Virus record (IMG/VR): IMGVR_UViG_3300045988_122072
Coordinates: 96,001-160,000 of that record
DNA: 64,000 nucleotides
Origin: a virus
Direction: 5' to 3' (one strand)
The position numbers and the translations under genes were made by a program. The notes under the pieces are model-generated. The model was not told the DNA's origin, did not search any database, and was given only the letters and a program-made list of their open reading frames with translations. This document shows, piece by piece, positions 1 through 64,000 of the stretch. Positions within the stretch are counted from its first letter, which is position 1. The number at the start of each line of letters is the position of its first letter.

Positions 1-386
1 CTACTGCGGTAAATGGTCATATGAAGCAAGAGGATATGCCTAAGAATGTACTGATTATTTCAGACATGGAGTTTGACTCCTGTGCAACTTGTGGTGGTAA
101 TGGGTATGGTCTTAATAGACCTAGTGCAAGACTTTTTGAGACAATTAAGAAGCGTTTTGAGGATGCTGGGTATCAAATGCCTAGATTAGTCTTCTGGAAT
201 GTAAATTCTCGCACTGGAACTATTCCTGTAAAGGAAAATGACCTTGGTGTTGCTCTTGTTAGTGGATTCTCCACTAATGTTTGCAAGATGGTCATGAGTG
301 GTAAGACCGATCCTTATGAGTGCCTTGTTGAGACGCTTATGAGTGAGAGATATGATGCGGTGGAAGCCGCATTGAAGAACTTTTAA
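1..386 (+). CDS. DUF2828 / vWA-like protein, C-terminal fragment (5' end lies left of the window)
   Basis: Frame is open from nt 3 to TAA 384-386. Motifs VLIISDMEFD and RLVFWNVNS...GVALVSGFS match my memory of the C-terminal vWA-like part of the DUF2828 family. Not searched. Confidence 0.5.
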   Translation, partial: TAVNGHMKQEDMPKNVLIISDMEFDSCATCGGNGYGLNRPSARLFETIKKRFEDAGYQMPRLVFWNVNSRTGTIPVKENDLGVALVSGFSTNVCKMVMSGKTDPYECLVETLMSERYDAVEAALKNF

Positions 387-434
387 GGAGTTAAGTATGG
401 TGCTGGGCATCACCTTAAAGCTGCCCTAAGATAT

Positions 435-762
435 GCAGGTGTGTCGGAATTGGTATACGAAACAGACTCCGCTCATAGGTAAAAGCTATGAAGGTTGGGT
501 CACTATTTTGGAAACGAAATAGTTAGTAAACTCCCTAATTCTTGGAACGCTAAGTCTTAATAAGATACGCCAATCAAGAGCTAAATGAACTAAGTTCTAA
601 ATGTGTAGAGACTATAGAGGAGTTACCTAAACTTACATAAGTAAGCATGGTTATAAGATAGTCCAGACCACAAACACCAAATGGTGGCCATGAAAATGGT
701 AGGGGTAAGTAAAATCTGTTGCCCGTAAGGGATTGAGGGATCGTGGCCCTTCACCTGCACCA
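435..762 (+). tRNA. trnL: tRNA-Leu(UAA) gene interrupted in the anticodon loop by a group I intron (exons 435-468 and 710-762)
   Basis: Acceptor GCAGGTG (435-441) / CACCTGC (752-758), then A and CCA. Leu-type D arm TCG-GAATTGGTATA-CGA. Anticodon stem ACAGA (462-466) / TCTGT (715-719). Joined loop CT|TAAAA gives anticodon TAA. Long variable arm GCCC-GTAA-GGG. T arm GAGGG-ATCGTGG-CCCTT. Confidence 0.75.
469..709 (+). ncRNA. Group I intron (tRNA-type, IC3-like), 241 nt, no ORF
   Basis: The 5' exon ends in U468 and the intron ends in G709. GTGTAGAGACTA (603-614) equals the J6/7-P7 segment of the Azoarcus tRNA-Ile intron as I remember it. P7 candidate is GACTAT (610-615) / ATAGTC (658-663). Element order resembles cyanobacterial tRNA-Leu introns. 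I could not find a convincing P1, so the splice site is +-1 nt. Confidence 0.65.
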
Positions 763-1044
763 TGACCTTGGCAAGTCATTAAACTACCACATCCGCCTGA
801 TGTGTGCCAGCGGTCTAAAAGTACGGTAAACATCCTTCAAGGGTAGGGGATAGGAAGACCTGAGTTTACAGGGGAGTTGAATCCAGCCACTTGGAGTGAG
901 TCCTATAGCCCATGGTACTAAGGGACTATGCGTGAATGGATAAGGGATTATATCCAAACTCCTAAAAAGTACCTGAAACGCTAGGCAATTGTGAAATTCA
1001 AGCGTGTCCACTTTACTGGGCGTACCGTAAAAGCCGGATTATAT

Positions 1045-1121
1045 GGCCCATTGGTGAAGAAGAGTATCACGCTTGCCTGTCACGCAAGAGGACACCAGTT
1101 CAAGTCTGGTATGGGTCGCCA
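1045..1121 (+). tRNA. tRNA-Asp(GUC)
   Basis: Acceptor GGCCCAT / ATGGGTC. Anticodon arm CTTGC-CTGTCAC-GCAAG. T arm ACCAG-TTCAAGT-CTGGT. G then CCA encoded. The D loop (AGAAGAGTA) lacks the usual GG. Confidence 0.7.
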
Positions 1122-1124
1122 TTT

Positions 1125-1200
1125 GGAAGTATAGCTCAGTGGTTAGAGCGCTTGCCTGTTAAGCAAGATGTCGTAGGTTCAAGTCCTTCTACTTCCGCCA
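1125..1200 (+). tRNA. tRNA-Asn(GUU)
   Basis: Acceptor GGAAGTA / TACTTCC. D arm GCTC-AGTGGTTA-GAGC. Anticodon arm CTTGC-CTGTTAA-GCAAG. T loop TTCAAGT. GCCA 3' end. One U:U mismatch in the T stem. Confidence 0.85.
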
Positions 1201-1284
1201 TATGATAGTAAGTTGCTTAAACCGTTCTAGCAAACCCTATAAAATGGCAGAAACGGTGACGGTTGGAGAGACAACAAAATATAT

Positions 1285-1377
1285 GCCCTCATAGTTTAAT
1301 GGTAAAACACCCGGCCTATACCCGGCATTAAGGCTCCAGATTAGAGCACGTTCTCCGTTCGAGTCGGAGTGGGGGTA
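1285..1377 (+). tRNA. Atypical 93-nt tRNA-like gene, identity unresolved
   Basis: Acceptor GCCCTCA / TGGGGGT (G1.U72 and one more G.U). D arm GTTT-AATGGTA-AAAC. Canonical T arm CTCCG-TTCGAGT-CGGAG. Between them lie two hairpins, CCGG-CCTATAC-CCGG and GCTC-CAGATTA-GAGC, and neither has U33. No CCA is encoded. Confidence 0.4.
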
Positions 1378-1774
1378 GCTACTCAAGTCTTACAACCTCC
1401 ATGTGGTGAGTAGTGGGTAATGCTAATAGTAAGATATATTTATCATTCCCAATAATGACTTAGATATCATGATATCAACATATCAAATTGGGTGTCAGCC
1501 GTCAGGCACTTTAACGGCGTCATATCCTCTTTTAGTGTAAAGGTTGCACACCTCCAGTCAAGGAGCAGGAACGGTTCGATTCCGTACAGAGGACGGTTTG
1601 ACACAGCCGGAGTGTTATCTCTGGCATACGGATTAGCGTATGCAAAGCATTTGTCTTCGGATGGTAAAAATGCGAGAGAAGTCATCCCCTTGAACTTCTC
1701 ACTACATACATCCCTAGTGGTTGTTATGCTGAGGCCGATGATGGGGCGGTCGTTTATAATACCCCATTCAATAT

Positions 1775-1858
1775 GCCGCTGTGATGGAATGTATACATCT
1801 TGGTCTCAAAAACCAAGGCTCGAAAGAGATTGCGTGGTCGAACACGTCAGCGGTACCA
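1775..1858 (+). tRNA. tRNA-Leu(CAA), type II
   Basis: Acceptor GCCGCTG / CAGCGGT (G1.U72). 3-bp D stem ATG/CAT. Anticodon arm TTGGT-CTCAAAA-ACCAA. Variable arm CTC-GAAA-GAG. T stem GCGTG/CACGT with only a 6-nt loop GTCGAA. ACCA 3' end. Confidence 0.65.
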
Positions 1859-1885
1859 TTTGCGGTTATCCTAAACCGCATATAT

Positions 1886-1959
1886 GGCGGATTCGTTCAT
1901 TGGAAGGACACTCGGCTTTGACCCGAGAAAGGTTGGATCGTTACCAACATCCGCTGCCA
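1886..1959 (+). tRNA. tRNA-Gln(UUG)
   Basis: Acceptor GGCGGAT / ATCCGCT (G1.U72). D loop contains GG. Anticodon arm CTCGG-CTTTGAC-CCGAG. T arm GTTGG-ATCGTTA-CCAAC (A54/U58). GCCA 3' end. Confidence 0.7.
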
Positions 1960-2280
1960 GCCGATGAAACAAAGGCTTTGTTAGGTGGTGTTTGTGGAGG
2001 CTCTACCCGTAGGTTTGATGTTATCTTGTAAAGAGATGGTTCCTACGTCCTAACTTAGATCTTTCACAAAAACATCAACACATAATTGTCTTATCGCACC
2101 TCTGTTTAGCATTGCAAGTGCCCCAGATAAGCCTTTTGGAGAAAAATAAAATCCTATTTTTTCATAAGGGCGGACTGAATAAGTTGGTCATATTGAGTCC
2201 GTTCTAACTTTTGGTTGTAATGTAGTTGCTGAGTGGCTGATTGCTGACCACATGAAGCCATTCGGTAACGGCCAAAATAT

Positions 2281-2355
2281 GCGGGTGTAGTATAATGGTT
2301 ATTATGTCTGCCTTCCAAGCAGAAGATGGGGCTTCGATTGCCCTCACTCGCTCCA
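2281..2355 (+). tRNA. tRNA-Gly(UCC)
   Basis: Acceptor GCGGGTG / CACTCGC. Anticodon arm TCTGC-CTTCCAA-GCAGA. T arm GGGGC-TTCGATT-GCCCT. TCCA 3' end. Confidence 0.8.
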
Positions 2356-2487
2356 CCGCTCTCGCGGATTCTCGGCGATACTTCCAACAAGTATGCGAAG
2401 GAGAAAAATGGTATAAGTCTCACAATTACTACCTGCTGCTACAGGTTGACTGAATAAAGGTAATTCTTATTAGAAAGGAGTAGGCTT

Positions 2488-2760
2488 ATGTATCAAAACG
2501 TAATTGTTGGCGTTCCTTTGGTTGGAACTCCTGCGGAACTTTTTGGTTCTAGTCTGGAAGATTGGGCTCTGAACGAATCTGAAGTTACTCTTTTGACAGA
2601 AGAAAGATTTCTTCCTCGGATTTTAGTTGAAGCGGGGATTGTGAAAAGTACTAGCGAAGTTCGCAGAAATAGACCTGACCTTTGGAGAGAACTTAATGAG
2701 TTGGATTTCTTTCAAGTAAAATGGGGAAAGAAGTTTTTGTGGATTCTCGTTGGTGAATAA
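2488..2760 (+). CDS. Small S4-like RNA-binding protein resembling the C-terminal domain of tyrosyl-tRNA synthetase
   Basis: 90-aa ORF with SD AAAGGAG upstream, lying between tRNA-Gly and tRNA-Lys. ILVEAGIVKSTSEVRR and KWGKKFLWILVG resemble the TyrRS C-terminal LvxaGLxxSxSEARR ... RRGKKNYxLixW pattern (from memory). Confidence 0.45.
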   Translation: MYQNVIVGVPLVGTPAELFGSSLEDWALNESEVTLLTEERFLPRILVEAGIVKSTSEVRRNRPDLWRELNELDFFQVKWGKKFLWILVGE

Positions 2761-2766
2761 AAATAT

Positions 2767-2842
2767 CAGGATGTAGCTCAGTAGGTAGAGCAATTGCCTT
2801 TTAAGCAATGGGTCGGGAGTTCGAGACTCCCCATCCTGACCA
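2767..2842 (+). tRNA. tRNA-Lys(UUU)
   Basis: Acceptor CAGGATG / CATCCTG. D arm GCTC-AGTAGGTA-GAGC. Anticodon arm ATTGC-CTTTTAA-GCAAT. T arm GGGAG-TTCGAGA-CTCCC. ACCA 3' end. Confidence 0.9.
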
Positions 2843-2978
2843 GTAAGCCCTATTAGTTATGTTTACGTTTGTATGGTTTAGTTCATGACTGTACTGTTAT
2901 CTCTGTAAAAAACTAGCGATAGCGCTGTCGTGTTCTGCGGACGTAGGGCTAAAAATATTAAGAAGGGGATAAGATTAT

Positions 2979-3221
2979 ATGAGAATTAAAAACATTAATG
3001 AAATCAATGATTTTCTTTGTGCTGTAAAGCAATGTTCTGGAAATGTATATTTGACTTCTCCAGAAGGTGATAAATTTAACCTTAAATCTGAGTTTTCTCA
3101 ATATATTGCGCTAGGGGCTTTGCTTGGAGATAAGGGTGATTATCTCGAACTATTTTGTGATAATAAAGCAGACGAAACTTATTTCTTTAATTTTTTCAAC
3201 AATCATCCAGATATTAATTAA
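2979..3221 (+). CDS. hypothetical protein (80 aa)
   Basis: ORF preceded by AAGGGGA. No motif I can assign. Confidence 0.6.
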   Translation: MRIKNINEINDFLCAVKQCSGNVYLTSPEGDKFNLKSEFSQYIALGALLGDKGDYLELFCDNKADETYFFNFFNNHPDIN

Positions 3222-3231
3222 GGAGGTAAAT

Positions 3232-3393
3232 ATGGATACTAAAACGTTGAAAGACATTATTGCCACAAGAATTCAGGCCGAAAATGGTAATCCAACGGGG
3301 ATATCATTCTTGTATTCGATTGTGCAAATGGTTAATGAACTAGAGGAATTAAAATTAGAAAATGAACGTCTTAAGCAAGAACTATGTAAGTAA
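3232..3393 (+). CDS. hypothetical protein (53 aa, coiled-coil C-terminus)
   Basis: ATG 3232 lies 7 nt after AGGAGG. The ORF-track start at 3124 overlaps the previous gene and is less likely. Confidence 0.55.
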   Translation: MDTKTLKDIIATRIQAENGNPTGISFLYSIVQMVNELEELKLENERLKQELCK

Positions 3394-3459
3394 ATTATAA
3401 CCCGTGCTATCAATGGATCGGGTAGCATGGGTTATTATTTTTTTGTTATTAGGAGAGAT

Positions 3460-4104
3460 ATGATGAGTAAGTGGAAGCAAGTAACTATAATTTTTGGACT
3501 TTTATTATTTGTAATTATTATTAACATATTGAATAAAAAAGATTATGTAGCATCAGAAAATGCTAGTTTATATAAAGAACCTTTATTCATAGAATATGAA
3601 TCAGAAACAAACCCGCCAATTAACAAGCTTAATATTTATGAACAGGCAGTACTATATCAGGAAGAAATTTTCGAACAGCAACAAGAAACATTAAAGCAAG
3701 AAGAATTAGATGATATTTTATCAAAGTGTAGTATATATTGTGACGTGTCTGAAATCAAATTTGTAGATACAGATACACAATATACAGATTATGAGAAACA
3801 ACTATTAGCCCAATGTCTATATTGTGAAGCCGGAAGCACATCATGGGAGTGTCAAGTAATTACATTGTCTGCCATTCTTAATCATTGTGACGAATACGGT
3901 GGATTATGGGTATTAAATTCTGAAAATCATTTTGCAGTTGCTCCATATTATCAATATGTTATGCCACAAGAAGAACAATATAAAGTTGTTGATTATGTAT
4001 TATCTGGACATAGAATTACAGACGTTGTATATTTTAGAATACATACATTCCATAGTTTTGGTACGCCAATGTTATATGTAGATGGAGTATATTTCTCAAA
4101 ATAA
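3460..4104 (+). CDS. Membrane-anchored cell-wall hydrolase (SleB / Hydrolase_2-like)
   Basis: Start MMSKWK follows AGGAGAG. N-terminal TM helix. The C-terminal LLAQCLYCEAGSTSWECQVITLSAILNH...VVYF resembles the SleB-type hydrolase core. Confidence 0.55.
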   Translation: MMSKWKQVTIIFGLLLFVIIINILNKKDYVASENASLYKEPLFIEYESETNPPINKLNIYEQAVLYQEEIFEQQQETLKQEELDDILSKCSIYCDVSEIKFVDTDTQYTDYEKQLLAQCLYCEAGSTSWECQVITLSAILNHCDEYGGLWVLNSENHFAVAPYYQYVMPQEEQYKVVDYVLSGHRITDVVYFRIHTFHSFGTPMLYVDGVYFSK

Positions 4105-4105
4105 A

Positions 4106-4133
4106 ATAGTGGGCAATAACCCACTATTTTTTT
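4106..4133 (+). terminator. Rho-independent terminator
   Basis: Stem ATAGTGGG / CCCACTAT, loop CAATAA, followed by a T7 run. Confidence 0.8.
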
Positions 4134-4143
4134 ATGCAATGGG

Positions 4144-4198
4144 TTGACAAATTGTAAATACATGATATACTAATACAGGGTAAACAATACAAAATTAA
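4144..4198 (+). promoter_or_regulatory. Sigma-A type promoter plus conserved 15-nt leader box
   Basis: TTGACAAAT (4144-), 16-nt spacer, TGaTATACT (4163-4171), then ACAATACAAAATTAA (4184-4198) just upstream of an SD. Confidence 0.7.
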
Positions 4199-4215
4199 TA
4201 GAGGATGGTGTATAT

Positions 4216-4371
4216 ATGAAAACAGATAAGTATATTTTATTTTTCAAACACAATGGAGTTAATAAATGGATTGACGCAAATAATCTATCACTGCTTAAAA
4301 CAGTGCCGAATATTTGCGGGTGGATGACAGAATACAAAATTATTGACAGTATAACTGGAGAGGAGGTATAA
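4216..4371 (+). CDS. hypothetical small protein (51 aa)
   Basis: ATG 4216 follows GAGGATGG. The ORF ends one nt before the next start. It is below the ORF-track cutoff. It contains a 13/15 copy of the leader box at 4329-4343. Confidence 0.45.
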   Translation: MKTDKYILFFKHNGVNKWIDANNLSLLKTVPNICGWMTEYKIIDSITGEEV

Positions 4372-4372
4372 A

Positions 4373-5473
4373 ATGAGGGTGTATATGGACAATGCTGCTA
4401 CAACTCCCATTTGTGAAGCAGCAAAGAAAGCTATTCTAGAAAATTTGGATGAGTTCTATAATCCCAACAGTTCTTATGAGACGGCTCGTACTGTCAAAGT
4501 AAAGGTAGAAGAAGCACGTGAAAAGATTGCGGAATTGATTGGGGCAGAATCCAACGAAATCTATTTCACGTCTGGTGGATCAGAAGCAAATTCATGGGTG
4601 ATGTGTAATGGATTTTCTGTTGCTTCTAATATTGAACATCATTCTATTAAATCAGATTTTAAAATTAATGTAAATTCAAATGGATTGATTGATTGTACAA
4701 AGTTTAAAACAAAGATACATGAAATGAAAGACAATGATTTTTGTATTTCACCAAGCATTGCGTCATGTATGTTTGTAAATAACGAAATAGGGGTAATTGA
4801 ACCAATTAAATACTTGGCAAAGATTGCACATGACAATAATATGTTGTTTCATTCAGACGCAGTACAGGCCTTCCCTCATATGAAGATTGATGTAAAAAAT
4901 CTTGGCGTAGATATGATGTCGTGTTCGGGGCACAAGTTTGGCTCTCCTAAGGGGATCGGCTTCCTGTATATTAAAAATGGAATTAGTGTTAATCCATTAA
5001 TTAATGGTGGCGGACAAGAAAGAGGGATCCGAGGCGGCACGACCAATGTACTGGGCATCCTTGCAATGGCAGCAGCTTTAGAATATACAATCACGCATAT
5101 GGATGAAAATAATGCTAAACTCTCTTGCTTATCAAAGAAATTAAAGGATAACTTACTTGGGGTAAAAGGAGTCACACTTAATGCAATTGATGCAAAAACT
5201 CCATGTATAGAAAGTATTTTAAACCTCAGGATTGACGATGTGAAGAGTTCTGACCTAGTCACAATGTGTGATCTATATGGCATTGAGATTAGCTCTGGGT
5301 CGGCATGTAACGAAGGAACAGCAGAACCTTCTCATGTGCTCAAAGCTATTAGGCTCACAACCGAACAGGCATTAAGCAGCATTAGAATCTCACTATCTCA
5401 TCTAAACACTGAAGAAGAAATCGACTATGTTTCTAAAATGTTACCAAAAATTATTTCCAGATTACGCCAGTAA
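4373..5473 (+). CDS. Cysteine desulfurase (NifS/IscS-like class V aminotransferase)
   Basis: SGHKFGSPKGIGFLY (PLP lysine motif), SSGSACNEG (catalytic Cys loop), N-terminal YMDNAATTP. Confidence 0.85.
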   Translation: MRVYMDNAATTPICEAAKKAILENLDEFYNPNSSYETARTVKVKVEEAREKIAELIGAESNEIYFTSGGSEANSWVMCNGFSVASNIEHHSIKSDFKINVNSNGLIDCTKFKTKIHEMKDNDFCISPSIASCMFVNNEIGVIEPIKYLAKIAHDNNMLFHSDAVQAFPHMKIDVKNLGVDMMSCSGHKFGSPKGIGFLYIKNGISVNPLINGGGQERGIRGGTTNVLGILAMAAALEYTITHMDENNAKLSCLSKKLKDNLLGVKGVTLNAIDAKTPCIESILNLRIDDVKSSDLVTMCDLYGIEISSGSACNEGTAEPSHVLKAIRLTTEQALSSIRISLSHLNTEEEIDYVSKMLPKIISRLRQ

Positions 5474-5478
5474 GGTAC

Positions 5479-5522
5479 TTGACAAATGAAGATTCCATGC
5501 TATAATAACAATACAAAATTAA
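5479..5522 (+). promoter_or_regulatory. Sigma-A type promoter plus leader box
   Basis: TTGACAAAT (5479-), 16-nt spacer, TGcTATAAT (5498-5506), ACAATACAAAATTAA (5508-5522). Confidence 0.7.
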
Positions 5523-5541
5523 TTGAAAGGAGATTGACACC

Positions 5542-5712
5542 ATGACAGAGGACAATCGTATTAAGGAAGAAGCCAAGAAGCAGAGAAATTTTTGGACATG
5601 TCCACGACCAGTGACTAAGGTTCTGCGCAACGCTAAGGCATACAACAGAGCCAAGGATCGTAAGGATAAACGATTGTATGAGGAAGATGAGGGTGTTGTC
5701 GAAGAAAGATAA
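5542..5712 (+). CDS. hypothetical small basic protein (56 aa)
   Basis: ATG 5542 lies 9 nt after AAAGGAG. It overlaps the 5' end of the next ORF and is below the ORF-track cutoff. Confidence 0.4.
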   Translation: MTEDNRIKEEAKKQRNFWTCPRPVTKVLRNAKAYNRAKDRKDKRLYEEDEGVVEER

Positions 5713-6106
5713 AAGTTATTTTAGAGCAGCTCAGGCAGTTAGTACACTATCGGATTTTAAAAGAGTAAATGTAGGAGCAGTATTGGTTTATAAACACAGA
5801 ATTATTTCTAGCTCTTGCAATTCTCAGCGGACGCATCCTTTGCAGCAAAAACTTAATAAAGAGCGTTTTGAAGAGGAAACTCCTGCAAAGCTACATGCTG
5901 AAGTTAGTTGTCTTATTCCGCTGCTTGGAAATAAAGATATTAAGTGGAGAGATTGCGAACTCTACGTATACAGAGAATATAAGCGTGGTGGGCTGGCGAT
6001 GAGTCGCCCTTGCCCCTCCTGCCAAAAATTAATTAAAGAACTTGGCATTAAGACTGTCCATTACACGACTAACGGGGGATATGCCACAGAAGAATTTGAA
6101 ATTTAA
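5678..6106 (+). CDS. dCMP / cytidine deaminase family protein
   Basis: Zinc motifs LHAEVSCL and PCPSCQKLIKELGIKTVHYT. The exact start is uncertain (5678 or 5687). Confidence 0.75.
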   Translation: MRKMRVLSKKDKSYFRAAQAVSTLSDFKRVNVGAVLVYKHRIISSSCNSQRTHPLQQKLNKERFEEETPAKLHAEVSCLIPLLGNKDIKWRDCELYVYREYKRGGLAMSRPCPSCQKLIKELGIKTVHYTTNGGYATEEFEI

Positions 6107-6116
6107 GGAGATAGTT

Positions 6117-6275
6117 ATGAAAGAAGCATATTCTAATCTATGTAAAGCATGTTATATTCGCATTATGAAGCCTTCAAAGAAAGAAATTAAGAAAATTGTA
6201 ATGACGCCATATGAAACAGAATGTGAATGTTGCCATAAGACCAAACAGGTGGTTGATTATGCGGAGGACGATTAA
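6117..6275 (+). CDS. hypothetical Cys-rich small protein (52 aa)
   Basis: ATG 6117 follows TAAGGAG. Contains CxxC and CxCC clusters. Confidence 0.5.
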   Translation: MKEAYSNLCKACYIRIMKPSKKEIKKIVMTPYETECECCHKTKQVVDYAEDD

Positions 6276-15568: not shown

Positions 15569-15889
15569 ATGATTAGCAAGGAAACATTTGTGAATACTAT
15601 GAACAAGCTGCGGGATCTTGATAGGAAAATGGACGCAGTAGATAAAGCGTTTAAGGCATTAGACTCAGACTTCTGTAGTTTTTATGTTACGGGTATTTTT
15701 GATACAACATTTGATCTTCTTAAAGAAGCAATGAATGACAAGGACAACTGGATTGAATATTTTGTCTATGAAAGAGATTGGCTTAGAGATTTTAAACTTG
15801 GTGACGTCGAAGTAAATGGTGAGCCAGTGAAGATTTATTCGTGGGGAGATGTCTATGATTTTATCGTAACGGAGGATAAGCATGTTTAA
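15569..15889 (+). CDS. hypothetical protein (106 aa)
   Basis: ORF after AAGGAGGG. Tightly packed with its neighbours. Confidence 0.6.
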   Translation: MISKETFVNTMNKLRDLDRKMDAVDKAFKALDSDFCSFYVTGIFDTTFDLLKEAMNDKDNWIEYFVYERDWLRDFKLGDVEVNGEPVKIYSWGDVYDFIVTEDKHV

Positions 15890-16373
15890 GAAATTGTGCT
15901 GGGAAATTTTATTCAGATATAAGAATGCACGACAAAAGAGATTAATTCGAGTATACAAGAAAAAGTATCCAGATTATATCGATGATGAATACAATTGTGG
16001 TAATTTGAAATTTATCTGGGGCATTAAATCTTATGATGACATGTCTTCATCTGACGCAAACATGTGGACAATGAATGATATTGATATTTATTACGATAGA
16101 GATACTAAACAATATAGTTTAGGGGTTGAAACCATATATATGTTTGACGATACACAAGCTGAATGCGCATATTATAATAGCTTACTAGAATCGTTCACTA
16201 AATATATGAAGGAAAATGGACTGGACACAGAACGAAATTATTGCACGTTTTGTTCTGGCCTAGATCTAAGTCTTAAGGCTGATTCTATTGAGGAGCTTTA
16301 TGCCAGATTTAAAATTGCCGTAACTGGATTGTGTGCGGTGTGCGAGGAGAGAGGTAATTATGAATATCATTAA
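15882..16373 (+). CDS. hypothetical protein (163 aa)
   Basis: Overlaps the upstream stop by 8 nt. Co-directional array. Confidence 0.55.
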   Translation: MFKKLCWEILFRYKNARQKRLIRVYKKKYPDYIDDEYNCGNLKFIWGIKSYDDMSSSDANMWTMNDIDIYYDRDTKQYSLGVETIYMFDDTQAECAYYNSLLESFTKYMKENGLDTERNYCTFCSGLDLSLKADSIEELYARFKIAVTGLCAVCEERGNYEYH

Positions 16374-16836
16374 CAATTACTCCACAACCATTGTGTCTAT
16401 TTTTCAAGATGTTATTAATAATTACGAAAGAAACCTTGAGATTATCAAACAAGCAGAAGAAGAACTTATGGATCTAGAACATGAAATTGAATTGTCCGCC
16501 CCAAAAGATATGTATAAAGGATACTTGGCATATAAAGAAGTTAGAGATGTACGTATTAAAAGGCGCAAAGCCAAAGAAGAAAATGAATTACTTAAAGATA
16601 TGTATGATTATCTCAAAAGTCAGCAAGGACAGTCATTCAAGAATAAGATCCAATCCATTCAGGGTGCGTCAGTAAAACTACGGGATGCACAAGAACATAG
16701 AACCTATATTCCAAGACAGAGAAGTGATTTGACGATTACTAATCATACAAGCGTTGCGCACAAGCCATTTGAGGAAATGTTAAGTGATTTTAATAAGATT
16801 AAGGTGAGCACTCAGAATGGTAAGTTAAGAAAATAA
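16360..16836 (+). CDS. hypothetical coiled-coil protein (158 aa)
   Basis: ATG 16360 follows GAGAGG. The ORF-track start at 16333 has no SD. Confidence 0.55.
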   Translation: MNIINNYSTTIVSIFQDVINNYERNLEIIKQAEEELMDLEHEIELSAPKDMYKGYLAYKEVRDVRIKRRKAKEENELLKDMYDYLKSQQGQSFKNKIQSIQGASVKLRDAQEHRTYIPRQRSDLTITNHTSVAHKPFEEMLSDFNKIKVSTQNGKLRK

Positions 16837-16849
16837 GTGGTGGAGAGGA

Positions 16850-17041
16850 ATGGGTATTTATTATTTTACAAGACCAGATCAGATGGCTGGGCATAAATTT
16901 ACTGATGATGTTGCAGTCGTATGGGCAATGAGTAAGAAATCTGCAATCAAGAAGTTCTCTGTGCTATATGCAGATGTGCAGGAGAATGAAGTCGATAAGG
17001 TTGGTTTCTGGACTCGTGCCAGAGTTTTAACAGATTATTAA
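16850..17041 (+). CDS. hypothetical protein (63 aa)
   Basis: ORF after GGAGAGG. Confidence 0.5.
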   Translation: MGIYYFTRPDQMAGHKFTDDVAVVWAMSKKSAIKKFSVLYADVQENEVDKVGFWTRARVLTDY

Positions 17042-17053
17042 CGGAGTGATTTA

Positions 17054-18958
17054 ATGAATAAGATTGATAGAGTTCGAGAATTAACAGAATTGCTTAATAA
17101 GGCAGCGGACGCATATTACAATACCGGCGATACAATTATGGAGGATCATGAGTTTGATACACTCCTAGAAGAGCTTTGTTCTTTAGAGCAAGAAACTGGA
17201 TTTGTTATGGCAACTTCGCCTACGCATAAAGTTGGATACGAAGTAAAATCAGAACTACAGAAGGTAACACATAATCATCCTATGTTGTCTTTGGCAAAGA
17301 CTAAAGATTGGAATGAGTTCATTATGCATTTTGGGAGCAAAGATGTCATAGGAATGTTAAAGATGGATGGATTAACTTGCAGCTTAAGATATATTGACGG
17401 TGAGCTAGTATCAGCAGAAACTCGTGGCAACGGAGAAATTGGTGAAGACATTTTTCACAACATCAAAACCGTAAAGACAGTTCCACAGAAGATTCCATAT
17501 AAGGATGAACTCATTGTTGATGGTGAGATTATTTGTACATATGAAGACTTTGAGCCATTCTCTACTGAATATAAAAATCCAAGAAACTTTGCTTCAGGAA
17601 GTATTAGACTGCTTGATTCAAACGAGTGTGCAAAAAGACCTCTAACTTTTGTGGCTTGGAATGTAATCAAGGGCTTTGATAATGAAAATAGCTTCTTGCG
17701 TAAGCTAGTACTTATTGACGAGTTAGGTTTTACTGTTGTTCCGTGGACTAGTTCTTTTGATTGGGATGCGAAGGAATTTTTGGTCAATAAGGCTAAGAAG
17801 CTTGGATACCCAATTGATGGTTTGGTTGGACGCTTTGGTGATATTAAGTATGGGGAGAGCCTTGGAGCAACATCACATCATAGTAATGCAGCTTACGCAT
17901 TTAAGTTCGGTGATGAAACTTATGAAACGGTACTAAGAGATGTTGAGTGGAATACGACAAGAACCGGAATTATTGCTCCAGTAGCTGTTTTCGATGAGGT
18001 TGACCTAGACGGAGCCTTGACTACAAGAGCTACACTTCACAACCTTTCCATTATTGAGCAACTTGAGCTTGGTATTGGAGATACTATTACGGTGTACCGT
18101 AGCAATATGGTAATTCCAAAAATTGATGACAACCTAACCCGTAGCAATACATTAAAGATCCCTACTACCTGCCCATGTTGTGCCTATCCTACAGAGGTCA
18201 AGTATACAGACAATAGTAAGGTGCTAATGTGTACTAATCCAGATTGTCCAGCAAGAAACCTTGCTAAATTTGAGCACTTTGTTTCTAAAAAAGCAATGGA
18301 TATACAAGGACTTAGCTCCGCAACTCTAGAGACGTTAATTTCGCATGGTTTTATACACAAGTACAAAGATATCTACCATCTAAGCGACCACAGGAGTGAA
18401 CTTATTAGGCTTGATGGATACGGCGCAAAGTCTATTGATAATCTATTGGAATCCATTGAAAAATCAAGGAACGTGAAGCTAGAAAACTTTATTACAGCAT
18501 TATCAATTCCTAATATTGGGTTGTCTGCGGCAAAGGCTATCAGTAAGAAATTTAATGGTGATCATTATGAATTTATACAGGCGTTGTCCAGCGATTATGA
18601 CTTTAGTCAGATTGATGATTTCGGAGAGATTACGAATAAATCATTGCACGATTGGTGGAAGAGTAAAGATCCAATGGCAGAGCTATTGCCTATGGAAATG
18701 AATTTTATTGTTGAGGAGAAGAGTGCCGATAATTCGTTAAGCGGGCTTAAATTCTGTATAACTGGAACTTTTAGTCAATCACGAGACGAGCTTAAAGCAA
18801 TACTTGAATCTAAAGGAGCAAAGTTTATTAGTTCTGTAAGTAAAAATCTCGATGTGCTTTTTGTTGGAGATAAAGCTGGTAGCAAACTTGCTAAAGCACA
18901 ACAACTTGGAATTAAAATTGCAGACGAAAACGAACTAATGAAGATATTGGGCGATTAA
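17054..18958 (+). CDS. ligA: NAD+-dependent DNA ligase
   Basis: Adenylation motif KMDGL. Zn-finger CPCC...C...C. HhH region. C-terminal BRCT-like FCITGTF...LFVGDKAGSKLAKAQQLGIKI. Confidence 0.9.
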   Translation: MNKIDRVRELTELLNKAADAYYNTGDTIMEDHEFDTLLEELCSLEQETGFVMATSPTHKVGYEVKSELQKVTHNHPMLSLAKTKDWNEFIMHFGSKDVIGMLKMDGLTCSLRYIDGELVSAETRGNGEIGEDIFHNIKTVKTVPQKIPYKDELIVDGEIICTYEDFEPFSTEYKNPRNFASGSIRLLDSNECAKRPLTFVAWNVIKGFDNENSFLRKLVLIDELGFTVVPWTSSFDWDAKEFLVNKAKKLGYPIDGLVGRFGDIKYGESLGATSHHSNAAYAFKFGDETYETVLRDVEWNTTRTGIIAPVAVFDEVDLDGALTTRATLHNLSIIEQLELGIGDTITVYRSNMVIPKIDDNLTRSNTLKIPTTCPCCAYPTEVKYTDNSKVLMCTNPDCPARNLAKFEHFVSKKAMDIQGLSSATLETLISHGFIHKYKDIYHLSDHRSELIRLDGYGAKSIDNLLESIEKSRNVKLENFITALSIPNIGLSAAKAISKKFNGDHYEFIQALSSDYDFSQIDDFGEITNKSLHDWWKSKDPMAELLPMEMNFIVEEKSADNSLSGLKFCITGTFSQSRDELKAILESKGAKFISSVSKNLDVLFVGDKAGSKLAKAQQLGIKIADENELMKILGD

Positions 18959-18996
18959 ATTTTGGGTAGCAGTATAAAAAATTGTATTGTCACCTC

Positions 18997-19057
18997 TTGA
19001 CAAATAAGAAAAAATGTGCTATACTAATAACACTTAAAAAATACAATACAAAATTAA
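18997..19057 (+). promoter_or_regulatory. Sigma-A type promoter plus leader box, upstream of tnpB
   Basis: TTGACAAAT (18997-), 17-nt spacer, TGcTATACT (19017-19025), ACAATACAAAATTAA (19043-19057). A partial inverted copy AAAAATTGTATTGT lies at 18977-18990. Confidence 0.6.
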
Positions 19058-19126
19058 AGAATAAAATATCATACGAATCATACGAAACGGTAAGAAGCAA
19101 AATTTTCAGAAAGGAGGTAATAGTTG

Positions 19127-20236
19127 ATGAAAATTTTAAGAGCATATAAATACCGGATATATCCAAATCAAGAGCAAGAAATTTTAATTCAAAAAACATT
19201 TGGATGTGTAAGGTTTGTATATAATCAGGCACTTTCATATCGTCAAGAATTATATAAAACCAAAAGAAAAAATATCAGTAAATTTGCTTGTGAACAGTAT
19301 ATGATTCAAGTTCTAAAACAACAATATGAATGGTTGAGAGAAGTTGATAAATTTGCATTATCAAGTGCAATTTGGAATATGGATTATGCATATCAAAAAT
19401 TTTTCAAAGAACATGCAGGCTTCCCGAAGTTTAAAAGCAAACATAATCACAGAAAATCATATACAACAAAAATAACAAATAACAATATTGCAGTTTCTTT
19501 TGAGAACAATAAAATTAAGCTTCCAAAGTTAAGTTGGGTTAAAGCAAGGATTCATCGTAAATTTGTTGGCAAAATTAAACAAGCAACAGTTTCACAAAAT
19601 CCATCAGGAAAATATTTTGTTTCTGTGTTAGTAGAAGAAGAACATCGTCCATTATTAACAACCGGTTCTACTATTGGACTTGATCTTGGAATTAAAGATT
19701 TGGTTATTACCTCCAATGGTAAAAAATATGCAAATCCAAAAATCTTAGAGAAGTATAAAAAGAAACTTTCTAAAGAACAACGAAGAATGACTCATAAACA
19801 AAAAAGTTCAAGTAATTATAACAAACAACGCATTAAAGTTGCTCGTATTTACGAAAAAATCCATAATATCAGATTAGATTATCTACACAAAATATCTAAT
19901 GAAATTATTAGCGAAAACCAAGTAATAATTTCTGAAGATTTATCCATATCTAATATGATGAAGAACCATAAACTAGCAAAATCAATTAGTGATTGTGGCT
20001 GGTACGAGCTAACGAGGCAATTAGAATATAAGGCAAAATGGAATGAAAGACAATATATCAAGATTGGAAGATTCATTCCATCGAGTCAAATTTGCAATTG
20101 TTGTGGATACAGGTATCCAGAAACAAAAGATTTATCGGTTAGAGCATGGACATGTCCTAGTTGTGGAACAAAACACGACCGAGATATTAATGCGGCTAAA
20201 AATATTTTAGACGAAGGATTAAAATTTGTGGTGTGA
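19127..20236 (+). CDS. tnpB: TnpB (IS605 OrfB family RNA-guided endonuclease)
   Basis: N-terminal [17 protein letters not shown]. RuvC-like GLDLGIKD. Zinc finger CNCCG...CPSCG. C-terminal [10 protein letters not shown]. Confidence 0.9.
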
Positions 20237-20347
20237 AAAGACATAAAATATAGGGTAGGAACTGCCCGAATTAACGCCTGTGGAGATAGTAGGCTACGAG
20301 GTCTGAGAAACAGGAAGCTAATTAATTTTAAACAATTGGTAGTTCAC
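20237..20347 (+). ncRNA. Putative omega-RNA (reRNA) scaffold of TnpB / right end of the IS
   Basis: The 111 nt after the tnpB stop are non-coding and visibly GC-richer (GGGTAGGAACTGCCCGAATTAACGCCTGTGGAG...). The position matches known TnpB guide-RNA loci. The 5' end probably lies inside tnpB. The guide would start at 20348. Confidence 0.5.
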
Positions 20348-20386
20348 AAATATTATAATTATGCTATAATAACAGTACAAAATTAA
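20343..20386 (+). promoter_or_regulatory. Promoter plus leader-box variant, with its -35 partly supplied by the IS right end
   Basis: TTCACAAAT (20343-), 16-nt spacer, TGcTATAAT (20362-20370), ACAGTACAAAATTAA (20372-20386), then AAGGAGG. Confidence 0.6.
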
Positions 20387-20401
20387 TGAAGGAGGAACAA
20401 T

Positions 20402-20731
20402 ATGGACGAACAGAATGTAACGCAAATTGAAGAACAGGAGCAAGAGAATCCTACAACAGAATCAGAAGAGGCTGTGGCAGATGAACTAAAGGACAAGATT
20501 TCTGAAACACTAGAAAAAATCCGCACACAAAACATGCTACTTGGTGCTCGTGCTATGACGGTAACAATTGCAGGTATTATTGATAATGCAATGAATGCAC
20601 CCGGCAAGCGTACCATGGCAGACATGAAGAGACTTGTAAAGAAGGTTCGTGATTTTTGTCAGAAGGCGATTGACCATCCGGTAGAAGAGCCAAAATTTGA
20701 TACGAATAACGAGGAGGAGACAGATGCCTAA
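20402..20731 (+). CDS. hypothetical acidic protein (109 aa)
   Basis: ORF after AAGGAGG. Confidence 0.6.
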   Translation: MDEQNVTQIEEQEQENPTTESEEAVADELKDKISETLEKIRTQNMLLGARAMTVTIAGIIDNAMNAPGKRTMADMKRLVKKVRDFCQKAIDHPVEEPKFDTNNEEETDA

Positions 20732-21062
20732 GCTTGTTGGATGGTCTGATATTTTGAGCAGTCATGGCACTGAGCGTCTTACAAATGCTCATAAGCAGGA
20801 AATTGTGAAGACTATCAGACGTAGACATTATAATTTTACTTATTTTGATCATCAAAATATGAGCTATTGTTGCCCATTCTTTGATGATGGGTATATGATT
20901 TCACTTAATAAAAAGCAATTTGATGAAATTATGGCAGAAGCCTATGAGGAAATTCCAGTTGGACAGAGATTGCTCCCTATGGACGCAATTAAATCTAAGC
21001 CTGTTAATGAAGTACTATTTGAAAAAGAAGAATATGTAAAGGATGTGAAATGGCATGGATGA
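20724..21062 (+). CDS. hypothetical protein (112 aa)
   Basis: ATG 20724 follows GAGGAGGAG. The ORF-track start at 20697 is less likely. Confidence 0.55.
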   Translation: MPKLVGWSDILSSHGTERLTNAHKQEIVKTIRRRHYNFTYFDHQNMSYCCPFFDDGYMISLNKKQFDEIMAEAYEEIPVGQRLLPMDAIKSKPVNEVLFEKEEYVKDVKWHG

Positions 21063-21615
21063 TAGAAAAACTATTTTCTTAATTCTAGGGGAAAGTGGTT
21101 GTGGTAAAGACTATTTGGTGGACAGACTTTGCAAAACTGGTCTAAAAAAACTTATTAGTCATACAACCCGTGAAAAGCGTAAAGACGAACCTGACACTAG
21201 CCACATTTTTTCAACATACGAAGATTATCAGAACGCCAAAACATCGAATGATATTATTGCAGAGACTTGTATCAATGATGTGTTATATTGGAGTACAAAG
21301 AGTCAGTTGGCAGATGCGGATTTGTATATTATCGACAATGTTGGAACTGACATGTTGCTAAAGATGGGGTTGCCGTATAGATTTGTACGTATTTATATTA
21401 ATGTACCAAAGGCTATTCGCAGAGAAAGAGCTGTTAAACGCGGAGATAACATGGATACATATGCCAAACGTGCCGCTGACGAATTTGAGCAGTTCGCAAA
21501 TATGAAGATTCACAATAGATATGATTATGCAGTTTCTAATATTGACAGTGCAAAAGCTGGTAGCATTATTAGATGGATTATTAATACCGAAAGAATTGGC
21601 ACAGTACAAAATTAA
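21055..21615 (+). CDS. Guanylate-kinase-like nucleotide kinase
   Basis: P-loop LILGESGCGKDYL followed by ISHTTREKRKDE, which resembles the guanylate kinase TTRxxRxxE motif. Confidence 0.6.
   Translation: MDDRKTIFLILGESGCGKDYLVDRLCKTGLKKLISHTTREKRKDEPDTSHIFSTYEDYQNAKTSNDIIAETCINDVLYWSTKSQLADADLYIIDNVGTDMLLKMGLPYRFVRIYINVPKAIRRERAVKRGDNMDTYAKRAADEFEQFANMKIHNRYDYAVSNIDSAKAGSIIRWIINTERIGTVQN
21601..21615 (+). promoter_or_regulatory. Leader box copy without an obvious upstream promoter
   Basis: ACAGTACAAAATTAA overlaps the last codons and the stop of the kinase gene. AAGGAG and the next ATG follow within 13 nt. Confidence 0.5.
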
Positions 21616-21627
21616 AAGGAGTTTATT

Positions 21628-22203
21628 ATGAAGTATATTGTAGCTTTAGATTGTGATTGCGTCCTGAATAACCTTATTGAAAGAACTTGCCAGATGTTTA
21701 ATGAAAGATATGGTGCAGATATTTCAGAAGAAACTTTCACTCAATATGATGTTTATAAGTGCCTATCATTTGAAGATGCAGAAAAGTTTAAGGCTCTGTG
21801 GCACGAACGTGAACTATGGGATTCTCTATCTCCAACATATCATTCTCAGTGGGGAGCTAAAAAGCTTGTAGATGATGGGTTTAGTGTTTACATTGCAACC
21901 AGTACGCACTACGAAAACTTCCCATGGAAAGTTGAGTGGCTGAAACATTATTTCAAGTTCATTGATGAACGCCATATTATCTGTATTGGTGACAAGAGTA
22001 TTCTAAACGTGGACGTTATGGTAGATGACCATACAGATAATCTTATCAATAATTTACATTGTAATAGAGTCCTTGTAGAAAAACCTTGGAATATGAACGT
22101 GCACGATGAAGCTTATAGCATTAAACGTTGCACGAATTGGGATGAAATTGTTGAGGCAGTGGAAGAATTTTATAAGCAGGATAAGGAGCTGATGAAGGAT
22201 TGA
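21628..22203 (+). CDS. 5'(3')-deoxyribonucleotidase-like HAD phosphatase
   Basis: N-terminal IVALDCDCVLNN (DxD nucleophile motif). Size and layout fit the NT5C family. Confidence 0.5.
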   Translation: MKYIVALDCDCVLNNLIERTCQMFNERYGADISEETFTQYDVYKCLSFEDAEKFKALWHERELWDSLSPTYHSQWGAKKLVDDGFSVYIATSTHYENFPWKVEWLKHYFKFIDERHIICIGDKSILNVDVMVDDHTDNLINNLHCNRVLVEKPWNMNVHDEAYSIKRCTNWDEIVEAVEEFYKQDKELMKD

Positions 22204-22805
22204 ATACAAGAATTAATTATATTTCAGATTCTTGGACAAGAATAAAAAATCATTGTAGAACAACTGTCAATAAGAAATTCACAGAAAAAGAGCCAACTGA
22301 TAAGTTTAAGGAAGAACTTTTAATTAGCGAACATTCTCCTATTAGATGTCTTGAGGTTGATTGGACATGGGAGAATATTCCTTATTGGGTAAGTACGGAA
22401 CTAAGCCGCCATAAGCATGAAAAGTTTATTAGTTCACAGCGTGATGACAGAAATAATAATGAAATTCCTCGCGGAAAGAAACCACAAGATTCTCCCGTCA
22501 CTCATGACGCATATGCAAATGCCCAGAATCTAATTGACATGATGCGTAAAAGACTTTGTTTTATGGCAACCAAAGAAGCTAGAGAAGCGGCAGAAAATTT
22601 GAAATATGAACTACATAATTACGAACCACAACTAGCAAATGTGCTTATGCCGAATTGCTTATATAGAGCAGGATGTCCAGAGTTTGAAACTTGCGGATTT
22701 TGGAAGAAGTTCAAGGAAAAACATCCAGATGTAGATATGACCGATATTAAAGAAAGATATCGAGCATATAATGAAGATTTTTATAAGAAATTTAATGAGG
22801 AGTGA
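22200..22805 (+). CDS. thyX: ThyX-like flavin-dependent thymidylate synthase
   Basis: EHSPIRCLEVDW...ELSRHKHEKFISSQRDDR resembles the ThyX HxSxxEH ... RHRxxSxxxxSxR signature. TTG start overlaps the upstream stop. Confidence 0.55.
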   Translation: MNTRINYISDSWTRIKNHCRTTVNKKFTEKEPTDKFKEELLISEHSPIRCLEVDWTWENIPYWVSTELSRHKHEKFISSQRDDRNNNEIPRGKKPQDSPVTHDAYANAQNLIDMMRKRLCFMATKEAREAAENLKYELHNYEPQLANVLMPNCLYRAGCPEFETCGFWKKFKEKHPDVDMTDIKERYRAYNEDFYKKFNEE

Positions 22806-23608
22806 TGTCTGTGACTGTAGAACAATGGCTTGGTAAAGATAATAAAATTGGTATTGATATTTGGCACAAGAAATATCAGTACAACAATGAAAATTTTGAC
22901 GAATGGTTAGATAGAGTAAGCGCTGGAGATAAAGAGCTAAAACAACTTATCATTGAAAAGAAATTTTTAATGGGTGGTAGAACACTTGCTAATCGTGGTA
23001 CAAATAGTACTGGTAGCCTGTTTAATTGTTACTCCAGAGGCTATGTTGAAGATGACTATTCTGATATTATGGATGCTGCAAAAGACATTGGCGTAACATT
23101 TAAGGCTCAGGGAGGACAGGGCATTTCTCTTACTAAGCTTCGTCCAAAGGGCACACCAATCAAGAAAGAATATTTTTCTGATGGTATTGTACCATTTATG
23201 AAGATTTTTAATGAAGTTACCGCAGGGACTTCTCAGGGTGGGGCTCGAAAGGGAGCGCTTATGCTTTCTGTCGATGCTAGGCACAAGGAAGCAGAAACAT
23301 TCATTAAGATTAAGTCAAAGGACGGAGAGATTGAAAAGGCGAATCTATCTCTTGAAATCGATGATGAATTTATGAGAGCCATTGAGAAGTATTATGATAC
23401 TGGAGAAGTTGTCGTGCTGCATGAAAAGCGTAATTATGCTGGTCATGAAGTAGAATATGATGTAACGCCAATTAACATTTTCAATATGCTTGTAGATAAT
23501 TGTTATGATTGGGCAGATCCTGCATGTTTGTTTGTTAATAGGTTTAGAAATTATAATCTAATGCAGTATGATGATGAATATGAAATTGAAACTTGCAATC
23601 CTTGTGGT
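22805..23608 (+). CDS. nrdJ: Class II (B12-dependent) ribonucleotide reductase, exon 1
   Basis: ATG 22805 follows GAGGAG. Exon 1 ends ...EIETCNPCG. The ORF-track tail WLTCRK* is intron read-through. Confidence 0.8.
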
Positions 23609-24053
23609 TGGTTAACTTGCCGCAAGTAAAACATCCCGTAAAATCGGTGAAGCCTACACCGAAAGGCATGGTAATACCGAGTTCCCACTGCATCACAGGG
23701 GAATGTAACGCATAGGCGATGAGCGGATATGAGAGCAATAATTCGCCCACGAGTACGGGACATTGGCACATAACGGAGTGATAATATTGATTATATATAA
23801 AGTAATAAACATTATTAATGGCAAGGTGTACAAATGAATATTATCAATGAAAAATATGATCTTAAAGACATTAGAAGCCTATATCCTTGCTTTAATGTTA
23901 AAAATTCAAAAGATCTTGCAAACTGTTTAAAAGATTATGTGCTAAATGAAAATATATGCTGAACTGGTCTGAACTGACAGACGTATCGGGTTATACCCGT
24001 ATGAGAGAAATCTCCAGAAGCTATGGATAAAAAGCCATAGCGATAACACACAG
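23609..24053 (+). ncRNA. Group I intron in nrdJ (445 nt, no intact endonuclease ORF)
   Basis: Exon ends in U23608 and the intron ends in G24053. P1 pairs exon CUUGUGGU (23601-23608) with intron GCCGCAAG (23619-23626), with a U.G wobble at the splice site. 3' hairpin GCTATGG-ATAAAAAG-CCATAGC. Splicing restores NPCG|EQPL in frame. Confidence 0.75.
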
Positions 24054-25526
24054 GAGCAACCACTTCCAAAGCATGGAGCATGTTGCTTGTCATCCCTTAA
24101 CCTATCTGAGTTTGTTGTAAACCCATATACTCCAACTGCGCATTTGAACACAGAAGATTTCCTTCATGCTATTGATGTTGGAATTAGAACTCTTGATAAG
24201 CTAATTGACGAAAACTACAATAGGCACCCGCTACAGCAGCAAAGAGATATGTCATATAATTATAGAAACATTGGTCTCGGCATTTTTGGATATGCAACTG
24301 CTCTAATGAAGCTTGGACTTAAGTATGGTTCAAATGAAGCAATCGAATTTACTGATGATGTATTTTCACTTTTATTCAAACGAGCAGTATTCGCAAGCAA
24401 TAATCTTGCAAAAGAATTAGGTACATATCCGAAGTATAAGGAGTGCGTATTTGATAGCGACATTATTAAGAATCATTTTACACCAGATGAAATTGATGGT
24501 CTAAAAGAACACGGTCTTAGAAACTGCTCTTTAATTTCAATTGCTCCGAATGGGTCTCTTGCTACTTTACTTGGAGAATCTGGTGGATGTGAGCCTGAGT
24601 TTGCACTTAAGTATACACGTAGAACTGTCGGTATGACAGACGGCGAAGATACTTATTATGATGTTTACTGTAAAGCAGCAAAAGAATATATGGATGCAAA
24701 CCATACAGATATCCTTCCAGACTATTTTGTTGGCTCTGCAGATATTCCTTGGCAAAATAGAGTGCTAACACAGGCGGCTATGCAAAACCATGTAGATACT
24801 GCAATTAGTTCTACAGTAAATATGCCTAATTCTGCTACAAAAGAAGATGTAGCTCATATGTATTTACTTGCGTGGTCAACTGGCTGTAAGGGCATTACGA
24901 TGTTTAGAGATGGATGTAAACGCCTTGGCATTCTGACAACAGACAAATCTGAAAGTGGCACAGACGAAAATGGAATTAAGCCTTATGAACTTCCACGTGG
25001 CGCTATTATTGAATGTTCTAGTGACCTAGTTGGTAAAAAGCGCAAGCTTACTACGGGGTGTGGTAGTTTACATGTTCTTGCATTTTTTGACCCATATGAT
25101 GGCTCACTACAAGAAGCATATTTCAATAAGGGGTCAACTGGAGGATGCGCCAACTTTATGACTGGTCTTAGCAGAACAGTTTCACTATTGTGCAGAGCAG
25201 GTGTTGATATTATGACCATTAAAGATCAACTAGATTCTACTGGCGCTTGTCCGAGCTATGCCGCAAGAACTGCAACTAGACATGATACATCTAAGGGGTC
25301 ATGTTGTCCAATGGCAATTGGTAATGCATTAGTTGAAATGTATAATGAGATGCAACAAGATATTGGTGATAATGAAGAGGAAATTAATACTGATACAGTT
25401 GTTCATCAGATAACGAAGCCTGAACAAATTAATTCAAACGATAGATGCCCAGAATGTGGGTCTATTCTTGAACACGTTGGCGGCTGTGATTTGTGTAAAA
25501 ATTGTGGATTTACTCACTGTGGGTAA
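24054..25526 (+). CDS. nrdJ: Class II ribonucleotide reductase, exon 2
   Basis: Frame is open from 24054 and reads EQPLPKHGACCLSSLNLSEF, completing the NPCGEQPL...C.L.S.NL active-site block. C-terminal CPECG...CDLCKNCG zinc ribbon. Confidence 0.8.
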   Translation, partial: EQPLPKHGACCLSSLNLSEFVVNPYTPTAHLNTEDFLHAIDVGIRTLDKLIDENYNRHPLQQQRDMSYNYRNIGLGIFGYATALMKLGLKYGSNEAIEFTDDVFSLLFKRAVFASNNLAKELGTYPKYKECVFDSDIIKNHFTPDEIDGLKEHGLRNCSLISIAPNGSLATLLGESGGCEPEFALKYTRRTVGMTDGEDTYYDVYCKAAKEYMDANHTDILPDYFVGSADIPWQNRVLTQAAMQNHVDTAISSTVNMPNSATKEDVAHMYLLAWSTGCKGITMFRDGCKRLGILTTDKSESGTDENGIKPYELPRGAIIECSSDLVGKKRKLTTGCGSLHVLAFFDPYDGSLQEAYFNKGSTGGCANFMTGLSRTVSLLCRAGVDIMTIKDQLDSTGACPSYAARTATRHDTSKGSCCPMAIGNALVEMYNEMQQDIGDNEEEINTDTVVHQITKPEQINSNDRCPECGSILEHVGGCDLCKNCGFTHCG

Positions 25527-25527
25527 T

Positions 25528-25542
25528 ACAATACAAAATTAA
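25528..25542 (+). promoter_or_regulatory. Leader box copy without an obvious upstream promoter
   Basis: ACAATACAAAATTAA starts 2 nt after the nrdJ stop. Confidence 0.5.
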
Positions 25543-25584
25543 TTTATTGGAGGAATGAAATATGGATAACAAGGTGGTGAATAA

Positions 25585-26328
25585 ATGGTTAAAGTAACGA
25601 ATAATTTAATTGACAAAATATTCGGAAGGCTTACCGTCATAAAACAAGGCGAAGATTATATATGCCCAAATGGAAAACATGTTGCACAGTGGTATTGCAA
25701 ATGTAGCTGCGGTAATCAAGATCTTAAATTAATACGTGGATCTAGTCTAACAAGTGGTAAAACAAAGTCGTGTGGATGTTTATCGAAAGAAAATGGAATT
25801 AAACAAGGAAAAAAGTTTAAAAAATATAATAAATATGATTTATCTGGAGAATATGGAATTGGATATACTAACAAAAATGAAGAATTTTGGTTCGATATTG
25901 AAGACTATGATAAGATACGAAACTATTGTTGGTATTATAATTCAAATGGTTATGTATGTTCACAAGATGAAGAACATAAGCACATCTATTTACATCGATT
26001 AATAATTGGGGTAACAGATCCCATGATAGTAATAGACCATATTAAACATCCAGCAAATAAAGAACATAAAGTGGATAATAGAAAATCAAATTTAAGAAAA
26101 GTCACACAGGTTGAAAATAATAGAAATAAACATAAGCAGATAAACAATATTAGCGGCACTTCTGGTGTCTATTATGATAATAAAAATAAAAAATGGGTGG
26201 CTCAAATTAGTTTGAATAATAGAACAAAATATGTTGGACAATCTAACGATATACAGGATGCAATTGACATTAGAAAAGAAGCGAAACAAAAATATTATCA
26301 AGAATATGCATTTAATATAAATAATTAA
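25585..26328 (+). CDS. Free-standing HNH homing endonuclease with AP2-type DNA-binding domain
   Basis: HNH core VIDHIKHPANKEHKVDNRKSNLRKVTQVENNRN. Then SGVYYDNKNKKWVAQISLNNRTKYVG...DAIDIRKEA (AP2-like). Confidence 0.8.
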   Translation: MVKVTNNLIDKIFGRLTVIKQGEDYICPNGKHVAQWYCKCSCGNQDLKLIRGSSLTSGKTKSCGCLSKENGIKQGKKFKKYNKYDLSGEYGIGYTNKNEEFWFDIEDYDKIRNYCWYYNSNGYVCSQDEEHKHIYLHRLIIGVTDPMIVIDHIKHPANKEHKVDNRKSNLRKVTQVENNRNKHKQINNISGTSGVYYDNKNKKWVAQISLNNRTKYVGQSNDIQDAIDIRKEAKQKYYQEYAFNINN

Positions 26329-26341
26329 AGGAGAATGAGAC

Positions 26342-26650
26342 ATGGATAATAATATTAACACAAGAAAATATAGTTGTGCAGTATGTGGCAAAGAATATGA
26401 TAGCATTGAAGATCGCAATAAGTGTGAAGCTCAGTGCATTGCTGACCGCAAAAAGGCGGAAGCGGCACTTGCAAAGAAAAAGCTTGAGGACGAAAAGGCT
26501 GCTCGTAAGGCAGAAATTGATAAGAAGTACAAGGAACTAAATGTTCTTATCGACAATTATATCAAGGACTATGGCTCCATTCAGATTGGTGAGGCTCGTT
26601 ATTTTGATGATTTCCCTGCGCTATCTAAGCTGCTTGGAGGTTGGTTTTAA
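26342..26650 (+). CDS. hypothetical protein (zinc-finger N-terminus, coiled coil)
   Basis: ORF after AAAGGAGAA. Contains YSCAVCGKEYDSIEDRNKCEAQC. Confidence 0.6.
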   Translation: MDNNINTRKYSCAVCGKEYDSIEDRNKCEAQCIADRKKAEAALAKKKLEDEKAARKAEIDKKYKELNVLIDNYIKDYGSIQIGEARYFDDFPALSKLLGGWF

Positions 26651-27156
26651 TGAATGTAAAGTTTGCAAAAGTAAGACCAAGCGCAAAGGCTCCAATTAAA
26701 GGAGATGCTGGCAACATGTGCTTTGATTTCTTCCCTTGTTTTGAGCAGGACTGGATTGAAATTAAGCCATTTGAAGTGAAGCTGGTACCTACTGGTATTG
26801 CGACCGCTTTTGATAACAGCCTAGGTCTAGTCTTTAGAGAGCGTGGCTCTACAGGGAAGATTAATCTCAAGGTTAATTCTGGTGTAGTAGACGCAAATTA
26901 TAGAGGAGAAATTTTTGTGGCTCTCCTAAATTGTAATAAAGACAGGTCAATCTTTATTTCTAAATTTGGAGATACTGGAGAACAGTCTCCTTTGACTGAA
27001 CATCCAGATGGAATTCTTGTTCCATATGAAAAGGCTATTTGCCAAGGAATGTTTTTACCAGTTCCTGAAATTGAACTTGAAGAAATTGGTTTTAATGAGC
27101 TATCTCAAATTCCCTCTGCAAGAGGAGCAAATTGTCTTGGTAGTAGCGGGCGCTAA
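26650..27156 (+). CDS. dut: dUTP diphosphatase
   Basis: GDAGNMCFD, ERGSTGK, GVVDANYRGEI and C-terminal RGANCLGSSG match dUTPase motifs I-V. TAATG start overlap with the upstream stop. Confidence 0.85.
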   Translation: MNVKFAKVRPSAKAPIKGDAGNMCFDFFPCFEQDWIEIKPFEVKLVPTGIATAFDNSLGLVFRERGSTGKINLKVNSGVVDANYRGEIFVALLNCNKDRSIFISKFGDTGEQSPLTEHPDGILVPYEKAICQGMFLPVPEIELEEIGFNELSQIPSARGANCLGSSGR

Positions 27157-27170
27157 TTAAATAAAAAATA

Positions 27171-27203
27171 CGGGACTACTGGAATAAAGCCAGTAGCCCC
27201 GTA
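27171..27203 (+). terminator. Stem-loop after dut (possible terminator, weak T tract)
   Basis: ACGGGACTACTGG / CCAGTAGCCCCGT with a 7-nt loop, followed by AAAATTT. Confidence 0.45.
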
Positions 27204-27276
27204 AAATTTATATATAACAATGCAACCATTTAAATAATTGCCATATTTATTTAAAAATATTCAAGGAGATGATATA

Positions 27277-27471
27277 ATGAAATATATTACCGTTAAACAA
27301 TTATATGAAAAATTAAATGCACAACATCCTGGTATAATAGGAATCAATTCTGTATATGATCTTGTCAAAAGAAAAGACTTCCCCTCCGTAAGAATCGGCA
27401 ACAAATTTCTTATCATTGAAGATAAAGTTGATGCATGGTTCGAGAAAAAGACATTGGCATATAAAAAATAA
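27277..27471 (+). CDS. Excisionase-type helix-turn-helix DNA-binding protein
   Basis: ATG 27277 follows AAGGAG. ITVKQLYEKL...SVYDLVKRKDFPSVRIGNKFLIIEDKVDAWF fits the excisionase/MerR-like HTH pattern. The gene is adjacent to int. Confidence 0.6.
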   Translation: MKYITVKQLYEKLNAQHPGIIGINSVYDLVKRKDFPSVRIGNKFLIIEDKVDAWFEKKTLAYKK

Positions 27472-27487
27472 TCATTAAGCCTTGCTA

Positions 27488-27800
27488 TGCATTGCAAATT
27501 GTGGTACAATCAAATTGTGGTAAATGATGTGGTCAAATACAAAACACATTCACACAAACACTAGTCGAATCAATACTTTGAAGTTCTTACCTAGGTAGGT
27601 TTAGTTTATCCATTTGAATAAAAATTAGCGCAATAAATATTATCATTATATAATCAACAAACCTAGTATTTTCAATGGATTAGCCCTAATATATAAATCA
27701 TAAGCATTTCACTAACATTCATTGTTTTTGATGTTTTTTCACCATATTTAATACCATAATTGTGGTATAAATGTGGTACGAAATTTACAACTTGACCACA
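27488..27800. repeat. att-like AT-rich region with six TGTGGT(A/C) sites
   Basis: Direct copies at 27500, 27516, 27528, 27761 and 27772. One inverted copy TGACCACA at 27793-27800. The region is non-coding and lies between the xis-like gene and int. Confidence 0.6.
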
Positions 27801-27846
27801 TTAGTTAACATAAATTATAATAGTAGTACAATTAATTTTGTATTGT
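27791..27846 (+). promoter_or_regulatory. Putative int promoter with a palindromic version of the leader box
   Basis: TTGACC (27791-), TATAAT (27816-27821, 19-nt spacer). GTACAATTAA / TTAATTTTGTATTGT (27826-27846) forms an inverted pair of box half-sites. Confidence 0.45.
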
Positions 27847-27862
27847 TAAAGGAGTGGTTATT

Positions 27863-29005
27863 GTGGCAAAGAAGAGAATGAACGGAGAAGGATCTTGGAC
27901 ACAGCGCGATAATGGTAAATGGAAGTTATCTGTATCATACAAGGGGTTTGGCAGGAAATATTTCTATGGCACCAAGCAAGAGTGCTTAAACAAAAAGCAA
28001 GAATTTGAAGCGTTATTGTCAACAGGTATTGTTGGAGAGAAAGACGTTTTATTTAAGGATTTTGCTCATTCATGGCTTAAAAATATTAAACAGCCATCGA
28101 TTAAACCAGCCTCATATGATAGACTTGCAGACATAACAGAAAATTTTTTAATTAAACAGTTAGGGGATTTGGCGTTGCAACAAATAGATGATAGTTTAAT
28201 TCAAACCATGATAATAAATAAGTTTAAAACAGACGGGTATTCACGTTCAACAATTCGCAAAGCTTATGGAACATTGGGGCAAATTTTTGATTATGCTATA
28301 GCCAGAGGGAAAGTAAACAAAAACCCAATAGACAATGTGGTGATGCCAAAACGAGAACTATTTGAAGAAAAAGAGCAAAGATTCTTTTCAGAAGAGGAAA
28401 GAGCTAGGTTGGTAAACGCCTGCTATATGAAATATAGTAACGGGGAAAGAAGATTTAAATATGGTGCATTTTATGTTTTCTTAATGTATACTGGGCTTAG
28501 ACTTGGCGAAGGACTCGCACTTAAGTGGAAATATATTGACTTTGAAAAAAGGACAGTCTATGTATCAAGAACCATAGTATATGTAAAAGACCGAACAAAA
28601 AATGATGGAAGCAAAATTCTTATTGATCAATCAACTACAAAGGGAGGAAGAGGGAGAACCGTATTTTTATCAGACATGGCAATAGAGGCTCTTAACGATC
28701 TGAAAGAAGAAAAAGGATATGATCCAGAACAGTACATTATACGCTCAAGATATAATACAATGGTTCGCCCTGCTGATGCGTATAAGGTATTCCAGCGTAT
28801 ATTAAAACAAGCAGACATAGAACAGTGTGGGCCACACTCATTGAGACACACGTTCGTAAGTGCGCTTATTGACCAAGGTGTTCCAATAACAATGATTTCG
28901 AAAATAGTTGGGCACGCAAAAATTGATGTTACAATGACAGTATATTCTCATTTGTTGCAAGAAACACAAAATGCATCTATGTCTGTTATAAAAAATCTTA
29001 AGTAA
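27863..29005 (+). CDS. int: Tyrosine recombinase (phage integrase)
   Basis: N-terminal NGEGSW. C-terminal catalytic pattern GLRLGE...HSLRHTF...GH...Y (R..HxxR..H..Y). The start (GTG 27863, GTG 27854 or ATG 27878) is uncertain. Confidence 0.9.
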   Translation: MAKKRMNGEGSWTQRDNGKWKLSVSYKGFGRKYFYGTKQECLNKKQEFEALLSTGIVGEKDVLFKDFAHSWLKNIKQPSIKPASYDRLADITENFLIKQLGDLALQQIDDSLIQTMIINKFKTDGYSRSTIRKAYGTLGQIFDYAIARGKVNKNPIDNVVMPKRELFEEKEQRFFSEEERARLVNACYMKYSNGERRFKYGAFYVFLMYTGLRLGEGLALKWKYIDFEKRTVYVSRTIVYVKDRTKNDGSKILIDQSTTKGGRGRTVFLSDMAIEALNDLKEEKGYDPEQYIIRSRYNTMVRPADAYKVFQRILKQADIEQCGPHSLRHTFVSALIDQGVPITMISKIVGHAKIDVTMTVYSHLLQETQNASMSVIKNLK

Positions 29006-29006
29006 T

Positions 29007-29035
29007 GAGTGGTTTTAACCACTCTTTTTATTTTT
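29007..29035 (+). terminator. Rho-independent terminator after int
   Basis: GAGTGG-TTTTAA-CCACTC followed by TTTTTATTTTT. Confidence 0.75.
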
Positions 29036-29090
29036 GCATTGCAAATGACACGAGAATGAAGTAAAATAATATGAGAGGGGAGTGATAAAT

Positions 29091-29255
29091 TTGGAAATAA
29101 AATCAACTGAAACGACAAACTTCACATTACGTATGCCGGTTTCGCAACGTTTTCAACTTGAATGTATAGCTAAAAAGCAAGGAAGAACTATCACGAATTT
29201 AATTAATTACGTAATGAGTCAATATATAGAGGATTATAACAAGACAAAAAAATAG
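29091..29255 (+). CDS. Ribbon-helix-helix (Arc/CopG-like) small protein
   Basis: TTG start 8 nt after GAGGGGAG. TTNFTLRMPVSQRFQLECIAKKQGRTITNLINYVM fits the RHH beta-alpha-alpha layout. It is below the ORF-track cutoff. Confidence 0.45.
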   Translation: MEIKSTETTNFTLRMPVSQRFQLECIAKKQGRTITNLINYVMSQYIEDYNKTKK

Positions 29256-29280
29256 GAGCCTGAGATTTCTCTCAAGCTCC
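29255..29280 (-). terminator. Terminator hairpin at the end of the minus-strand late operon (between convergent genes)
   Basis: GGAGCCTGAGA-TTTC-TCTCAAGCTCC (one mismatch). On the minus strand it is followed by TATTTTTTT. Confidence 0.65.
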
Positions 29281-29286
29281 TAAATC

Positions 29287-29748
29287 TTAAGCTTTTAGCC
29301 AATCTTGGCTTTTATAATAATTGGCTATTATATTATAATTCTGCGTCCCTGTATGGTTACAGTGGAGGTCATTACTGTATTTTGTATACATTTCCTCTAT
29401 ATGTACCATTTCCTCTGGATATATCTTCATCCCACGAGCACACCTTGATGCATATTCAGACAATTCTGACTTAATTCTATCGCGTTCGTTCTCAAAAACT
29501 CTTTTATCCAATGTTTTAATACGATCATCTATTTTATCTATACGTTCAAGAATCTCTCTAACATTGCCTTCGAGTGCTGTAATTTTAGCATTGATCTCTT
29601 TAACGGCAGCAGAAGTTTCATTTGCTTCAGATGTATGCTTAATCCAATTAACAATCTTTTTTCTCACTGGTTTAAAAATTGTAGTAACAAGTGCAATAAA
29701 GGCAGATATGCAACCAATAACAGCGGCAATATCTTTAATTAATTCCAT
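29287..29748 (-). CDS. hypothetical membrane-anchored coiled-coil protein (153 aa)
   Basis: N-terminal TM helix IAAVIGCISAFIALVTTIF, then heptad-like repeats. Last gene of the late arm. Confidence 0.6.
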   Translation of the reverse strand: MELIKDIAAVIGCISAFIALVTTIFKPVRKKIVNWIKHTSEANETSAAVKEINAKITALEGNVREILERIDKIDDRIKTLDKRVFENERDRIKSELSEYASRCARGMKIYPEEMVHIEEMYTKYSNDLHCNHTGTQNYNIIANYYKSQDWLKA

Positions 29749-29799
29749 AATAAATCACCCATTCATAATAAATTATCTCCTTTTAACTTTTTATCATAA

Positions 29800-31572
29800 T
29801 CATTGATTCTTTTTTAATTCATCCACTTCTCGCTGCAGTTCTTGACATTTTTTCACCAATAAAGGGATAATCTCATCATATGCCAATGCATAGTTAAAAC
29901 GTTCTTTGGTTGTATCATCTTCATCATAATAAACTATCCCAGTTTTCTGATTATTAATTCCAGCTTTTATTAGCGCTTGTTCAACGTCTTGTGCAACAAA
30001 TCCATAATGAATAATATCAGAATTGTCATTTGTTAATCTATACTGTACCGGGTGAAGAGAACCTATAATATCAATATTGACATCCTGAATATTATTTTTT
30101 AAGTTTCTATCGGAATCAATTATTGGAGACGACACGAAATGAGCGTTCCAGAAGCAATCAAACCTTCCAGTATTATTGCTAACTTTTTGGGCATAACCAC
30201 CAACTGCAACAGAGTTATTATCAGATGCTATATTGATTGGAAGATTTTTTGTCCCAACATGAGAGATTACTTCATGCGCTCCTCCAACTGCGTCTGATAT
30301 CACAATTTTAAAATCATATGCAGTATCTACCGCAAATTCTGTTTTATCAGTAAAAGTATATTCTGTTTTATTACTTGTATCATTTCTTATTGTCACATTA
30401 TGAGATGAAAATGTAGAATCTAAACTTTTCTTATTATAAATAACAATTTTTACGGCATTTGTATTTTTAAGAGTATAAAACGATATATTAATTTTATGAG
30501 TTACATATACTCCAGCATTATTAATTGTACCGTCAGAATTACTTCTAAATGAATTGCAAGAAGTAATAACTGGTGAATTGTAATCTTCAACATTAATATA
30601 CTGTGTTTTACTAGCAGTTCTCCCACGTGTATCTGTAATTGTTATAGTATATGCTTTATTCCCGCAGGTGGTTAAAATTGAACTAGTTGCGCTGTACGTA
30701 TTTGTAGAAGCCGCTGTCTCATAAGATAAATTTGGGCCACTGATAACGCATTTTTTAATAGTAGATCCATATACTCCAGAGACCGAAGCAGTCCACCTAA
30801 CAGTTGAATTATTTTTAACATATAATCCACAATTTTGCGGTTTTGTTGAGGCTATAGACGGATTAAAACTGTTTATTACTGGCGCTATATTGGAAGGAAT
30901 GTTCAAAGTAAAATTAATAGATTTTTGCCCAACATTAGTTCCCCCACTAAAGGTTGTACACCAAATTGTCCCATACCCGGATGTAGCACTCGGTATTTGA
31001 GATGCTAAATCTAGCGGAGGTGTCCACGATATAGATGAACTAGATGTCTGTGTCGCGAGAGTTCCAGTTCTATTACCAAATTGCCACGTTAGTGTATGGG
31101 TAAAAGAAGATACAGCTTTTGAAATAGAAATTGTTAATGGAGAACCCATGGTACTTCCACTAACACTAATACTTGACGCTCTTGGTATTTGAGGAAGATC
31201 TACAGAATAACCATACCTCGTACTACTAACTGCATATGTATAAACTGCAGCTTCCGCCCAAGCTGTTAAAACAGCATTACCATAAGAATTATGCGTTAAA
31301 GTAAAACTACCAGACCCTAGCGTCGCTCCAACCCACATTTCAAATCTATCCGCTCTACTATAAACAGTTGTGCCAGCTATATTAACCGTAACTGGGCCAG
31401 CCATAACATATCCCCATGAACCGCCAGCAGACTTCACTGTCCAATAAATAGTGGATGTATTATTAGCCACACTTTGTGAAGAAGACCATTCTACTCTAAT
31501 TCTATTTGGATATACGCTACCAGCAGCATCGTATACACTTGTTTCAAACGCACCACTTGATGCAGTTGCCAT
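29800..31572 (-). CDS. Tail fibre with C-terminal intramolecular-chaperone (peptidase S74-like) domain
   Basis: ATG 31572 lies 8 nt after AGGAGG. S/T/N-rich beta body. C-terminal DSDRNLKNNIQ...HPVQYRL...YGFVAQDVEQAL...AYDEIIPLLVKKCQELQ resembles the auto-cleaving chaperone module. Confidence 0.7.
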   Translation of the reverse strand: MATASSGAFETSVYDAAGSVYPNRIRVEWSSSQSVANNTSTIYWTVKSAGGSWGYVMAGPVTVNIAGTTVYSRADRFEMWVGATLGSGSFTLTHNSYGNAVLTAWAEAAVYTYAVSSTRYGYSVDLPQIPRASSISVSGSTMGSPLTISISKAVSSFTHTLTWQFGNRTGTLATQTSSSSISWTPPLDLASQIPSATSGYGTIWCTTFSGGTNVGQKSINFTLNIPSNIAPVINSFNPSIASTKPQNCGLYVKNNSTVRWTASVSGVYGSTIKKCVISGPNLSYETAASTNTYSATSSILTTCGNKAYTITITDTRGRTASKTQYINVEDYNSPVITSCNSFRSNSDGTINNAGVYVTHKINISFYTLKNTNAVKIVIYNKKSLDSTFSSHNVTIRNDTSNKTEYTFTDKTEFAVDTAYDFKIVISDAVGGAHEVISHVGTKNLPINIASDNNSVAVGGYAQKVSNNTGRFDCFWNAHFVSSPIIDSDRNLKNNIQDVNIDIIGSLHPVQYRLTNDNSDIIHYGFVAQDVEQALIKAGINNQKTGIVYYDEDDTTKERFNYALAYDEIIPLLVKKCQELQREVDELKKNQ

Positions 31573-31590
31573 ATTGCTCACCTCCTATAA

Positions 31591-34500
31591 TTATGTTGCA
31601 ACAATCGATAAACTACCATTGCTTTCTATTTGAATCTTGAATTTTCCGCCTAAAGATATCGAAGGAGTTGACGATTTTGTGCCAACTTTTATATCTCCTT
31701 CTACTTCAGCTTTCTTCATATATGCAGTGTCATTAGCAAAATAAGTTATTGGCACACCAAATTTAATTTCGGGGTCTACAAAATTTTCATTAATAGCTCT
31801 GGCTTCATAGAAAGGTGACTCAACTTTATATATAAAATCTGGATTCTTATAATAATCATAATACATAACACCATTATCGTTGTGTTCATATAATATATAG
31901 TCATAATAATTATCTGCTTTATATGTTGGTTCTGATGTTACAGTTTTTATCCTTGCTTTTCTACAAAATTCAATTCTTTGAGCAGACACTCTAGAAAAAT
32001 ATTCTTTGTTTTTATTTTCTCCAACAATCAGACCATTATCGCCATCAAAACTAAAATATGATAATTTTTCTGCTGCGTCTCCCTTATTCATTGTAACAGT
32101 GCCATCTTTAGCTACTTTAAACGCATACGTTCCGTCATCTTGTAATCCAATGCAGATTTCTCCACCAATGATACTGCTGCCTTCAATAAGCCCAGCGCTA
32201 ACGCACCCTGCCAATACACCCCAATATGTTTCACCTTCAATTGTATAACTACCGAATACTGATTTTGTTGTTTTGAAATTATCATCAGAATATAAGAATT
32301 TATTATTCGTAATCCAGCCTTCATGTTTATCTAGAACACCATCTACCATTTTGCGCAAATGGATACCATAATTATCCCATGATACATCTTGCCCCGCAGA
32401 ACTAGACCTAATAGATGTAGTTGCATCAATAAGGCCCTGCCTAATTTTTTCATCAATTGCAGTAGCAATATCATATCCTTTTTGCCAATACGAAGAACCG
32501 CTCGCCACAGATTTCCCAGCATTTACAGCTTGTGCCAATAAGTCTGCGTGTATATCTCCTTGGTCTTTAACTGATAATAAATCACCAAATGTACAGGAGA
32601 AATTACTTAAATCATTAAAGTTTAATTGTACTTCGAGCAATCTAGCCTTTTTAATAAAATCTTTTCTTATCATAACTCTGATAAAATTGCCGAGACTAAA
32701 TTGATGCAAAATTGGCTCAAATTCTGGCATTGCATAGATATTTTTCATTGATGCGGAAAAGGATAAAGTTGGTTTAGAAATTGCTTTTAATTTTTTGCTA
32801 CCAGCTACTAATAATTCTTTTTGCGTATTGATTATATCCAAATCTGTATCTATATCTGTTGTACAGAAACAATCATCTGTATATTCATCTTCACGTAAAA
32901 ATAATGACAATCTATCTAGACTATCTGGTGAGAAGTTTTTACTAATATCAATGTCTTCTGATATAAATTGAATTTTTTCTCTAACTTTTTGTATTTGCTC
33001 TGCAATTCCGTCTACCATATTTTGTTTTTCTTCTAACTGTTTTTTAGCGTCTTGCAATTTATTTAAGTTATCAATATAGCTTTTATATTCCTCGCTATCT
33101 TTTGGCTTTTGATCCCATTCTGCTGCAATTTGTACATCATTAATAGATGAATATATATCTATTTTTTCTTTCAAAGAATTGATTCCATCACTACCAAAAA
33201 CTAAATCCCTCTCGTTCCAAACATATGTATATTTATTTTCTTCGTGCCCGTCTTCGTCAACTTGCACAGACATTTTCATTTCACATACATAATATTTACA
33301 AGCGATGTCATTATAAGTGATATTCCCGTCTTCTTCTACTTTGTTCTGATTGACAATCTTATATACTTCACCGAGATGTTCAATATCTGCTTCGGGCAAG
33401 AACATATCTGCTTGGTCGTAGTTATCAGGGTTTAATTTAATTTCTGTAATTTTATATTCATCAGGTACAGAATTTTCCTCTGCCAATCTATTATCAATAA
33501 GTCTATATAATTCCTTTAAAACTTCTGTATAACTTTCTACTTTTATAACATAGTCTCCAATTTTAGGAGTATAAGACTTAAGAACAGGGGTCACATCATC
33601 GATTAAAATTTCTCCGGCTTGAGGATTAGCACTTACGATTAATAATGCGTCTACCGAATCAATTGTTTTAACTCTGATTCTATCTCCATTATTAAGAGGG
33701 ACATATATCGTTAAGACACGGGTTCCGCTATTATATTCATACCCGTCTGGCCCCTCTACAAGGGTCTCAAATTCAAGAGAACCAGCATTTCTTTTTTCAA
33801 CAATATGCCTAAGTCCAATTTCATTTAATAATGTAAAATGATTATCAATGAATTCAACTGACACAATGTCTGTAAATTTTAACGCATCTGAAATAGTCAA
33901 CGCACCAGATTTAAATGTATAATTGCTAGTCTTTGTTCCGTTAATTGCAACAAAAGTCGGACTCCAATTTATAAATTCTGGCAATTGGAATGTAGTCTGA
34001 ATTGTGTTTATCTGAATCGTACTGCCTACAGTTAAAGAATCATCATTGATAATTAAAATATTATTACTAGAATCAAATTCATATTCTGTGATTTTATTGT
34101 CATTTATAGAGATTGATTCTATCTTCCCAGTAAATGATGTTACATTGAAATAGTTTTCTACAAAATTAACTACGATGTTACTATCACTCATTAATAAAGA
34201 TGAAGTTATAGTTAATTTATTATTGATATAATTATACCCATCCTCTTTAATGGTAACACCATCTATAACAATAGAAGTTATTTTTCTTCTGTCTATATCT
34301 ATTTGAAATGAGGTGTCAATAGAGACTACTTCTATTACCTCTCCTGCAAATAAAGTTGGTAATGAAGATATTGTTAATTTCATTGTAGATTCATCAAAGC
34401 TATAAATATTATTTGGAATTTCTTCAAAATCAATACTGACCGATAATAATCTATCTTTCTTTTGTGGAATAGTAAAAACATTATTTGCCATATTAATAGT

Positions 34501-36507
34501 GACCTTATCGCCAGCAGTAATATTTTGATTGTTAATAGTTAAGACATAAGTATTAATATCTAAACTATAATCAGATTGCGGTACTTCATTTTGATTAATA
34601 TAGACACTAACTAAAGATTTATCTTTATGTGACGATACATCAAAATGAGTATCGATAGACTCGACGGAAACGACATCTCCATCCTTCAATGCACTATTAA
34701 TTGTCAATAGCGCATTTTGCAATTGATACGCATTGGTTTCTTTGCCATTAATTTTTACAGAAACAATTTTATCTCTTAAATTCTGCAGAGTAAATTTATT
34801 ATTAATTAACTCTATAACAATAGTATCCTCATATTGTAAAATTGAGGTGTCAGTAAATAATAAATAACTTCCATTAATTTGATATTTACTACTATCAATT
34901 ATCTCACCATTAATTTTAACCACTACAATTTTATTAGATGGATTTTTTAAAGAAAACCTAGTAGAAAGTGCGGCTTTCGGTGTCTCAACCTTTATGGTAT
35001 TTCCATCTGACATCGGCGCGGCAATCGTTAGTTCTTTTGTTAACTTGTCATATGTATACTGATCGTTACTTATAAGTTCACCCTCAATATATACTTTGGT
35101 GTCTTCTGGCACAATAATTTCATTAATAAGTGTAAATGTATTTTCTTGTGCGTTTGCAGTAAAAGTTTCTGATAAAATTTCTGGCTGATTAAATTGCTGT
35201 GATTCACTTTCAATATCGAATTCCTCAATTTCGCTTTCTATATCAAATTCAATAGAAATTTTATCAATATCCATAATTGTATTTTCGCTATCCACACTAA
35301 GAGAGCTGGCGTCTCCATTTGCTATAAATTTTTGAGTATGCCCAACAACAAAATCCTGCTTAATTGGAGATATGTCAAAAACTTCTTCGGTAGAGCCACT
35401 GATATCTTTACTATAAAAACCACCCATATATTTATCTTGTTTGTCCATATACGCAAGGTATTCATAATAAAGTTTATCTCCCATCCATTCTGGCGTACAG
35501 TAATAATCAAGATTCATAATTGACGGCAATCCGAAATTAACGCTGCGAATATCTAAATCATCCGCTCCTTTTACAGTCAATACTGTTTTAATATCATCGG
35601 AGGAATAATTAACATGCATTTCATTAGATAAATTTTCAAATGCAACAATAACATCCGTGTCATATTTACTTTTAAAATCATTGGTTATTTCTACAATATC
35701 ACCTTGTGCCGGTGCGATAGAAAGAAGTAAGTTATTTGTTTCTTGATTATACGTATATTGCGTTATAATATGCCCGTTTATAGTTACTGTACTTGTATCT
35801 GAAAAATCACCAGACAATTTAAATGTTGTTGTTGTTCCATCGCCTATAAATCGTTCAATTTCATTTTCCGAATATACATTAATAATATTATTAATAGTAT
35901 CAAACTCTACATAGCATTTAAATGTATCGCACATTTCGTTCATGATAAAGTCATAAATAGACTCTCTATCAACCTCAAAGCTACGACCTTGTGATGCCAA
36001 TTCTGCGTCCACATGACCAATAGTCCATCCGTATGCTTTTTTCAATATTAAATGCAGAAGGCTATGTTCAACGTCTGTTGGGTTATATAATATAACTCCA
36101 TCAATACTTCCAATTGTATCACCAGTATCTCCCATATTAATAATAAATGTTTCAAGATATCGCTGAGATAGAGAATACTCTAACGAATAAGCATTCAATT
36201 GCTTATATTCCTGTATTCCATCACTATATAATTCTGGATCTTGAAGTTGGAAATATCCGAACCCTTCAAGATAGACCAAGCGCAACCCCTCGATGTAATT
36301 ATAATATGGAGTTCGCTTTTGTTCTCCTGTAATTAAATCATGATAAATAGAAGGGATATTAAATGAGATTTCGGAGTATCCATTAAATTTAAATGTTCCG
36401 TTTAAATCATTCACATCTAACTGGCAAATTTTATCTTTATTTGTCTGACATAATATAACCTTTGGTGTTTTATATGTGTCGGATAACAAATCTTTAGGTA
36501 ATCGCAT
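31591..36507 (-). CDS. Large tail-tip protein (phage minor structural protein / Tal-like), 1638 aa
   Basis: The N-terminal roughly 220 aa (ISFNIP...YNYIEGLRLVYLEGFGYFQL...EYKQLNAYSLEYSL) resemble the prophage-tail endopeptidase N-domain. The gene follows Dit. The central repeat array is listed separately. Confidence 0.7.
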   Translation of the reverse strand: MRLPKDLLSDTYKTPKVILCQTNKDKICQLDVNDLNGTFKFNGYSEISFNIPSIYHDLITGEQKRTPYYNYIEGLRLVYLEGFGYFQLQDPELYSDGIQEYKQLNAYSLEYSLSQRYLETFIINMGDTGDTIGSIDGVILYNPTDVEHSLLHLILKKAYGWTIGHVDAELASQGRSFEVDRESIYDFIMNEMCDTFKCYVEFDTINNIINVYSENEIERFIGDGTTTTFKLSGDFSDTSTVTINGHIITQYTYNQETNNLLLSIAPAQGDIVEITNDFKSKYDTDVIVAFENLSNEMHVNYSSDDIKTVLTVKGADDLDIRSVNFGLPSIMNLDYYCTPEWMGDKLYYEYLAYMDKQDKYMGGFYSKDISGSTEEVFDISPIKQDFVVGHTQKFIANGDASSLSVDSENTIMDIDKISIEFDIESEIEEFDIESESQQFNQPEILSETFTANAQENTFTLINEIIVPEDTKVYIEGELISNDQYTYDKLTKELTIAAPMSDGNTIKVETPKAALSTRFSLKNPSNKIVVVKINGEIIDSSKYQINGSYLLFTDTSILQYEDTIVIELINNKFTLQNLRDKIVSVKINGKETNAYQLQNALLTINSALKDGDVVSVESIDTHFDVSSHKDKSLVSVYINQNEVPQSDYSLDINTYVLTINNQNITAGDKVTINMANNVFTIPQKKDRLLSVSIDFEEIPNNIYSFDESTMKLTISSLPTLFAGEVIEVVSIDTSFQIDIDRRKITSIVIDGVTIKEDGYNYINNKLTITSSLLMSDSNIVVNFVENYFNVTSFTGKIESISINDNKITEYEFDSSNNILIINDDSLTVGSTIQINTIQTTFQLPEFINWSPTFVAINGTKTSNYTFKSGALTISDALKFTDIVSVEFIDNHFTLLNEIGLRHIVEKRNAGSLEFETLVEGPDGYEYNSGTRVLTIYVPLNNGDRIRVKTIDSVDALLIVSANPQAGEILIDDVTPVLKSYTPKIGDYVIKVESYTEVLKELYRLIDNRLAEENSVPDEYKITEIKLNPDNYDQADMFLPEADIEHLGEVYKIVNQNKVEEDGNITYNDIACKYYVCEMKMSVQVDEDGHEENKYTYVWNERDLVFGSDGINSLKEKIDIYSSINDVQIAAEWDQKPKDSEEYKSYIDNLNKLQDAKKQLEEKQNMVDGIAEQIQKVREKIQFISEDIDISKNFSPDSLDRLSLFLREDEYTDDCFCTTDIDTDLDIINTQKELLVAGSKKLKAISKPTLSFSASMKNIYAMPEFEPILHQFSLGNFIRVMIRKDFIKKARLLEVQLNFNDLSNFSCTFGDLLSVKDQGDIHADLLAQAVNAGKSVASGSSYWQKGYDIATAIDEKIRQGLIDATTSIRSSSAGQDVSWDNYGIHLRKMVDGVLDKHEGWITNNKFLYSDDNFKTTKSVFGSYTIEGETYWGVLAGCVSAGLIEGSSIIGGEICIGLQDDGTYAFKVAKDGTVTMNKGDAAEKLSYFSFDGDNGLIVGENKNKEYFSRVSAQRIEFCRKARIKTVTSEPTYKADNYYDYILYEHNDNGVMYYDYYKNPDFIYKVESPFYEARAINENFVDPEIKFGVPITYFANDTAYMKKAEVEGDIKVGTKSSTPSISLGGKFKIQIESNGSLSIVAT
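33650..35845 (-). repeat. About ten tandem 50-60-aa domain repeats inside the 1638-aa tail protein
   Basis: Recurrent F-x-(L/V)-...-(I/V)-x-(V/I)-x-I-(N/D)-G-...-Y-...-L-(T/L)-I-...-G-D-x-(I/V)-x-(V/I) units, for example FTLQNLRDKIVSVKINGKETNAYQLQNALLTINSALKDGDVVSVESIDTH. Confidence 0.7.
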
Positions 36508-36521
36508 TTTCTAGCACCACC

Positions 36522-37622
36522 TTATCCTTTAATTTGTATATCATTAAAATGTTTTTTGATAATTAATCTTCCGTCTTGCACTTCGGCATTAAATTCATCA
36601 AATGGGCATTCGTTACCGCTATCATCAACAATTAGAGTGCCATTATTTTCACTAAATGCAGAGATACCAACATCGGTTTTGACGTTTTTAACATCTCCTC
36701 GTACAATCATTGTCTCGCCAGCTATTTTTATATTAATACCAGTGGGGGGCTCTAATGTTATATCTCCTCTAATTTTAACGATGTTATTATCAACATAAAT
36801 AATAACGGCATTTTTAATCTCGTAGTTATTTAATAATCCATCTGATACTTTCATAGGATATCTAAAAGACATTGTTAATTCTCCACTACCAGAAGCTTGG
36901 AAACTATTTATGCCAGCAGATAATGCAGGAAAAACAAAATTAAAATCATCGTTGAAAATTCTTGCGGTATTATCAGAATACGCAACAAAATTATTATCTA
37001 TTGTTATCGTTTCCCCTTGCTGCAGCTGCTTAAAACTTGTCTCTTCACCAATAGTATTATTTTTAACTGAAAAGCTTGCGCCATTTTGATTATTTTTAAA
37101 TATCATGCGAGGATAAATACACGAGTATAAATCATCGCTTTCGTTATCTATATTAAAATTTGTCTCACCATTTAAAGTAATCTTTACTGTTTTAACCTCT
37201 GAATATGCCCATGGGCTAACTGATGTAAATTCGGCTCTAATACCAATAACTCTAGCATCCATTTTCTGCAATTTAATATCTGTAAATCTTCCTAGATATG
37301 AGCATACAATTTCTCCATCCATATTATAAACATCCATCCAAGCATTCTTTCTTGATCCAGTAAGCCACCTTAAAACAGATCTGACTTTAAACGGCTGAAT
37401 ATCATCACCATCGATATCTACAAATGTAACTGACGGTTTTGCTACATCGTTATATTTTGCCCCATAATCTGTGCGCATTGAACCATCAAAATTATCCGTA
37501 TAAACTGGTTCCATAGTCAAATAGGTATCTGTTTCTCCAGAATCAGGGTTAAATGTTGCGACAACGAGTCTCTCATCATAATTGCTTCTATTTCTAAATT
37601 CAATCTTAGGATGGTAAATCAC
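36522..37622 (-). CDS. Distal tail protein (Dit-like)
   Basis: GTG start after AGGAGG. Its position directly after the tape-measure gene and before the Tal-like gene supports the call. 366 aa. Confidence 0.55.
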   Translation of the reverse strand: MIYHPKIEFRNRSNYDERLVVATFNPDSGETDTYLTMEPVYTDNFDGSMRTDYGAKYNDVAKPSVTFVDIDGDDIQPFKVRSVLRWLTGSRKNAWMDVYNMDGEIVCSYLGRFTDIKLQKMDARVIGIRAEFTSVSPWAYSEVKTVKITLNGETNFNIDNESDDLYSCIYPRMIFKNNQNGASFSVKNNTIGEETSFKQLQQGETITIDNNFVAYSDNTARIFNDDFNFVFPALSAGINSFQASGSGELTMSFRYPMKVSDGLLNNYEIKNAVIIYVDNNIVKIRGDITLEPPTGINIKIAGETMIVRGDVKNVKTDVGISAFSENNGTLIVDDSGNECPFDEFNAEVQDGRLIIKKHFNDIQIKG

Positions 37623-37658
37623 TTGACCACACCTCCTATAAACTACTTTATGTAATTA

Positions 37659-37686
37659 AAGGAGAGGCACCGAAGTACCTCTCCTT
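37659..37686. other. Intergenic stem-loop between the tape-measure and Dit genes
   Basis: GGAGAGG...CCTCTCC with a CGAA tetraloop. The T tract lies on the plus-strand side only (TTTTTATAT). Confidence 0.5.
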
Positions 37687-37694
37687 TTTATATA

Positions 37695-40600
37695 TCATCT
37701 TGTGAACCTTTTTAAACTATTGTTAACGCCCTTCATATAAGAATCTAGTTGAGCCTTAACTGCATCCTTAATATCAGGTATAGAATCCCTATCAGCATGT
37801 TCGATATTGATCATATTGCCGAATGACATATTAAGCTCAATACTATTATTGATAATATAAGGAGCGCCAATCTTAGGTTTATTTCTGTCAAGAATATCTT
37901 TCGGATCTAGAGTCCCAAGCTTCATAAGATTATCAGTAATATCACTTGGAATCACAGAACTGCCTTTACTTAGATATTGTAACCTACCATTCGTGTCTGC
38001 ATGTAATACTAATTCTTCTAGCCCAAGTTCGTCAGTAATTGCAAATTGGTCGTTTGGAACTTTCTTAATACCTTTTGCATATCCCTCTATGTCGCTTAAC
38101 TTGATCCAGCCAGTATACTGTCCGTTTCTGCCAATTAGCACTTCAGAGCCACTAACTTGATAAACAGTAAATGTAGAACCAGGAACCCAAGATTGCATTC
38201 TAGTACCATTGCCGCCATCTCTAGTAAAGTGAGTAGCAGACTTCTTAACAGTCACGCTAGAACCATTAGCCGGAGCAGCAGGTTTTTGAGGAGCACTAGG
38301 TTGTTGTGGAGTAGATGGCGTTGGAGTAGTATATGTCGCACTAGATGTCTTGTTGGCATTTTGATTAGTAGCGTCAATTAAATGTCTTGCTGTCTCATCC
38401 GCCGCAGCTTGTAAATCAAGAAGTTGTTTCTTAATTGCTTCTAGTTGCGCAGTAAACGCACTTGTAGATGTATTTAATTGATCTTGATAAGTACCTATCG
38501 CAATTACGCCTTGTTCCCAAGGATTTGTAATTGCTTCTGACAAATTAATGCCATATTCATCGGCAATTTCTTTTAATGTCCCTGCAACTACTTCTGTATT
38601 TCCAGTAATTGTCGCAAAACTATCAGCGATTACTTGCTCAACATTCTTTAGATATTCATCAAGAGCTTCCATCTCTTTTTCTTTTTCGTCTTGATAGTTC
38701 TCTGCTTGATCGTCCAACGCATCTTGTTGTTTCTCGATACTATGACTATAATATAACTCATCTAATTCTTCTTGTGCTGCGGCAAGTTCCGCTTCAAGCT
38801 TCTTTCTTCTGGCAATAGCACTTGCGGAATTATCCCCAGCTATTGCAGCAAGTTGCTTTTGAATATTTGCAATATTCTTTTGTTGCTCTTCTACCTGCTT
38901 AGAGAAATCATGAGCATCTTTAGAAAGTTGCAATTCCTCTTTCTTTTTATTTATAAGCTCATTATAAGCGTCAATTTCCTCTTGCATCGCATTTTTTGCA
39001 GCATCAACACGAGTTTTATTAAGAGCAATAAGAGCATCTTTTGCAGCCTCATATGACTTTATACTATCCCATTGTCCGTCTTTGAGTTCTTGTAGTTTTT
39101 CGTTATACTCATCTGTACTATACTTTCCAGCGGCATATTCTTGATTAAGGTATTCAATTTGTTCTGCATATTGTTTTGCCCTATATTGGGCGCGTTCCAT
39201 TTCTTGGGCAAGTAGACCCATTTTAGTGATGCCCTCATTAGTCCAATTGCCCATTTCATCGGCAATATCCTCATCATCGATTAAATCGCCTAAATTAGAT
39301 ATTTCATTGCCGACATTATCAATAGCTTTAATAAGACCATCAAAGTTATCCCAGTGTAACTGATTGATAGAATTTTGGAATCCTTCAATCTCTTTACGGC
39401 AGTCAATAATAGCCTTGTCAACATCTTGAATTGCGGCGACCCCTTCATACCATTCCTCAGAGCCGACATCAATATTGCCAGCAGAAACCTGAGCATCAAA
39501 TTCTTTTTGCATGTCATTGCGTTTCTTTTGAAGTTCATCGAGTTCTTTGATGCTATTCTTAATCATTTCTTCATACATTACTGCAGAAGTACGTTCGCCT
39601 TGCTCGTCTATCAGATCAACGTTCGCCTGAAGCAAATCGTTAAGAGTTGTAATCTTAGTAATAACTCTATCATACTCATCCGCAATAGTTTGCACTTTTT
39701 GTAATGAGAGTGATGTAATTTCTTTCTTGACTTGTTGCTGTTGTGTTCTTACATCTGATGCTTTTTGTGCCCATTCACGATAGTTATTAATTGCCTCTAC
39801 AACTTCTTGATTAGCTTCTCCTAAGAATTCTGTTAAAGCAACACCGCCATTTTTAGCAAGCTCTTGATATTGCTGTGGTATCTTCTCTAAAAGTTGTGCG
39901 GCATAATCCGCATAAAGTTTATAACCTTCTCCAAGTTCTGTCAATTTATACTTATTAACATTGATCATTTGATCTTGAATATCATTTTTAGCAGAAATAC
40001 CTACGGCATTTTCTAGTGCTGCGGACATATAATTTAAATCATCATCAATCTCTTCAAGCAAAACTGCGAACCAATCGAACATTTCTTCAAAATCATTGGC
40101 AGCATCAGAAAGATCATCTCCAGCGTCAGATAAACTATCTGCTGCATCATTCAAATCTGTCCAGAAATTATCATTCTTAGCGCCACTATAATAAGTTGGC
40201 GTCGTATAATCTGGAACGATTGTTACATGTGCATTACCTTCAGAGTAGGCTTTGCCACGAGAATTGATATGCCCGTTCTTGAACAACTCTTCGGTTTGCT
40301 TGTGATTAAAGATAATTGCATTCTTTGGCAAATCTACAAATTCTGCGCCATTATCTCCAACAGTATAATATTTGCCAGTTTTAGGGTCTACAACGGTTTC
40401 CATCCCGAGTTCGCCAACTAAAGCATCATCTTCTGCTTGTGGCAATCCCCAATTACCAGATGCATGAGCTGTGCCATCTGCATATATTGTCAGTCGTCCG
40501 CTCGCACCAGGAGTATGAACTGTTTGTTCGGTTCCCTTACCGATGGTTTGATAAGCTGTTGTAATTGTAAATGTTTTATCACTAATGCTTGTCGCATTAA

Positions 40601-43600
40601 GCTTATCAAGTTTCGCTTGAACTGCACTTACGTTTTCTCCTGTTGCTACAAGCTCAGAAGATGTAGATTCAATCTCGCTTTCTAGATTTGAAATAGCTCC
40701 AGTATCTCCAACATAATGGAGTAATTTAGCCGTTTTATCTGCATCCTGACCAATACCTTCAAGAAGATTCTTAACGACAACTCCATCAACTTCCAATCCT
40801 TTGGTATCAAGTTGGAATAGTTCATCACTTGTCCATTTCCCATCATTTTGCTTCGCTTCGTCAATAAGTCCCCAGATATACTTATCTACAGTATTGGAGT
40901 CAAGCAATTGTGGGCCATTTTCTGTCTGTAAAATCGGAGTAAACGATATGTCTTCTCCATCAAATTCACCAACAGAACTTAATAAAGTGGAATATGTGCC
41001 AACCAAATCATCGGCTTTCATGCCCCAACTATCTATTGCGTCGCCATACTTATCAAGTGACTCTTCGTCCCAATATAGTTCCTGACGATCATTAGTATCT
41101 ACATTCCCATATTTTGTTTGAGATAAATCTGTGCCAATGTCATCTGCAAGAGATTTAGCATTAAGTACATCTGTTACATATTGATTAATAAGATTGTCAA
41201 GTTCTCTCATTCCGTCAGAAGTGTCATCAATGGCAGACGCTACCTCTTTGCCAGTATAAGAACCGTTGCCCTGCAAATCTTTTACAACGCCAGCAAGGCC
41301 AACTGAACTAAAGCCAGATGATTCAACGGCTTTGTCTCCGCCGAGACTAAACATTTCCATAATAGTATTAAGATAACCATCTTTATATTTGGAAAGTTCG
41401 CCCTCAAATCCAGTCCAATCTTTTTCATCATACTCTCCAGGAACAGCACGAATAACCAAGTTATACTTATCAGAATCAAGAAGATCCTGCGTTGATCCAT
41501 TCGTGACAAGACCATCTATATAGTCGGCAAGTGCATCAGATGTTAAAACATCTCCATTCTCAAGAACAGGAGTAATATCAATAGTATACTTATTCTTATC
41601 CCCAATTGTTACAGTCTCTGCGGAAGTACTTGCATAGATTTCTCCGTCAGAGCCGATGAATGAATTGTATCCTCCACCCATAGCAAGATCATGTTCATAC
41701 GATGGAGATAAATGTGGACGTTTACGAAGGTCTACATTACCGTTTACCAATTTTTCATATTGCGCGCACATTTCTTCAGCATATTTAGCAAGCTTATTAA
41801 GTTTTAGCTTATCAAATATGTTGCTGATAACATTTGTCCCGCTTGCATATGCTTTGCCTCTACTATTAATATAACCATTTTTAAGCAGAGATTTTGTTTG
41901 CTTATGGTTAAATATAATATCGCCTTTTTTGACATCAGCAAACTCTGCGCCATTTTCTCCAAGCATATCCCAACGATTTCCACGCACACGAAGTTCTGGG
42001 CCTAATTCACCAACTAAAGATGTATCAGCTGATTCTGCACCCCAATTGCCAGAAGCGTGAGCCGTACCATTAGCCATTGTAGAATTTAATTCATAACGGC
42101 TACGACGTCCACTATGCTTCGTCGCTGTCTGATTTTCATTTACCTCACGATATGTAGTAGTTACAGTAACACCAGTAGGAACTCTGTCAATTGCGTCAAT
42201 CAAATTATTAATTGATTTTACGGCAGCAGTGCTATCAACACTTGGGTCTGGGAGTGCCTCAATAGCCTTCTTCGCTGCTTCTGCGGCAGTTTTTACTTCT
42301 TCAATTTGTGCCTTTGCCTCTTCTTTATTTTCAACAAGAAGGTTAATAACTCCTTTGTCATTCAATAAATCCACGTACTGTTGTAGCTTCTGACGCTCAT
42401 CATCAGTGATCTCTACATCTGGCTTGATTTTATATCTACCATCTTCTCCAAGCTCTACAAGCTTACTATCATCTATATTAGCTATATTCGCTTTGACTGC
42501 CAGCTCGTTATTATTTGCTTTCCACACAGCCATTTGAGAGTCTATGTCATCTAACGCAAGCTGAATTGATACCTCTGTGGGTTCTTCTAGATTGTACTTT
42601 TTCTTTAATGCCTCTCCAAGTTGTTCAGTTAATTCTTTAACTTTTTTAGTTTGTGCATTTATTTCTTCTTGAGTATATCCACTATTAGGTTGATTCATTT
42701 CATTCAGCTTTTTCGTAGCTTGTTCAACTTCATCTTTTAAATTTGTGACTTCCTTCGTGACATTTTGATACTCTACAGCATTCTTTCTTGCATCTTCTGC
42801 GCAACCTTGTAGCTTACTATTAGCTTCCTGATATTTTTGTGCCCATTCTTCAACGCCAATTTCATTATTTGCTAAAGCGACATCCAGCTCCGCCAAATTT
42901 TTAGTCGCCATAAAAATATTGCCTTCAAGACCTAAGTCAAGCTGGTCGAAAACGGAACCAAAGTCTCCATTTAACCATTCTGCATCATAAGAATCAATTT
43001 CTGTAAACATTGCAAAAGCCATTTCTTTTGTAATTTTCATCTTATCACAGAAATCATCTAATGTTTTAATATCACTTGAAAGCTCAAAATGTTGCCAATC
43101 ACCTTTATTTGTAAATACCCCTTTTTCTTGAGCGCTTTCAATGAACGCCTGAACATTATCTAAGGTCATCTCTGCGCTTTCAAGGGTGCCATCATCACTA
43201 AATTTCAATGTAAAATATTTACTGAAATCCGAATTCTTTAAATAATTGGCAATAGCAGCGACTTTTTCTTCTACCGTATCAAAACCAGCATAAACATCTT
43301 CTGGAATCATACCTGCCACAGCAGCCTTAAAAGATTCTGTTCCAAGTTTTGCTGATTGCAATCCTTCAATAAGTCCAGAAATCATATCTTCTGCTTTGCT
43401 GCCATAATCCTTTGCTTCATCGGCAGATTTTGCGTCTTCATATTTTTGATATGCATCCGCAGCTCCAAGCAACTTCTGTTCAAGAAGGCTATACTTTGCG
43501 ATTGTTCTTTCTACTGCTCCCATTTCTTTATAAAGAGCATTAATTTCTTTTGCGTTAGCTTGCGCGAGTTCGCCATTTGCTCCAGTTAATTGCTTAATTT

Positions 43601-46229
43601 TCTTATACAGCTCATAATACTTTAATCTAGCTTGAGACCTTTCAGTTCTTGCATTTTGAGCAGCTTCTTGTCTCTTCTTTGTAATCAGCTTGTTAAGCAG
43701 TGACGCATTTTTAACCACGTATCCATTTGTTGTGTCAATTGCATCTGCATATTCTTTTTCATCACCAATGAGTGTTTTTAATGCTTCGCCCTGTTCGTCA
43801 GTAAGTTTTATTTTATCATAAACTACTTCGTTTTGAACAGATTGTGCACTAGTAACTTTATCAATTTCATCAGCATAATTAGAAAAAGTACTACCAACTG
43901 GATCGACTTTATTAAGCTCAGCGTGTGCGGCGGCAGAACCTAAAGAATTAATTTGATCCACAGCATCTTGTGTACTAAGCCCAATTTTATTTAACTCATT
44001 CCTAAATTCGCTATAATCTGAACCATTTAACGAATCTGCTGTAAGTTCTCCAGTCTCCGCCAAAGAATATAATTTCTTTTTAACCTCTGGATACTTTTCT
44101 AATAGAGCATCAAATTGTTCGGTATAATATTCACCTGGGTTAATTGTTTTATCTATATCAAGTGCCATTTGCTTAAGCTTATTTGCGAAATCATCATCGA
44201 CATTTTCGCCATAATTATCTAGATAATCATATAGCTCTGTTCCATATGTAGATAATGTTTCTTTAAGATTTTGCATTGATGATTCAATTGACTTCTTTTT
44301 AGAATCTAGGGCAGACTTTTCGTCCTCACTCATTGCACTAGTATCTGTATTAATAAGCTCATTCCATTCTTGCCTTAACTCATTATATTTTTCAATGCCC
44401 TTTTGAATATAGCCTTCTTTGTCTATACTACCATCAGAAATATATTTTAAATCTCCATTCAGTTCATCAGATATTTGTGCCTCAACTCTTAGTAACTCTG
44501 CTACTGCCTCATCGCTTAATTCTCCCCATTGCGATACATCGGCAAGCATATTATACAACTTTTCAGAATACGGTTTAATTGCATTTCTTAAATTATCATT
44601 AATGATTTGATTATTTTTTGCATTTTCTATTTCAGCCTTGGCAATTGTGGCATTACCATACCTTTCGTCATCTTTATTGGTTTTAACTTCTTCTATGCTT
44701 AAGTTTTTAACATTAAAATCTTTTTTATAATCTTCTTTTGTTTCTTTCTGTAGTTCTTTTTGCTTAGAATCTTTGCTTTCGTTTAACAGTCTTAATCTTC
44801 TTTCCAATTCCTCATTGGTTTGTTTTAAAGTTTCTAATTCTTCTTTTTCTACAAAAGATAGGTTATGTTTTCCTTCTAGCTCTTCAATTCTATTTTTAGT
44901 AGTCTCAAGTTCAGAATTTAGGCTTTCAATTTCATTATTTAGATCTTGAATTTCATTCTTTAATTTCTCTGATGCTGGAGTCATATTAGCTATCCAAGTA
45001 ACCAACGATATAACTAAAGTAATAGCCATCAAAATCCATCCAACCGGATTAGACGCCATTAAAGATTTCAGTGCTGCCGCAACGCCATGAATAGACGTAG
45101 AAAGTCCTTGATTCGCAGCGGTCAAACCAAATGCAGATATAATTTCTGCGCCCTGAGCGGCAGTTAATGTCCCCGTTGCTACCGCTTCTTGAACTTTTGC
45201 TAATGTCAGTTCTGTTTCTCCCTGAGTTAAAAGCCAGTTGGTTGATTCAGCAGAAAGCTTTACTGCTCCCTCAGCAGCCATTGCTGCAGCATTTGCAGCA
45301 GTAACCGTAGTTTGTTCAGTTTTTGCAGTCGTTACTTGGGCCTCTGATACTGCCTGTTGTATATTCGCTTTATCTACTCCGTTTTTGGCCATTGCTTCTT
45401 CTATTTGTGCCTTTGTTAAACCAGCAGAAGCAAGAGCTGCCGCCTGTTGCTTCGCGGTTAAATCACTAACTGCGGCAGCATACGCACTAAGATTTTGCAC
45501 ATTAAATTCGGCAGCAGATATTTTACCAGCTTCTCCAAGTCCATTTAATGATTGAATTGCCTTAATTTTCTCCAATGCCTGTCCATAATTAGATACATTG
45601 GCGGAAATTTCTTTAAACATAGTAACTGGGTTTATCTTTTTAGAGATTAATAAATATGAAACTACTCCTGCTAATACTGATTTAAATAACCCAAATGAGT
45701 CTACAGCTTTTACAACTGCGGTTCCTAAATTAACGAAAAATTTAATCCAGCTACTGTCGAGCGCATCAGACCACATTGTCTGAACTGCATTTTTAAATAG
45801 GGTGATTCTTCCCTGAATGCTGTTAAGTTGTTTTTCATTTTCAGCCATTGCAGAACCTTCTGCATCTAATGCGTCTTGATATGCACCTTCAAGGTCTTCA
45901 ATATTGGTAAGCATTGCAGCCATAGCATTTGAACGGTTTTTACCAGCGAGCATTTCAAGTAATGCCGCCTGATCAATGTCGCTCATATCTTTCCAGACAG
46001 TCGCAATTTCTTTTATAATATCATATGTTGCCTTATAGTCGCCGGTTTCAGTTAAAATATCTACACCAGTTAAAGCTTTAACTTTAGATTGAAGCTTGCT
46101 GACACTCTCTACTACATTATCAGTTTCTTCGCCTAGTGATTCCAATTCCTCTACACTTGTACCTCTAATACGTAGTGAGATGGTACGGAGGGCACTTCCT
46201 ACGCTTGATGGATCCTGTAATACTTTATT
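37695..46229 (-). CDS. Tape measure protein, exon 2 (2844 codons plus stop)
   Basis: Frame is open upstream of the ORF-track TTG start back to 46232. It begins NKVLQDPSSVGSALRTISLRIRG. A TM segment and long coiled coils follow. There are two GTAHASGNWG...LVGELG...NSRGKAY modules and a C-terminal SH3-like segment. Confidence 0.75.
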   Translation of the reverse strand, partial: NKVLQDPSSVGSALRTISLRIRGTSVEELESLGEETDNVVESVSKLQSKVKALTGVDILTETGDYKATYDIIKEIATVWKDMSDIDQAALLEMLAGKNRSNAMAAMLTNIEDLEGAYQDALDAEGSAMAENEKQLNSIQGRITLFKNAVQTMWSDALDSSWIKFFVNLGTAVVKAVDSFGLFKSVLAGVVSYLLISKKINPVTMFKEISANVSNYGQALEKIKAIQSLNGLGEAGKISAAEFNVQNLSAYAAAVSDLTAKQQAAALASAGLTKAQIEEAMAKNGVDKANIQQAVSEAQVTTAKTEQTTVTAANAAAMAAEGAVKLSAESTNWLLTQGETELTLAKVQEAVATGTLTAAQGAEIISAFGLTAANQGLSTSIHGVAAALKSLMASNPVGWILMAITLVISLVTWIANMTPASEKLKNEIQDLNNEIESLNSELETTKNRIEELEGKHNLSFVEKEELETLKQTNEELERRLRLLNESKDSKQKELQKETKEDYKKDFNVKNLSIEEVKTNKDDERYGNATIAKAEIENAKNNQIINDNLRNAIKPYSEKLYNMLADVSQWGELSDEAVAELLRVEAQISDELNGDLKYISDGSIDKEGYIQKGIEKYNELRQEWNELINTDTSAMSEDEKSALDSKKKSIESSMQNLKETLSTYGTELYDYLDNYGENVDDDFANKLKQMALDIDKTINPGEYYTEQFDALLEKYPEVKKKLYSLAETGELTADSLNGSDYSEFRNELNKIGLSTQDAVDQINSLGSAAAHAELNKVDPVGSTFSNYADEIDKVTSAQSVQNEVVYDKIKLTDEQGEALKTLIGDEKEYADAIDTTNGYVVKNASLLNKLITKKRQEAAQNARTERSQARLKYYELYKKIKQLTGANGELAQANAKEINALYKEMGAVERTIAKYSLLEQKLLGAADAYQKYEDAKSADEAKDYGSKAEDMISGLIEGLQSAKLGTESFKAAVAGMIPEDVYAGFDTVEEKVAAIANYLKNSDFSKYFTLKFSDDGTLESAEMTLDNVQAFIESAQEKGVFTNKGDWQHFELSSDIKTLDDFCDKMKITKEMAFAMFTEIDSYDAEWLNGDFGSVFDQLDLGLEGNIFMATKNLAELDVALANNEIGVEEWAQKYQEANSKLQGCAEDARKNAVEYQNVTKEVTNLKDEVEQATKKLNEMNQPNSGYTQEEINAQTKKVKELTEQLGEALKKKYNLEEPTEVSIQLALDDIDSQMAVWKANNNELAVKANIANIDDSKLVELGEDGRYKIKPDVEITDDERQKLQQYVDLLNDKGVINLLVENKEEAKAQIEEVKTAAEAAKKAIEALPDPSVDSTAAVKSINNLIDAIDRVPTGVTVTTTYREVNENQTATKHSGRRSRYELNSTMANGTAHASGNWGAESADTSLVGELGPELRVRGNRWDMLGENGAEFADVKKGDIIFNHKQTKSLLKNGYINSRGKAYASGTNVISNIFDKLKLNKLAKYAEEMCAQYEKLVNGNVDLRKRPHLSPSYEHDLAMGGGYNSFIGSDGEIYASTSAETVTIGDKNKYTIDITPVLENGDVLTSDALADYIDGLVTNGSTQDLLDSDKYNLVIRAVPGEYDEKDWTGFEGELSKYKDGYLNTIMEMFSLGGDKAVESSGFSSVGLAGVVKDLQGNGSYTGKEVASAIDDTSDGMRELDNLINQYVTDVLNAKSLADDIGTDLSQTKYGNVDTNDRQELYWDEESLDKYGDAIDSWGMKADDLVGTYSTLLSSVGEFDGEDISFTPILQTENGPQLLDSNTVDKYIWGLIDEAKQNDGKWTSDELFQLDTKGLEVDGVVVKNLLEGIGQDADKTAKLLHYVGDTGAISNLESEIESTSSELVATGENVSAVQAKLDKLNATSISDKTFTITTAYQTIGKGTEQTVHTPGASGRLTIYADGTAHASGNWGLPQAEDDALVGELGMETVVDPKTGKYYTVGDNGAEFVDLPKNAIIFNHKQTEELFKNGHINSRGKAYSEGNAHVTIVPDYTTPTYYSGAKNDNFWTDLNDAADSLSDAGDDLSDAANDFEEMFDWFAVLLEEIDDDLNYMSAALENAVGISAKNDIQDQMINVNKYKLTELGEGYKLYADYAAQLLEKIPQQYQELAKNGGVALTEFLGEANQEVVEAINNYREWAQKASDVRTQQQQVKKEITSLSLQKVQTIADEYDRVITKITTLNDLLQANVDLIDEQGERTSAVMYEEMIKNSIKELDELQKKRNDMQKEFDAQVSAGNIDVGSEEWYEGVAAIQDVDKAIIDCRKEIEGFQNSINQLHWDNFDGLIKAIDNVGNEISNLGDLIDDEDIADEMGNWTNEGITKMGLLAQEMERAQYRAKQYAEQIEYLNQEYAAGKYSTDEYNEKLQELKDGQWDSIKSYEAAKDALIALNKTRVDAAKNAMQEEIDAYNELINKKKEELQLSKDAHDFSKQVEEQQKNIANIQKQLAAIAGDNSASAIARRKKLEAELAAAQEELDELYYSHSIEKQQDALDDQAENYQDEKEKEMEALDEYLKNVEQVIADSFATITGNTEVVAGTLKEIADEYGINLSEAITNPWEQGVIAIGTYQDQLNTSTSAFTAQLEAIKKQLLDLQAAADETARHLIDATNQNANKTSSATYTTPTPSTPQQPSAPQKPAAPANGSSVTVKKSATHFTRDGGNGTRMQSWVPGSTFTVYQVSGSEVLIGRNGQYTGWIKLSDIEGYAKGIKKVPNDQFAITDELGLEELVLHADTNGRLQYLSKGSSVIPSDITDNLMKLGTLDPKDILDRNKPKIGAPYIINNSIELNMSFGNMINIEHADRDSIPDIKDAVKAQLDSYMKGVNNSLKRFTR

Positions 46230-46271
46230 CTTTTATATTTAATACGTTTCGCAACAACGTATTGCATGTTA

Positions 46272-47417
46272 TTATTGATAATATTTATTTAAAAATTCAT
46301 TCCATTGTTCCTCAGTGTTGTCACCATAACCATAAATATTATGAAATTGCTTATGAATATTTTCTGATATACATATATAACTATGATATTTTTCTTGCAA
46401 ATCAAAAAATGTTTGGAATAATTCGTCTATTTGTTCTCCCGAATATTCTTTTACATCACTATATATTGGAAAGTTTATCTTATCAATTGCTTCGTCCAAT
46501 ATTAAATTAAACCCTCTTATATGATGAACAACTATATGGGAGCGGCATCCAGTTATTTTACATGTATAATTATTTGCTTCTTTTATTTTATTTTTCCAAG
46601 GAATAAGCTTTTTTCTAATATATTCCGCAATAGTATCATATCCCCTTTTATCTATTGGCCTATATAGTTTTAAGCTCCATAAATGTTGTGCAATTGCTTT
46701 TACTCCCCTATTAAGATACGATGCCAATTCTTCATTTGTATATTTTAAATAATTTTCTTTTAAATACAAATTCTCTTCTTCTGTATATGTTCGATTGGAA
46801 TAATAAAAACTTTTTAAATTCAATTTTCTAGCTTGTCCTAATATCGACGATTTTGTACGTTTTGGGAGCATTGCCATTACCTCATCAAACGATATATTTG
46901 AATAATTCTCTTTTAAAATATCTATTTCATCATTTGACCATTCTCTGTTAGATGTTAAATTTAATTCTACTGCCTTCCTGCTTATTTCTTTAACGGATCT
47001 ATTGTTATTAAGCAAAGTACGAATATTTTTATATGGAATTTTCCCATAATTGTTCATTAGTATATTTATTTCATTATCATTCCACGAAATAGCATTATAA
47101 CGACATTCTTTAGAACAATAATGATGTGTATTCTTATCAACTTCAGATATTTTTCTAAAGAATTGTCTTCCACAAAATTCGCATTTGCATTCTTCCTTCT
47201 TTTCTGTAGATTTTGTTCTACATTCAACACTACAAAAAATTTGTCCAGAATAAGCTGGCCTAAATCTTTCTCCACAAATCTCACAATTTCTATATTTTAG
47301 TTTTCCGTTATTTCTTTTAAATTCATTCATACAGTTTCTACTACAATACTTAGTATTTTCAAAATAATCTGAAAATTCTTTTTTGCAATTATTACATATA
47401 TGATTATATTTTCCCAT
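46272..47417 (-). CDS. Intron-encoded HNH homing endonuclease
   Basis: Three CxxC...CxxxC zinc ribbons, three Myb/SANT-like W/Y-x-EE repeats, and a C-terminal HNH core CRSHIVVHHIRGFN...HKQFHNIYG. Confidence 0.8.
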   Translation of the reverse strand: MGKYNHICNNCKKEFSDYFENTKYCSRNCMNEFKRNNGKLKYRNCEICGERFRPAYSGQIFCSVECRTKSTEKKEECKCEFCGRQFFRKISEVDKNTHHYCSKECRYNAISWNDNEINILMNNYGKIPYKNIRTLLNNNRSVKEISRKAVELNLTSNREWSNDEIDILKENYSNISFDEVMAMLPKRTKSSILGQARKLNLKSFYYSNRTYTEEENLYLKENYLKYTNEELASYLNRGVKAIAQHLWSLKLYRPIDKRGYDTIAEYIRKKLIPWKNKIKEANNYTCKITGCRSHIVVHHIRGFNLILDEAIDKINFPIYSDVKEYSGEQIDELFQTFFDLQEKYHSYICISENIHKQFHNIYGYGDNTEEQWNEFLNKYYQ

Positions 47418-47450
47418 AATTTTATCTCCCGTATATTATCAAAATAAATT

Positions 47451-47624
47451 TCATTTTCTACTATAAAAAATAGCCAATGCATTAAAAAGATCTGACGATT
47501 TTGTATATTTATATGTAGTTACACCATTTATAATTTTAACAAAGGATGGTTTTATACCAATTGTTAATAAATAATCTCTCTCTGGTGTATATTGCGTAGA
47601 ATATTCTTTATCAAATTTTTTCAT
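47451..47624 (-). CDS. small DUF5659-like protein (57 aa) inside the intron
   Basis: ATG 47624 follows GAGGGAAAT. DYLLTIGIKPSFVKIINGVTTYKY...LFNALAIFY resembles the DUF5659 pattern (memory). Confidence 0.4.
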   Translation of the reverse strand: MKKFDKEYSTQYTPERDYLLTIGIKPSFVKIINGVTTYKYTKSSDLFNALAIFYSRK

Positions 47625-47863
47625 ATTTCCCTCTCTAAATAATAACATGCCAATATATTTCTATATTGAATAGACCATATCTTCATCCTCAGCATTACCT
47701 GTTAGGAGCACACCATTTCGTTTAAAGGTATTTAACCAACGCCATTTGCGATTGCGTCCTACTCCTATTGATTTGAGTATTCGGGATTTTACCCTTATTT
47801 TATAATCAATTAGATATTCTCAAATCCCTTCATGGGGATGGCCGTTGAACCTTTTGCTTGATT

Positions 47864-47908
47864 TTAATTTTGTATTGTATATTATATCACAAAATTTAAA
47901 TTTGTCAA
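47864..47908 (-). promoter_or_regulatory. Early-type promoter plus leader box inside the tape-measure intron
   Basis: The minus strand reads CTTGACAAAT, 16-nt spacer, TGaTATAAT, then ACAATACAAAATTAA (47878-47864). Confidence 0.65.
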
Positions 47909-48059
47909 GCAACTTGGATGCTGATTGCCCAATCTTTATAATTTTTAAACATTCACACCTGTTATTACTAACTATGTTGTAGTTTATAAAGCTCTAAGGG
48001 TTTCCCAGCAATTAAATGTGTTCAAATCATATATTTCTATATGAACAGCCATAAAATAT

Positions 48060-51000
48060 AGCTGCAGCAACCAGTGCTACACTTTGTTCAAGATTATTAC
48101 CAGCAGCCATTAAGGAGCTTGCAGAATCTTGCAGTGCAGTCGCAATTCCGTCACTTGAGATTGCGAAATTGTTACCAATTTCATTTAACACGTCAACTAC
48201 GTGCATACTATCTTTTGCGGCATATCCAAACGCCTGAATAGTCGAGATAAGTGCCTCAGATGCCTTATCAGCATCAGTAAATTCAGAAACATTCAATAAG
48301 ACGGCAGTACTCTTGGCGAGTTCTCCAGCTTCTTCAATAGAATAACCAAGACGCGCCCAGGTTGCCGCCATATTGGTCAAATCAGATGTGGTTGCACCAA
48401 CATTTGCTCCAGTCTGAGCCATTGTCTTTAAGAATCTCGCATATGTTTCATCTGTCTCATCAGTAACCTTTTTAAGTTCTGTTAATGCGGAATCTATATC
48501 TTGCACATATTGAGCGCCTTGTTTTATTGCACCCCATATTCTGTAAATGCTACCAAACGAAGCAAGATAAGTCCCTACTTCCTTAAATTTTCCTTTAATG
48601 CCATTAATAAAACTCTCAAATCCAGTTTCAACTGGCTTGATTTTTCCAGGTATAATTTCAACAGCGTTTCCTAACTCTCCCATGATCATTGTCATTTCTT
48701 GTACTTCATGCTTGCCAGTTCTTACTTCATAAGTCATGGTACGAGTTTCTGCATTAAAGCCCTTAAAATTTGCTCCCTCAACAGAACTTACATAGCTTAA
48801 CATTGCATTTTTAACAGCATCAATATCTTTTGGATTAACATTAGCAAAGAATTTTTGGACATCCAAATCTGCTTGTTGCGAATTAATTTTACGTTGCGCT
48901 TCGTCCGCGCCTAACAATGCCTTTTCTGCCTCGGTCGCTCTATCTGCCAAAAGCTTCAATGCGGCTTGCTCTCCGTCAGAATCAGATAATAGTTTGCCGC
49001 TCTGAGCGAGTTCATCTTTTTTTTTCTTCAAAGCGTCTAAAGCATTAAAATATTCTTTGACAACAGTTACGTCATTAACATTAACGCTTTGATCGTTATA
49101 TGAACTTAATGCTTGCTTAACATATTCTTCTCTACCAAGAACTTTTGTGGCGCTATTATATCCATATGCGTCTTTAGACTTCCCAATAATACCATTTCCA
49201 AGTTTGACCAATTCTTCTTGCGCAGCTTTTAACTTGTCAATGTTTTCATCAAGATTATCTGCAGCACTATTTCTAACAGCCTCTTGAGCCGTCCCATATG
49301 CCTTCATTGCTTCCTGATAAGCTTGCATTTCTTCGCTATCCTTATCAAAGAACCCTTCTTTTTGTCCATCAACAATAGCCTGATTAATTTTATGAATAGA
49401 AGCAGTAACATTATCACAAGAATCTTGAAGCTTTTCAGATTGAATATAAGCAGCGTTAAATGCGTCACTCCAACTCATAATGACACTTGTTATTTTGCCA
49501 TCAGCATCTACCATATCAAAAGATATCTTATCTTTAACGAAATCATATTGGCTAAAATCATATTGGCTATTTTTAGATGTAGCATATTGTTTAGCGTAAG
49601 CTTCCATAATAGCTTGGCGATCTGTAAATAGCGTATTTTCTGAAATCTTATTATCTCCAGATATGATTCTGCCTTCTTTATCAAGCGCCTGATATGCGCT
49701 TTGTATCTTCGCATTTTTGGTTAATTCTGTTTGTAGCTCTTTGACTTTTGACACAGCACTGTCTAGTTTCTGAAGATCAGCATCGGTAATGACAGTTCCA
49801 TTTTCTCCTTTTGCGCGAATATCCGCCGCTATCTGTTGTAGCTCTTTAAATTTGTTTGCATATTCTTGGACTTCGATATTATCTGTGCCAAGAATTTTTT
49901 GAATATCAGCATAATTCTTATCGTTCCAACTAAGTGCCTTACCAGCGTCTTTAATTGATCTTTTTGTCCACGCGGAAGTAGAGTCTGGATTAAGGGCGTC
50001 CATCTGAGCTTTTGTCAGAGTAGATTTAACCTCTTTAGTAGTTTCTTCTATTTCTTTTGTACCAATGCCAAGAGCCTCTTTTAGCTTAGACATTTCGGCG
50101 GCAATTTCATCAGCAGACAAACCTTTATATTCATTATAGAATCCTCGCTCATAAGAAGTAAGCTTTTTACTCTCTAATGTAGCAAATAATGTGCGCATAG
50201 CCTGAGTCAATTGATCTGGCAGTGCGCTGTATTCTGTTGCAATACCGCCCATTGATTTATCATATTCACGATTTAGAATCTGAGAAATAAAATCTCCACC
50301 AAACTCTTTGGACAATAAATCTCTAATAACTCCTACATAATCTTGTTTAGAAACATTAGTGTCATTATTTAATACACGGTCGTAATAAGACTGGAAATTG
50401 GCAATAACATTCCTTAATTTACTGTATTCTTCATCTGTTATAGAATATTGTTCACCAACATCATGCCCAGTGGAAATGTCGGATATTGACAGCATACCTC
50501 CGGCTTCTTTCACAACTCTTTGGAGATATCCATTAAGCATTCTTGCCATTTCTCCAGAATTTTGAGCGGCAATATCCTCTCCATTCGCAGTAGAGAACAT
50601 GGCAGTGATAACATCGTTGATTATTGGATATTTTTCTGCGATATCTAAAGCAGTTCCAAAAGAATCTTTTCCTAAATCTATAGACATCATTTGACGCCCA
50701 TAAATCATATTATATTTTTTTAAATTATTTTCGTCCGCAAAATCTGCCAATTGTTCAATATCTGAAAGGGAGAACATTAAATTATTGGTGCCTTTTTTAT
50801 AAGCATGGGAATGCGTCATAGAATCTATTTCTTGTTCTATCTTATCAAACGTAACTTGGAACAGATTGCCTACTGCAAACTCAATTGCCTTCCCATCTTT
50901 TTCCGTAAAGCCATATTCTACATTTTGTTTTGAAACGTCTTTGCCATTATCAATTGCATTAGTTAGTGCAAGAATTGCAGTTTTAAATTGCTGGAACGTT

Positions 51001-54000
51001 TTTACGTTATTAAGCTCTGCGACATCAGTTGCTCTATTTTCTTCATAGCCTAAAAGTTGTCTGGATTTTGCCGTATTAGTGCCTGCCTGTTTAAGTGCAG
51101 TAAGTTTATCATTGGCTAGTTTTTCTAATGCCGCAAGACGAGCCTCTTGTTCTTTTTTGGTCATTTCAGAAACATCTTTTAATCCAGCAGCCGCAGATTC
51201 AGATCCAGCAGTCGCACTTTCAATGCCTTTTTCTATAGCTTTTTTAGCAACCTCCGATGTCTTCTTGACAACTTGTTCTGCACCAGTCTTGACAGTTTCA
51301 GCTATTGGAGTAGAATCAACTTCGCCAATTAATATATCAAGATTTTGAATGTCAGAATCTGATCCGCCATACAACTTAGCATATGCTCTATTGCGAGCTT
51401 CTGTTATATTAGCAATTTCTTCTTTTGATATACCACCATAGGCTTTCTGCTGTTCTATAGATAACTCTGCATCTCTAACTTCTCTTTCCAAAGCTTCTTT
51501 AATTCCAAGGAAATATGCATTTTTCTTTCTGTATAGATCTGCTAGATTTACGCGGAATCCTTTGCCATCGGTAAATACTTTATCTTCAGCAGTTTCTTCT
51601 TCTAAACGAGTAACATCTTCAGAAATTGTACTCATATATGCCGAGATGCTTTCTCCTAACTTTTTATTTACAGAATCATATATTCTCTTACGGAGACTTT
51701 TTTCTAATTCATCTGCTTGATTAAAAACGGTACTAACTTGCTTACCAAATGCTGTTTCAACTTGATCTTTGCCAGTACCCTTTGTCATTGTCATTCCACT
51801 TAATTTTGATTGTAAAATTCCTTTAAGCTGATCATCGACAGAATCTTCTCCAAAATTTTCAACCAATAATTTAGCGAAATTGTCATAATAAATATCAAAG
51901 AATTTTTGTGTCTTTTTATTAATAATATTTTTAATCTCTTCTCCATTATTTAACGATGCTCTTTTAACATCAAAAATACCTCTTACACGAGAAATTTCGC
52001 TTATCAGCTCATCGTTAGACAAGTCTTCATTCTTTAATATTTCTTCTATCGCAGCATTTTCGGCATTATTTATTTTTCTAAGTCTAGACTCTATTGCCTC
52101 TTGAATTTCCTGCTCCATAGTTGCCTGAGCAGTGTCCCATGCAGTTTGATGTAAAGCCACGCCAGCTTCATCATATTTAGACTTAACAAAATTAGAAGCA
52201 ACATCTTGGTACATATTGTTTATTACTTCAGAAATACGATTAGCAATTGCATTTTGAAGCTCATCAACTTTTTCTTGTGCTTTTTCATATAATGACGCCC
52301 TATAAGTTCTAAATTCATCTGTAGATGTGTAATTTGAAACGAACATCTTTTGCAGATTGTCTGCCGCAGATGATTTATTACCATATATAGTAGTAAATCC
52401 ACCTTGCTCTTTATTGAATGTAAGCTTTTGTGCTTTCTGAACATCTTTCGTATAATCTCCAAGCTTGCTAATTTGTTCATTATTTCTGATAATGACTTGT
52501 TGAAGCTCTTGAATTTTTTTAAGTGCATTAAACTTTTTCTGCTCAGGGGACAAACTTTCATCAAAAATATTGGATGAGTTAATGCCGTTAATTTCTTTAA
52601 GCTTATTATATAACTCTGTTACTTCTGTATTTATAATGTTTAAAGCTTGTGTTTTTTCACTAAGAGTTACTGGCGATGCCCCAGATTCCTCAAGCCTATT
52701 AATTTCCCGTACAAGTTCAAGCTCTTCGCTCTTTTTTTGATTATATTCAACTTGCAATTGAGCTACTTGTTTGTTTCTTTCTGCAATTTTTAATTCCTGT
52801 TCTGCTTTTTGAACTTGATTGTCTAAAGATTCTCTTTCTAACTCAATAGACTTTTTTTGTTCTACCAATGGCATCAACGAGGATCTTTGCGATGCAACAG
52901 TATCTTCATATTTATTAACAACGCTATTGCCAACTTCGTATTGTTGTAAAGGAAGTTTTGCCTTTTTAATATACGTACCATATTGCTGAATAATCGAAGA
53001 AATATAATTATTGATAACAGAATTTAGATTACTAATATCAGCGTTAATTTCTTTTTTTGATCTTGCATTATCAACAGATTCTTTCAAAGCATCTATTTTA
53101 CGCTGTAAGATTGCCTGAATTTCAGTGCTCCCTTTATCATTCGCTTCTTTTAATCTTTGTTTATAATCCTTTAATTCAGCCTTCGCATTATCATAGTTAC
53201 TTTTTTCATTAAATAATTCCGCTCTTTGCTGTAATAAAGTTTGTAGCTCTTTTGGGAAAATTTCTAAATTTGATAAATCAAAGTTCTTGCTATTTTTAAA
53301 TTGTTGAAGGGCATCAATCTGTTGTTTTAAAGAATCACGTACATTTTTTGAATTATAAAATGACTGTTTATCCATTCCAGCGAACAAATCTTTCAAATCT
53401 GCATCGTTTAACCCTAAATCATTGCTAATATTCATAATAGAATCAAATAGGCCGTTTAAACTCTCTTGTGCTGTTTGAATTTGAACTGCGACTTTATCAT
53501 ATTCCGCTGTTCCGGCCTGTTTCCCTTTAAGGATTTTCTCAAGAGAAGATAAATCCTGCTGCCTTTGTTTGTATTCCTCAATAGTGGTCTGTAACTGTTC
53601 AAAAAGATTATCATCAAGTTTCTGTTTTTGTTCTGTAACAGATTGCTGAATTTGTCTATTAATTTCCTGCAAAGTAGTCTCTTGTTCTTTTGCTTTTGAT
53701 TCAAATTCAGAAGAAACTTTTTCTCCCTTTTGAACCTTAGTATAATTAACAAGTCTACTTTTACTTTGTTCTAACTCATTTTGTTTATCTGCTAATTCAA
53801 TTTGATATTTAGACAACAATCCCTTATTTTCAGATTCCTTTGCGGCCGAAATTTTAGATTCAATTTCTTTAATTTCTTTGTCAATCGCTTCTTGTTTTTT
53901 TTGCTCAGTAGAAATGGCTTTACTTAAAAGCTCTGGAGATTCTTCGTATTTTTTATACTGCTTGGAAGTATTTACAGTAGTGGCCAATCTTGATTCTACT

Positions 54001-57000
54001 TGCTTTTTTGCCTCAAGTAGTTGAATATAATTATCAGATAAGTTTTTCCCTTCAAACTTTAATGTGCTTTTATTTGGAGTTTTGCTCTGATACTTAACCA
54101 TCAGATCATAAATGTCTTTTTGTTGTTTATAATCTGATTTAAGTGATTCTATTTCTGAAGATTCAGAATAAGAAAAAGATTTAACACTATCGAGCACACT
54201 TTGTGCTGAAGCAACTCCGTCTCTAGCAACCTGCAGCTTTTGATTTATTTCTTCTTCTTGCTTTGCGAGTTGAGCAAATTTTTCATCTCTTGCTTTCTTA
54301 GCTGCCTCTAATTGTTCAGAACTCTTTTGAATATTTTCTTCAGCGACAGAAAGCCTTTCTCCCCAATCAATAGAATATTCATCATTTACTTTAATTTGAG
54401 ACACGTCAAACGGTGCGGGTCTTGGGTTATCTTTTGAATAGAATTGGGTTTGCGCACTTAACTTTGCGTTCTTATTCAAAAGATTATTAATCATTCTTAA
54501 TGCTTTACGTTTTGACGTAGGGGAATCAGATCTGTCTATTATCGTAGGTCTATTAATACCTTCATAATAAATATCGGCATTCAGATCAGACAACATATTA
54601 TTGGAGATACCATAAGCTGTCATTTTACCTTTGCCATTTTTCGCACTAGCTATTTTTAGTCCGGCTCCCTTTTCTCCTTTTCCAAGTTGTCCCAATAATG
54701 TCTGTCTAGAAATAACAACATTATCACCAGCAACCATGCGATTTAACCAACTAACAATATCATTGGCAATTTTTGTAGACGCGTCATCCCCAGAAATTTT
54801 AGACATTGCATCAATAGCTGTTCTAAGAGCATCCCCATGTATAATTTCTTCAGATGGATTAACCCCAACCATAGAATTTAAAAGAGTTTTTGTATCCTCA
54901 CTTGCAGTCCCATAAAACTGCTTAAACATGTTTAATAATGCAGTATACTCATTGCTCTCGCCTTTGGATAAGCCTTTAGTGGCAATCACTTGTTTGTTGT
55001 ATTCATTTATATTAGAATATAATGTATTAATTGACTTCCCAATTTCATCAATATTAGCTTTATATTCTTCAGAAGAAGTTGTAGATTGTAAATCCTTTAA
55101 AAAACTACCTAGTTCAGATAACAGCTGCTTAGTGTCACCTTTTTCTCCTTTAAGCGAATCAATAACGTCTGCCGTTCTTGCATATTTCTGATAAAACTTT
55201 AGCATTTCTGGAGCATTATAGTCTCTATTAATTTTTTCATTGCCAGAAATTGTAGATAAGCCTAAAGATTTAAACAGAGATTCTAATGTGCCGCTTTTAC
55301 CAAGTAACGGGGATAATAGAGCAGTTTGATTCTTATAAGATCCCTTCCATTTACCTGATAGATCGGATAAGTCTGACCCCAAAAGTTCTCCCTTGAATCC
55401 GCCTGTCTTAGTATTCTTTTGCAAAAGCCCGGTTAAAACATTTCTCACATATTCTTCTGTCATTTTTGACAAATCAGTATCTTCGCCAAAAATATTCTGC
55501 AAATAATTCGCCATAGGAGATAGCTTTGCCACTTTTCCATTTGTCATCTTCACAGTTCTGTCGCTAACTTCTTCACCCTTGGCAATTTTATCATTCATTG
55601 CTTTTTGTTTTGAAAGTGACTTATAATATGTCTCTCCAAAATTTTTAGCAAATGCAGTAAGCTGGGCAACCGTTTTTGACATCAGCACCGCGCTCTTACT
55701 ATTTTCTGTAGATGCCATTTTCTGATCTCTTGCGGCATCCGATTGAGCATCAGCAGCTCCTAAATTTTCAGAAGCAGCTTTAGATTGATCTGACGCGGCG
55801 CTTGCTTGAGTATTTGCAGCAGAACTTTGAGTATCAGCAGCGGATGCACTAGAAGTTGTAACCCCACTACCCAAAACTGGCATTACTCCGCCAGAATAAG
55901 TTGCCCCAGAAATGTTTGCAGATATATTAAATGTCTTACTATTGAGAACATTTTCAATTTCTCCAATTAAAAACTCGCCATCTACATACAGTTTTAATGG
56001 CTGTTCGTTAAATAATGCTTCCATTGCAGAAGTAATATTGCTAATATCTTTATTATCAAGTTTTAGCATATTCATCAATTGAGCTTTAATTTCTCTAGCA
56101 TCCGCTTCAATTGAAGTTCTTGCATCATGAATAGACTTTTTTAACGATTCTAGTTGTTCTTTTAATTTTGCAGATGGATCTGTTTTTTCGCCTTCGCCTT
56201 CTTGTTTACTATCGTCAAACGCTATTGACATCGGGATTTTTTTGATTCTTGTCGTTTGTTTAATAATTTTATCAATAAAACCATTAATCTTTTCTACATA
56301 TGCATCAATTTCTGCATCTGCAGGAACATCAAGCTTTAATTCTATAGACTTCAGACCTGCTTTTTCAAGCATTTCTTGTAGCTGGCCTGATAATTGTTGC
56401 ACGGACTCTTTTGCACTATTCAATCTATTTTCTAATTCAGTTACAACTTTGTCTAAATTAGACCCATATGTACTTATTTCTTCCTTGAATGCCGAGCTGT
56501 TAATTCCAAGATCTTTTGATAAACTTCCAGAATATTTACGTCCGATTGCTATAATATTTTGAAGAACGTCTCCGAGCTTTTGTAGCTTATCTATAGGAAG
56601 ATTTTGCAAAAAGTCAACATCGACATCATTCCAGCCAACGATTTTATCAAATTCGTCACCTAGCTTGCCGAATTCTTTAACTATATCTTTATTTTTTAAA
56701 TCAATTGTAATTTCTGGATTTTTTAACTTTGCTAAAAAGTCTTCCATTTCCTTGCCCTTTTTGGCAAGACCCATATCAGAATTTTTAAATTTATTTACCA
56801 CATTAATAGCCGCATTAAAAGATGTAACAATCTTATTTGCAGTCTGTTCTACACTAGTTTGTGTTTTGACTGCATCAACTGTAATATCTTTAAAAAAAGT
56901 TTTTCCAGTTGGATGATTACTTTTATATTGTTGTCCAATCGTATTATAAAACCCAACAATTTTTGCAGCAAGCCCATCGAACCCTTCACCGGCCTCCGAA

Positions 57001-57656
57001 AGCTGTGGCATCATGCCCTTAAGATCGGTCAAAGTTTGTGCAAGCGCTCTGCTGCTTACGTCCCACCCCTTGTTTGTTGCTTGTGTAAGACCAATCTGAA
57101 ACTCACTAACCATTTGGGTCAATTGCCCCATTAAAGAGCTAAGCTTTTCTTTATCGGTTGATTTGCTAATATCATTAATAATGCCTTTAATAGACTCTGC
57201 GGTATCCTTAAGTTTACCAGTCGCTCCCTTTTCGTCATAAACAAATAGATCTGAAAGTCTGGAAAATAGATCAGACGGAAGTGATTTAACAGTATCACTA
57301 AGGCTTGCAAAATTTTCTCTAATATCTTTGATACTTCCAGAAAGTTTTGCAATATCATCCCTATTTTGCTTTAATCCGTCAAAAATCTTAGGTGCGCTAA
57401 CGCCGCCTAATTCTCTTTCAAGCTGAAGCAATCTATCTACAGATTCAACAATGTCCGCAGTTTGCTGTTTTACTTGCTCAAATCCTTTATTCCCTTTATT
57501 CTGAATACCAGAGTCAAAACTCTTTTGCGTTGCTTTAATTTTTTTATCTAAATTTTCTAAACCATCACTTAATGTTTTTAATTCTTTTTGATAATCTTTA
57601 TTTAATTCAACAGTAATACCATACGCATATTGCGCACTAGGCCCTCTGCTACCCAT
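48060..57656 (-). CDS. Tape measure protein, exon 1 (about 3199 codons)
   Basis: ATG 57656 follows GAGGTG (TTG 57674 is also possible). Very long K/E/Q/L-rich coiled coil. It ends in the TP901-type core ...LNEIGNNFAISSDGIATALQDSASSLMAAGNNLEQSVALVAAA. The ORF-track tail IFYGCSYRNI* is intron read-through. Confidence 0.75.
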
Positions 57657-57666
57657 ACTTTTCACC

Positions 57667-58158
57667 TCACCCAATTCTTCTTAATCCTTGTGACTGGAAA
57701 TAAGAATCCATTTCAAATATATATGTTTCTTCAAATTTTTCCATTTTTTCTCCAACTGGCGTTCCAATAAAAGTGCCTGAATATCCTGGCCAGCCATGTG
57801 CTCCGATAGCAAAATCGCTCATAATAATACCACCAATACCAGAACCCCATCCATCTTTTGCGCCAACATCTCGATTGTACACTTTAGAGAAATCTGCCCC
57901 TCTGTCCGTAAATCTTACTCCTGTTTGTATTTTATTTGCATTCCATAATGTATATGGAGCATAACCATAATCTCTTAAAGTATCTGTTCTTTCGTAATTA
58001 TCAGAACTATATTCGCTATAATAATTATCCATCCAGCGCTTTGCCTCTTTCGTAAAATCAACTCTCGCCTTTTTTGCTGCCCCGTTAACAATGCCTCTGG
58101 TATTTTTCTCCGTATCTTGCATAATCTTATCAATAAAAGCTTTCATGGTTGATGCCAT
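57667..58158 (-). CDS. hypothetical structural-module protein (163 aa)
   Basis: ATG after AAGGAG. The gene lies immediately upstream of the tape-measure gene. Confidence 0.6.
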   Translation of the reverse strand: MASTMKAFIDKIMQDTEKNTRGIVNGAAKKARVDFTKEAKRWMDNYYSEYSSDNYERTDTLRDYGYAPYTLWNANKIQTGVRFTDRGADFSKVYNRDVGAKDGWGSGIGGIIMSDFAIGAHGWPGYSGTFIGTPVGEKMEKFEETYIFEMDSYFQSQGLRRIG

Positions 58159-58172
58159 ATTTATCCGCTCCT

Positions 58173-58739
58173 TTACATGGCATTAAGAAATTTTTGCAGT
58201 CCTTCTAAATCAGACGCATTTAAATTCATTTGAAAATCATTTATCTTGTTTTGAACTGTCTCAATAAGCCCAGATAGAGATCCAGATAATTTTTGAACGC
58301 CAGATCCAACAACATTAGAAATATTATTATTATTTTCAATCATATCTCCATACATCATATTTAATATGTCATTTGTTTTTCTGTAATCATCTTCAAAAGT
58401 TGCAATAACAGGGTCTAATAACCCATTCTCACATAACATGTCATACTCTTTATATAAATCAAGCCCACTTGCAGAAAACTCTAGATTCGTATGTGCTTGT
58501 AATATTGCAATTGTAAATTGAAAATATTTCTTAAAAGAATCTACTTTAATGATTCCGAATTCCTCTTCAGTGCATTCTGATAAAACATTATTAACTAAGC
58601 GTAATTTATCAATCACAGGAATATAATCCTTAACTTCCAATGTCTTTTTAATAAAATCAGACATTGCGTTTGCGTTAGTTTTGCTATAAATTTTGCCCTT
58701 GTTGGCTTCCATAATCTCTACAAATTTCTCGATTTTCAT
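58173..58739 (-). CDS. possible tail assembly chaperone (position-based call)
   Basis: 188-aa acidic protein two genes upstream of the tape-measure gene. I saw no slippery frameshift site. Confidence 0.35.
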   Translation of the reverse strand: MKIEKFVEIMEANKGKIYSKTNANAMSDFIKKTLEVKDYIPVIDKLRLVNNVLSECTEEEFGIIKVDSFKKYFQFTIAILQAHTNLEFSASGLDLYKEYDMLCENGLLDPVIATFEDDYRKTNDILNMMYGDMIENNNNISNVVGSGVQKLSGSLSGLIETVQNKINDFQMNLNASDLEGLQKFLNAM

Positions 58740-58783
58740 TGTATAACTCCTCCTAAAATAATTTATTTAATACGGCGTCACCA

Positions 58784-59278
58784 TTAGATTTCGATATCAA
58801 TATCATTATTTCTCATTCGGTGGAATCCTGCATTAATGCAGCAAGCTTCCATTTCATCTTCATATCTATCAATTCCAAATTCATTTTTTGCAAATTCAAT
58901 ACTTTGATTCTTAAGTTCTTCTCTCTTTACTTTCGGCCCTTGCCTAAATTTAAGTGCAGAACGCCATTGAGTTGGAGCAATAACACGGAACCCAATGTCC
59001 ATTGCATAACACATACCCATAATAGCCCCTTGCAACTGACATAATACTTTATATGTTGCTCCATTTCCTCCCTGCATTTGTGTATCTTCTATTACAACTA
59101 AACTTGGTTTCTCCATATCAATGACTTCATGTATGCCCTCATACATTTCTTTAAATCTACTTTGTAAATCTTTATTTTTATGCTTATCTACAAGACCGCT
59201 ATGATCATATTCGCCATTAATAAACACGCTGTATCCTGAACGAGTCGTACTTTGATCAAACGCCAATATTACACTCAT
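58784..59278 (-). CDS. RuvC-like Holliday junction resolvase
   Basis: ATG 59278 follows GAGGAGGAG. VILAFDQSTTRSGYSVF and LVVIEDTQMQ provide the RuvC-fold catalytic D and E positions. Confidence 0.65.
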   Translation of the reverse strand: MSVILAFDQSTTRSGYSVFINGEYDHSGLVDKHKNKDLQSRFKEMYEGIHEVIDMEKPSLVVIEDTQMQGGNGATYKVLCQLQGAIMGMCYAMDIGFRVIAPTQWRSALKFRQGPKVKREELKNQSIEFAKNEFGIDRYEDEMEACCINAGFHRMRNNDIDIEI

Positions 59279-59370
59279 ATAACTCCTCCTCATCATCATT
59301 ACAAATTTCCGTAAACCTACATTACGAGTTGCAAACTTACGCAAACCTATAATGCAACTCCTTTTATCCT

Positions 59371-59397
59371 TTTAAAAAAGGGGAGCATAAGCTCCCC
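59371..59397 (-). terminator. Rho-independent terminator after the lysis genes
   Basis: The minus strand reads GGGGAGC-TTAT-GCTCCCC followed by TTTTTT. Confidence 0.8.
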
Positions 59398-59402
59398 TAA
59401 TA

Positions 59403-59732
59403 TTACCATTCAACTTTAGTTCTTAACTCAGTAACAGCCGCCTTAATATAAGCAGTTAGTTCCTCATCAGAAATTGTAATGCCCTTCTTTGCCAAAGCCT
59501 TCTTTGCTTCATTCCATGCATATTCTGCCTTAGTAAGACCGAGTTTTTCAAGGTCGCCAGTAATCTGCAACTCCTGTGCGGCACTTACAACCTGTGATGC
59601 AATCTCAATGGCTGTCTTTATTTTCTCATTCTTTAGCTTAGTGTTAATCCAAGGAATAACGAATGTGGTAATGACAGTACTCAATAGACCAATTAATGCG
59701 ATAACAATCTTAGTAATATCAACAGATCCCAT
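59403..59732 (-). CDS. Holin, LL-H family-like
   Basis: N-terminal TM helix IVIALIGLLSTVITTFVIPWI, followed by an amphipathic A/K/E-rich tail as in LL-H holins. Adjacent to the endolysin. Confidence 0.6.
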   Translation of the reverse strand: MGSVDITKIVIALIGLLSTVITTFVIPWINTKLKNEKIKTAIEIASQVVSAAQELQITGDLEKLGLTKAEYAWNEAKKALAKKGITISDEELTAYIKAAVTELRTKVEW

Positions 59733-59748
59733 AATATCTCCTCCTCGC

Positions 59749-59997
59749 TTAATACTGATCCTTAAATGTATCTTCTGTCGGTTCTATGCCATATTTTTGC
59801 ATTAGCTTAATCTTATTTTCTGCCTTTGCTTTGGCATAATAAAAACCCGTCCCAGTCGCTACCTCACCCGCAACAGACGGGATTAAATAGCATAATGGGG
59901 ACAGGTCTCGTGTAATGGCGATCATTGCGCAAGAAAACCCAACGACAAGTATGTTAATAATAGCGGCAACAATAAGAATCTTTTTTGAAAATTCCAT
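59749..59997 (-). CDS. Small two-TM holin-like protein
   Basis: ATG 59997 follows GAGGTG. Two hydrophobic helices. Lies directly after the endolysin stop. Confidence 0.55.
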   Translation of the reverse strand: MEFSKKILIVAAIINILVVGFSCAMIAITRDLSPLCYLIPSVAGEVATGTGFYYAKAKAENKIKLMQKYGIEPTEDTFKDQY

Positions 59998-60007
59998 TTT
60001 CAACACC

Positions 60008-61204
60008 TCATTTTAAATATCCACTATGCATGAATCCAACTTTACCAGAAGCGGTTTGTACATATAGCCATTCTCCAGTATAATAACCAAAACATTGTAC
60101 CTTAGTACCATATGGTAAAATACCTAAACTTGTCTTGTTGGAACCTGCACCAGCTCTTAGATGTAAACCAACATCTGCATTGACCGTATATGTGCCTTCC
60201 TTAGACTTGCTAAAACTTTGTGGATTCTCAACGTTGCCTTTTGCAGGTGCATTTGCCGTATAAACAACATTGCCCTTGTCATCAAACACACTATACCCAG
60301 TCTTGCATGCCTTCTTCGCATTCTCCAAAGAACTGTACGCACCAAGCTGAGAAGATGCATCTGCCCAAGTCTTTCTTACACGATATAATGTAGCTGGGGC
60401 CGATGCAACAGGATATACTACATTACCCTTTTCATCAAATACCTTATATCCATTTGGGCAAGACTTCTTCGCATTTTCCAAAGAAGAGAATGCACCAATT
60501 TGCGAGGACACATCCGCCCAAGACTTTCTCACACGATATAGCTGCTTTGCTGGAGCAGGAGTAGGAGTTGAAGTGTTTGTTTTAAGTAACTCATTAACAC
60601 GTCTTCTTAACATGCCCATTGTATAGCCGTGTCTTGGCCACCAGTTATCAGGGTCATTATGATCGCTGCCATACCCACGCTGACCAGCTTCATTATGCGA
60701 AACGATTTCTGTAATTGATGGATAGGCACGCATTAAGTGTGCACATAACTCTGCGGCAAGTTCAAATGTCTCTTTGCAATAGTTTGCGCTAGAATGGTCA
60801 TCTTCACAAATCTCAAACTGAATTGCACAATTATTGTAAGAGCCATATCTACCAGCGCCAACGCCCCAGCAGCGCATTTCCCATGGTAGAGTTTGTACTA
60901 CTGCCAATGAGCCATCGGATATCTTGCCTAGAAATGCATGTACACAGACCTGTAAACCGCCTCTATTCCAATCATTTCTATAATTATTTGTGCCAAGAAT
61001 AGATAACATCTCTGTACGAGAAAATGTTTTTCTTTGCGGTAAATACTCTTCCATGCCGCTAGTCTGCCCAGAATATGGCTGAACATAACGTTTTACTGTG
61101 TTGTTATTTGCACCAGTACTATGTACTACAATTTTTGTCGGAGTAATTTTTACCCCTCTCTTATAACAGTCATTTTGTTCTAATAAACATTGATATAACT
61201 TCAT
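60008..61204 (-). CDS. Endolysin: N-acetylmuramoyl-L-alanine amidase plus two cell-wall-binding repeats plus SH3b
   Basis: N-terminal IVVHSTGANN...H...WW amidase_2-like region. Two copies of LYRVRK(S/T)WAD.SSQ.GA(F/Y)SSLENAKK.C..GY.VFD.KGNVVY. C-terminal SH3-like GLHLRAGAG...WLYVQTASGKVGFMHSGYL. Confidence 0.8.
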   Translation of the reverse strand: MKLYQCLLEQNDCYKRGVKITPTKIVVHSTGANNNTVKRYVQPYSGQTSGMEEYLPQRKTFSRTEMLSILGTNNYRNDWNRGGLQVCVHAFLGKISDGSLAVVQTLPWEMRCWGVGAGRYGSYNNCAIQFEICEDDHSSANYCKETFELAAELCAHLMRAYPSITEIVSHNEAGQRGYGSDHNDPDNWWPRHGYTMGMLRRRVNELLKTNTSTPTPAPAKQLYRVRKSWADVSSQIGAFSSLENAKKSCPNGYKVFDEKGNVVYPVASAPATLYRVRKTWADASSQLGAYSSLENAKKACKTGYSVFDDKGNVVYTANAPAKGNVENPQSFSKSKEGTYTVNADVGLHLRAGAGSNKTSLGILPYGTKVQCFGYYTGEWLYVQTASGKVGFMHSGYLK

Positions 61205-61237
61205 AATAATATTTCCTCCCTTTTATCCATAAAATAG

Positions 61238-62323
61238 TTAAGGTTCCCAAGTAATAGAATAATAAAGAGACTTTAAACCACCAGCAGCGACCCAAATACC
61301 ATTCTCATTACACACCTTATTAACTGCCATAGTTACCTCTGTGCATTGCGTCCATGTTTGCCCATCTGTAGAATAATATAGACCATTTGATGAACTTTTC
61401 CCACATGCTATCCAGACACCATTAGAATAATAAAGGTAATTAAATGAACCAGTTGTTATATTACTTGCAGTCCATGTTGTTCCATCAGAAGAATAGTATA
61501 GTCCGTTACCACCATTACCTCCTGCAACCCATATGCCATTGTTGCGGCAAACACAACTACATGCAGAAGTAATATTCGACGCTACCCATACTCTGCCGTT
61601 TGCAGAACGGTATATACCTGCATTACCACAAGCAATCCATAATCCATCTGCAAAATAAACATCCCACCAAGATCCCCCAGACACAGTTCCGCTCGACCAT
61701 GTGTACCCATCGGTGGAGTACCATAACCCTTGGCCCCCGCTTGCCGTAACCCAAATTCCATCTGCACAATAAACAGAAAAGATAGTACTGGATGTTAATG
61801 CTGTACTTTTCCTCCATTTTGTTTTTGGGCTATTAGAATAATAAATACCATTGTCTGCAAGCCCAGCAATCCAATATGTTCCAGATTTATATAATAAAAT
61901 ACAATTATTTGTAGTAAGGCTAGACTGAGTCCATGTTTTACCATCTTCTGAATAATATATGCCATTACCGTAGCTACCAGCAAGCCAAAGGCCATCGGCA
62001 TAGGCAACAACGGCAAAAGGAATTGTTAGCCCTGCACTCGTCCAGTTCTTACCATCTGTTGACCAAAACAAACTTTTGTCACCAGAAGATGCCGCAACCC
62101 AAATACCATTACCATAACAAACATCAGCAAAAGACACCGCAGTAGTAGCGGCGCTCTTTGTCCATTTTGTCCCATTAGGATATGGTTCCTTGATGCTATT
62201 AATTGCTGTTACCATGCCAGTTGGACATGATAATTCTCCTGTACTACCGGACTTTATGCGTATAGCATCTGCAATAGTAGTCATAGTTGTACCTTTAATT
62301 AAATATTCATCTGCTACCGCCAT
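61238..62323 (-). CDS. BNR/Asp-box repeat beta-propeller protein (likely receptor-binding)
   Basis: At least five S/T-x-D-G-x-(T/N)-W-T boxes (STDGKNWTS, SEDGKTWTQ, STDGYTWSS, SSDGTTWTA, STDGQTWTQ), each preceded by G(I/L)(Y/W)YS. Confidence 0.7.
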   Translation of the reverse strand: MAVADEYLIKGTTMTTIADAIRIKSGSTGELSCPTGMVTAINSIKEPYPNGTKWTKSAATTAVSFADVCYGNGIWVAASSGDKSLFWSTDGKNWTSAGLTIPFAVVAYADGLWLAGSYGNGIYYSEDGKTWTQSSLTTNNCILLYKSGTYWIAGLADNGIYYSNSPKTKWRKSTALTSSTIFSVYCADGIWVTASGGQGLWYSTDGYTWSSGTVSGGSWWDVYFADGLWIACGNAGIYRSANGRVWVASNITSACSCVCRNNGIWVAGGNGGNGLYYSSDGTTWTASNITTGSFNYLYYSNGVWIACGKSSSNGLYYSTDGQTWTQCTEVTMAVNKVCNENGIWVAAGGLKSLYYSITWEP

Positions 62324-62853
62324 TAGAAATTCACTCCTTCCGCACTAGGAACTGCAACTGCTCGCCAATACCCATTTACAACCCTCATGAACTTTCCATT
62401 ATCTGCTTGTGACGCCGTTTTTTCAAGCAGAGCAGTATTTCCATAAGAAAATCCTTCCTCGCTAGAAAAATATGCTGCTAGAGTTGGGTCTGCCGCTTCA
62501 AGTGGTTTAACCCAAATTTCTTTATACCAGAATGGATCGTCCGACACATACTCACGAATTACTTGTCTGACAGTACTGCCATTGCAATTTGACGTTGTAA
62601 TAGTTAAGTATTCTCTAGAATTGTAACCCCCTGCCAAATCAATGTAATACATACCATCATCCATTAGATATGTACCATCAGGATTAAGCATAAATCCCCA
62701 ATATTGTGAGGTATTCGCTGCATCCCCGCCATTTTCAAGCATCTTAGTATACTGCGGAGTCCAATCAACAAATGGAGATGTAGTTACATCACCGGTCTTA
62801 CCATTAACCGATGTAACAATAGGAGTCACAATTTGTAATTTTTTAGTTGACAT
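62323..62853 (-). CDS. tail-fibre-associated protein (176 aa)
   Basis: ATG 62853 follows AAGGAGGAGGA. The N-terminal VTSVNGKTGDV motif is common in phage fibre proteins. Confidence 0.5.
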   Translation of the reverse strand: MSTKKLQIVTPIVTSVNGKTGDVTTSPFVDWTPQYTKMLENGGDAANTSQYWGFMLNPDGTYLMDDGMYYIDLAGGYNSREYLTITTSNCNGSTVRQVIREYVSDDPFWYKEIWVKPLEAADPTLAAYFSSEEGFSYGNTALLEKTASQADNGKFMRVVNGYWRAVAVPSAEGVNF

Positions 62854-62920
62854 TCTTACATCCTCCTCCTTATTTTTAATATTTATAATGGCGCAAGGAT
62901 GCTGGCCCTGCGCCATATAT

Positions 62921-64000
62921 TTAGTTTATTGCTGTTGCACTAATAGTACCGCTATCGTCAACGGTAATCCTAAAACGTTTCGTACTATTAGGCGTTGAAG
63001 ATTTTAAAATCAATGCAGTTCCTTCAATAGTTCCTGCAAACCAACCATTGCCATTGTTGTCAACGGTATGAGCATTTGAACGATTCGTATTAGAATTTCC
63101 ATTGCCTACAATGTGTAGATATTTAGAGTTAGAATCTTCAATATTATATCTACCCTGAACATGCTGATTGGCACTTGATGCAATAGTGCCTTCTCCTTCT
63201 GTATGAGTGAAAGTTCCCATTGCTCTTGTTTTATAACCTTCACTATGGGAATAACCACCAGCAGCAATTGTTTCATATCCTTCTGCATGAGCACAACTAT
63301 CTAGAGCCAAAGTGTCGTCGCCCTCTGTATGGCATTGATCATATTTAGCAAGATTAAACTTCGTAGTTTCCCAAGTAGTAATAATCGTATCCTTGTTAGT
63401 CGAGGTTGTAATAGAAGAAGGAATATCATTTGATCCTCTTCCTTCCGCATGTGAAGAGTGACCCATAGCGTTGGTACTATATCCTTCAGCATGTGCAGTC
63501 TGCCCACTAGCTATACTGCCTTGTCCCTCTGCGTGAGAAGCGTTTCCTGACGCTATTGTAACCGAACCTTCAGCGTGCGAGCACCCTTCTTGTGCAATTG
63601 ACTGATATCCCTCAGCATGTGAATATTGCCCATTTGCTTGCGTAGTAAATCCCTCTGCGTGAGAAACATAATTACCAGCTTTACTTTTATATCCTTCTAC
63701 ATGTGAATACTTACCAATTGCAGAATTAGTTGTATAATCATTAAAAATCTCAGAATGTTGACCACTACCAGATTTACCAATTAAATTTGGCTTGTTATAT
63801 AAATTGTTATAATTACCGTCAAAATCACTGGCTCCTATATTATATCTTACTTGCGCTTGTTGCATCTGTGTCAGTACCTGTTGAGTAGTCCTGAGAATAT
63901 CATTTGGGATATACTTGCTATCGATTGTATGAATAATGGTAGTATCTTTATTAATTTGTATACTATGCGTTCCTCCACTATTCTCAGTCTTCACATAAAC
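62921..64000 (-). CDS. Fibre-like protein with tandem SHAEG repeats (possibly 5'-truncated by the window edge)
   Basis: At least eight xSHAEG(x)xTxAxGxx repeats of the YadA-head / fibre type. The frame remains open to nt 64000, so the listed GTG start at 63994 may not be the true start. Confidence 0.6.
   Translation of the reverse strand, partial: VYVKTENSGGTHSIQINKDTTIIHTIDSKYIPNDILRTTQQVLTQMQQAQVRYNIGASDFDGNYNNLYNKPNLIGKSGSGQHSEIFNDYTTNSAIGKYSHVEGYKSKAGNYVSHAEGFTTQANGQYSHAEGYQSIAQEGCSHAEGSVTIASGNASHAEGQGSIASGQTAHAEGYSTNAMGHSSHAEGRGSNDIPSSITTSTNKDTIITTWETTKFNLAKYDQCHTEGDDTLALDSCAHAEGYETIAAGGYSHSEGYKTRAMGTFTHTEGEGTIASSANQHVQGRYNIEDSNSKYLHIVGNGNSNTNRSNAHTVDNNGNGWFAGTIEGTALILKSSTPNSTKRFRITVDDSGTISATAIN

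What the first reader, a model, noticed from the sequence alone, without database searches (positions are those of the whole stretch)
435..762. Phage-encoded tRNA-Leu(UAA) carrying a group I intron in its anticodon loop
Two tRNA halves lie 241 nt apart. Together they give a complete type II Leu cloverleaf of 87 nt with an encoded CCA. The anticodon loop is CT|TAAAA.

The intervening sequence looks like the IC3 introns of bacterial tRNA genes:
- GTGTAGAGACTA (603-614).
- A P7 pairing GACTAT / ATAGTC.
- A terminal G709.

tRNA-Leu(UAA) introns are classic in cyanobacteria and plastids. I am not aware of one described in a phage tRNA gene of a Firmicutes phage. The inferred insertion point (after U33) also differs from the cyanobacterial one (after U34). 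I could not find a convincing P1, so the exact splice site needs experimental support.
Basis: partly seen in the sequence, partly recalled or inferred. Interest (0 to 1): 0.75.

Follow-up and report, generated by a model that had tools for sequence, protein, structure and literature searches.

The report
Self-splicing intron in phage tRNA-Leu gene
A leucine tRNA gene of a human-gut phage is split in its anticodon loop by a compact group I (self-splicing type) intron; such introns are classic in bacterial and chloroplast tRNA genes, but I found no description of one in a phage tRNA gene.

Summary

- **Exons.** Joining 435-468 to 710-762 gives an 87-nt type II tRNA-Leu(UAA) with an encoded CCA.
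- **Intron.** The 241 nt between them (469-709) match the Rfam group I model end to end (41.9 bits, E 2.9e-9, below the curated cut-off of 50). They also match a profile built only from bacterial tRNA introns (E 9.5e-15).
- **Structure.** The predicted helices P2-P9 covary with those of bacterial IC3 introns.
- **P1.**
- **Junction.** Eleven related viral contigs carry the same tRNA gene without the intron. They are continuous exactly at the predicted junction.
- **Site.** The intron sits after U33. The classical site is after U34. A bacterial "Leu.2Ug" class with the U33 site is already in a 2020 preprint.
- **Relatives.** Larger related introns occupy the classical site in tRNA-Leu genes of other gut-phage contigs, including the Lak-C1 megaphage. 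One also sits in the DNA primase gene of a crAss-like phage.
- **Literature.** A 2014 review states that all known phage group I introns lie in protein-coding genes. My searches found no later exception.

Verdict: a new member of a known kind. Splicing itself is not shown.

The parts
435..468 (+). 5' exon of tRNA-Leu(UAA), tRNA positions 1-33. Acceptor 5' strand 435-441, D arm 444-459, anticodon-stem 5' strand 462-466, C32 = 467, U33 = 468 (the -1 nucleotide of the intron).
   Evidence: Joining it to the 3' exon gives an ARAGORN tRNA-Leu(taa) of 87 nt. ARAGORN -i -ps80 gives the same boundary. Intron-less alleles are continuous here.
469..709 (+). Group I intron, IC3-like, 241 nt, with no ORF.
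   Evidence: Rfam RF00028 matches 464-687 at 41.9 bits, E 2.9e-9, model 1-253. nhmmer with a bacterial tRNA-intron profile hits 532-708, E 9.5e-15. Helices covary with bacterial introns. Fold z-score is -2.94.
465..501 (+). P1 hairpin. G465-C501, A466-U500, C467-G499, U468·G498 (the splice-site wobble) and C469-G497. An extension hairpin spans 471-495. The internal guide sequence is 495-501. The proposed P10 is U710·G497, A711-U496, A712-U495.
   Evidence: All pairs are standard. The guide core GGGUC is the same as in the bacterial seed Eba21.Leu.2Ug (GGACUC/GGGUCC). Relatives at the neighbouring site carry UGAGU pairing ACUU|A instead. P10 is read from the sequence only.
502..523 (+). P2, 9 bp, capped by a GAAA tetraloop (511-514).
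   Evidence: Pairs listed. Variants A502G and A517G keep pairing as G·U. All 9 P2 pairs (two helix rows in the tool's table) show two-sided changes against bacterial introns.
529..534 (+). P3 5' strand (AACUCC), which pairs with 619-624 (GGAGUU).
   Evidence: All 6 pairs show compensatory changes in alignment A1. Phage relatives have AUCUCC/GGAGAU, a double change.
539..580 (+). P4 (539-545 with 574-580) enclosing P5 (549-550 with 569-570) and hairpin 554-566. P5 carries a variant of the 11-nt tetraloop receptor: GCUAAG...UACGC.
   Evidence: 94% of P4 cells and 100% of P5 cells are paired, with compensatory changes in 4 of 7 and 1 of 2 pairs. The receptor reading is by eye against the Azoarcus seed CCUAAG...UAUGG.
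581..603 (+). P6 (C581-G603) with inner hairpin GAAC/GUUC (587-597).
   Evidence: Pairs. The C581-G603 column pair holds in 15 of 15 sequences, 2 of them compensatory.
603..615 (+). J6/7 and the P7 5' strand: GUGUAGAGACUAU. P7 is 610-615 paired with 658-663.
   Evidence: Columns G141, A143-T149 and G197-C200 are invariant across 15 sequences. P7 cells are 90% paired.
625..651 (+). P8 (625-627 with 649-651; inner stem 632-636 with 641-645). It carries a receptor-like motif CCUAAA.C / G.CAUGG.
   Evidence: Variants A625G and A644G keep pairing; U642C breaks one pair.
658..663 (+). P7 3' strand (AUAGUC).
667..709 (+). P9 domain. P9 is 667-671 with 702-706, containing one A670·G703 mismatch. P9a is 675-678 with 683-686. 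P9b is 687-691 with 696-700, capped by GAAA (692-695). The domain ends with the terminal AAG, where ωG = 709.
   Evidence: The layout matches the bacterial seeds (ACCAC aaa - hairpin - GAAA hairpin - GUGGU aag). P9b cells are 98% paired, with 4 of 5 pairs compensatory.
710..762 (+). 3' exon of tRNA-Leu(UAA). Anticodon U34 A35 A36 = 710-712. Anticodon-stem 3' strand 715-719. Variable arm 720-734. T arm 735-751 with the unusual T loop AUCGUGG. Acceptor 3' strand 752-758. A73 = 759. CCA = 760-762.
   Evidence: It is 85% identical to the annotated tRNA-Leu of Pseudomonas phage 201phi2-1.
399..426 (+). Conserved pseudoknot-like leader 8 nt upstream of the tRNA. A 4-bp hairpin (GGUG/CACC) has loop CUGGGCAU, an A-rich linker follows, and then UGCCC pairs with the loop. 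Function unknown. It travels with the tRNA gene whether or not the intron is present.
   Evidence: The stem covaries: GGUG/CACC, AGUG/CACU, AGAG/CUCU. A similar element lies at 763-790.

Best explanation
Positions 435-762 are a functional phage gene for tRNA-Leu(UAA). A compact, ORF-less IC3-type group I intron interrupts it between U33 and U34.

Inferred mechanism, following the established group I pathway:

1. In the precursor, the last four exon nucleotides (G465-U468) and C469 pair with the guide GGGUC (497-501) to form P1, with the U468·G498 wobble marking the 5' splice site.
2. The core folds (P3-P8 and P4-P6). It is braced by two GAAA tetraloops (L2, L9b) docking into receptor-like motifs in P8 and P5.
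3. A free guanosine bound at P7 attacks after U468.
4. ωG709 then takes the G site, and the 3'-OH of U33 attacks after G709. Alignment is helped by P10 (U710-A712 with G497-U495) and by the anticodon stem.
5. The product is the 87-nt tRNA with its CCA.

What is shown and what is inferred:

- Shown here: the exons, the boundaries, membership of the RNA family, and presence/absence of the intron among related phages.
- Inferred: catalysis, and use of the tRNA. UUA is the phage's commonest Leu codon.

The intron is most likely a selfish passenger that is neutral because it splices. It has relatives elsewhere in gut phages.
For: - **Exons.** The joined exons give a canonical tRNA-Leu(taa), and ARAGORN -i finds the same intron i(35,241).
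- **Family matches.** The Rfam group I model matches full length with E 2.9e-9. A profile of 12 bacterial tRNA introns gives E 9.5e-15.
- **Covariation.** The window-derived helices were projected on a MAFFT alignment with 11 bacterial IC3 introns. 87% of cells pair, against 30-47% when partners are slid. 29 of 43 pairs have two-sided changes. The covariation score is 0.491 against 0.158 in shuffles (0 of 500 reach it).
- **Splice-site rules.** U at -1 in a U·G wobble and G at ω are both met.
- **Intron-less alleles.** Eleven viral contigs (L075-L085) have the same tRNA gene without the intron. It is 78/87 identical, has the same unusual T loop, shows two compensatory D-stem pairs, and is continuous at ACAGACT|TAAAATCTGT. 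Where the fetched DNA reaches far enough (L076, L081, L082, L084), two downstream window genes recur at 72-81% nucleotide identity, so these are related phages.
- **Intron-bearing variants.** They are conserved across 4 distinct sequences. Six of 7 substitutions inside helices keep pairing.
- **Guide sequence tracks the site.** It is GGGUC for CU|U here and UGAGU for CUU|A in relatives.
- **Codon use.** UUA makes up 34% of Leu codons in 22 long ORFs.
Against: - There are no RNA data. Splicing and aminoacylation are untested.
- The Rfam score (41.9) is below the curated cut-off (50), and the gene is not reported at gathering threshold.
- P1 has only 5 bp next to the splice site and must compete with the anticodon stem.
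- P5 has 2 bp, and both tetraloop receptors are variants of the canonical 11-nt motif.
- P9 has one A·G mismatch, and one variant (U642C) breaks a P8 pair.
- The T loop (A54, U58) is non-canonical, so tRNA function is not assured.
- The tested structure was derived from one of the aligned sequences, which inflates the 'cells paired' comparison with slid controls. The compensatory counts are less affected.
Confidence: 0.85

Rival explanations
1. Dead intron or pseudogene. A group I intron inserted into the tRNA gene and has since lost activity. No mature tRNA is made, and the locus is decaying.
For: The Rfam score is below the gathering cut-off. The receptors are variants, P5 is short and P9 has a mismatch. 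The T loop is unusual. Most related contigs (11 of 13 in IMG/VR) lack the intron, so it is dispensable.
Against: All 28 columns that are invariant in the bacterial alignment are kept in the window sequence. Four distinct intron-bearing variants differ at 11 sites, and 6 of the 7 helix sites preserve pairing. The exons remain a perfect cloverleaf. The unusual T loop is shared with the intron-less allele, so it is a lineage trait and not decay.
Confidence: 0.07
2. Splicing that depends on a protein helper. The RNA is a true group I intron but needs a phage or host cofactor, so it would not self-splice alone under physiological conditions.
For: The peripheral contacts are weakened (variant receptors, 2-bp P5). 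The genome encodes RNA-handling proteins close by: an RNA-binding protein (DUF7788, 21-386) and an Rnl1-like RNA ligase (8338-9444).
Against: Compact IC3 tRNA introns of this architecture (Azoarcus, Anabaena) self-splice efficiently; this rests on established knowledge and was not tested here. No maturase-like ORF lies in or next to the intron.
Confidence: 0.1
3. Adaptive intron. The intron is kept because it benefits the phage. It might make the tRNA gene immune to a tRNA-Leu-gene-specific homing endonuclease of competing phages, or it might delay or gate tRNA-Leu supply during infection.
For: One relative (L063, 1100 nt) encodes an HNH endonuclease in its P1 loop. An intron-occupied site cannot be cut by an enzyme that recognises the uninterrupted site (general principle of homing). 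Presence/absence polymorphism exists in one phage lineage.
Against: Nothing here shows benefit. The pattern is equally what a neutral selfish element gives. The window intron has no ORF.
Confidence: 0.15
4. Chance juxtaposition of two unrelated tRNA-like fragments with an AT-rich spacer.
For: None beyond the fact that default tRNA finders miss the gene.
Against: E-values of 2.9e-9 and 9.5e-15 for the spacer. The halves are exactly complementary. Intron-less alleles exist.
Confidence: 0.01

Closest known systems
Bacterial 'Leu.2Ug' group I introns (Williams 2020, bioRxiv 10.1101/2020.01.27.920355; seed Eba21.Leu.2Ug)
   Same: Same tRNA identity (Leu), same site (after loop position 2 = U33), U at -1 and G at ω. 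The P1 core is the same (GGACU|C with GGGUCC there; GACU|C with GGGUC here). The IC3-type core is shared.
   Different: Those were found in bacterial genome assemblies; this one lies in a phage tRNA array. The seed is 366 nt with large P6 and P8 insertions, whereas this intron is 241 nt. The J7/3-P3 sequence differs (GACGG... there, UAGAGG... here). The exact 20-nt core of the window was absent, as an intron, from one representative genome for each of 185,579 bacterial and archaeal species.
Cyanobacterial and plastid tRNA-Leu(UAA) intron (classical 'Leu.3Ug', subgroup IC3)
   Same: Same isoacceptor and same intron class. Both have L2 and L9 GAAA tetraloops, the GUGUAGAGACUA / AUAGUCC core, and an ACCAC...GUGGU-AAG 3' end.
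   Different: The insertion is one nucleotide upstream (U33|U34, not U34|A35), with a correspondingly different guide sequence. The setting is a phage genome.
Azoarcus tRNA-Ile(CAU) intron (IC3, solved structures)
   Same: Compact size, no ORF, and the same helices P2-P9. Both have two GAAA tetraloops with receptor motifs in P5 and P8 (seed Aol6.Ile2.5Ug; alignment).
   Different: The tRNA and site differ (after position 36). Azoarcus has canonical 11-nt receptors, whereas here they are variants: GC-UAAG/UAC-GC in P5, and A·C replacing G·U in P8. P1 here carries an extra hairpin.
   Same: The P6'-J6/7-P7-J7/3-P3' sequence is identical over at least 20 nt. The J2/3-P3-J3/4 and J8/7-P7'-P9 blocks are shared, as are the GAAA L2 and the GGUAAG 3' end.
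   Different: They sit at the classical CUU|AAAA site with guide UGAGU. They are 443-1100 nt long, with insertions in P4, P5, P6, P8 and P9. One carries an HNH gene. Their hosts are probably Bacteroidota (Lak: Prevotella; IAS virus: Crassvirales).
Classical phage group I introns (T4 td/nrdB/nrdD, Twort, SPO1, Bastille)
   Same: Self-splicing group I ribozymes carried by phage genomes.
   Different: All are in protein-coding genes. [quoted passage not shown] That they belong to other structural subgroups and often carry endonuclease genes is from my own knowledge and was not tested here.
'Enigmatic' tRNA introns of Lak megaphages (Devoto et al. 2019, PMC6784885)
   Same: Intervening sequences in phage tRNA genes. 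That paper states that introns in phage tRNAs had not been reported before.
   Different: The example shown is 93 nt. The reported ones are in tRNA-Tyr, Phe, Gly and Thr, were predicted with eukaryotic tRNAscan settings, and were not classed as group I. Neither tRNA-Leu nor 'group I' appears in the intron text or table that I could search.

Membership tests
Group I intron (Rfam RF00028) | Significant match of sequence plus structure to the family covariance model | tested here: met
   464-687 matches model positions 1-253 of 253 at 41.9 bits, E 2.9e-9. This is below Rfam's curated gathering score of 50, so the whole-window gathering scan does not list it. Williams 2020 accepted hits of 20 bits or more inside split tRNA calls.
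Group I intron (Rfam RF00028) | U at -1 forming a U·G wobble in P1 with an internal guide sequence | tested here: met
   U468·G498 is flanked by G465-C501, A466-U500, C467-G499 and C469-G497.
Group I intron (Rfam RF00028) | Guanosine (ωG) as the last intron nucleotide | tested here: met
   G709 directly precedes U34 of the 3' exon. No other register gives both U-1/Gω and a 7-nt anticodon loop.
Group I intron (Rfam RF00028) | Conserved core helices P3-P8 and P4-P6, including the P3/P7 pseudoknot, supported by covariation | tested here: met
   87% of cells are paired, 29 of 43 pairs are compensatory, and 0 of 500 shuffles reach the score. P3 is 6 of 6 compensatory, and P7 is 90% paired with 4 invariant pairs.
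Group I intron (Rfam RF00028) | Guanosine-dependent self-splicing | not testable with these tools
   This needs in vitro transcription and a splicing assay, or RNA sequencing.
IC3 introns of bacterial tRNA anticodon loops (incl. Leu.2Ug) | Lies in the anticodon loop, and its removal restores a canonical tRNA | tested here: met
   Intron-less alleles are continuous at the junction.
IC3 introns of bacterial tRNA anticodon loops (incl. Leu.2Ug) | Sequence-profile similarity to curated bacterial tRNA-intron seeds | tested here: met
   nhmmer with a profile of 12 seeds from gpI.sto hits 532-708 with E 9.5e-15. 28 columns are invariant in the joint alignment.
IC3 introns of bacterial tRNA anticodon loops (incl. 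Leu.2Ug) | Compact architecture: no P5abc, GAAA tetraloops on P2 and P9, receptors in P8 and P5 | tested here: met
   GAAA at 511-514 and 692-695. Receptor-like motifs at 549-554/566-570 and 626-631/646-650, both variants of the 11-nt motif. This reading is by eye against the seeds, so docking itself is inferred.
Classical cyanobacterial/plastid tRNA-Leu(UAA) intron (Leu.3Ug) | Insertion between U34 and A35 | tested here: not met
   The insertion is between U33 and U34 (CU|UAAAA). I therefore do not file it as a member of this class, although it works in the same way.
Type II tRNA-Leu | Cloverleaf with long variable arm, A73, G18G19 and UAA anticodon | tested here: met
   ARAGORN structure of the spliced product. 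The cloverleaf and length are kept in the intron-less allele.
Type II tRNA-Leu | Canonical T loop (T54-Ψ55-C56...A58) | tested here: inconclusive
   The T loop is AUCGUGG, with A54 and U58 swapped. The same loop occurs in all 13 contigs carrying this tRNA, with or without the intron. That argues for constraint, but function is untested.
Phage group I introns in protein-coding genes | Interrupts an ORF of a conserved phage protein | tested here: not met
   It lies in a tRNA gene within a tRNA array at 435-2842.

The most novel reading that the evidence does not exclude
This intron belongs to a family of ribozyme elements that is actively mobile among human-gut phages. The family would move by guide-sequence-directed reverse splicing or endonuclease homing. 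Its targets would be the tRNA-Leu(UAA) anticodon loop, at two adjacent registers, and look-alike sites in protein genes such as the IAS-virus primase site AGACUU|AAAAU. It would also cross between phages of different host phyla (Firmicutes-type here; Crassvirales and Lak on Bacteroidota). On this reading phages are vehicles for the patchy spread of the 'ancient' tRNA-Leu intron, and the intron may protect the phage tRNA gene from competing endonucleases.
Probability: 0.25. Interest if true: 0.75.

Novelty: new member of a known kind. Interest (0 to 1): 0.6.

Why it matters
[quoted passage not shown] Phage group I introns have been described as confined to protein-coding genes (2014 review).

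This locus shows that a phage tRNA gene can carry such an intron. Its relatives in 30 other fetched loci and in the Lak-C1 megaphage show the same. One phage lineage has both intron-bearing and intron-less alleles. Related introns occupy adjacent registers of the same anticodon loop and a matching site in a primase gene.

That gives a concrete, testable route for horizontal movement of tRNA introns.

There is also a practical warning. Standard tRNA finders miss these genes, so phage tRNA repertoires and codon-supply analyses are incomplete.

The mechanism itself is ordinary group I chemistry. The value lies in distribution and evolution, not in new biochemistry.

Tried and rejected
- **Default tools miss the gene.** ARAGORN with defaults, and with -i at the default threshold, does not call it; it needs -ps80. 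The Rfam gathering scan lists only five ordinary tRNAs.
- **Bacterial genomes.** A scan for the 20-nt core returned only two chance matches inside coding sequence (Sulfurimonas, Fibrobacter MAGs). No bacterial source was identified.
- **Deposited phage genomes.** None holds the window-type intron at blastn sensitivity. Only the 3' exon matched, to tRNA-Leu of phage 201phi2-1.
- **Invalid energy value.** The free energy I computed for my hand-drawn structure is meaningless, because P3 and P7 cross and were written with one bracket type. I did not use it.
- **Full covariance model.** I did not try to build one: by the tool's stated timings a model of about 240 positions would exceed the time limit. 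I used a sequence profile and pair counting instead.
- **Split ribonucleotide reductase gene.** An Rfam E-value scan of the gap found nothing, although the bacterial-intron profile gives a weak hit there. This is unresolved.
- **crAss-like genomes of Yutin 2021.** I tested whether the contigs with the larger relatives are among them. The contig names do not occur in the supplements.
- **Flanking pseudoknot motif.** I considered that it (399-426, 763-790) might be a pistol, HDV-like or preQ1-type element. No Rfam match with E up to 10 falls on 399-426 or 763-790, and the hand comparison does not fit. It remains unexplained.
- **Literature.** Ten searches found no report of a group I intron in a phage tRNA gene. 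Subscription-only papers are not covered.
Full report
**1. What is in the sequence**

Positions 435-468 and 710-762 are two tRNA halves 241 nt apart.

- Joined, they give what ARAGORN calls tRNA-Leu(taa): 87 nt, a perfect 7-bp acceptor stem, a long variable arm, A73, encoded CCA, and the anticodon loop CUUAAAA.
- ARAGORN and the Rfam gathering scan miss the interrupted gene.
- ARAGORN with its intron option and a relaxed threshold returns tRNA-Leu [435,762] (taa) i(35,241).
- GTGTAGAGACTA (603-614), GACTAT/ATAGTC (610-615 with 658-663) and G709 are as stated.

**2. The intervening sequence is a group I intron**

- An E-value scan of 380-1060 against Rfam gives Intron_gpI at 464-687: 41.9 bits, E 2.9e-9, covering all 253 model positions. 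This is below Rfam's curated score of 50. It is well above the 20 bits used in the published pipeline for tRNA introns.
- As an independent test I built a sequence profile from 12 bacterial tRNA-intron seeds, taken from the supplementary alignment of Williams 2020. In the whole window it hits 532-708 with E 9.5e-15.
- The MFE z-score of the intron is -2.94, which is only modest support.

**3. Structure**

By hand, guided by the Rfam alignment and the seeds' consensus, every helix can be drawn with standard pairs.

- P1: 465-469 with 497-501, including the U468·G498 wobble, plus an extension hairpin at 471-495.
- P2: 502-523, with a GAAA loop.
- P3: 529-534 with 619-624.
- P4: 539-545 with 574-580.
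- P5: 549-550 with 569-570.
- P6: 581 with 603, with an inner hairpin.
- P7: 610-615 with 658-663.
- P8: 625-651.
- P9 domain: 667-706 with two hairpins, the second capped by GAAA, followed by AAG with ωG709.

Its guide core GGGUC is the same as in the bacterial seed Eba21.Leu.2Ug (GGACUC/GGGUCC). A 3-bp P10 (U710-A712 with G497-U495) can be drawn, but it is inferred only. P5 and P8 carry variants of the 11-nt tetraloop receptor seen in the Azoarcus seed. Tetraloop docking is inferred.

**4. Covariation**

I aligned the four distinct window-type sequences with 11 bacterial seeds using MAFFT, without structural guidance. I then projected the window-derived helices P2-P9 onto the alignment, including the P3/P7 pseudoknot.

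| Measure | Observed | Control |
|---|---|---|
| Cells forming standard pairs | 87% | 30-47% with partners slid by 1-3 columns |
| Pairs with changes on both sides | 29 of 43 | 19.9 in shuffles |
| Covariation score | 0.491 | 0.158 in shuffles; 0 of 500 reach it |

- P3 is compensatory at 6 of 6 pairs, P4 at 4 of 7, and P9b at 4 of 5.
- Caveat: the structure came from one of the aligned sequences, which favours the 'cells paired' figure. The compensatory changes sit in the independent bacterial rows.

**5. Boundaries confirmed by intron-less alleles**

- A scan of viral contigs for the unusual T arm of the 3' exon found 13 contigs.
- Two of them (L004, L010) carry the intron.
- Eleven (L075-L085) carry the same gene uninterrupted: GCAGGTGTGCTGG…AACAGACT-TAAAATCTGTC…CACCTGCACCA. 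It is 87 nt and 78/87 identical to the predicted spliced product. It has two compensatory D-stem pairs and the same AUCGUGG T loop.
- Where the fetched DNA reaches far enough (L076, L081, L082, L084), two downstream window genes recur at 72-81% nucleotide identity, so these are related phages.
- This fixes the exon junction in silico. It also shows presence/absence polymorphism within one lineage.

**6. Relatives**

- The 20-nt core occurs in 14 IMG/VR contigs and 28 metagenome contigs. Where the source is named it is human gut, and contigs reach 188 kb.
- After removing the candidate intron, 31 loci (the window included) give an ARAGORN tRNA-Leu(taa).
- Six are window-type: 241 nt, CU|UAAAA, four distinct sequences. 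They differ at 11 sites, and 6 of the 7 sites inside helices keep pairing.
- Twenty-five are larger relatives: 443-1100 nt, at the classical CUU|AAAA site, on five different anticodon stems.
- The guide sequence follows the site. It is UGAGU pairing ACUU|A in the larger relatives, and GGGUC pairing GACU|C in the window type.
- P3 differs by a double change: AACUCC/GGAGUU versus AUCUCC/GGAGAU.
- One relative (L063) encodes an HNH endonuclease in its P1 loop.
- In deposited genomes the larger type occurs in the split DNA primase gene of crAss-like IAS virus and of phage cr116_1, and in Lak megaphages.
- In IAS virus the primase site reads AGACTT|AAAATTT. That is the same nine nucleotides around the splice site as in the anticodon loop.
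- In Lak-C1 the intron sits in a tRNA-Leu(UAA) gene that also has a second group-I-like intron in its D loop.
- The exact core was not found as an intron in one representative genome for each of 185,579 bacterial and archaeal species.

**7. The genome**

- The window has about 36% G+C. It encodes a tail protein, a 3215-aa protein with a minor-tail domain, an endolysin, an NAD-dependent DNA ligase, an Rnl1-like RNA ligase, a split ribonucleotide reductase and an integrase.
- No close relative exists among deposited phages.
- Relatives of the endolysin, the tail protein and phrog_12787 are mainly in phages of Firmicutes: Streptococcus, Lactococcus, Blautia, Oscillospiraceae, Listeria. Identity is 28-42%. 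A Firmicutes host is therefore plausible but not shown.
- UUA is the most used Leu codon, at 34%.

**8. Comparison with what is known**

- Williams 2020 lists four classical bacterial types (Leu.3Ug, Arg.5Ug, fMet.2Ug, Ile2.5Ug) and 17 new ones. A Leu.2Ug seed is among them. The U33 site is therefore not new.
- Hausner, Hafez and Edgell 2014 state that all phage introns observed to that date are in protein-coding genes, despite many phage tRNA genes.
- Devoto 2019 reported short 'enigmatic' introns in Lak tRNAs (Tyr, Phe, Gly, Thr) and said that phage tRNA introns had not been reported before. They did not describe a group I intron or tRNA-Leu.
- Ten full-text searches found no report of a group I intron in a phage tRNA gene. 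The library omits most subscription journals, so this absence is provisional.

**9. Verdict**

This is a real, well-supported IC3-type group I intron in a phage tRNA-Leu(UAA) gene, inserted after U33.

- It is a new member of a known kind.
- The chemistry is expected to be ordinary.
- The interest lies in the genomic setting, the intron-plus/intron-minus polymorphism, and a phage-borne family that uses two registers of one anticodon loop and a mimic site in a protein gene.
- Splicing and tRNA function remain to be shown experimentally.

Noticed in passing
window 399-426 and 763-790; also L004, L010, L069, L075, L076, L083: A compact pseudoknot-like RNA motif recurs. It has a 4-bp hairpin with loop CUNGGCAN, an A-rich linker (UUAAAG, GAAAAC or AAAAAC), and then U(G/A)(C/U)C(C/A) pairing with the loop. 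Both stems covary (GGUG/CACC, AGUG/CACU, AGAG/CUCU, AUUC/GAAU; loop-strand pairs G-C to U-A). Most copies end 7-8 nt before a tRNA or tRNA-like 5' end (...ATAT|G). The copies at 763-790 and their counterparts in L010 and L069 instead follow the CCA of tRNA-Leu. No Rfam match. Function unknown.
   Followed up: partly
window 1284-1434: A 96-nt 'tRNA-Ile(tat)' with a 22-nt insert in the variable region (1284-1379) is followed directly by a sub-threshold match to the F. prausnitzii HDV-like ribozyme (1378-1434, 33.5 bits versus cut-off 44, E 9e-4). A 7-bp P1 (GCUACUC/GAGUAGU) is visible by eye. This resembles the 'theta' ribozymes described next to gut-phage tRNAs.
   Followed up: partly
window 22802-25526: The ribonucleotide reductase large subunit is split into two ORFs (22802-23629 and 24087-25526) with a 457-nt gap. 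The bacterial tRNA-intron profile gives a weak hit at 23634-23681 (E 9e-6) that looks like P3-P5 of a group I intron, but the Rfam E-value scan of the gap found nothing.
   Followed up: partly
L073 (Prevotella phage Lak-C1, MK250029.1 331136-333834): The tRNA-Leu(UAA) gene appears to have two introns. One is a 308-nt group-I-like intron in the D loop (after ...GGAATTGGT, ending ...TTTTTG; profile E 4e-11). The other is the larger relative in the anticodon loop. Removing both gives an 87-nt tRNA-Leu. A group I intron in a tRNA D loop would be unusual.
   Followed up: partly
L074 (IAS virus NC_049978.1, locus 1497-2100) and L007, L014/L070: The same intron family interrupts the DNA primase gene of crAss-like phages. 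The site there, AGACTT|AAAATTT, copies the tRNA-Leu anticodon-loop target. This suggests movement directed by the guide sequence between a tRNA gene and a protein gene.
   Followed up: partly
L063, intron 11456-12555 of the reverse-complemented locus: An 1100-nt member of the family in tRNA-Leu(UAA) carries a 142-aa HNH endonuclease ORF in the P1 loop (Pfam HNH_3, E 1.5e-7).
   Followed up: yes
L002, L003, L011, L013, L046, L067, L071 (P9 region of the intron): A tRNA-like domain of about 105 nt is nested inside the intron. It has a 7-bp acceptor-like stem UUAAAUA/UAUUUAA, a D-arm-like GGCGGAAUUGGUAUACGGC and a GGGUUCGAAUCCC T arm. The 'anticodon' region is oversized and contains CUCUAAA. ARAGORN calls it (cta) in L046 only at a relaxed threshold, with a poor fold. 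Whether it is a nested suppressor tRNA is open.
   Followed up: partly
window 1525-1594 and about 1777-1860: There are further tRNA-like sequences that default tools miss. One is a 70-nt 'tRNA-Asp(gtc)' called only at -ps80. The other, seen by eye, is a type II Leu(CAA)-like sequence (GCCGCTG...TTGGTCTCAAAAACCAA...CAGCGGTACCA) with a 6-nt T loop.
   Followed up: no
window 21-386 and 8338-9444: RNA-handling genes flank the tRNA array. Immediately upstream is the C-terminal part of a DUF7788 protein (phrog_850, 'RNA-binding protein'). Downstream is an Rnl1-like RNA ligase (phrog_562). This may indicate tRNA repair.
   Followed up: no
window 27854-29005: A tyrosine integrase gene is present, so the phage may be temperate.
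   Followed up: no

Follow-up and report, generated by a model that had tools for sequence, protein, structure and literature searches.

Group I introns are known in the tRNA-Leu(UAA) genes of cyanobacteria and plastids. The ligase and kinase of phage T4 counter an anticodon nuclease (PrrC), T5 tRNAs evade PARIS and retron effectors, and the known evasion of nucleases by phage tRNAs acts via the anticodon loop. Phage tRNA clusters, such as those of T4, T5 and the Beta and Zeta crAss-like phages (Yutin et al., 2021; PMC7886860), are dense same-strand arrays in large phages. For the T loop, U54 is held to be universal except in initiators (review by Roovers et al., 2021; PMC7912444), and CdiA-CT E479 is a tRNase that cleaves in the T loop (PMC9086364).

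The region at 435-2842 of the window (the whole 64,000-nt stretch of viral DNA analysed here) shares with these clusters the dense same-strand arrangement in a large phage, tRNAs that fit the preferred codons of the phage and signs of many intervening sequences. Unlike in those clusters, a large share of the tRNA genes in its clade have non-canonical elbows, the clade swaps tRNA bodies within conserved flanks, and the window array has long conserved non-coding spacers between genes. This is a real and mostly ordinary phage tRNA array with interesting detail; we think it likely that the genes belong to a large crAss-like gut phage and are functional, and that their odd elbows are maintained, rather than being products of decay or anti-defence adaptations. 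The clade comparison covers 85 related phage loci, designated by L numbers.

Composition of the array

The array contains the following features.

435..468, + strand, tRNA-Leu(UAA) 5' exon (acceptor, D arm, 5' anticodon stem, C32 U33), read directly
469..709, + strand, group I intron of 241 nt between U33 and U34 (Rfam RF00028 and inspection)
710..762, + strand, tRNA-Leu(UAA) 3' exon, T loop AUCGUGG at 740-746 (A54/U58), encoded CCA
785..1044, + strand, conserved non-coding spacer, array position varying among relatives
1045..1121, + strand, tRNA-Asp(GUC), D loop AGAAGAGUA (1058-1066) without G18 (ARAGORN, Rfam 58.4 bits)
1125..1200, + strand, tRNA-Asn(GUU), canonical (ARAGORN, Rfam 74.6 bits)
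1285..1377, + strand, 93-nt tRNA-Ile(UAU)-like gene with extra (variable) arm, C32 C33, G1.U72, without encoded CCA
1378..1434, + strand, theta (minimal HDV-like) ribozyme, predicted cleavage directly after discriminator A1377, predicted catalytic C 1423
1525..1593, + strand, tRNA-like element with four arms, canonical T loop UUCGAUU, 6-nt 'anticodon' loop, without CCA
1594..1774, + strand, structured conserved spacer 3' of the tRNA-like element
1775..1858, + strand, tRNA-Leu(CAA), 6-nt T loop GUCGAA (1837-1842), D loop without GG, G1.U72, encoded CCA (own structural scan)
1886..1959, + strand, tRNA-Gln(UUG), T loop AUCGUUA at 1937-1943 (A54/U58), G1.U72, encoded CCA (ARAGORN, Rfam 44.7 bits)
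1960..2280, + strand, highly conserved non-coding spacer
2281..2355, + strand, tRNA-Gly(UCC), canonical T loop (ARAGORN, Rfam 62.5 bits)
2488..2760, + strand, 90-aa ORF inside the array
2767..2842, + strand, tRNA-Lys(UUU), canonical, 'empty-site' allele (ARAGORN, Rfam 71.5 bits)

The region thus holds eight tRNA genes and one tRNA-like element, in line with the first-pass annotation, which had counted at least seven tRNAs in 2.4 kb. ARAGORN calls Asp (1045-1121), Asn (1125-1200), a 96-nt 'Ile-tat' (1284-1379), Gln (1886-1959), Gly (2281-2355) and Lys (2767-2842), and these six genes score 44.7-74.6 bits with the Rfam tRNA model (gathering score 29). The folds that had been put forward for checking are therefore recovered by both programs for these six genes and by ARAGORN for the spliced tRNA-Leu(UAA), but not for tRNA-Leu(CAA), which is uncalled by ARAGORN at all thresholds tried and by Rfam at E<=10. 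CCA is encoded in seven of the eight tRNA genes, and an AUAU leader likewise precedes seven of eight. Because no terminator-like site was found within the array (300-3500 searched), the whole array may be transcribed as a single precursor, from which RNase P would release each tRNA.

The genome has a GC content of 36%, and the codon shares are 34% TTA for Leu, 71% CAA for Gln, 35% GGA for Gly, 65% AAA for Lys and 22% ATA for Ile. The array would supply tRNAs for the favoured A-ending codons UUA, CAA, GGA, AAA and AUA, and additionally Asp, Asn and UUG tRNAs.

Arrays of the relatives carry 8 to 21 tRNAs, and this wide difference in content indicates that gene loss is common. At the Leu-UAA, Gln, Gly and Ile sites, the same flanks carry differing tRNA bodies in the relatives and the window. 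An A54/U58 Gly(UCC) allele is found in L001, L058 and L084, in L001 and L084 between the same flanks as the Gly(UCC) of the window, and the Ile site of L084 holds a canonical type-I tRNA(UAU). The tRNA-Gln(UUG) is identical in L004, L006 and L014, and a 75-nt inner tRNA lies inside the Lys(UUU) anticodon loop in L004, L082 and L083. The tRNA bodies thus appear to be exchanged as cassettes within conserved flanks, and because of such swapping the elbow variants and G1.U72 could have spread through this phage lineage.

Contigs related to the window phage are 150-170 kb long. The RNR gene is split in the window. Both the contig size and the split gene point to many intervening sequences, in keeping with the Zeta group of crAss-like phages.

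Intron and ribozyme within the array

The tRNA-Leu(UAA) gene starts at 435, as the first-pass annotation had it, but it is split by the intron. The RF00028 match spans 464-687 and, at 41.9 bits (E = 1e-8), falls short of the gathering score (50). By inspection, P1 pairs GACUC (465-469, with the splice site after GACU) with GGGUC (497-501) and places U33.G at the splice site, P3 (AACUCC/GGAGUU) lies within 528-535/619-624 and P7 (GACUA/UAGUC) within 609-617/657-664; the last intron base is G709. Joining the exons restores the anticodon loop CUUAAAA exactly, and the spliced sequence (435-468 plus 710-762) folds as a cloverleaf and is called tRNA-Leu(taa) by ARAGORN at default settings. The precursor would first require group I self-splicing. 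The cyanobacterial and plastid intron lies in the same gene and loop, with a U.G pair closing P1, a terminal G and exons that join to CUUAAAA. It is inserted at U34/A35, whereas the window intron is at U33/U34, resides in a phage tRNA and scores below the Rfam gathering threshold; the relative L010 has a 762-nt insert at 34/35. L084 carries the same Leu-UAA allele (97% identical), and the 3' exon shares 85% identity with the 3' half of the Pseudomonas phage 201phi2-1 tRNA-Leu, in which the T loop reads AUCGAGG (A54/A58).

The 93-nt tRNA-like gene noted earlier was recovered at 1285-1377 as a tRNA-Ile(UAU)-like gene with a theta ribozyme directly 3'. The gene scores 46.4 bits with Rfam, its minimum-free-energy fold is not a cloverleaf, and it has C33 where U33 is near-universal. 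In L004, two pairs of its T stem have changed in a compensatory way; in L001, it has U32 U33 and an encoded CCA. With Rfam RF02682 the ribozyme scores 33.5 bits (E = 8e-4), short of the gathering score (44), and it fits the published theta motif region by region (GCTACTC-AAG-TCTTACA-ACC-T-CC-ATGT-GGT-GAGTAGT-GG-GTAATG-CTAAT-AGTAAGA); it is kept in L004, L006, L014 and L084 with variants of the 1-37 pair. The ribozyme would cut the 3' end of the Ile-like tRNA, which would then be healed and receive CCA. The theta ribozymes described by Kienbeck et al. (2024; PMC10879173) share the ACC-U-CC-AYGU-GGU core, the GG, the 6-nt L4 GUAAUG and the CUAA with that of the window, and also lie directly 3' of gut-phage tRNAs without encoded CCA; they follow suppressor tRNAs, whereas the window ribozyme follows a tRNA(UAU). 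The exact window sequence was not found in the text parts of the supplementary tables of that study. In the window, long late ORFs stay open under the standard code, and there is no sign of stop-codon recoding.

Covariation in the tRNA elbow

The A54/U58 T loops that had been reported for Leu-UAA (AUCGUGG, 740-746) and Gln (AUCGUUA, 1937-1943) are present, as are the 6-nt T loop GUCGAA of Leu-CAA and the G1.U72 of Leu-CAA, Gln and the 93-nt gene. The lack of the G18-G19 dinucleotide reported for Asp also holds: AGAAGAGUA has no GG, and in the Rfam alignment G18 is the base replaced (by A), with G19 kept. This D loop is conserved in two sequence variants across five other loci listed.

Of the 130 distinct T arms in the clade, 112 have U-A at 54/58, 9 have A-U and 9 have A-A or G-G, and none has a single-sided change, which agrees with the earlier reading of the swap as covariation and not decay. 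A54 and U58 are associated with p = 9e-11 in a Fisher test that ignores kinship, and some of these T arms may share ancestry. U58 was found only alongside A54 in the clade scan, in six isoacceptor families (Gln, Leu-CAA, Gly, Glu, Ala and Thr), besides the Leu-UAA of the window. Positions 18/55 and 19/56 also covary: tRNAs with G55 have AG, not GG, in the D loop (4/4), and tRNAs with U56 have GA (4/5). T loops other than U54/A58 occur in 24 of 181 distinct clade tRNAs, and G1.U72 in 23 of the 181. The tRNA-Tyr genes of the clade have A54/A58; G54-G58 also occurs in relatives. These comparisons support the view that the elbow departures are compensated covariation, not decay; A54-U58, the shortened T and D loops, A18 and G1.U72 may be alternative maintained solutions within a normal tRNA fold. 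The A54-A58 of eukaryotic initiator tRNA (PMC7912444), shared by the clade tRNA-Tyr and the 201phi2-1 tRNA-Leu, is likewise a natural replacement of U54-A58 in an otherwise normal T loop; unlike the initiator, the tRNAs here are elongators of bacteria and phages and have A54-U58 (G54-G58 in relatives).

A54/U58 beyond the clade

We scanned bacterial genomes and viral contigs with one pattern, in which a common D arm is followed by an A54/U58 T loop, and found at least 120 tRNA sites in bacterial genomes and at least 120 in unrelated viral contigs. Among the matches listed, a cloverleaf fits 244 of 247, and 77 of 120 bacterial-genome loci have just one tRNA. The cellular matches include tRNA-Gly(CCC) genes that stand alone in MAGs of Bacteroidales, one of them on a 419-kb contig. 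With the anticodon arm and the variable loop left aside, the Bacteroidales Gly(CCC) of the cellular locus L128 agrees with a phage Gly(UCC) allele at 48 of 51 positions. Bacteroidales is the presumed host lineage of the window phage. This occurrence in bacteria and unrelated viruses marks the swap, judged from the matched sequences, as a recurrent natural variant and not a phage-specific signature. The T54-A58 pair, called universal in the first-pass annotation, is not so, since cellular tRNAs including those of Bacteroidales have A54/U58, and the latter imply that host-lineage machinery already handles it. The odd elbow features may have been inherited from such cellular variants, or be tolerated as they are.

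tRNA repair genes

Elsewhere in the window, four genes may be relevant to tRNA ends.

8338..9444, + strand, T4 Rnl1-like RNA ligase (phrog_562, E = 9e-48)
9710..10519, + strand, nucleotidyltransferase with a candidate CCA-adding role (phrog_388, E = 1e-17)
11107..12033, + strand, polynucleotide kinase (AAA_33) fused to an HD phosphohydrolase domain (Pfam AAA_33, E = 8e-25, and HD)
14061..14894, + strand, Thg1-like 3'-5' nucleotidyltransferase (Pfam Thg1, E = 9e-26; phrog_4717, E = 4e-90)

The ligase also matches TIGR02308 (E = 4e-18, below its cut-off) and T4 RNA ligase 1 (PDB 2C5U, E = 1e-16), and the kinase/HD protein matches phrog_505 (polynucleotide kinase) and TIGR04075 (Pnkp) and is similar to the HD region of the CCA-adding enzyme. 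The nucleotidyltransferase at 9710-10519 has no Pfam, NCBIfam or PDB match. The ligase, the kinase/HD phosphatase and the Thg1-like enzyme make up a T4-like tRNA repair set, which indicates that the phage invests in tRNA end repair, and the encoded enzymes near the array could heal and seal tRNA ends. A link of the Thg1-like enzyme to the odd tRNAs is speculative. The ligase and kinase/HD protein, which adjoin the Thg1-like enzyme, resemble the Rnl1/Pnkp repair of T4, and since the T4 enzymes counter an anticodon nuclease, a tRNA-level conflict is plausible by analogy for the window phage; unlike in the T4 and T5 cases, no nuclease, cleavage site or T-loop-directed defence was identified in the window. 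The first-pass annotation had mentioned neither this repair set nor the group I intron, the theta ribozyme and the cassette swapping.

Conserved spacers, the tRNA-like element and an ORF

The spacer at 785-1044 is 76-95% identical in L001, L002, L009, L014, L034, L076, L078 and others, with different tRNAs adjoining. The tRNA-like element at 1525-1593 has a cloverleaf-like minimum-free-energy fold, is called by ARAGORN only at a relaxed threshold, and is conserved in L001 and L082, where the loop is a different 5 nt. The spacer behind it (1594-1774), about 82% identical to L001 and L082, shows compensatory changes in at least one hairpin (GAGAAG/CUUCUC versus GGCAGA/UCUGUC) and matches no Rfam family. 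The spacer at 1960-2280 is 96-100% identical in 12 loci, whereas the protein of the adjacent ORF is only 66% identical. A weak match of this spacer to the Rfam 'drum' model (E = 0.93) is not credible. The 90-aa ORF at 2488-2760 has no Pfam or PHROG family, and its homologues occur in 8 loci.

Alternative explanations

The changes in the elbow (A54-U58, the 6-nt T loop, the absence of G18) could protect against a T-loop or elbow tRNase, whether this belongs to host defence or is used by the phage itself for host shut-off, or could free tRNAs from m5U54/Psi55 modification. The frequency of elbow variants in the clade (24/181 non-U54/A58, 23/181 G1.U72), the existence of CdiA-CT E479 (PMC9086364) and the encoded ligase, kinase/HD protein and Thg1-like enzyme would suit this explanation, as would the alternation, among phage alleles of one site (Gly, Leu-UAA), of canonical with variant T loops, as under fluctuating selection; cassette exchange, however, accounts for the same alternation. 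Since many bacterial lineages, Bacteroidales among them, have chromosomal tRNAs with A54/U58, and a phage A54/U58 Gly allele looks host-derived, the feature does not separate phage from host. We know of no T-loop-directed defence and found none in this analysis, and none of these elbow features is tied to a nuclease. The earlier proposal of a new kind of escape or modification avoidance is thus not supported, because ordinary bacterial tRNAs have A54/U58, which is therefore poor evidence for a new phage trick; an anti-defence role of the elbows has no positive evidence, and we consider it unlikely.

It is quite unlikely that the odd genes, above all Leu-CAA and the Ile-like gene, are pseudogenes decaying in a fast-turnover array. 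Leu-CAA is missed by ARAGORN and Rfam, but it has a fully paired acceptor stem (7/7) and T stem (5/5), an intact anticodon loop (CUCAAAA), CCA and a cloverleaf as its minimum-free-energy fold, and it is retained in L006, L014, L015, L084 and others. Compared with its relatives, it lacks 2 nt in the D loop (GAAUGUAUA), and in the Leu family alignment this deletion is coupled to that in the T loop; there, Leu-CAA and other Leu genes share a cloverleaf with compensatory changes in 22 of 23 pairs. In L015, U6-A67 is replaced by C6-G67, and comparative support for Leu-CAA comprises this one compensatory pair with a near-identical homologue, and one relative of 72% identity. Where the L001 homologue of the Ile-like gene has U32 U33, the window gene has C32 C33, yet it has the two compensatory T-stem pairs and its ribozyme is retained. 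The range of 8 to 21 tRNAs among relatives and the loss of a normal anticodon loop in the tRNA-like element would also suit decay. That element, with its conserved shape, variable 'anticodon' loop and structured conserved RNA behind it, fits in addition the proposal that some elements are tRNA-shaped processing signals, decoys or primers and not adaptors, for example marking RNase P cuts that free spacer RNAs or titrating tRNA-binding defence proteins. Relatives have tRNA-shaped inserts without a usable anticodon, and in L001 the spacers at 1960-2280 and 2356-2465 are 96-97% identical versus 66% for the neighbouring ORF protein. Such non-decoding roles are nevertheless very unlikely, as all eight tRNA genes have intact anticodon loops that fit the preferred codons of the phage, and seven of the eight encode CCA.

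A tRNA array with eight genes and one tRNA-like element

The tRNA array at 435-2842 lies directly downstream of a DUF2828/DUF7788 gene, of which the window has only the C-terminal part. Its genes and the basis of each call are as follows.

Features of the tRNA array (window coordinates)
435-468 and 710-762: tRNA-Leu-UAA, two exons with a 241-nt insert between them; the unspliced gene escapes ARAGORN and Rfam
1045-1121: tRNA-Asp; ARAGORN and the Rfam tRNA model
1125-1200: tRNA-Asn; ARAGORN and the Rfam tRNA model
1284-1379: 96-nt "Ile-tat" call; ARAGORN and the Rfam tRNA model
1525-1593: tRNA-like element, tRNA-shaped, with a canonical T loop and a 6-nt loop replacing the anticodon loop
1775-1858: tRNA-Leu-CAA; structural criteria applied by hand, called by no tool
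1886-1959: tRNA-Gln; ARAGORN and the Rfam tRNA model
2281-2355: tRNA-Gly; ARAGORN and the Rfam tRNA model
2767-2842: tRNA-Lys; ARAGORN and the Rfam tRNA model

The Rfam RF00005 scores of Asp, Asn, the Ile-like gene, Gln, Gly, and Lys range from 44.7 to 74.6 bits (gathering score 29). The ARAGORN check proposed in the first-pass annotation returns these six genes and the spliced Leu-UAA but leaves Leu-CAA uncalled. Leu-CAA has a fully paired acceptor stem (7/7) and T stem (5/5), an anticodon loop of CUCAAAA, and an encoded CCA, and the cloverleaf is its minimum-free-energy fold. Leu-UAA and Leu-CAA are real genes that the tools overlook, and Leu-CAA remains the weakest gene of the array. This matters for gene finders, because Leu-CAA is overlooked by ARAGORN and Rfam alike and neither finds the intron-split Leu-UAA in place. 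The sequence ATAT stands immediately 5' (4 nt upstream) of seven of the eight tRNA genes (those starting at 435, 1045, 1285, 1775, 1886, 2281, and 2767).

Hairpins that show compensatory changes occupy approximately 180 nt downstream of the tRNA-like element, and the whole segment (1525-1774) matches no Rfam family. In the related phage locus L001, the "anticodon" loop of the element is 5 nt long and of another sequence, and an exact-pattern search for further homologues returned three loci only.

The array tRNAs match favoured codons of the phage (TTA, 34% of Leu; CAA, 71% of Gln; GGA, 35% of Gly; AAA, 65% of Lys; ATA, 22% of Ile; genome GC 36%), which fits the usual supplementing of the host tRNA pool. 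Overall, this is a real array of a mostly ordinary type, made of known kinds of elements; its elbow variation, well documented by the present comparisons, is under-described elsewhere.

Elbow pairs covary in the array and in related phages

The canonical elbow (U54-A58, G18-U55, G19-C56, and a 7-nt T loop) is found in Asn, Gly, Lys, and the Ile-like gene, and the departures described in the first-pass annotation for the other genes can all be read in the sequence. In Leu-UAA and Gln, the T loops AUCGUGG (740-746) and AUCGUUA (1937-1943) combine A54 with U58. The T loop of Leu-CAA, GUCGAA, is 6 nt long, and its D loop contains a single G; in the family alignment, this D loop is 2 nt short at the very G18-G19 positions. 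The Asp D loop, AGAAGAGUA, lacks GG; in the Rfam alignment, position 18 is A and G19 is retained. Leu-CAA, Gln, and the 93-nt Ile-like gene also have G1.U72, a pair that recurs in 23 of 181 distinct tRNAs of the clade and is a clade habit.

Those 181 distinct tRNAs come from a structural scan of 85 related loci, 77 collected via the upstream protein and 8 via a 90-aa ORF within the array. The scan ignored loop sequence and required a 7/7 acceptor stem, a 5/5 T stem, CCA, and D and anticodon arms.

Bases at 54/58 among 181 distinct tRNAs of the 85 related loci
U-A (7-nt loop): 155/181; most isoacceptors
A-U: 11/181; Gln, Leu-CAA, Gly, Glu, Ala, Thr
A-A: 6/181; five tRNA-Tyr and one Leu-UAA (loci L008/L014)
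G-G: 5/181; Met, Pro, Ser, Tyr
6-nt T loop: 2/181; Leu-CAA
8-nt T loop: 2/181; one of the two with U54/A58

U58 is always accompanied by A54 in this set. Over 130 distinct T arms of the clade, the pair counts at 54/58 are 112 U-A, 9 A-U, and 9 other, with no one-sided change, and A54 and U58 are associated by a Fisher test that does not correct for phylogeny (p = 9e-11). The other elbow pairs behave in the same way: GG is found in 162/165 D loops of tRNAs with U55 C56 and in 0/4 of those with G55 C56, all four of which have AG, while 4/5 tRNAs with U55 U56 have GA. The T loop UUUGAGU (U56) and a GA-containing D loop occur together in tRNA-Arg(UCU/ACG) of three related loci (L003, L005, and L007) and also in a tRNA-Trp(CCA). 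This combination puts an A19-U56 pair in place of the G19-C56 tertiary pair.

The stems also change in a compensated manner. Leu-CAA differs from its homologue in L015 by U6-A67 to C6-G67, the 93-nt gene differs from that of L004 by two compensatory pairs in the T stem, and a common cloverleaf drawn for twelve Leu tRNAs, every odd one included, has compensatory changes at 22 of 23 pairs. Uncompensated stem disruption and uncoupled loss, the marks of a pseudogene, were not found; the stems are intact and the elbow changes are coupled. The proposal that the A54/U58 swap is covariation rather than decay holds, 18/55 and 19/56 covary as well, and the coupled elbow changes and compensatory stem pairs indicate that the array genes are probably maintained RNAs rather than pseudogenes. 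The array is thus a naturally occurring example in which all three elbow tertiary pairs covary, and for these pairs alternatives to the canonical form are little described in phage and bacterial tRNAs.

A54/U58 is not confined to phages

Our scan looked for a common D arm with G53-AUCGU-NN-C61 at the appropriate spacing behind it. This A54/U58 pattern has at least 120 matches in one-genome-per-species bacterial contigs and at least 120 in viral contigs, and the T and acceptor stems are paired in 244 of the 247 matches listed. The cellular matches listed fall into groups specific to lineage and isotype.

Cellular tRNAs with A54/U58
tRNA-His: Kiritimatiellia, Lentisphaerae, Verrucomicrobia
tRNA-Met: includes one of Segatella copri
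tRNA-Lys: Patescibacteria
tRNA-Gly(CCC): Bacteroidales and Bacteroidaceae

A single tRNA stands at 77 of the 120 genome loci listed, as expected of chromosomal genes. The Bacteroidales Gly(CCC) gene at locus L128 lies on a 419-kb contig and is identical at 61/73 positions to the A54/U58 Gly(UCC) allele of the phage locus L001, and at 48/51 when the anticodon arm and variable loop are excluded. Gly alleles with the same T arm as this L001 allele are also present in L058 and L084. The match points to a host-like origin of the phage Gly(UCC) allele. The exact Gln T arm of the window is absent from 185,579 species genomes, and that T arm consequently gives no clue to the host. Leu-UAA has a relative in Pseudomonas phage 201phi2-1, with 85% identity over the 3' exon and a T loop with A54/A58.

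Because the pattern is found in bacterial genomes as well as viral contigs, A54/U58 is clearly not a private phage invention, and the T54-A58 pair, though commonly regarded as universal, cannot be called so, as the first-pass annotation had it, given recurrent A54-U58 exceptions in bacteria and phages. A review of T loops describes U54 as universal except in eukaryotic initiators (PMC7912444), which indicates that A54 exceptions are poorly documented; our literature search on A54/U58, phage tRNA T loops, and nested tRNAs found nothing relevant in the collection of papers searched. The exceptions bear on which tRNAs can receive m5U54.

Escape from a tRNA-targeting defence, suggested in the first-pass annotation, is a possible though improbable explanation for single isoacceptors; A54/U58 as such is not phage-specific, we found no positive support for escape, and no candidate for a cognate nuclease was identified; departures in phage tRNAs are not automatically anti-defence. 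Decay of the odd genes is incompatible with the compensatory changes. Only the tRNA-like element and the spacers are plausible candidates for a non-decoding role. For the tRNA genes themselves, maintenance as functional RNAs remains the preferred reading.

Predicted intron, predicted ribozyme, and proposed maturation routes

The first-pass annotation gave the start of Leu-UAA (435) and its T-loop sequence correctly but overlooked the insert that splits the gene and puts the 3' exon at 710-762. The 241-nt insert matches the full length of the RF00028 model (1-253) with 41.9 bits and E = 1e-8, short of the gathering score of 50, and its P3 and P7 pairings were drawn by inspection. The exon-terminal U33 at the 5' splice site forms a U.G pair in P1 (GACU/C, the slash marking the splice site, with GGGUC), the last intron base is G709, and joining the exons gives an intact gene with the anticodon loop CUUAAAA, called tRNA-Leu(taa) by ARAGORN. 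The insert is thus a predicted group I intron. The same site in relatives holds a different canonical Leu-UAA body, which is intron-less or has a 762-nt or 47-nt insert.

For the 93-nt Ile-like gene (1285-1377), G1.U72 was noted earlier but the ribozyme at its 3' end was missed. The gene reads AUA and has C4-G69, U12-A23, C29-G41, and A73, which are isoleucine identity elements in E. coli. A suppressor or stop-codon recoding role was rejected: read in the standard code, the giant minus-strand ORFs of the window (1638, 2816, and 3215 aa) are uninterrupted, and the anticodon is UAU in all homologues. A predicted minimal HDV-like ribozyme at 1378-1434 follows directly; its G1 is 1378, the tRNA discriminator A73 is 1377, and CCA is absent. 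RF02682 matches it with 33.5 bits and E = 8e-4 (gathering score 44). The nested double pseudoknot can be drawn with a 7-bp P1, a 3-bp P3, a P1.1 of CC/GG, a 6-bp P2, and a short P4, and the catalytic C is at 1423, the start of J4/2. A loose HDV-like descriptor scan was discarded, since it gave mostly false positives and overlooked this site. The element matches the published theta-ribozyme descriptor region by region (Kienbeck 2024, PMC10879173), and a ribozyme at the discriminator of a phage tRNA without CCA is the hallmark of the theta family (PMC10879173). The predicted cleavage site of the window element coincides, to +/-1 nt, with the 3' terminus of a CCA-less phage tRNA; the element resembles theta ribozymes in both site and motif and is a predicted theta, or minimal HDV-like, ribozyme. 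Its sequence is absent from the parts of the supplementary tables of the theta paper that we searched (PMC10879173). An ordinary tRNA(UAU) precedes this ribozyme in L084, and L001 has a long-arm version of the Ile-like gene with an encoded CCA and no ribozyme. The first pair of ribozyme P1 (1378/1414 in the window), at the cleavage site, varies among close relatives; G.U, A-U, A.C, and G-C are the states seen across the window, L004, L006, L014, and L084.

No terminator-like site was found in 300-3500, so the whole array is likely transcribed as one precursor. Most genes would be matured by RNase P with their encoded CCA, and the Leu-UAA intron would have to splice itself. HDV-like ribozymes leave a cyclic phosphate, and this end may be healed and extended by an HD/kinase protein and a nucleotidyltransferase encoded in the window. 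Three predicted maturation routes (RNase P with encoded CCA, group I intron, and theta ribozyme) are thus united in 2.4 kb, and with a T4-like RNA repair set approximately 5.5 kb downstream, the locus is a compact system in which to test how phage tRNAs mature.

Cassette exchange and nested inserts in relatives

Flanks are 93-100% identical between relatives while the tRNA body between them differs, which shows exchange of the tRNA bodies as cassettes. The cassette boundaries in relatives coincide with the ATAT motif and the CCA end. A 260-nt non-coding block (785-1044) recurs with 76-95% identity in many relatives, where both its tRNA neighbours and its place in the array vary, as though it travelled with cassettes or between them. 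The non-coding spacers flanking tRNA-Gly (1960-2280 and 2356-2465) are 96-97% identical to L001, while the tRNA allele between them differs and the protein of the adjoining downstream ORF (2488-2760) has just 66% identity; this suggests either strong constraint on the RNA or DNA or a recent recombination event. Variation in the 1960-2280 spacer is too low to judge structure. A "drum" RNA match at 1959-2080 (E = 0.93, 20 bits) is not credible.

The most unusual observation lies outside the window. In relatives, the anticodon-loop "introns" of 47-77 nt listed by ARAGORN are themselves tRNAs or tRNA-like minihelices (L004 8795-8945, L005 6960-7113, L002 7357-7509, L008 8123-8272, L001 6491-6622, and others). 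The outer tRNAs include Leu-UAA, Lys-UUU, Ile-UAU, Thr, and Glu, among others. The Lys-UUU insert is a complete tRNA with a CCA end and the Ile-UAU insert is an amber-suppressor tRNA (CUA); the inner tRNAs score 43.5 and 47.5 bits with Rfam. Units of 47-66 nt with an acceptor-like stem, a T arm, and a 3' NCCA lie inside Leu-UAA, Thr, Glu, Ser, and Pro, with T loops of GGCAGNA or GUCAUCA; many inserts in relatives have the non-canonical GGCAGNA loop, many have an NCCA end, and covariation is seen in the stem that closes the 47-nt insert. Our literature search found no paper on nested tRNA inserts.

These inserts raise a reading that we consider improbable, namely that the island represents a single allele in a highly mobile system of tRNA cassettes spread across the lineage, and that the inserts of this system are a new kind of tRNA intron, enzymatically excised and sealed. 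The inserts would be cut out by cellular tRNA end-processing enzymes, RNase P on the 5' side and a 3' activity on the other, and the phage Rnl1-like ligase and kinase/phosphatase would join the outer exon halves, so that a bacterial virus would have its own counterpart of protein-catalysed tRNA splicing. The window carries both candidate sealing enzymes and, in its Lys gene (2767-2842), an empty-site allele for the nested insert. A weaker addition is that the unusual elbows might mark which tRNA-shaped units are handled which way.

Genome setting

The related contigs are 150-170 kb long, and matches to deposited phage genomes are at the tRNA level only. Zeta group crAss-like phages are rich in tRNAs, introns, and inteins (PMC7886860), and the window phage fits this group.

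Neighbouring genes (window coordinates)
4373-5473: cysteine desulfurase, upstream of the repair cluster
5678-6106: cytidine/dCMP-type deaminase, upstream of the repair cluster
8338-14894: RNA end-repair cluster with a T4 Rnl1-like RNA ligase, a nucleotidyltransferase, a polynucleotide kinase fused to an HD domain, a radical-SAM-like "Fe-S oxidoreductase", and a Thg1-like enzyme
19124-20236: TnpB (IS605 OrfB-type) gene
22802-23629 and 24087-25526: ribonucleotide reductase (RNR) large subunit in two pieces, 457 nt apart
27854-29005: tyrosine integrase

The Thg1-like enzyme noted in the first-pass annotation is indeed encoded, but the neighbouring Rnl1-like ligase, nucleotidyltransferase, and kinase-HD protein had been overlooked. 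The RNR pieces cover Pfam positions 8-213 and 230-522, which suggests that the gene is interrupted by an intervening sequence; the 457-nt gap has no Rfam intron match, and no other Rfam families were found in it or in the array spacers.

For the DUF2828-DUF7788 gene upstream of the array, a Ro60/Y-RNA idea was dropped, as sequence searches gave no solved relative and the homologues returned were fragments. Upstream of the DUF2828 gene, at about 3600-4700 in most of the related loci L001-L077, each locus has two to four tRNA-like genes with a 31-55-nt insert in the anticodon region; each insert is a hairpin with the conserved motif ACAGCAA behind it, and such genes occur across distant crAss-like lineages.

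Follow-up and report, generated by a model that had tools for sequence, protein, structure and literature searches.

A dispersed, oriented 15-nt box in a family of gut phages as a probable operator of an MrpR/SroF-related master repressor

The lysogeny of SPβ and phi3T is maintained by MrpR and SroF, catalytically dead proteins with a tyrosine-recombinase fold that were characterised in 2023–2025, so far only in SPβ-like phages of Bacillus, and were presented as unique among phage repressors in having this fold. A single MrpR/SroF monomer closes like a clamp around one long, asymmetric box; such boxes are found at many places in the genome, and binding represses the associated promoters. The SPβ element, SPBRE (tAGACAAATACAAAWAATATGTATATAAT), was derived from ten MrpR-bound SPβ regions and is bound in vivo as DNA; it constitutes the promoter core itself or is located between the -10 box and the Shine-Dalgarno (SD) sequence, always co-oriented with the genes. 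SroF also binds its asymmetric box as a monomer, and in SroF-phi3T the bases are read by L25 and Y26 of the CB domain and by K233, F234, H237 and R238 of the CAT domain.

Three further systems resemble the element described here. [quoted passage not shown] The SAS of Cluster K phages are asymmetric 13-bp repeats in front of many non-structural genes, all in one orientation except for a single reversed copy per genome, and they contain the SD core 3–7 bp from the start codon. The monomeric C1 repressor of P1, unrelated in protein and host to the system described here, recognises asymmetric operators of 17 bp that are distributed across the genome of this large temperate phage and control many separate operons; to our knowledge no promoter-less, oriented intergenic copies have been reported for it.

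The 64-kb stretch of viral DNA analysed here (the window) contains seven exact copies of the 15-nt box ACAATACAAAATTAA, at 4184, 5508, 12125, 19043 and 25528 on the plus strand and at 27832–27846 and 47864–47878 on the minus strand. Two copies with one mismatch (beginning ACAGTAC) are found at 20372 and 21601 and two copies with two mismatches at 4329 (+) and 56917 (-). With up to two mismatches allowed this makes 11 matches against 1.14 expected, a number reached in none of 100 shuffles, which confirms the repeat proposed in an earlier sequence-only reading of the window. The copy at 56917 was absent from that reading, is situated inside the tape-measure ORF and is probably a chance match. 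Most likely the box is not a new kind of element but extends the recently described repressor system to new phages, and we put the probability that it is the operator of an SPβ-type, MrpR/SroF-related master repressor in a family of large phages of gut bacteria at about 75%.

All six strong sigma-A-type promoters of the window, with -35 boxes at 4144, 5479, 12081, 18997 and 20343 (+) and at 47908 (-), share the arrangement TTGACAAAT, a spacer of 16 or 17 nt and TGnTATAAT or TATACT, and each is followed by a box 1, 1, 2, 12, 16 or 17 nt after the -10 box, in agreement with the 1–17 nt noted for six copies from the sequence alone. The first unit (4144–4198, +) consists of a -35 box at 4144–4149, the -10 box TATACT at 4166–4171 and an exact box at 4184–4198, 12 nt after the -10 box, followed by an SD sequence and an ORF of 51 aa (4216–4371). 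A degenerate copy with two mismatches, AGAATACAAAATTAT, at 4329–4343 (+) is located 29 nt upstream of the start of an aminotransferase gene (4373); this AGAATAC variant is present in relatives too and is a weak site. In the unit at 5479–5522 (+; -35 box 5479–5484, -10 box 5501–5506) the exact box at 5508–5522 abuts the -10 box with a gap of 1 nt, and the predicted transcription start falls inside the box. The third unit (12081–12139, +; -35 box 12081–12086, -10 box 12103–12108) has its exact box at 12125–12139, 16 nt after the -10 box and with the SD sequence of the gene 12154–12735 directly downstream.

The only box in the 35-kb structural block on the minus strand belongs to the unit 47864–47913 (-35 box 47908–47903, -10 box 47886–47881), where an exact box at 47878–47864 follows the -10 box after 2 nt. 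This promoter is followed by a leader of 216 nt and two small genes (47648–47451 and 47417–46272; 65 and 381 aa) lying between two giant ORFs, the only match of the pair being a weak, sub-threshold one to NinG. The observation that no copy precedes the late structural genes holds; the sole copy of the block follows the sigma-A promoter of this small gene pair. The proposal that this copy also lies within about 20 nt of an SD sequence does not, as no usable SD is found within that distance and one has to go 216 nt downstream to reach the start of an ORF of 50 aa or more. Unlike the L5 stoperators, which occupy both genome arms, the boxes are missing from the structural operon, an observation that runs counter to an operator model.

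Two copies at gene junctions lack a promoter, as had been noticed earlier. The box ACAGTACAAAATTAA at 21601–21615 (+), 12 nt before the start of an NT5C gene (21628), encodes the C-terminal residues and the stop codon (T V Q N *) of the ORF 21055–21615, while the exact box at 25528–25542 (+) begins 1 nt past the stop codon of an RNR fragment (24087–25526) and is followed by the SD of a mini-ORF and an HNH/AP2 endonuclease gene (25585–26328). The exact copy at 27832–27846 (-) is inverted relative to the integrase gene whose SD and GTG start (27854) it directly precedes, and it is situated at the edge of an attP-like region. The rule that the box always points with transcription is therefore valid for the other window copies but not for this one. 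A partial inverted copy suggested at 18977–18990 was not counted as a box: the ligase gene is followed by a hairpin, found in relatives as the conserved sequence GGTGGCAGTATAAAAATTGTATTGCCACC, and the suggested copy is one of its arms.

When related phages were searched, the box was found to be conserved in at least 30 related contigs. These belong to uncultivated phages, with contigs of about 80–170 kb, from gut and rumen Clostridia; no close relatives were found among deposited phages. A survey of 45 related loci (396 kb) together with the window gave 119 box copies, 109 of them intergenic and 115 co-oriented with the local genes. The motif is non-palindromic with sharp edges, consisting of 15 nt and a preferred TG. 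It occurs in fixed registers, as the ACA of the -35 box plus the spacer, abutting the -10 box, 12–17 nt after the -10 box, or at promoter-less gene junctions, and of 60 strong promoters with an extended -10 box, 50 have a co-oriented copy (registers -26, +1/2 or +12–17) and at least two others hold it inverted in the spacer. Twelve unrelated promoters, one of which drives a tRNA gene, read TTG|box|TGTGnTATAAT, and in 20 promoters where the 5' part of the box (its first ~5 nt) is predicted to lie upstream of the transcription start this part is nearly invariant.

About 60% of the boxes outside promoter cores show no sigma-A promoter above background. These promoter-less copies fit closely into the gap separating a stop codon from the following SD, their conservation is as sharp as that of the others and nearly all are co-oriented. 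The boxes downstream of promoters and the promoter-less ones mostly end 12–25 nt before a start codon, with -2 to +8 nt separating the box end and the SD; where the intergenic space is long, about half of the boxes are far from the next detectable start codon. Among 185,579 species genomes the composite of -10 box and box occurs only nine times, in every case on gut or rumen MAG contigs. Rfam at gathering thresholds matched only tRNAs, with nothing at any box and no structure, and a literature search for the motif string returned nothing relevant. With a CodY half-site the box shares no more than 6 of 7 bases.

A gene for an MrpR homologue was found in 30 contigs of the family, including the closest relative of the window. 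It is absent from the 64-kb window, where Pfam revealed no HTH regulator among the 47 ORFs, and for this phage we infer the repressor from the relatives; its gene would be expected some 20–25 kb upstream of the window start, the place it has in contig 3300045988_106160. The homologue in the relative L026 (8042–8935) was first spotted by eye and then confirmed by BLASTP against YopR (2e-14), by PDB searches (8bj6 and 8a0a, both YopR/MrpR, at ~1e-11 and 9rd5 at 5e-11 over residues 1–268) and by Pfam; it aligns with YopR over the full length, and the identity of the repressor to YopR is ~24%. Another MrpR-like protein is encoded in L154 (4001–4885). In Pfam the MrpR_N_CB domain scored 54.4 and 47.8 bits (cutoff 27) and MrpR_C_cat 21.7 and 26.5, just under the cutoff of 27; a local tblastn with YopR against all fetched loci gave no match. 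When a chain-numbering offset of +2 is assumed, the homologue has L, Y, R, Y, Y and R at the base-reading positions of SroF-phi3T. The gene directly upstream in L026 is a member of the Phage_integrase family (1.2e-29) resembling YopP of SPβ (3e-7), with no yopQ-like gene between it and the repressor. A recombinase-like gene in L026 had also been considered as the YopR homologue but is not YopR-like, the true homologue being the next gene.

In all 19 clade-1 contigs (close relatives) an inverted box, in the variant ACAATACAATATTAA, forms the promoter spacer of the repressor's own gene, while Bacillus-type relatives are without boxes. The two clades of the repressor are only ~45% identical and share the same box consensus, which gives no evidence of a specificity switch with the box co-varying with the clade. 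That the same box is kept by repressors so different is an observation that speaks against the operator model, immunity operators normally being diversified.

Like SPβ and phi3T, the present phages have the features of large temperate siphoviruses of Firmicutes whose early promoters are scattered. They share with them a repeat that is asymmetric, rich in A and T and 15 bp or longer, found at many dispersed sites, co-oriented with transcription and situated in the promoter core or in the interval between the -10 box and the SD. As in SPβ, the homologous repressor gene lies beside a YopP-like recombinase gene. The box shares with SPBRE a 9-nt core, AATACAAAA, and a promoter-like context, although the alignment score was equalled in 12% of composition-matched shuffles (p about 0.12), and anchored on the terminal TG it matches the SPβ and phi3T (Phi3TRE) boxes at 12 of 17 positions each. 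The hosts, in contrast, are uncultivated gut and rumen Clostridia instead of Bacillus and the repressor is distant (identity to YopR as given above); the density of sites is higher, SPβ having about 15 in its 134 kb and the window 10 in 64 kb, most sites are promoter-less gene junctions and the promoter of the repressor gene itself holds an inverted box. A non-systematic inspection of the sequence examined showed no arbitrium genes.

At the strong promoters the box covers the -35 box together with the spacer, extends from -5 to +10, or occupies about +6 to +25; a protein on it would be predicted to overlap RNA polymerase. From the homology of the protein, its co-occurrence with the box and the inverted box in its own promoter we infer that the repressor would bind the box and repress the adjacent promoter. 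The earlier suggestion of an operator half-site for a phage regulator is thus favoured as to the operator, while the box is better regarded not as a half-site but as an asymmetric site complete in itself, such as a monomeric MrpR/SroF-type repressor binds. According to the proposed mechanism the gut-phage MrpR homologue would bind ACAATACAAAATTAA(TG) on double-stranded DNA; in the prophage the bound repressor would silence the early promoters dispersed over the genome, among them the promoters of selfish genes that have inserted, such as tnpB and the HNH endonuclease gene. The inverted box, which is slightly weaker, would let the repressor regulate its own gene. Promoter-less, co-oriented intergenic copies would be additional binding sites and may be polar barriers to transcription reading through from upstream, like mycobacteriophage stoperators. 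The published SPβ model, with operators in promoter regions, leaves the promoter-less copies unexplained, and a role at the RNA level would fit these too.

An RNA-level function, in which the box is read on the mRNA, just upstream of the SD, by a factor of phage or host origin in an SAS-like manner, be it for enhancing translation, for repression as by RegA or for cleavage or stabilisation of the message, agrees with the distance of most boxes to the SD and start codon, the strict co-orientation with genes and the restriction of the window copies to non-structural genes, and the SAS have a similar distribution with their single reversed copy per genome. We nevertheless regard it as unlikely. 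The copies inside promoter cores, in either orientation, favour recognition of DNA rather than RNA: the box is part of the promoter itself in the 12 cases described above, including that of the tRNA gene, it is inverted in the spacer of 19 repressor-gene promoters, and 20 promoters conserve its first ~5 nt at positions ahead of the predicted start. Against a leader element are also the boxes, about half of those in long intergenic spaces, that are far from the next detectable start codon, the lack of an Rfam family or structure and the binding of the homologous SPβ element as DNA in vivo. The SAS furthermore differ in containing the SD core, while the box has no G-rich SD core, lies upstream of the SD and is linked to an identifiable repressor homologue. 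The RNA processing or stabilising site, translational enhancer and antiterminator target listed as possible roles in the sequence-only reading are disfavoured on these grounds. An antisense or "anti-box" RNA was likewise rejected, the inverted copies being located in promoter spacers and thus not transcribed as such.

A dual use, with the box as a DNA operator at promoters and as a polar, stoperator-like elongation block or translational operator at junctions, would account for the many promoter-less copies that are equally sharp and nearly all co-oriented, and the L5 stoperators are a precedent for a one-orientation block by a monomeric asymmetric repressor. This too appears improbable, as intergenic compaction could bring any required site beside an SD and the long structural operon is without boxes. 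Least credible, and in our opinion very improbable, is that promoter-plus-box units are recombination or module-boundary sequences for cassette shuffling, as known for the promoter-early stem-loop cassettes of T4 that shuffle between phages, or else that the box is recognised by a host factor or by a polymerase specific to the phage. Such units do precede mobile genes (tnpB, HNH), the tnpB cassette of the window lies inside a promoter -35 box and a mosaic breakpoint in the relative L129 begins exactly at cctcTTGACAAAT, but the breakpoints are at the -35 box and not at the box, whose edges are sharp and which keeps set registers relative to the -35 and -10 boxes, and promoter-less copies do not coincide with module boundaries in close relatives. 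A function of the box as a promoter or -10-like pause element is disfavoured by the SD, which often begins directly after the box and would be deleted by a transcription start downstream of it, and no conserved upstream element was seen. All occurrences of the composite of -10 box and box in the species genomes are on MAG contigs of phage-like character and none is in the context of a host chromosome, which speaks against a host regulon.

If the box is the operator of an MrpR/SroF-type repressor, uncultivated phages appear to use a system known from Bacillus, and a concrete model for lysogeny control is available for them together with a sequence rule for their early promoters (TTGACAAAT, 16–17 nt, TGnTATAAT and the box). 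More than 100 sites in four contexts would constitute a natural data set on a monomeric, clamp-like repressor at promoters and between genes. By analogy with L5 it is conceivable, though we consider it rather doubtful, that a monomeric repressor of the recombinase fold evolved a stoperator-like mode independently of the L5 repressor, which differs in fold and in also having sites among the structural genes; the promoter-less boxes would then be polar, orientation-dependent blocks to read-through or translational operators. Orientation of the box would in that case be the regulatory logic, direct copies silencing lytic genes and inverted copies marking lysogeny genes, as at the repressor's promoter (19 contigs) and in the leader of the window's integrase gene.

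The copy at 19043 is part of an inserted tnpB cassette. When analysing the insertion, a hybrid promoter was identified at 18997–19057 (+), in which the -35 box (18997–19002) derives from the original promoter while the -10 box TATACT (19020–19025) and the exact box (19043–19057) are supplied by the cassette. At the right end of the cassette a promoter has been rebuilt (20343–20386, +) with the -35 box TTCACA (20343–20348) and a -10 box at 20365–20370, abutted by the box ACAGTACAAAATTAA at 20372–20386. The box was also considered as a target of the TnpB guide RNA and rejected, the sequence after the omega-RNA-like region being different from the box. Selfish genes entering these phages, such as tnpB and HNH endonucleases, would by this arrangement fall under the same control as the early promoters, and in relatives without tnpB the promoter and box are intact at the same site.

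With up to two mismatches allowed, the 15-nt box ACAATACAAAATTAA is matched 11 times in the window, whereas dinucleotide-preserving shuffles predict 1.14 matches and none of them equalled this count; the recurrence is genuine and far from random. Exact copies lie at 4184, 5508, 12125, 19043 and 25528 (plus strand) and at 27832 and 47864 (minus strand), seven in all; a single mismatch is seen in the copies at 20372 and 21601, and two in those at 4329 and 56917, the last lying within the tape-measure ORF and probably being a chance match. A promoter scan of the window revealed six strong sigma-A type sites (TTGACAAAT, 16–17 nt spacer, TGnTATAAT or TATACT), all six followed by a box at 1, 1, 2, 12, 16 or 17 nt from the -10 box. 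The sequence-only reading, which had described the box as recurring downstream of such promoters and pointing with transcription, was accurate overall, its copies and promoters being re-found and some details corrected.

Scanning IMG/VR for the exact 15-mer gave many contigs of 80–170 kb with several copies apiece. A family set of 45 loci (396 kb) was chosen independently of box context, a contig being included when it carried at least two boxes or when its flanking sequence was near-identical to that of the window or of such contigs. Across these loci and the window the motif edges are sharp, positions 1–15 being conserved and the upstream flank being background, and on the 3' side the motif extends to T16 in 64% and G17 in 46% of the copies. 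The box is oriented as the local genes in 115 of 119 copies and is intergenic in 109 of 119, in sequence that is ~88% coding. Four contexts were found. In context a the box sits in one fixed register inside the promoter, TTG-ACAATACAAAATTAA-TGTGnTATAAT, contributing the ACA of the -35 box and the greater part of the 17-nt spacer (12 distinct promoters, whose downstream sequences are unrelated). In contexts b1 and b2 it follows the -10 box, by 1–2 nt in b1 (20 distinct promoters) and by 12–17 nt in b2 (another 20), and in context c, ~60% of the 98 distinct boxes outside promoter cores, it has no promoter. Of the 60 strong extended -10 promoters in the family set and the window, 50 have a co-oriented box somewhere from -35 to +45, and in at least two others the spacer contains the box in inverted form. 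A promoter with at most two hexamer mismatches lies upstream of 39% of the 98 non-embedded boxes compared with 1.7% of random positions; since the remaining ~60% resemble background in this respect, the promoter-less class is real.

The gene content of the window recalls the Bacillus prophage SPβ. The master repressor of SPβ, MrpR (YopR, SroF), is folded like a tyrosine recombinase but has no recombinase activity, and ChAP-seq showed it bound to about ten promoter regions with a common 15-bp motif, the same as the "SPβ repeated element" (SPBRE) predicted in 1999 (PMC10516654). SroF clamps its long, asymmetric box as a single monomer, and these boxes are dispersed genome-wide (2025 preprint, 10.1101/2025.11.27.690993). 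The SPBRE consensus, derived here from the ten published regions (AF020713), is tAGACAAATACAAA(A/T)AATATGTATATAAT; it is itself promoter-like (TAGACA, 17 nt, TATAAT), is elsewhere located between the -10 box and the Shine-Dalgarno sequence (yopV, yonX, yopM) and is present in SPβ in ~15 copies, all oriented with the genes. SPBRE and the box have the same anatomy in promoter-core or -10-to-Shine-Dalgarno placement and in co-orientation with genes. They share the core AATACAAAA, but on its own the sequence similarity is not significant in such A/T-rich sequence (shuffle p ~0.12).

On the sister contig L026 the gene of a 297-aa protein is driven by a promoter whose spacer is an inverted box. This protein is homologous to YopR (BLASTP 2e-14), with which it aligns end to end; it matches the PDB entries 8bj6 and 8a0a (~1e-11) and 9rd5 (5e-11 over residues 1–268) and scores 54.4 bits for Pfam MrpR_N_CB (cutoff 27), with MrpR_C_cat just under its cutoff. 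Its upstream neighbour is a gene of the Phage_integrase family with similarity to SPβ YopP (3e-7). When IMG/VR was scanned with the alignment, an MrpR-like gene was found in 30 family contigs, among them essentially all the multi-box contigs and 3300045988_106160, the only relative with the tnpB insertion of the window. No MrpR-like protein is encoded within the 64-kb window; in 3300045988_106160 the repressor gene is situated ~21 kb upstream of where homology to the window start is found. Four Bacillus-type relatives contain no boxes. The repressor's own promoter reads TTGACnAA-TTAATATTGTA(T/C)TGT-ATAAT in 19 of 19 clade-1 contigs, the spacer being an inverted box with a conserved A10-to-T change. 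Clade-2 repressors are ~45% identical and show the same box consensus at other sites, while the own promoters of most of them have a spacer resembling an SOS box in place of the inverted box. This spacer, ACAAACAcATGTTCG, lies ~55 nt upstream of the MrpR-like gene in loci L159–L165, L167 and L169 (near 3945 in most, ~3025 in L159 and ~1155 in L164), with no inverted box there, and it resembles the Bacillus-type LexA (SOS) box CGAACnnnnGTTCG. It would be unusual for LexA to control the MrpR-like repressor gene itself.

The preferred reading of the box is a predicted operator for a master repressor of the MrpR/SroF type. In the prophage state, a temperate phage whose genome contains many consensus sigma-A promoters would have to silence each one, and a protein bound where the box lies would exclude or trap RNA polymerase. 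The lack of symmetry in the box would be expected, since repressors of this family are known to be monomeric binders of asymmetric sites (10.1101/2025.11.27.690993). The published SPβ model does not explain the promoter-less co-oriented boxes at gene junctions. Their closest precedent is the stoperators of Cluster A mycobacteriophages, at which a repressor bound as a monomer stops elongation in one orientation only (PMC9283540), and by analogy the junction boxes may act in the same way. Start-associated sequences of Cluster K (PMC3203893) have a similar distribution, but the box differs from them in position and content. Inverted boxes are found at lysogeny genes: in the window one lies in the integrase leader (27832), and in relatives the promoter of the repressor gene itself contains one. 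This orientation may be meaningful. The box system would belong to a known, recently described kind of repressor-operator system. Two of its features stand out, the abundance of oriented sites without a promoter and the possible significance of box orientation at lysogeny genes.

The tight spacing of the box to the Shine-Dalgarno sequence would at first sight suit an RNA element; the distance from box end to start codon is 12–25 nt in most context b and c cases. These short distances are partly a packing effect between a stop codon and the next Shine-Dalgarno sequence, and within long intergenic spaces about half of the promoter-less boxes are far from the next detectable start codon. Context-a boxes, moreover, are not part of the RNA made from their own promoter, a tRNA gene is among the genes driven by these promoters (the others serve TnpB/Cas12-like, HNH-type and small unrelated genes), and inverted boxes are present within promoter spacers. 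Positions 1, 3, 5 and 6 of the b1 box are invariant in 20 of 20 cases, although the first ~5 nt should precede the start site. No Rfam match was found at any box. Of the four roles proposed from sequence alone, the first, an operator for a phage regulator, is supported in modified form, while the RNA-level ones (processing or stabilising site, translational enhancer, antiterminator target) are disfavoured by the context-a, b1 and inverted boxes.

In four cases the TAA of the box is the stop codon of the upstream gene, as at 21601 (TVQN-stop). Read as codons the box is ACA (G/A)TA CAA AAT TAA (T V/I Q N stop), and box-encoded gene ends were seen at 21601–21615 in the window, at 11787–11801 in the related locus L114 and in L120, L128 and L072. 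Several unrelated proteins end in this way, including the guanylate-kinase-like ORF of the window and a small-protein family in ...ETVQN, so the site is maintained within gene 3' ends.

Among 185,579 species genomes the composite TATAATnACAATACAAAATTAA was found only nine times, in every case on a MAG contig from gut or rumen, and several of these contigs measure 147–163 kb; the element is therefore phage-family-specific, and a host regulon was rejected on the same count. The contigs are mostly binned to Clostridia (e.g. Faecalimonas, Ruminococcus, Acetatifactor and Clostridium), tentatively pointing to Clostridia as host.

Pfam annotation of the window indicates a large, siphovirus-like, temperate phage of 35% G+C, with no close match among deposited phages. 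In the plus-strand block (1–29,000) a tRNA cluster is accompanied by many genes for nucleotide metabolism and nucleic-acid repair: class-V aminotransferase, dCMP deaminase, AAA_33/HD kinase-like, Thg1-like, NAD-dependent ligase, TnpB, guanylate-kinase-like, NT5C nucleotidase and a ribonucleotide reductase in two pieces, after which comes an HNH/AP2 endonuclease. The block ends with an excisionase-like gene (so labelled from its translation, without a family search), an attP-like repeat region and the integrase. The minus-strand block (29,287–64,000) is structural, its tail module containing two giant ORFs (37695–46145 and 48027–57674), one a 3215-aa tape-measure protein with a PhageMin_Tail domain at the C-terminus only and the other, of 2816 aa, without Pfam matches.

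Six tRNA genes (Asp, Asn, Ile-tat, Gln, Gly, Lys) are clustered at 1045–2842; the tRNA-Ile call is 96 nt long with a lower Rfam score, which suggests an insertion or unusual arm. A box-bearing promoter was not seen ahead of this cluster; in the relative L006 a box-in-spacer promoter precedes a tRNA gene. The AAA_33 kinase-like/HD, Thg1-like 3'-5' nucleotidyltransferase and NAD-dependent ligase genes adjoin at 11107–18958, 3' of the cluster, suggesting a module for repair of tRNA or other RNA. Two ORFs (22802–23629 and 24087–25526) together encode the large subunit of ribonucleotide reductase, and the ~457-nt gap between them, with no ORF assigned and no Rfam match, is possibly an intron; 3' of the second ORF lies the HNH/AP2-type homing endonuclease gene (25585–26328), preceded by an 11-codon mini-ORF. 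Between the excisionase-like gene (27278–27471) and the integrase gene a ~370-nt non-coding stretch (within 27278–27853) carries repeated TGTGGTA(C/A/T) motifs in both orientations and is probably attP, since such repeats are typical of integrase arm-type sites.

The tnpB cassette (19006–20351, ORF 19124–20236) is inserted in the -35 hexamer of an early promoter that is uninterrupted in the relatives L132, L134 and L135 (cctcTTGACAAATattataat...TATAATaACAGTAC). Its borders are ...TTGAC/AAAT on the left and ...TTCAC/AAAT on the right; the left end brings a spacer, -10 box and box of its own, giving a hybrid promoter for tnpB, and the right end (TTCACA) rebuilds a -35 box for the downstream gene. 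The cassette looks like an IS605/IS1341-type insertion 3' of TTGAC, and the guide of such an element would therefore match the intact promoters of sister phages. On the minus strand the promoter and box at 47908–47864 are followed by an ORF-less 216-nt leader (47648–47863) starting aaaGGTTCAACGgCCATC, which may be a structured leader or small RNA; the motif GGTTCAACG recurs just past other box-bearing promoters of endonuclease-like genes in the relatives L029 and L036. Behind box-in-spacer promoters in two contigs (L026, 5979–6212; L040, 783–1028) small Cys-rich, basic-tailed proteins are encoded with the signature ...CxGYCRRHQCG...CLxKNCWYLQKNE...KRKDRK, a family with no Pfam match that could be a zinc-binding nucleic-acid-binding protein.

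What the first reader, a model, noticed from the sequence alone, without database searches (positions are those of the whole stretch)
37695..57656. Spliced tape-measure protein would be about 6,040 aa, implying an extreme tail length or a non-ruler function
Size arithmetic:
- Exon 1 (57656-48060) is 9597 nt, or 3199 codons.
- Exon 2 (46229-37695) is 8535 nt, or 2844 codons plus the stop.
- Together they give about 6,043 aa.

With the usual rule of thumb of about 0.15 nm of tail per tape-measure residue, this predicts roughly 0.9 um. The longest tape measures I know of are about 5,000 aa (long-tailed Thermus phages P23-45/P74-26).

The conserved core sits in the middle, preceded by about 3,000 aa of K/E/Q/L-rich coiled coil. 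That is an atypical layout. Either the virion tail is extraordinarily long, or much of this protein is processed or has another role.
Basis: inference. Interest (0 to 1): 0.7.

Follow-up and report, generated by a model that had tools for sequence, protein, structure and literature searches.

The report
Intron-split 6,043-residue phage tape measure gene
A gut phage of about 160 kb carries a tail "ruler" gene that is split by a self-splicing intron and, once spliced, encodes 6,043 residues (longer than the 5,002-residue published record), so the phage either builds a tail of roughly 0.9-1 micrometre or carries a large extra cargo on its ruler protein.

Summary
Exon 1 (57656-48060, minus strand) and exon 2 (46229-37695) are separated by a 1,830-nt group I intron. 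Joined, they give one stop-free 6,043-aa tape measure protein (TMP).

The junction does not rest on prediction alone. Intron-less relatives in IMG/VR read straight across it, and two of them encode the whole protein as a single uninterrupted ORF of 5,671 and 5,679 aa. Other relatives splice to 6,039 and 6,205 aa.

The intron is 99% identical to a 503-nt ORF-less intron at the same site in a relative, plus a 1.3-kb insert that carries an HNH endonuclease gene. Its ribozyme core resembles the Twort nrdE intron.

The TP901-type core sits at aa 3,078-3,295, against about 520-700 in phiL47, Kirov and Sundance. The 3,000-aa N-terminal extension is found only in this family. It looks mostly helical and contains a conserved candidate JAB/MPN-like domain. 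It has no P23-45-type RNA polymerase motif.

Measured relatives (0.147-0.162 nm per residue) predict a tail of 0.89-0.98 µm. Whether the whole protein acts as ruler cannot be settled in silico. I rate it a new variant of a known kind, of moderate to high interest.

The parts
48060..57656 (-). TMP exon 1, 3,199 codons (aa 1-3,199). It covers the family-specific N-terminal extension and the first half of the TP901-type core.
   Evidence: ORF listing and translation. PF10145 matches the end of the exon at profile positions 3-122. TIGR01760 and phrog_4211 also match. The start Met is conserved in relatives.
46230..48059 (-). Group I intron, 1,830 nt. The 5' exon ends in U and the intron ends in G. 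P1 pairs exon GCAGCU with the intron guide GGCUGU, with a U.G pair at the splice site.
   Evidence: Sequence. Rfam RF00028 matches the full-length model at 48069..47651 with 39.9 bits and E 7.7e-9 in a narrow search; this is below the curated cut-off of 50. blastn gives 78.5% identity to the I-TwoI intron of Twort nrdE. The intron is 99% identical to the 503-nt ORF-less intron at the same site in M106160.
47627..48059 (-). 5' ribozyme segment of the intron (intron nt 1-433, P1 to P9).
   Evidence: blastn to the M106160 ORF-less intron gives 98.8% identity over 433 nt. The Rfam alignment of that homologue shows the P7 and P9 elements.
46304..47626 (-). 1,323-nt insertion in the 3' periphery of the intron. 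It carries the two intron ORFs and is absent from the ORF-less allele.
46272..47417 (-). Intron-encoded 381-aa HNH-type homing endonuclease candidate.
   Evidence: phrog_1271 HNH endonuclease, E 1.3e-17, and phrog_1891. An HNH motif, VVHHIRGFN...NIHKQFHN, is visible in the sequence.
47452..47624 (-). Small 57-aa ORF inside the intron insertion; function unknown.
   Evidence: Sequence. No Pfam match.
37695..46229 (-). TMP exon 2, 2,844 codons plus the stop (aa 3,200-6,043).
   Evidence: phrog_4211 continues colinearly, from profile position 758 at the end of exon 1 to 765 at the start of exon 2.
45942..48425 (-). TP901-type TMP core (PF10145, aa 3,078-3,295). The intron interrupts it after aa 3,199.
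   Evidence: On the spliced sequence, PF10145 matches 3-201/201 at 88.2 bits and TIGR01760 matches 17-299 at 111.7 bits.
50277..50924 (-). Conserved globular domain in the N-terminal extension (about aa 2,245-2,460). It is a candidate JAB/MPN (JAMM)-like metallopeptidase with invariant E2247, H2282, H2284, S2296 and D2299.
   Evidence: Alignments A3, A4 and A5. The AF2 model has pLDDT 80-95 over most of the domain, with HxH on a beta-strand followed by a helix that starts at S..D. Foldseek support is weak: BFVD E 7e-6 to uncharacterised phage proteins and E 0.01-0.1 to MPN and RadC proteins; PDB E 0.16-0.19 to RadC and JAMM1. Pfam and PDB sequence searches were negative.
44988..45056 (-). Hydrophobic, transmembrane-like segment (aa 3,591-3,613) downstream of the core, at the end of an Ala-rich region.
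   Evidence: Kyte-Doolittle scan.
41877..42170 (-). Module A (aa 4,553-4,650): ...GTAHASGNWG...LVGELGPE...IIFNHKQT.... First copy of an internal duplication.
   Evidence: Self-comparison gives 48% identity to aa 5,086-5,184, E 5e-22.
40275..40571 (-). Module A' (aa 5,086-5,184), second copy of the duplication. Relatives have an intron at aa 5,145/5,146 inside this motif.
40476..41837 (-). Insert of about 454 aa (aa 4,664-5,117). It is poor in helix-forming residues, has two GNVD-containing units, and is absent from the M081894-type relatives.
   Evidence: tblastn gaps in relatives. Composition. No Pfam or PDB match.
57667..58158 (-). 163-aa protein immediately upstream of the TMP. It is conserved in synteny and is a candidate tail assembly chaperone (inferred from position only).
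   Evidence: 58-100% identity and the same position in all relatives with a complete locus. No family match.
58173..58739 (-). 188-aa protein upstream of the 163-aa gene. It is conserved in synteny and is a candidate tail assembly chaperone (inferred from position only).
   Evidence: No family match.
36522..37622 (-). Distal-tail-type protein (DUF6558 N- and C-terminal domains) directly downstream of the TMP.
   Evidence: Pfam PF20195 and PF20753. Syntenic in relatives.
31591..36507 (-). 1,638-aa minor tail protein, in the position of a tail-associated lysin or tip protein.
   Evidence: phrog_6211 minor tail protein, E 1.5e-36. Syntenic in relatives.
29800..31581 (-). 593-aa tail fibre-type protein (DUF859 'Siphovirus protein' plus a Peptidase_S74 intramolecular chaperone).
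   Evidence: Pfam. phrog_372.

Best explanation
This is one genuine tape measure protein gene of a phage of about 150-170 kb. The phage is probably siphovirus-like and probably infects gut Oscillospiraceae or Ruminococcus-type Firmicutes.

Shown:
- The gene is interrupted inside its most conserved stretch, the TP901-type core, by a mobile group I intron.
- The intron ribozyme resembles the I-TwoI intron of Twort nrdE.
- The intron has acquired a 1.3-kb insert that encodes an HNH homing endonuclease.
- Removing the intron joins ...VALVAAA to NKVLQDP... and yields a 6,043-aa protein.
- Relatives encode the same protein either intron-free as a single ORF or with introns at other sites.
- The giant size (5,671-6,205 aa) is a conserved family trait and is not due to tandem repeats.

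Inferred:
- The protein is built into the tail as the length ruler. Its C-terminus sits at the Dit/Tal tip complex, and the chain extends as a mostly helical bundle through the tube.
- At the 0.147-0.162 nm per residue measured for phiL47 and Hotorobo, the tail would be about 0.85-1.0 µm. That equals or exceeds the tails of P23-45 and P74-26.
- On infection the TMP is ejected. The hydrophobic segment would help form the channel. The embedded JAB/MPN-like domain would act as a peptidase, either on the TMP itself or on a host target.
For: Gene structure and arithmetic.

Intron:
- RF00028 matches at 39.9 bits, E 7.7e-9.
- Homologous ORF-less introns in relatives score 42.1 bits (E 1.9e-8) and 29 bits (E 1.2e-5).
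- The intron resembles the Twort nrdE intron that houses I-TwoI.
- P1 with a U.G pair and the terminal G are visible in the sequence.
- The window intron equals the 503-nt intron of M106160 plus an insert that carries the ORFs.

Junction and single-protein status:
- M081894 and M085488 have uninterrupted ORFs of 5,671 and 5,679 aa that align along the whole window protein.
- The alignment across the junction has no gaps.
- M126550 splices to 6,039 aa and M106160 to 6,205 aa.
- A 5,652-aa homologue is present in the representative protein library.

TMP identity:
- PF10145, TIGR01760 and phrog_4211 match.
- The Dit-like, minor-tail and DUF859 genes follow directly downstream.
- A hydrophobic segment lies after the core.

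Ruler calibration:
- phiL47 has a 3,275-aa TMP and a 480-nm tail.
- Hotorobo has a 9,984-bp TMP gene and a 540-nm tail.

Helical tendency:
- AF2 on aa 1-1,100 assigns about 66% of residues to helix, but at low confidence.
- Composition favours helix in about 64% of the protein.

The extreme N-terminus is invariant across the family. There are no large tandem repeats.
Against: - No particle has been seen, so no tail length, virion proteomics or splicing assay exists.
- The Rfam score is below the curated cut-off.
- The AF2 model of the N-terminus has a mean pLDDT of only 50, and no coiled-coil predictor was run. 'Extended helical ruler' therefore rests on weak predictions.
- At least about 1,100-1,500 residues look non-helical or globular and would add less than 0.15 nm each. 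These are aa 573-632, about 2,245-2,460, 4,551-5,200 and 5,861-6,043.
- P23-45 shows that the N-terminal part of a giant TMP can be an enzyme, not a ruler (PMC10770324).
- No tube, sheath or capsid genes were seen, in the window or in the flanks fetched. Siphovirus morphology is therefore inferred only from the Dit-type and DUF859-type tip genes.
Confidence: 0.55

Rival explanations
1. The protein is real and spliced, but only the part from roughly the TP901 core to the C-terminus (about 3,000 aa) measures the tail. That would give an 'ordinary long' tail of 400-500 nm, as in phiL47 and Kirov-type phages. The family-specific N-terminal 2,500-3,000 aa would be a cargo or effector arm. It would be folded back, housed in the neck or head, or cleaved off. 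It could be released by its own JAB/MPN-like peptidase and delivered into the cell with the DNA, much as the P23-45 TMP carries a virion RNA polymerase.
For: - The extension has no homologue outside this family: only 7 hits among 1.84 billion representative proteins, all of them N-termini of giant proteins.
- Isolated relatives have only 520-700 aa before the core.
- A conserved globular domain with an intact E...HxH...S..D motif sits in the extension.
- P23-45 gp96 is a precedent (PMC10770324).
- The first 1,040 aa have the weakest helix-favouring composition of the long segments, 48%.
Against: - No conserved DxDxD RNA polymerase motif was found.
- No enzymatic family was detected by Pfam, NCBIfam or PDB sequence searches anywhere in the extension.
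- Apart from one domain of about 220 aa, AF2 and composition point to long helices.
- In P23-45 the tail is still close to 1 µm despite the fused enzyme.
- The JAB assignment itself is weak: the Foldseek search of the PDB is not significant.
Confidence: 0.3
2. The two ORFs are separate genes, and the sequence between them is an ordinary intergenic region with a free-standing endonuclease gene. On this reading no 6,043-aa protein is ever made.
For: The Rfam gathering-threshold scan of the window found no intron. The exon 1 frame ends at a stop 11 codons into the intervening sequence, so a 3,209-aa protein could be made from unspliced RNA.
Against: - The PF10145 and TIGR01760 domain is cut in half at the boundary and is restored by joining the exons.
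- Several relatives read through the exact junction. Two of them carry the whole protein as one ORF.
- The intervening sequence is a full-length group I ribozyme match.
- It is 99% identical to an ORF-less intron at the same site in a relative.
Confidence: 0.02
3. The giant ORF is a decaying or non-functional relic, or an assembly chimera, with no biological role at this size.
For: All the evidence comes from metagenome-derived contigs. One relative, L002 (4.7x coverage), has two in-frame TAA codons.
Against: - The window carries 18.1 kb of coding sequence with no stop or frameshift.
- The same architecture appears on more than 15 independent contigs of 150-170 kb, at 38-98% protein identity.
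- Length and synteny are conserved across that divergence, which implies purifying selection.
Confidence: 0.03

Closest known systems
Thermus phages P23-45 and P74-26, TMP gp96 (5,002 aa), which have the longest measured viral tails (almost 1 µm)
   Same: Both are giant TMPs encoded by a single gene. Length is thought to set an extreme tail length, and the N-terminal region lies beyond the usual TMP layout (PMC10770324, PMC10034513).
   Different: - The window protein is about 1,040 aa longer.
- No sequence relationship was detected.
- It has no conserved DxDxD motif, so there is no evidence for a fused virion RNA polymerase.
- Its core is of the TP901 / PF10145 type.
- The host is probably a mesophilic gut Firmicute, not Thermus.
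- The gene carries a group I intron.
TMPs of large Firmicutes siphoviruses: Lactococcus phiL47 / 949 group (3,275 aa, 480-nm tail), Bacillus Kirov (3,055 aa) and Brevibacillus Sundance (2,528 aa, SPbeta-like)
   Same: They share the TP901-type core (tblastn 24-34% identity over the core) and phrog_4211 colinearity. The TMP is followed by tail-tip genes (a distal tail protein in Kirov, tail component or minor tail proteins in phiL47 and Sundance). The genomes are large (125-170 kb) and carry tRNAs. In phiL47 the structural genes also lie downstream of the holin.
   Different: - The core starts 520-700 aa from the N-terminus in those phages and about 3,050-3,080 aa here.
- The window protein is about twice as long.
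- Its N-terminal 3,000 aa have no counterpart in any isolated phage in the phage collection searched (no tblastn match for aa 1-1,599; only the core matched for aa 1,600-3,199).
- Those phages have an integrase-like gene directly upstream of the TMP. Here two small conserved ORFs and a RuvC-like gene occupy that position.
The group I intron of Staphylococcus phage Twort nrdE that houses the HNH endonuclease I-TwoI, and related introns in AR9/PBS1, phiR1-37 and Kayvirus-type phages
   Same: The ribozyme 5' half is 75-82% identical over 115-150 nt. The match in Twort lies directly upstream of the I-TwoI gene, inside the three-piece nrdE CDS. Both introns carry an HNH-type endonuclease ORF.
   Different: The host gene differs: TMP here, ribonucleotide reductase in Twort. 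Here the endonuclease ORF sits in a 1.3-kb insertion near the 3' end, after a complete P1-P9 core, and an ORF-less allele exists at the same site. Splicing has not been tested here.
Introns in phage structural genes (for example Cluster J mycobacteriophage capsid and tail genes, PMC3706429)
   Same: Self-splicing introns interrupt highly conserved parts of virion genes (one search lists such papers; they were not read in detail).
   Different: In this family a single gene carries introns at eight or more different sites across genomes, up to two or three per gene, and most lie within about 200 codons of the core.
JAB/MPN (JAMM) domains of phage and polyvalent proteins (RadC-like JAB, lambda gpK MPN domain); this comparison is from my own knowledge
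   Same: The motif order E...HxH...S..D is the same, and it sits on a beta-strand followed by a helix. Weak fold matches were found to RadC, PfJAMM1 and viral MPN proteins.
   Different: There are 14 residues between the second His and the Asp, more than I recall for the classical JAMM motif (about 10, from memory). Pfam and PDB sequence searches gave no match. As far as I know, this domain has not been reported inside a TMP.

Membership tests
Phage tail tape measure protein, TP901 family (PF10145 / TIGR01760) | A match to the conserved core domain above the curated cut-off | tested here: met
   On the spliced sequence, PF10145 scores 88.2 bits (cut-off 33.2) over profile positions 3-201/201. 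TIGR01760 scores 111.7 bits (cut-off 28.8). phrog_4211 matches at E 1e-34 and 1e-30, colinear across the junction.
Phage tail tape measure protein, TP901 family (PF10145 / TIGR01760) | A position in the tail module, immediately upstream of the distal tail and tail tip genes and downstream of the chaperone genes | tested here: met
   The downstream genes are a DUF6558 tail protein, a phrog_6211 minor tail protein and a DUF859 / S74 fibre. The two small upstream ORFs are syntenic in all relatives, but their chaperone identity is only positional.
Phage tail tape measure protein, TP901 family (PF10145 / TIGR01760) | A predominantly alpha-helical, extended protein with hydrophobic segment(s) after the core | tested here: inconclusive
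   AF2 on aa 1-1,100 assigns 66% of residues to helix, but at pLDDT 50. Crude composition favours helix for 64% of the protein. One transmembrane-like segment lies at aa 3,591-3,613. No coiled-coil predictor was available.
Phage tail tape measure protein, TP901 family (PF10145 / TIGR01760) | Protein length determines tail length (about 0.15 nm per residue) | not testable with these tools
   This needs EM of particles. Only calibration from relatives is available: phiL47 at 0.147 nm/aa and Hotorobo at 0.162 nm/aa.
Group I self-splicing intron (Rfam RF00028) | A covariance-model match to the catalytic core | tested here: inconclusive
   The full-length model match scores 39.9 bits, E 7.7e-9, in a 471-nt search. 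That is below the curated gathering score of 50, and the match was missed in the whole-window and 2.6-kb scans. Homologous ORF-less introns in relatives score 42.1 and 29 bits.
Group I self-splicing intron (Rfam RF00028) | A 5' exon ending in U that pairs with G of an internal guide sequence (P1), and an intron ending in G | tested here: met
   Exon ...GCAGCU | AUAUUUUAUGGCUGU... gives a 6-bp P1 with a U.G pair at the splice site. The intron ends ...AUAAAAG | AAUAAA. The relative's intron at aa 3,210/3,211 shows the same pattern, GUCGGU | ...GCCGAC.
Group I self-splicing intron (Rfam RF00028) | Precise excision restores an uninterrupted, conserved coding sequence | tested here: met
   Intron-less homologues read ...AAANKVLQDP... 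with no gap. The spliced CDS has no internal stop.
Group I self-splicing intron (Rfam RF00028) | Homology to an experimentally characterised group I intron | tested here: met
   78.5% identity over 148 nt to the Twort nrdE intron region directly upstream of I-TwoI. That the Twort introns self-splice comes from the literature as quoted in PMC3888941 and from my own knowledge.
Group I self-splicing intron (Rfam RF00028) | GTP-dependent self-splicing in vitro or ligated exons in vivo | not testable with these tools
   No RNA data are available.
JAB/MPN+ (JAMM) metallopeptidase | The catalytic motif E ... HxH ... S-x-x-D, conserved | tested here: met
   E2247, H2282, H2284, S2296 and D2299 are invariant in 7 family members at 50-92% identity. 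The spacing between HxH and D is longer than I recall for the classical motif (from memory).
JAB/MPN+ (JAMM) metallopeptidase | The MPN fold | tested here: inconclusive
   The AF2 domain has pLDDT 80-95. In the Foldseek PDB search the best-probability hits are RadC (2qlc) and PfJAMM1 (5lda), at E 0.16-0.19 and TM about 0.4. The BFVD search lists MPN, RadC and deubiquitinase proteins at E 0.01-0.1. Its top hits (E 7e-6) are uncharacterised.
JAB/MPN+ (JAMM) metallopeptidase | A sequence-profile match (Pfam JAB families or PDB JAB chains) | tested here: not met
   No JAB family appears in Pfam even at E up to 10. A profile search of PDB sequences found no JAB chain.
TMP-fused two-barrel virion RNA polymerase (P23-45 gp96 type) | A conserved metal-binding DxDxD (DFDGD) motif in the N-terminal region | tested here: not met
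   The only DxDxD in the protein is DVDVD at aa 344. It is not conserved in relatives, and no pair of invariant Asp residues lies within 5 columns among the homologues.

The most novel reading that the evidence does not exclude
A whole family of gut phages of about 160 kb, probably infecting Oscillospiraceae or Ruminococcus, builds non-contractile tails of about 0.9-1.0 µm. That would be the longest of any virus and the first such case outside thermophiles. The ruler would be a 5,700-6,200-aa TMP of a new architecture, in which the family-specific N-terminal half carries a self-processing JAMM-type peptidase. The TMP core in this family also serves as a hot spot for group I intron homing, with eight or more insertion sites.
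Probability: 0.35. Interest if true: 0.75.

Novelty: new variant of a known kind. Interest (0 to 1): 0.6.

Why it matters
If the whole protein is a ruler, these abundant but uncultured gut phages would take the tail-length record from the Thermus phages. They would also show that micrometre tails are not a thermophile oddity. That raises questions about how about 225 tube rings assemble faithfully and what a 1-µm reach achieves in the gut, for example crossing capsules or mucus.

If only half is a ruler, the family offers a second, independent case, after P23-45, of a TMP used as a delivery vehicle for a large N-terminal cargo. In this case the cargo would include a candidate protease.

Either way, annotation pipelines break this gene into two to four 'hypothetical proteins' because of its introns, so TMP-length surveys miss it. 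The family also provides a natural series of intron-plus, intron-minus and endonuclease-less alleles at many sites in one structural gene. That series is useful for studying intron homing in phage populations.

Tried and rejected
- Rfam at the gathering threshold on the whole window found only tRNAs. Rfam at E up to 10 on 45800-48400 also missed the intron. The intron appeared only in a 471-nt search.
- In that database no hit was longer than about 2,200 aa. The JAB-domain query found nothing at all, not even the known relatives. Giant proteins therefore seem to be under-represented there.
- megablast, blastn and tblastn against the isolated-phage collection gave no close relative, and nothing for TMP aa 1-1,599.
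- A genome-contig scan with the TMP C-terminus gave no relative in 185,579 species representatives. A common prophage origin is therefore unlikely.
- I rejected stop-codon recoding as the explanation for the split ORFs in relative L002. The two in-frame stops are TAA in a 4.7x assembly, and the window has no suppressor tRNA.
- I rejected a P23-45-like RNA polymerase, because no conserved DxDxD motif is present.
- PDB sequence searches gave nothing for aa 2,254-3,199, for the insert at aa 4,660-5,120, for the profile of the N-terminal 3,100 aa, or for the JAB-domain profile.
- Tandem Repeats Finder found no repeat expansion that could explain the length.
- Alignment A2 of the aa 4,540-5,210 region was poor, so I did not use it for structure prediction.
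- PHROG annotation of the genes upstream in relatives found tail-fibre-like and endolysin genes, but no tube, sheath or capsid gene. Virion morphology could therefore not be settled.

Full report

The minus strand carries two very long ORFs, 48027..57674 and 37695..46145, with a 381-aa ORF between them. Joining 57674-48060 to 46229-37695 gives one frame of 6,049 codons whose only stop is the terminal one. Counted from the ATG at 57656, which follows GGTGAGGTGA, the product is 6,043 aa. The same Met and the same first 17 residues, MG(S/K)RGPSAQYAYGIT, are conserved in all relatives.

**2. The intervening sequence is a group I intron**

The 5' exon ends in U (48060) and the intron ends in G (46230). 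The exon end GCAGCU can pair with GGCUGU fifteen bases into the intron, forming a P1 helix with the canonical U.G pair at the splice site.

Rfam at the gathering threshold, and a 2.6-kb E-value scan, both missed the intron. A 471-nt search then gave a full-length RF00028 match at 48069..47651, with 39.9 bits and E 7.7e-9. That score is below the curated cut-off of 50.

blastn links the first 160 nt or so of the intron to known phage introns. In Twort the match lies directly upstream of the HNH endonuclease gene I-TwoI, inside the three-piece nrdE CDS.

The strongest evidence is comparative. The window intron is 99% identical, over nt 1-433 and 1757-1830, to a 503-nt ORF-less intron at the same codon in relative M106160. 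The difference is a 1,323-nt insertion that carries a 57-aa ORF and the 381-aa HNH-type ORF (phrog_1271, E 1.3e-17). The ORF-less version scores 42.1 bits for RF00028.

**3. The junction is confirmed by intron-less homologues**

IMG/VR holds a family of contigs of 150-170 kb, all from dataset 3300045988, with the same tail module.

- M126550 reads ...EQSVALVAAANKVLQDPNSVG... straight across the window's splice site. Its own 281-nt intron lies 11 codons further on (RF00028 29 bits, E 1.2e-5).
- M081894 and M085488 encode the entire protein as a single uninterrupted ORF of 5,671 and 5,679 aa. The alignment across the junction is 96/110 identical with no gap.
- The spliced proteins of M126550 and M106160 are 6,039 and 6,205 aa.
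- A 5,652-aa homologue is also present in the 1.84-billion-protein representative library.

Splicing in the window completes the conserved domain. PF10145 goes from profile positions 3-122 at 55.5 bits to 3-201/201 at 88.2 bits. TIGR01760 goes from 62 to 111.7 bits. phrog_4211 runs colinearly from profile position 758 at the end of exon 1 to 765 at the start of exon 2.

**4. It is a tape measure protein in a tail module**

Downstream lie three tail genes:

- a DUF6558 tail protein in the position of a distal tail protein;
- a 1,638-aa minor tail protein (phrog_6211);
- a DUF859 'Siphovirus protein' with an S74 chaperone domain.

Upstream are two small ORFs (188 and 163 aa) that keep their position in all relatives. 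They are possible chaperones, but this rests on position only. Further upstream come a RuvC-like gene, a holin and an endolysin.

The rest of the window encodes nucleotide metabolism, tRNA-repair genes, six tRNAs and an integrase. It is therefore part of a large phage genome.

No relative was found in 185,579 bacterial species representatives. Endolysin relatives point to gut Oscillospiraceae and Ruminococcus as likely hosts, which is suggestive only.

**5. Architecture of the 6,043-aa protein**

| Region (aa) | Feature | Evidence |
|---|---|---|
| 1 to ~3,050 | N-terminal extension, specific to this family | |
| ~2,245-2,460 | Best-conserved stretch of the extension; globular alpha/beta domain | |
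| 3,078-3,295 | TP901-type core | |
| after the core to ~3,620 | Ala-rich region ending in a hydrophobic segment at 3,591-3,613 | |
| 3,621-4,550 | Long region whose composition favours helix | |
| 4,553-4,650 and 5,086-5,184 | Duplicated module, 48% identical | |
| 4,664-5,117 | Helix-poor insert between the two modules, absent from M081894-type relatives | |
| 5,201-5,860 | Second long region whose composition favours helix | |
| ~5,861-6,043 | Pro/Thr-rich linker and a helix-poor C-terminal region | |

The first 1,200 aa of the extension hit only 7 of 1.84 billion representative proteins. Six match from their own first residue and are 3,124-5,652 aa long; the seventh is an 84-aa fragment. 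No isolated phage matches aa 1-1,599, and only the core matched for aa 1,600-3,199.

AF2 on aa 1-1,100 gives 66% helix at low confidence (mean pLDDT 50). It also shows an unstructured low-complexity stretch at aa 573-632. A crude composition scan favours helix in 48% of aa 1-1,040 and in 73-78% of aa 1,041-2,230 and 2,601-3,040.

The domain at aa 2,245-2,460 has invariant E2247, H2282, H2284, S2296 and D2299. In the AF2 model (pLDDT 80-95) the HxH lies on a strand that is followed by a helix starting at S..D. That is the JAB/MPN arrangement.

- Foldseek against the PDB is not significant, but its best-probability hits are RadC and PfJAMM1.
- BFVD gives E 7e-6 to uncharacterised gut-phage proteins, and E 0.01-0.1 to MPN, RadC and deubiquitinase proteins.
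- Pfam and PDB sequence searches are negative.

I therefore call it a candidate JAMM-like peptidase and do not count it as a member of that family.

No tandem-repeat expansion explains the length of the gene.

**6. How unusual is it?**

The literature held here describes P23-45 gp96 (5,002 aa) as a giant TMP (PMC10770324). [quoted passage not shown] A phrase search for 'longest', 'largest' or 'giant tape measure' returned only the Gordonia phages, whose TMP genes are about 10 kb.

The nearest isolated relatives by core similarity have much shorter TMPs, with the core near the N-terminus:

| Phage | TMP length (aa) | Core starts at about (aa) |
|---|---|---|
| phiL47 | 3,275 | 590 |
| Kirov | 3,055 | 520 |
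| Sundance | 2,528 | 700 |
| This window | 6,043 | 3,050-3,080 |

The window protein is thus about 1,040 aa longer than the published record, and one relative exceeds that record by about 1,200 aa. The extra length lies almost entirely N-terminal to the core.

**7. Tail-length inference**

Two measured systems give the conversion factor. phiL47 has 3,275 aa and a 480-nm tail, or 0.147 nm per residue. Hotorobo has a 9,984-bp TMP gene and a 540-nm tail, or 0.162 nm per residue.

Applied to 6,043 aa, these give 0.89-0.98 µm. The range across the family is 0.83-1.0 µm. Discounting the roughly 1,100-1,500 residues that look non-helical would lower the estimate somewhat.

**8. The rival view**

P23-45 shows that the N-terminal 1,100 aa or so of a giant TMP can be a virion RNA polymerase. 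I tested for its DxDxD signature. The only instance, DVDVD at aa 344, is not conserved, and no other enzyme family was detected in the extension.

The candidate JAB-like domain keeps alive the idea that the extension is processed or has a role after ejection. On that reading the ruler would be about 3,000 aa and the tail about 450 nm. I weigh whole-length ruler at about 0.55 and cargo or processed at about 0.3. Only EM and virion proteomics can decide.

**9. An additional finding: an intron hot spot**

Across the family the TMP gene carries introns at eight or more sites, in window aa numbering:

- ~3,098-3,110
- 3,142/3
- 3,199/3,200
- 3,210/1
- 3,225/6
- 3,287/8
- 5,145/6
- 5,637/9

They occur with and without endonuclease ORFs, up to two or three per gene, and several genomes have none. 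The sites cluster in the most conserved protein segments, as expected for homing elements.

**10. Verdict**

The gene is a new variant of a known kind: an extreme TP901-type TMP with a family-specific 3,000-aa N-terminal extension, split by a mobile group I intron. Interest is moderate to high. It would become high if micrometre tails, or a processed cargo arm, were shown experimentally.

Noticed in passing
window 22802-25526 (+): The ribonucleotide reductase large subunit appears to be split. ORF 22802-23629 matches phrog_84 profile positions 247-489, and ORF 24087-25526 matches positions 512-973. A gap of about 457 nt lies between them. Rfam found nothing in the gap at E up to 0.1, so a second intron is possible but unproven. 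An HNH endonuclease ORF lies just downstream at 25585-26328.
   Followed up: partly
relatives L001-L029 (IMG/VR 3300045988 and ENA contigs): The TMP gene of this phage family carries intron-like insertions at eight or more sites, most of them within about 200 codons of the TP901 core. Sizes range from 281 nt without an ORF to 1.8 kb with ORFs of 240-474 aa. Some genomes have none.
   Followed up: partly
L002 positions 3023 and 8318: Relative L002 (ENA NODE_3140, 4.7x coverage) has two in-frame TAA codons inside an otherwise continuous 13-kb TMP frame. They are probably assembly errors or a defective copy. No suppressor tRNA was seen in the window.
   Followed up: partly
window 1045-2842 (+): There are six phage tRNAs: Asp-GTC, Asn-GTT, Ile-TAT (unusually long at 96 nt), Gln-TTG, Gly-TCC and Lys-TTT. 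Several of them decode residues that are abundant in the giant TMP (K, N, D, Q, I). Whether they support its translation is speculation.
   Followed up: no
window 19124-20236 (+): A TnpB / IS605-type transposase gene (phrog_506, E 9e-136) sits inside the phage replication and nucleotide-metabolism region.
   Followed up: no
window 8338-18958 (+): A set of RNA repair and modification genes is present: RNA ligase (8338-9444), nucleotidyltransferase (9710-10519), polynucleotide kinase-like (11107-12033), tRNA-His guanylyltransferase-like (14061-14894) and NAD-dependent DNA ligase (17054-18958). This may be a counter-measure against tRNA-cleaving defence systems.
   Followed up: no
window 58784-61204 (-): The gene order is unusual. 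Endolysin, holin and a RuvC-like resolvase lie directly upstream of the tail assembly and TMP genes, not after the tail genes. phiL47 also has its structural genes downstream of the holin. phiL47, Kirov and Sundance have an integrase-like gene immediately upstream of the TMP where this phage has other genes.
   Followed up: no
window 40275-42170 (-), TMP aa 4,553-5,184: There is an internal duplication of a 100-aa module (GTAHASGNWG...LVGELG...IIFNHKQT). The two copies flank an insert of about 454 aa that is poor in helix-forming residues. The insert is present only in the window's closest clade and has no Pfam or PDB match.
   Followed up: partly
window 27854-29005 (+): A tyrosine integrase gene (phrog_1, E 5e-72) lies between the tail module and the metabolism module, which suggests a temperate lifestyle. 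Even so, no related prophage was found in 185,579 species-representative genomes.
   Followed up: partly
tool behaviour: the search for homologous proteins never returned a protein longer than about 2,200 aa. It also found no hit for the JAB-like domain, although relatives exist. Giant ORFs therefore seem to be missing from that index or unreachable in it, and absence of hits there is not evidence of absence.
   Followed up: no
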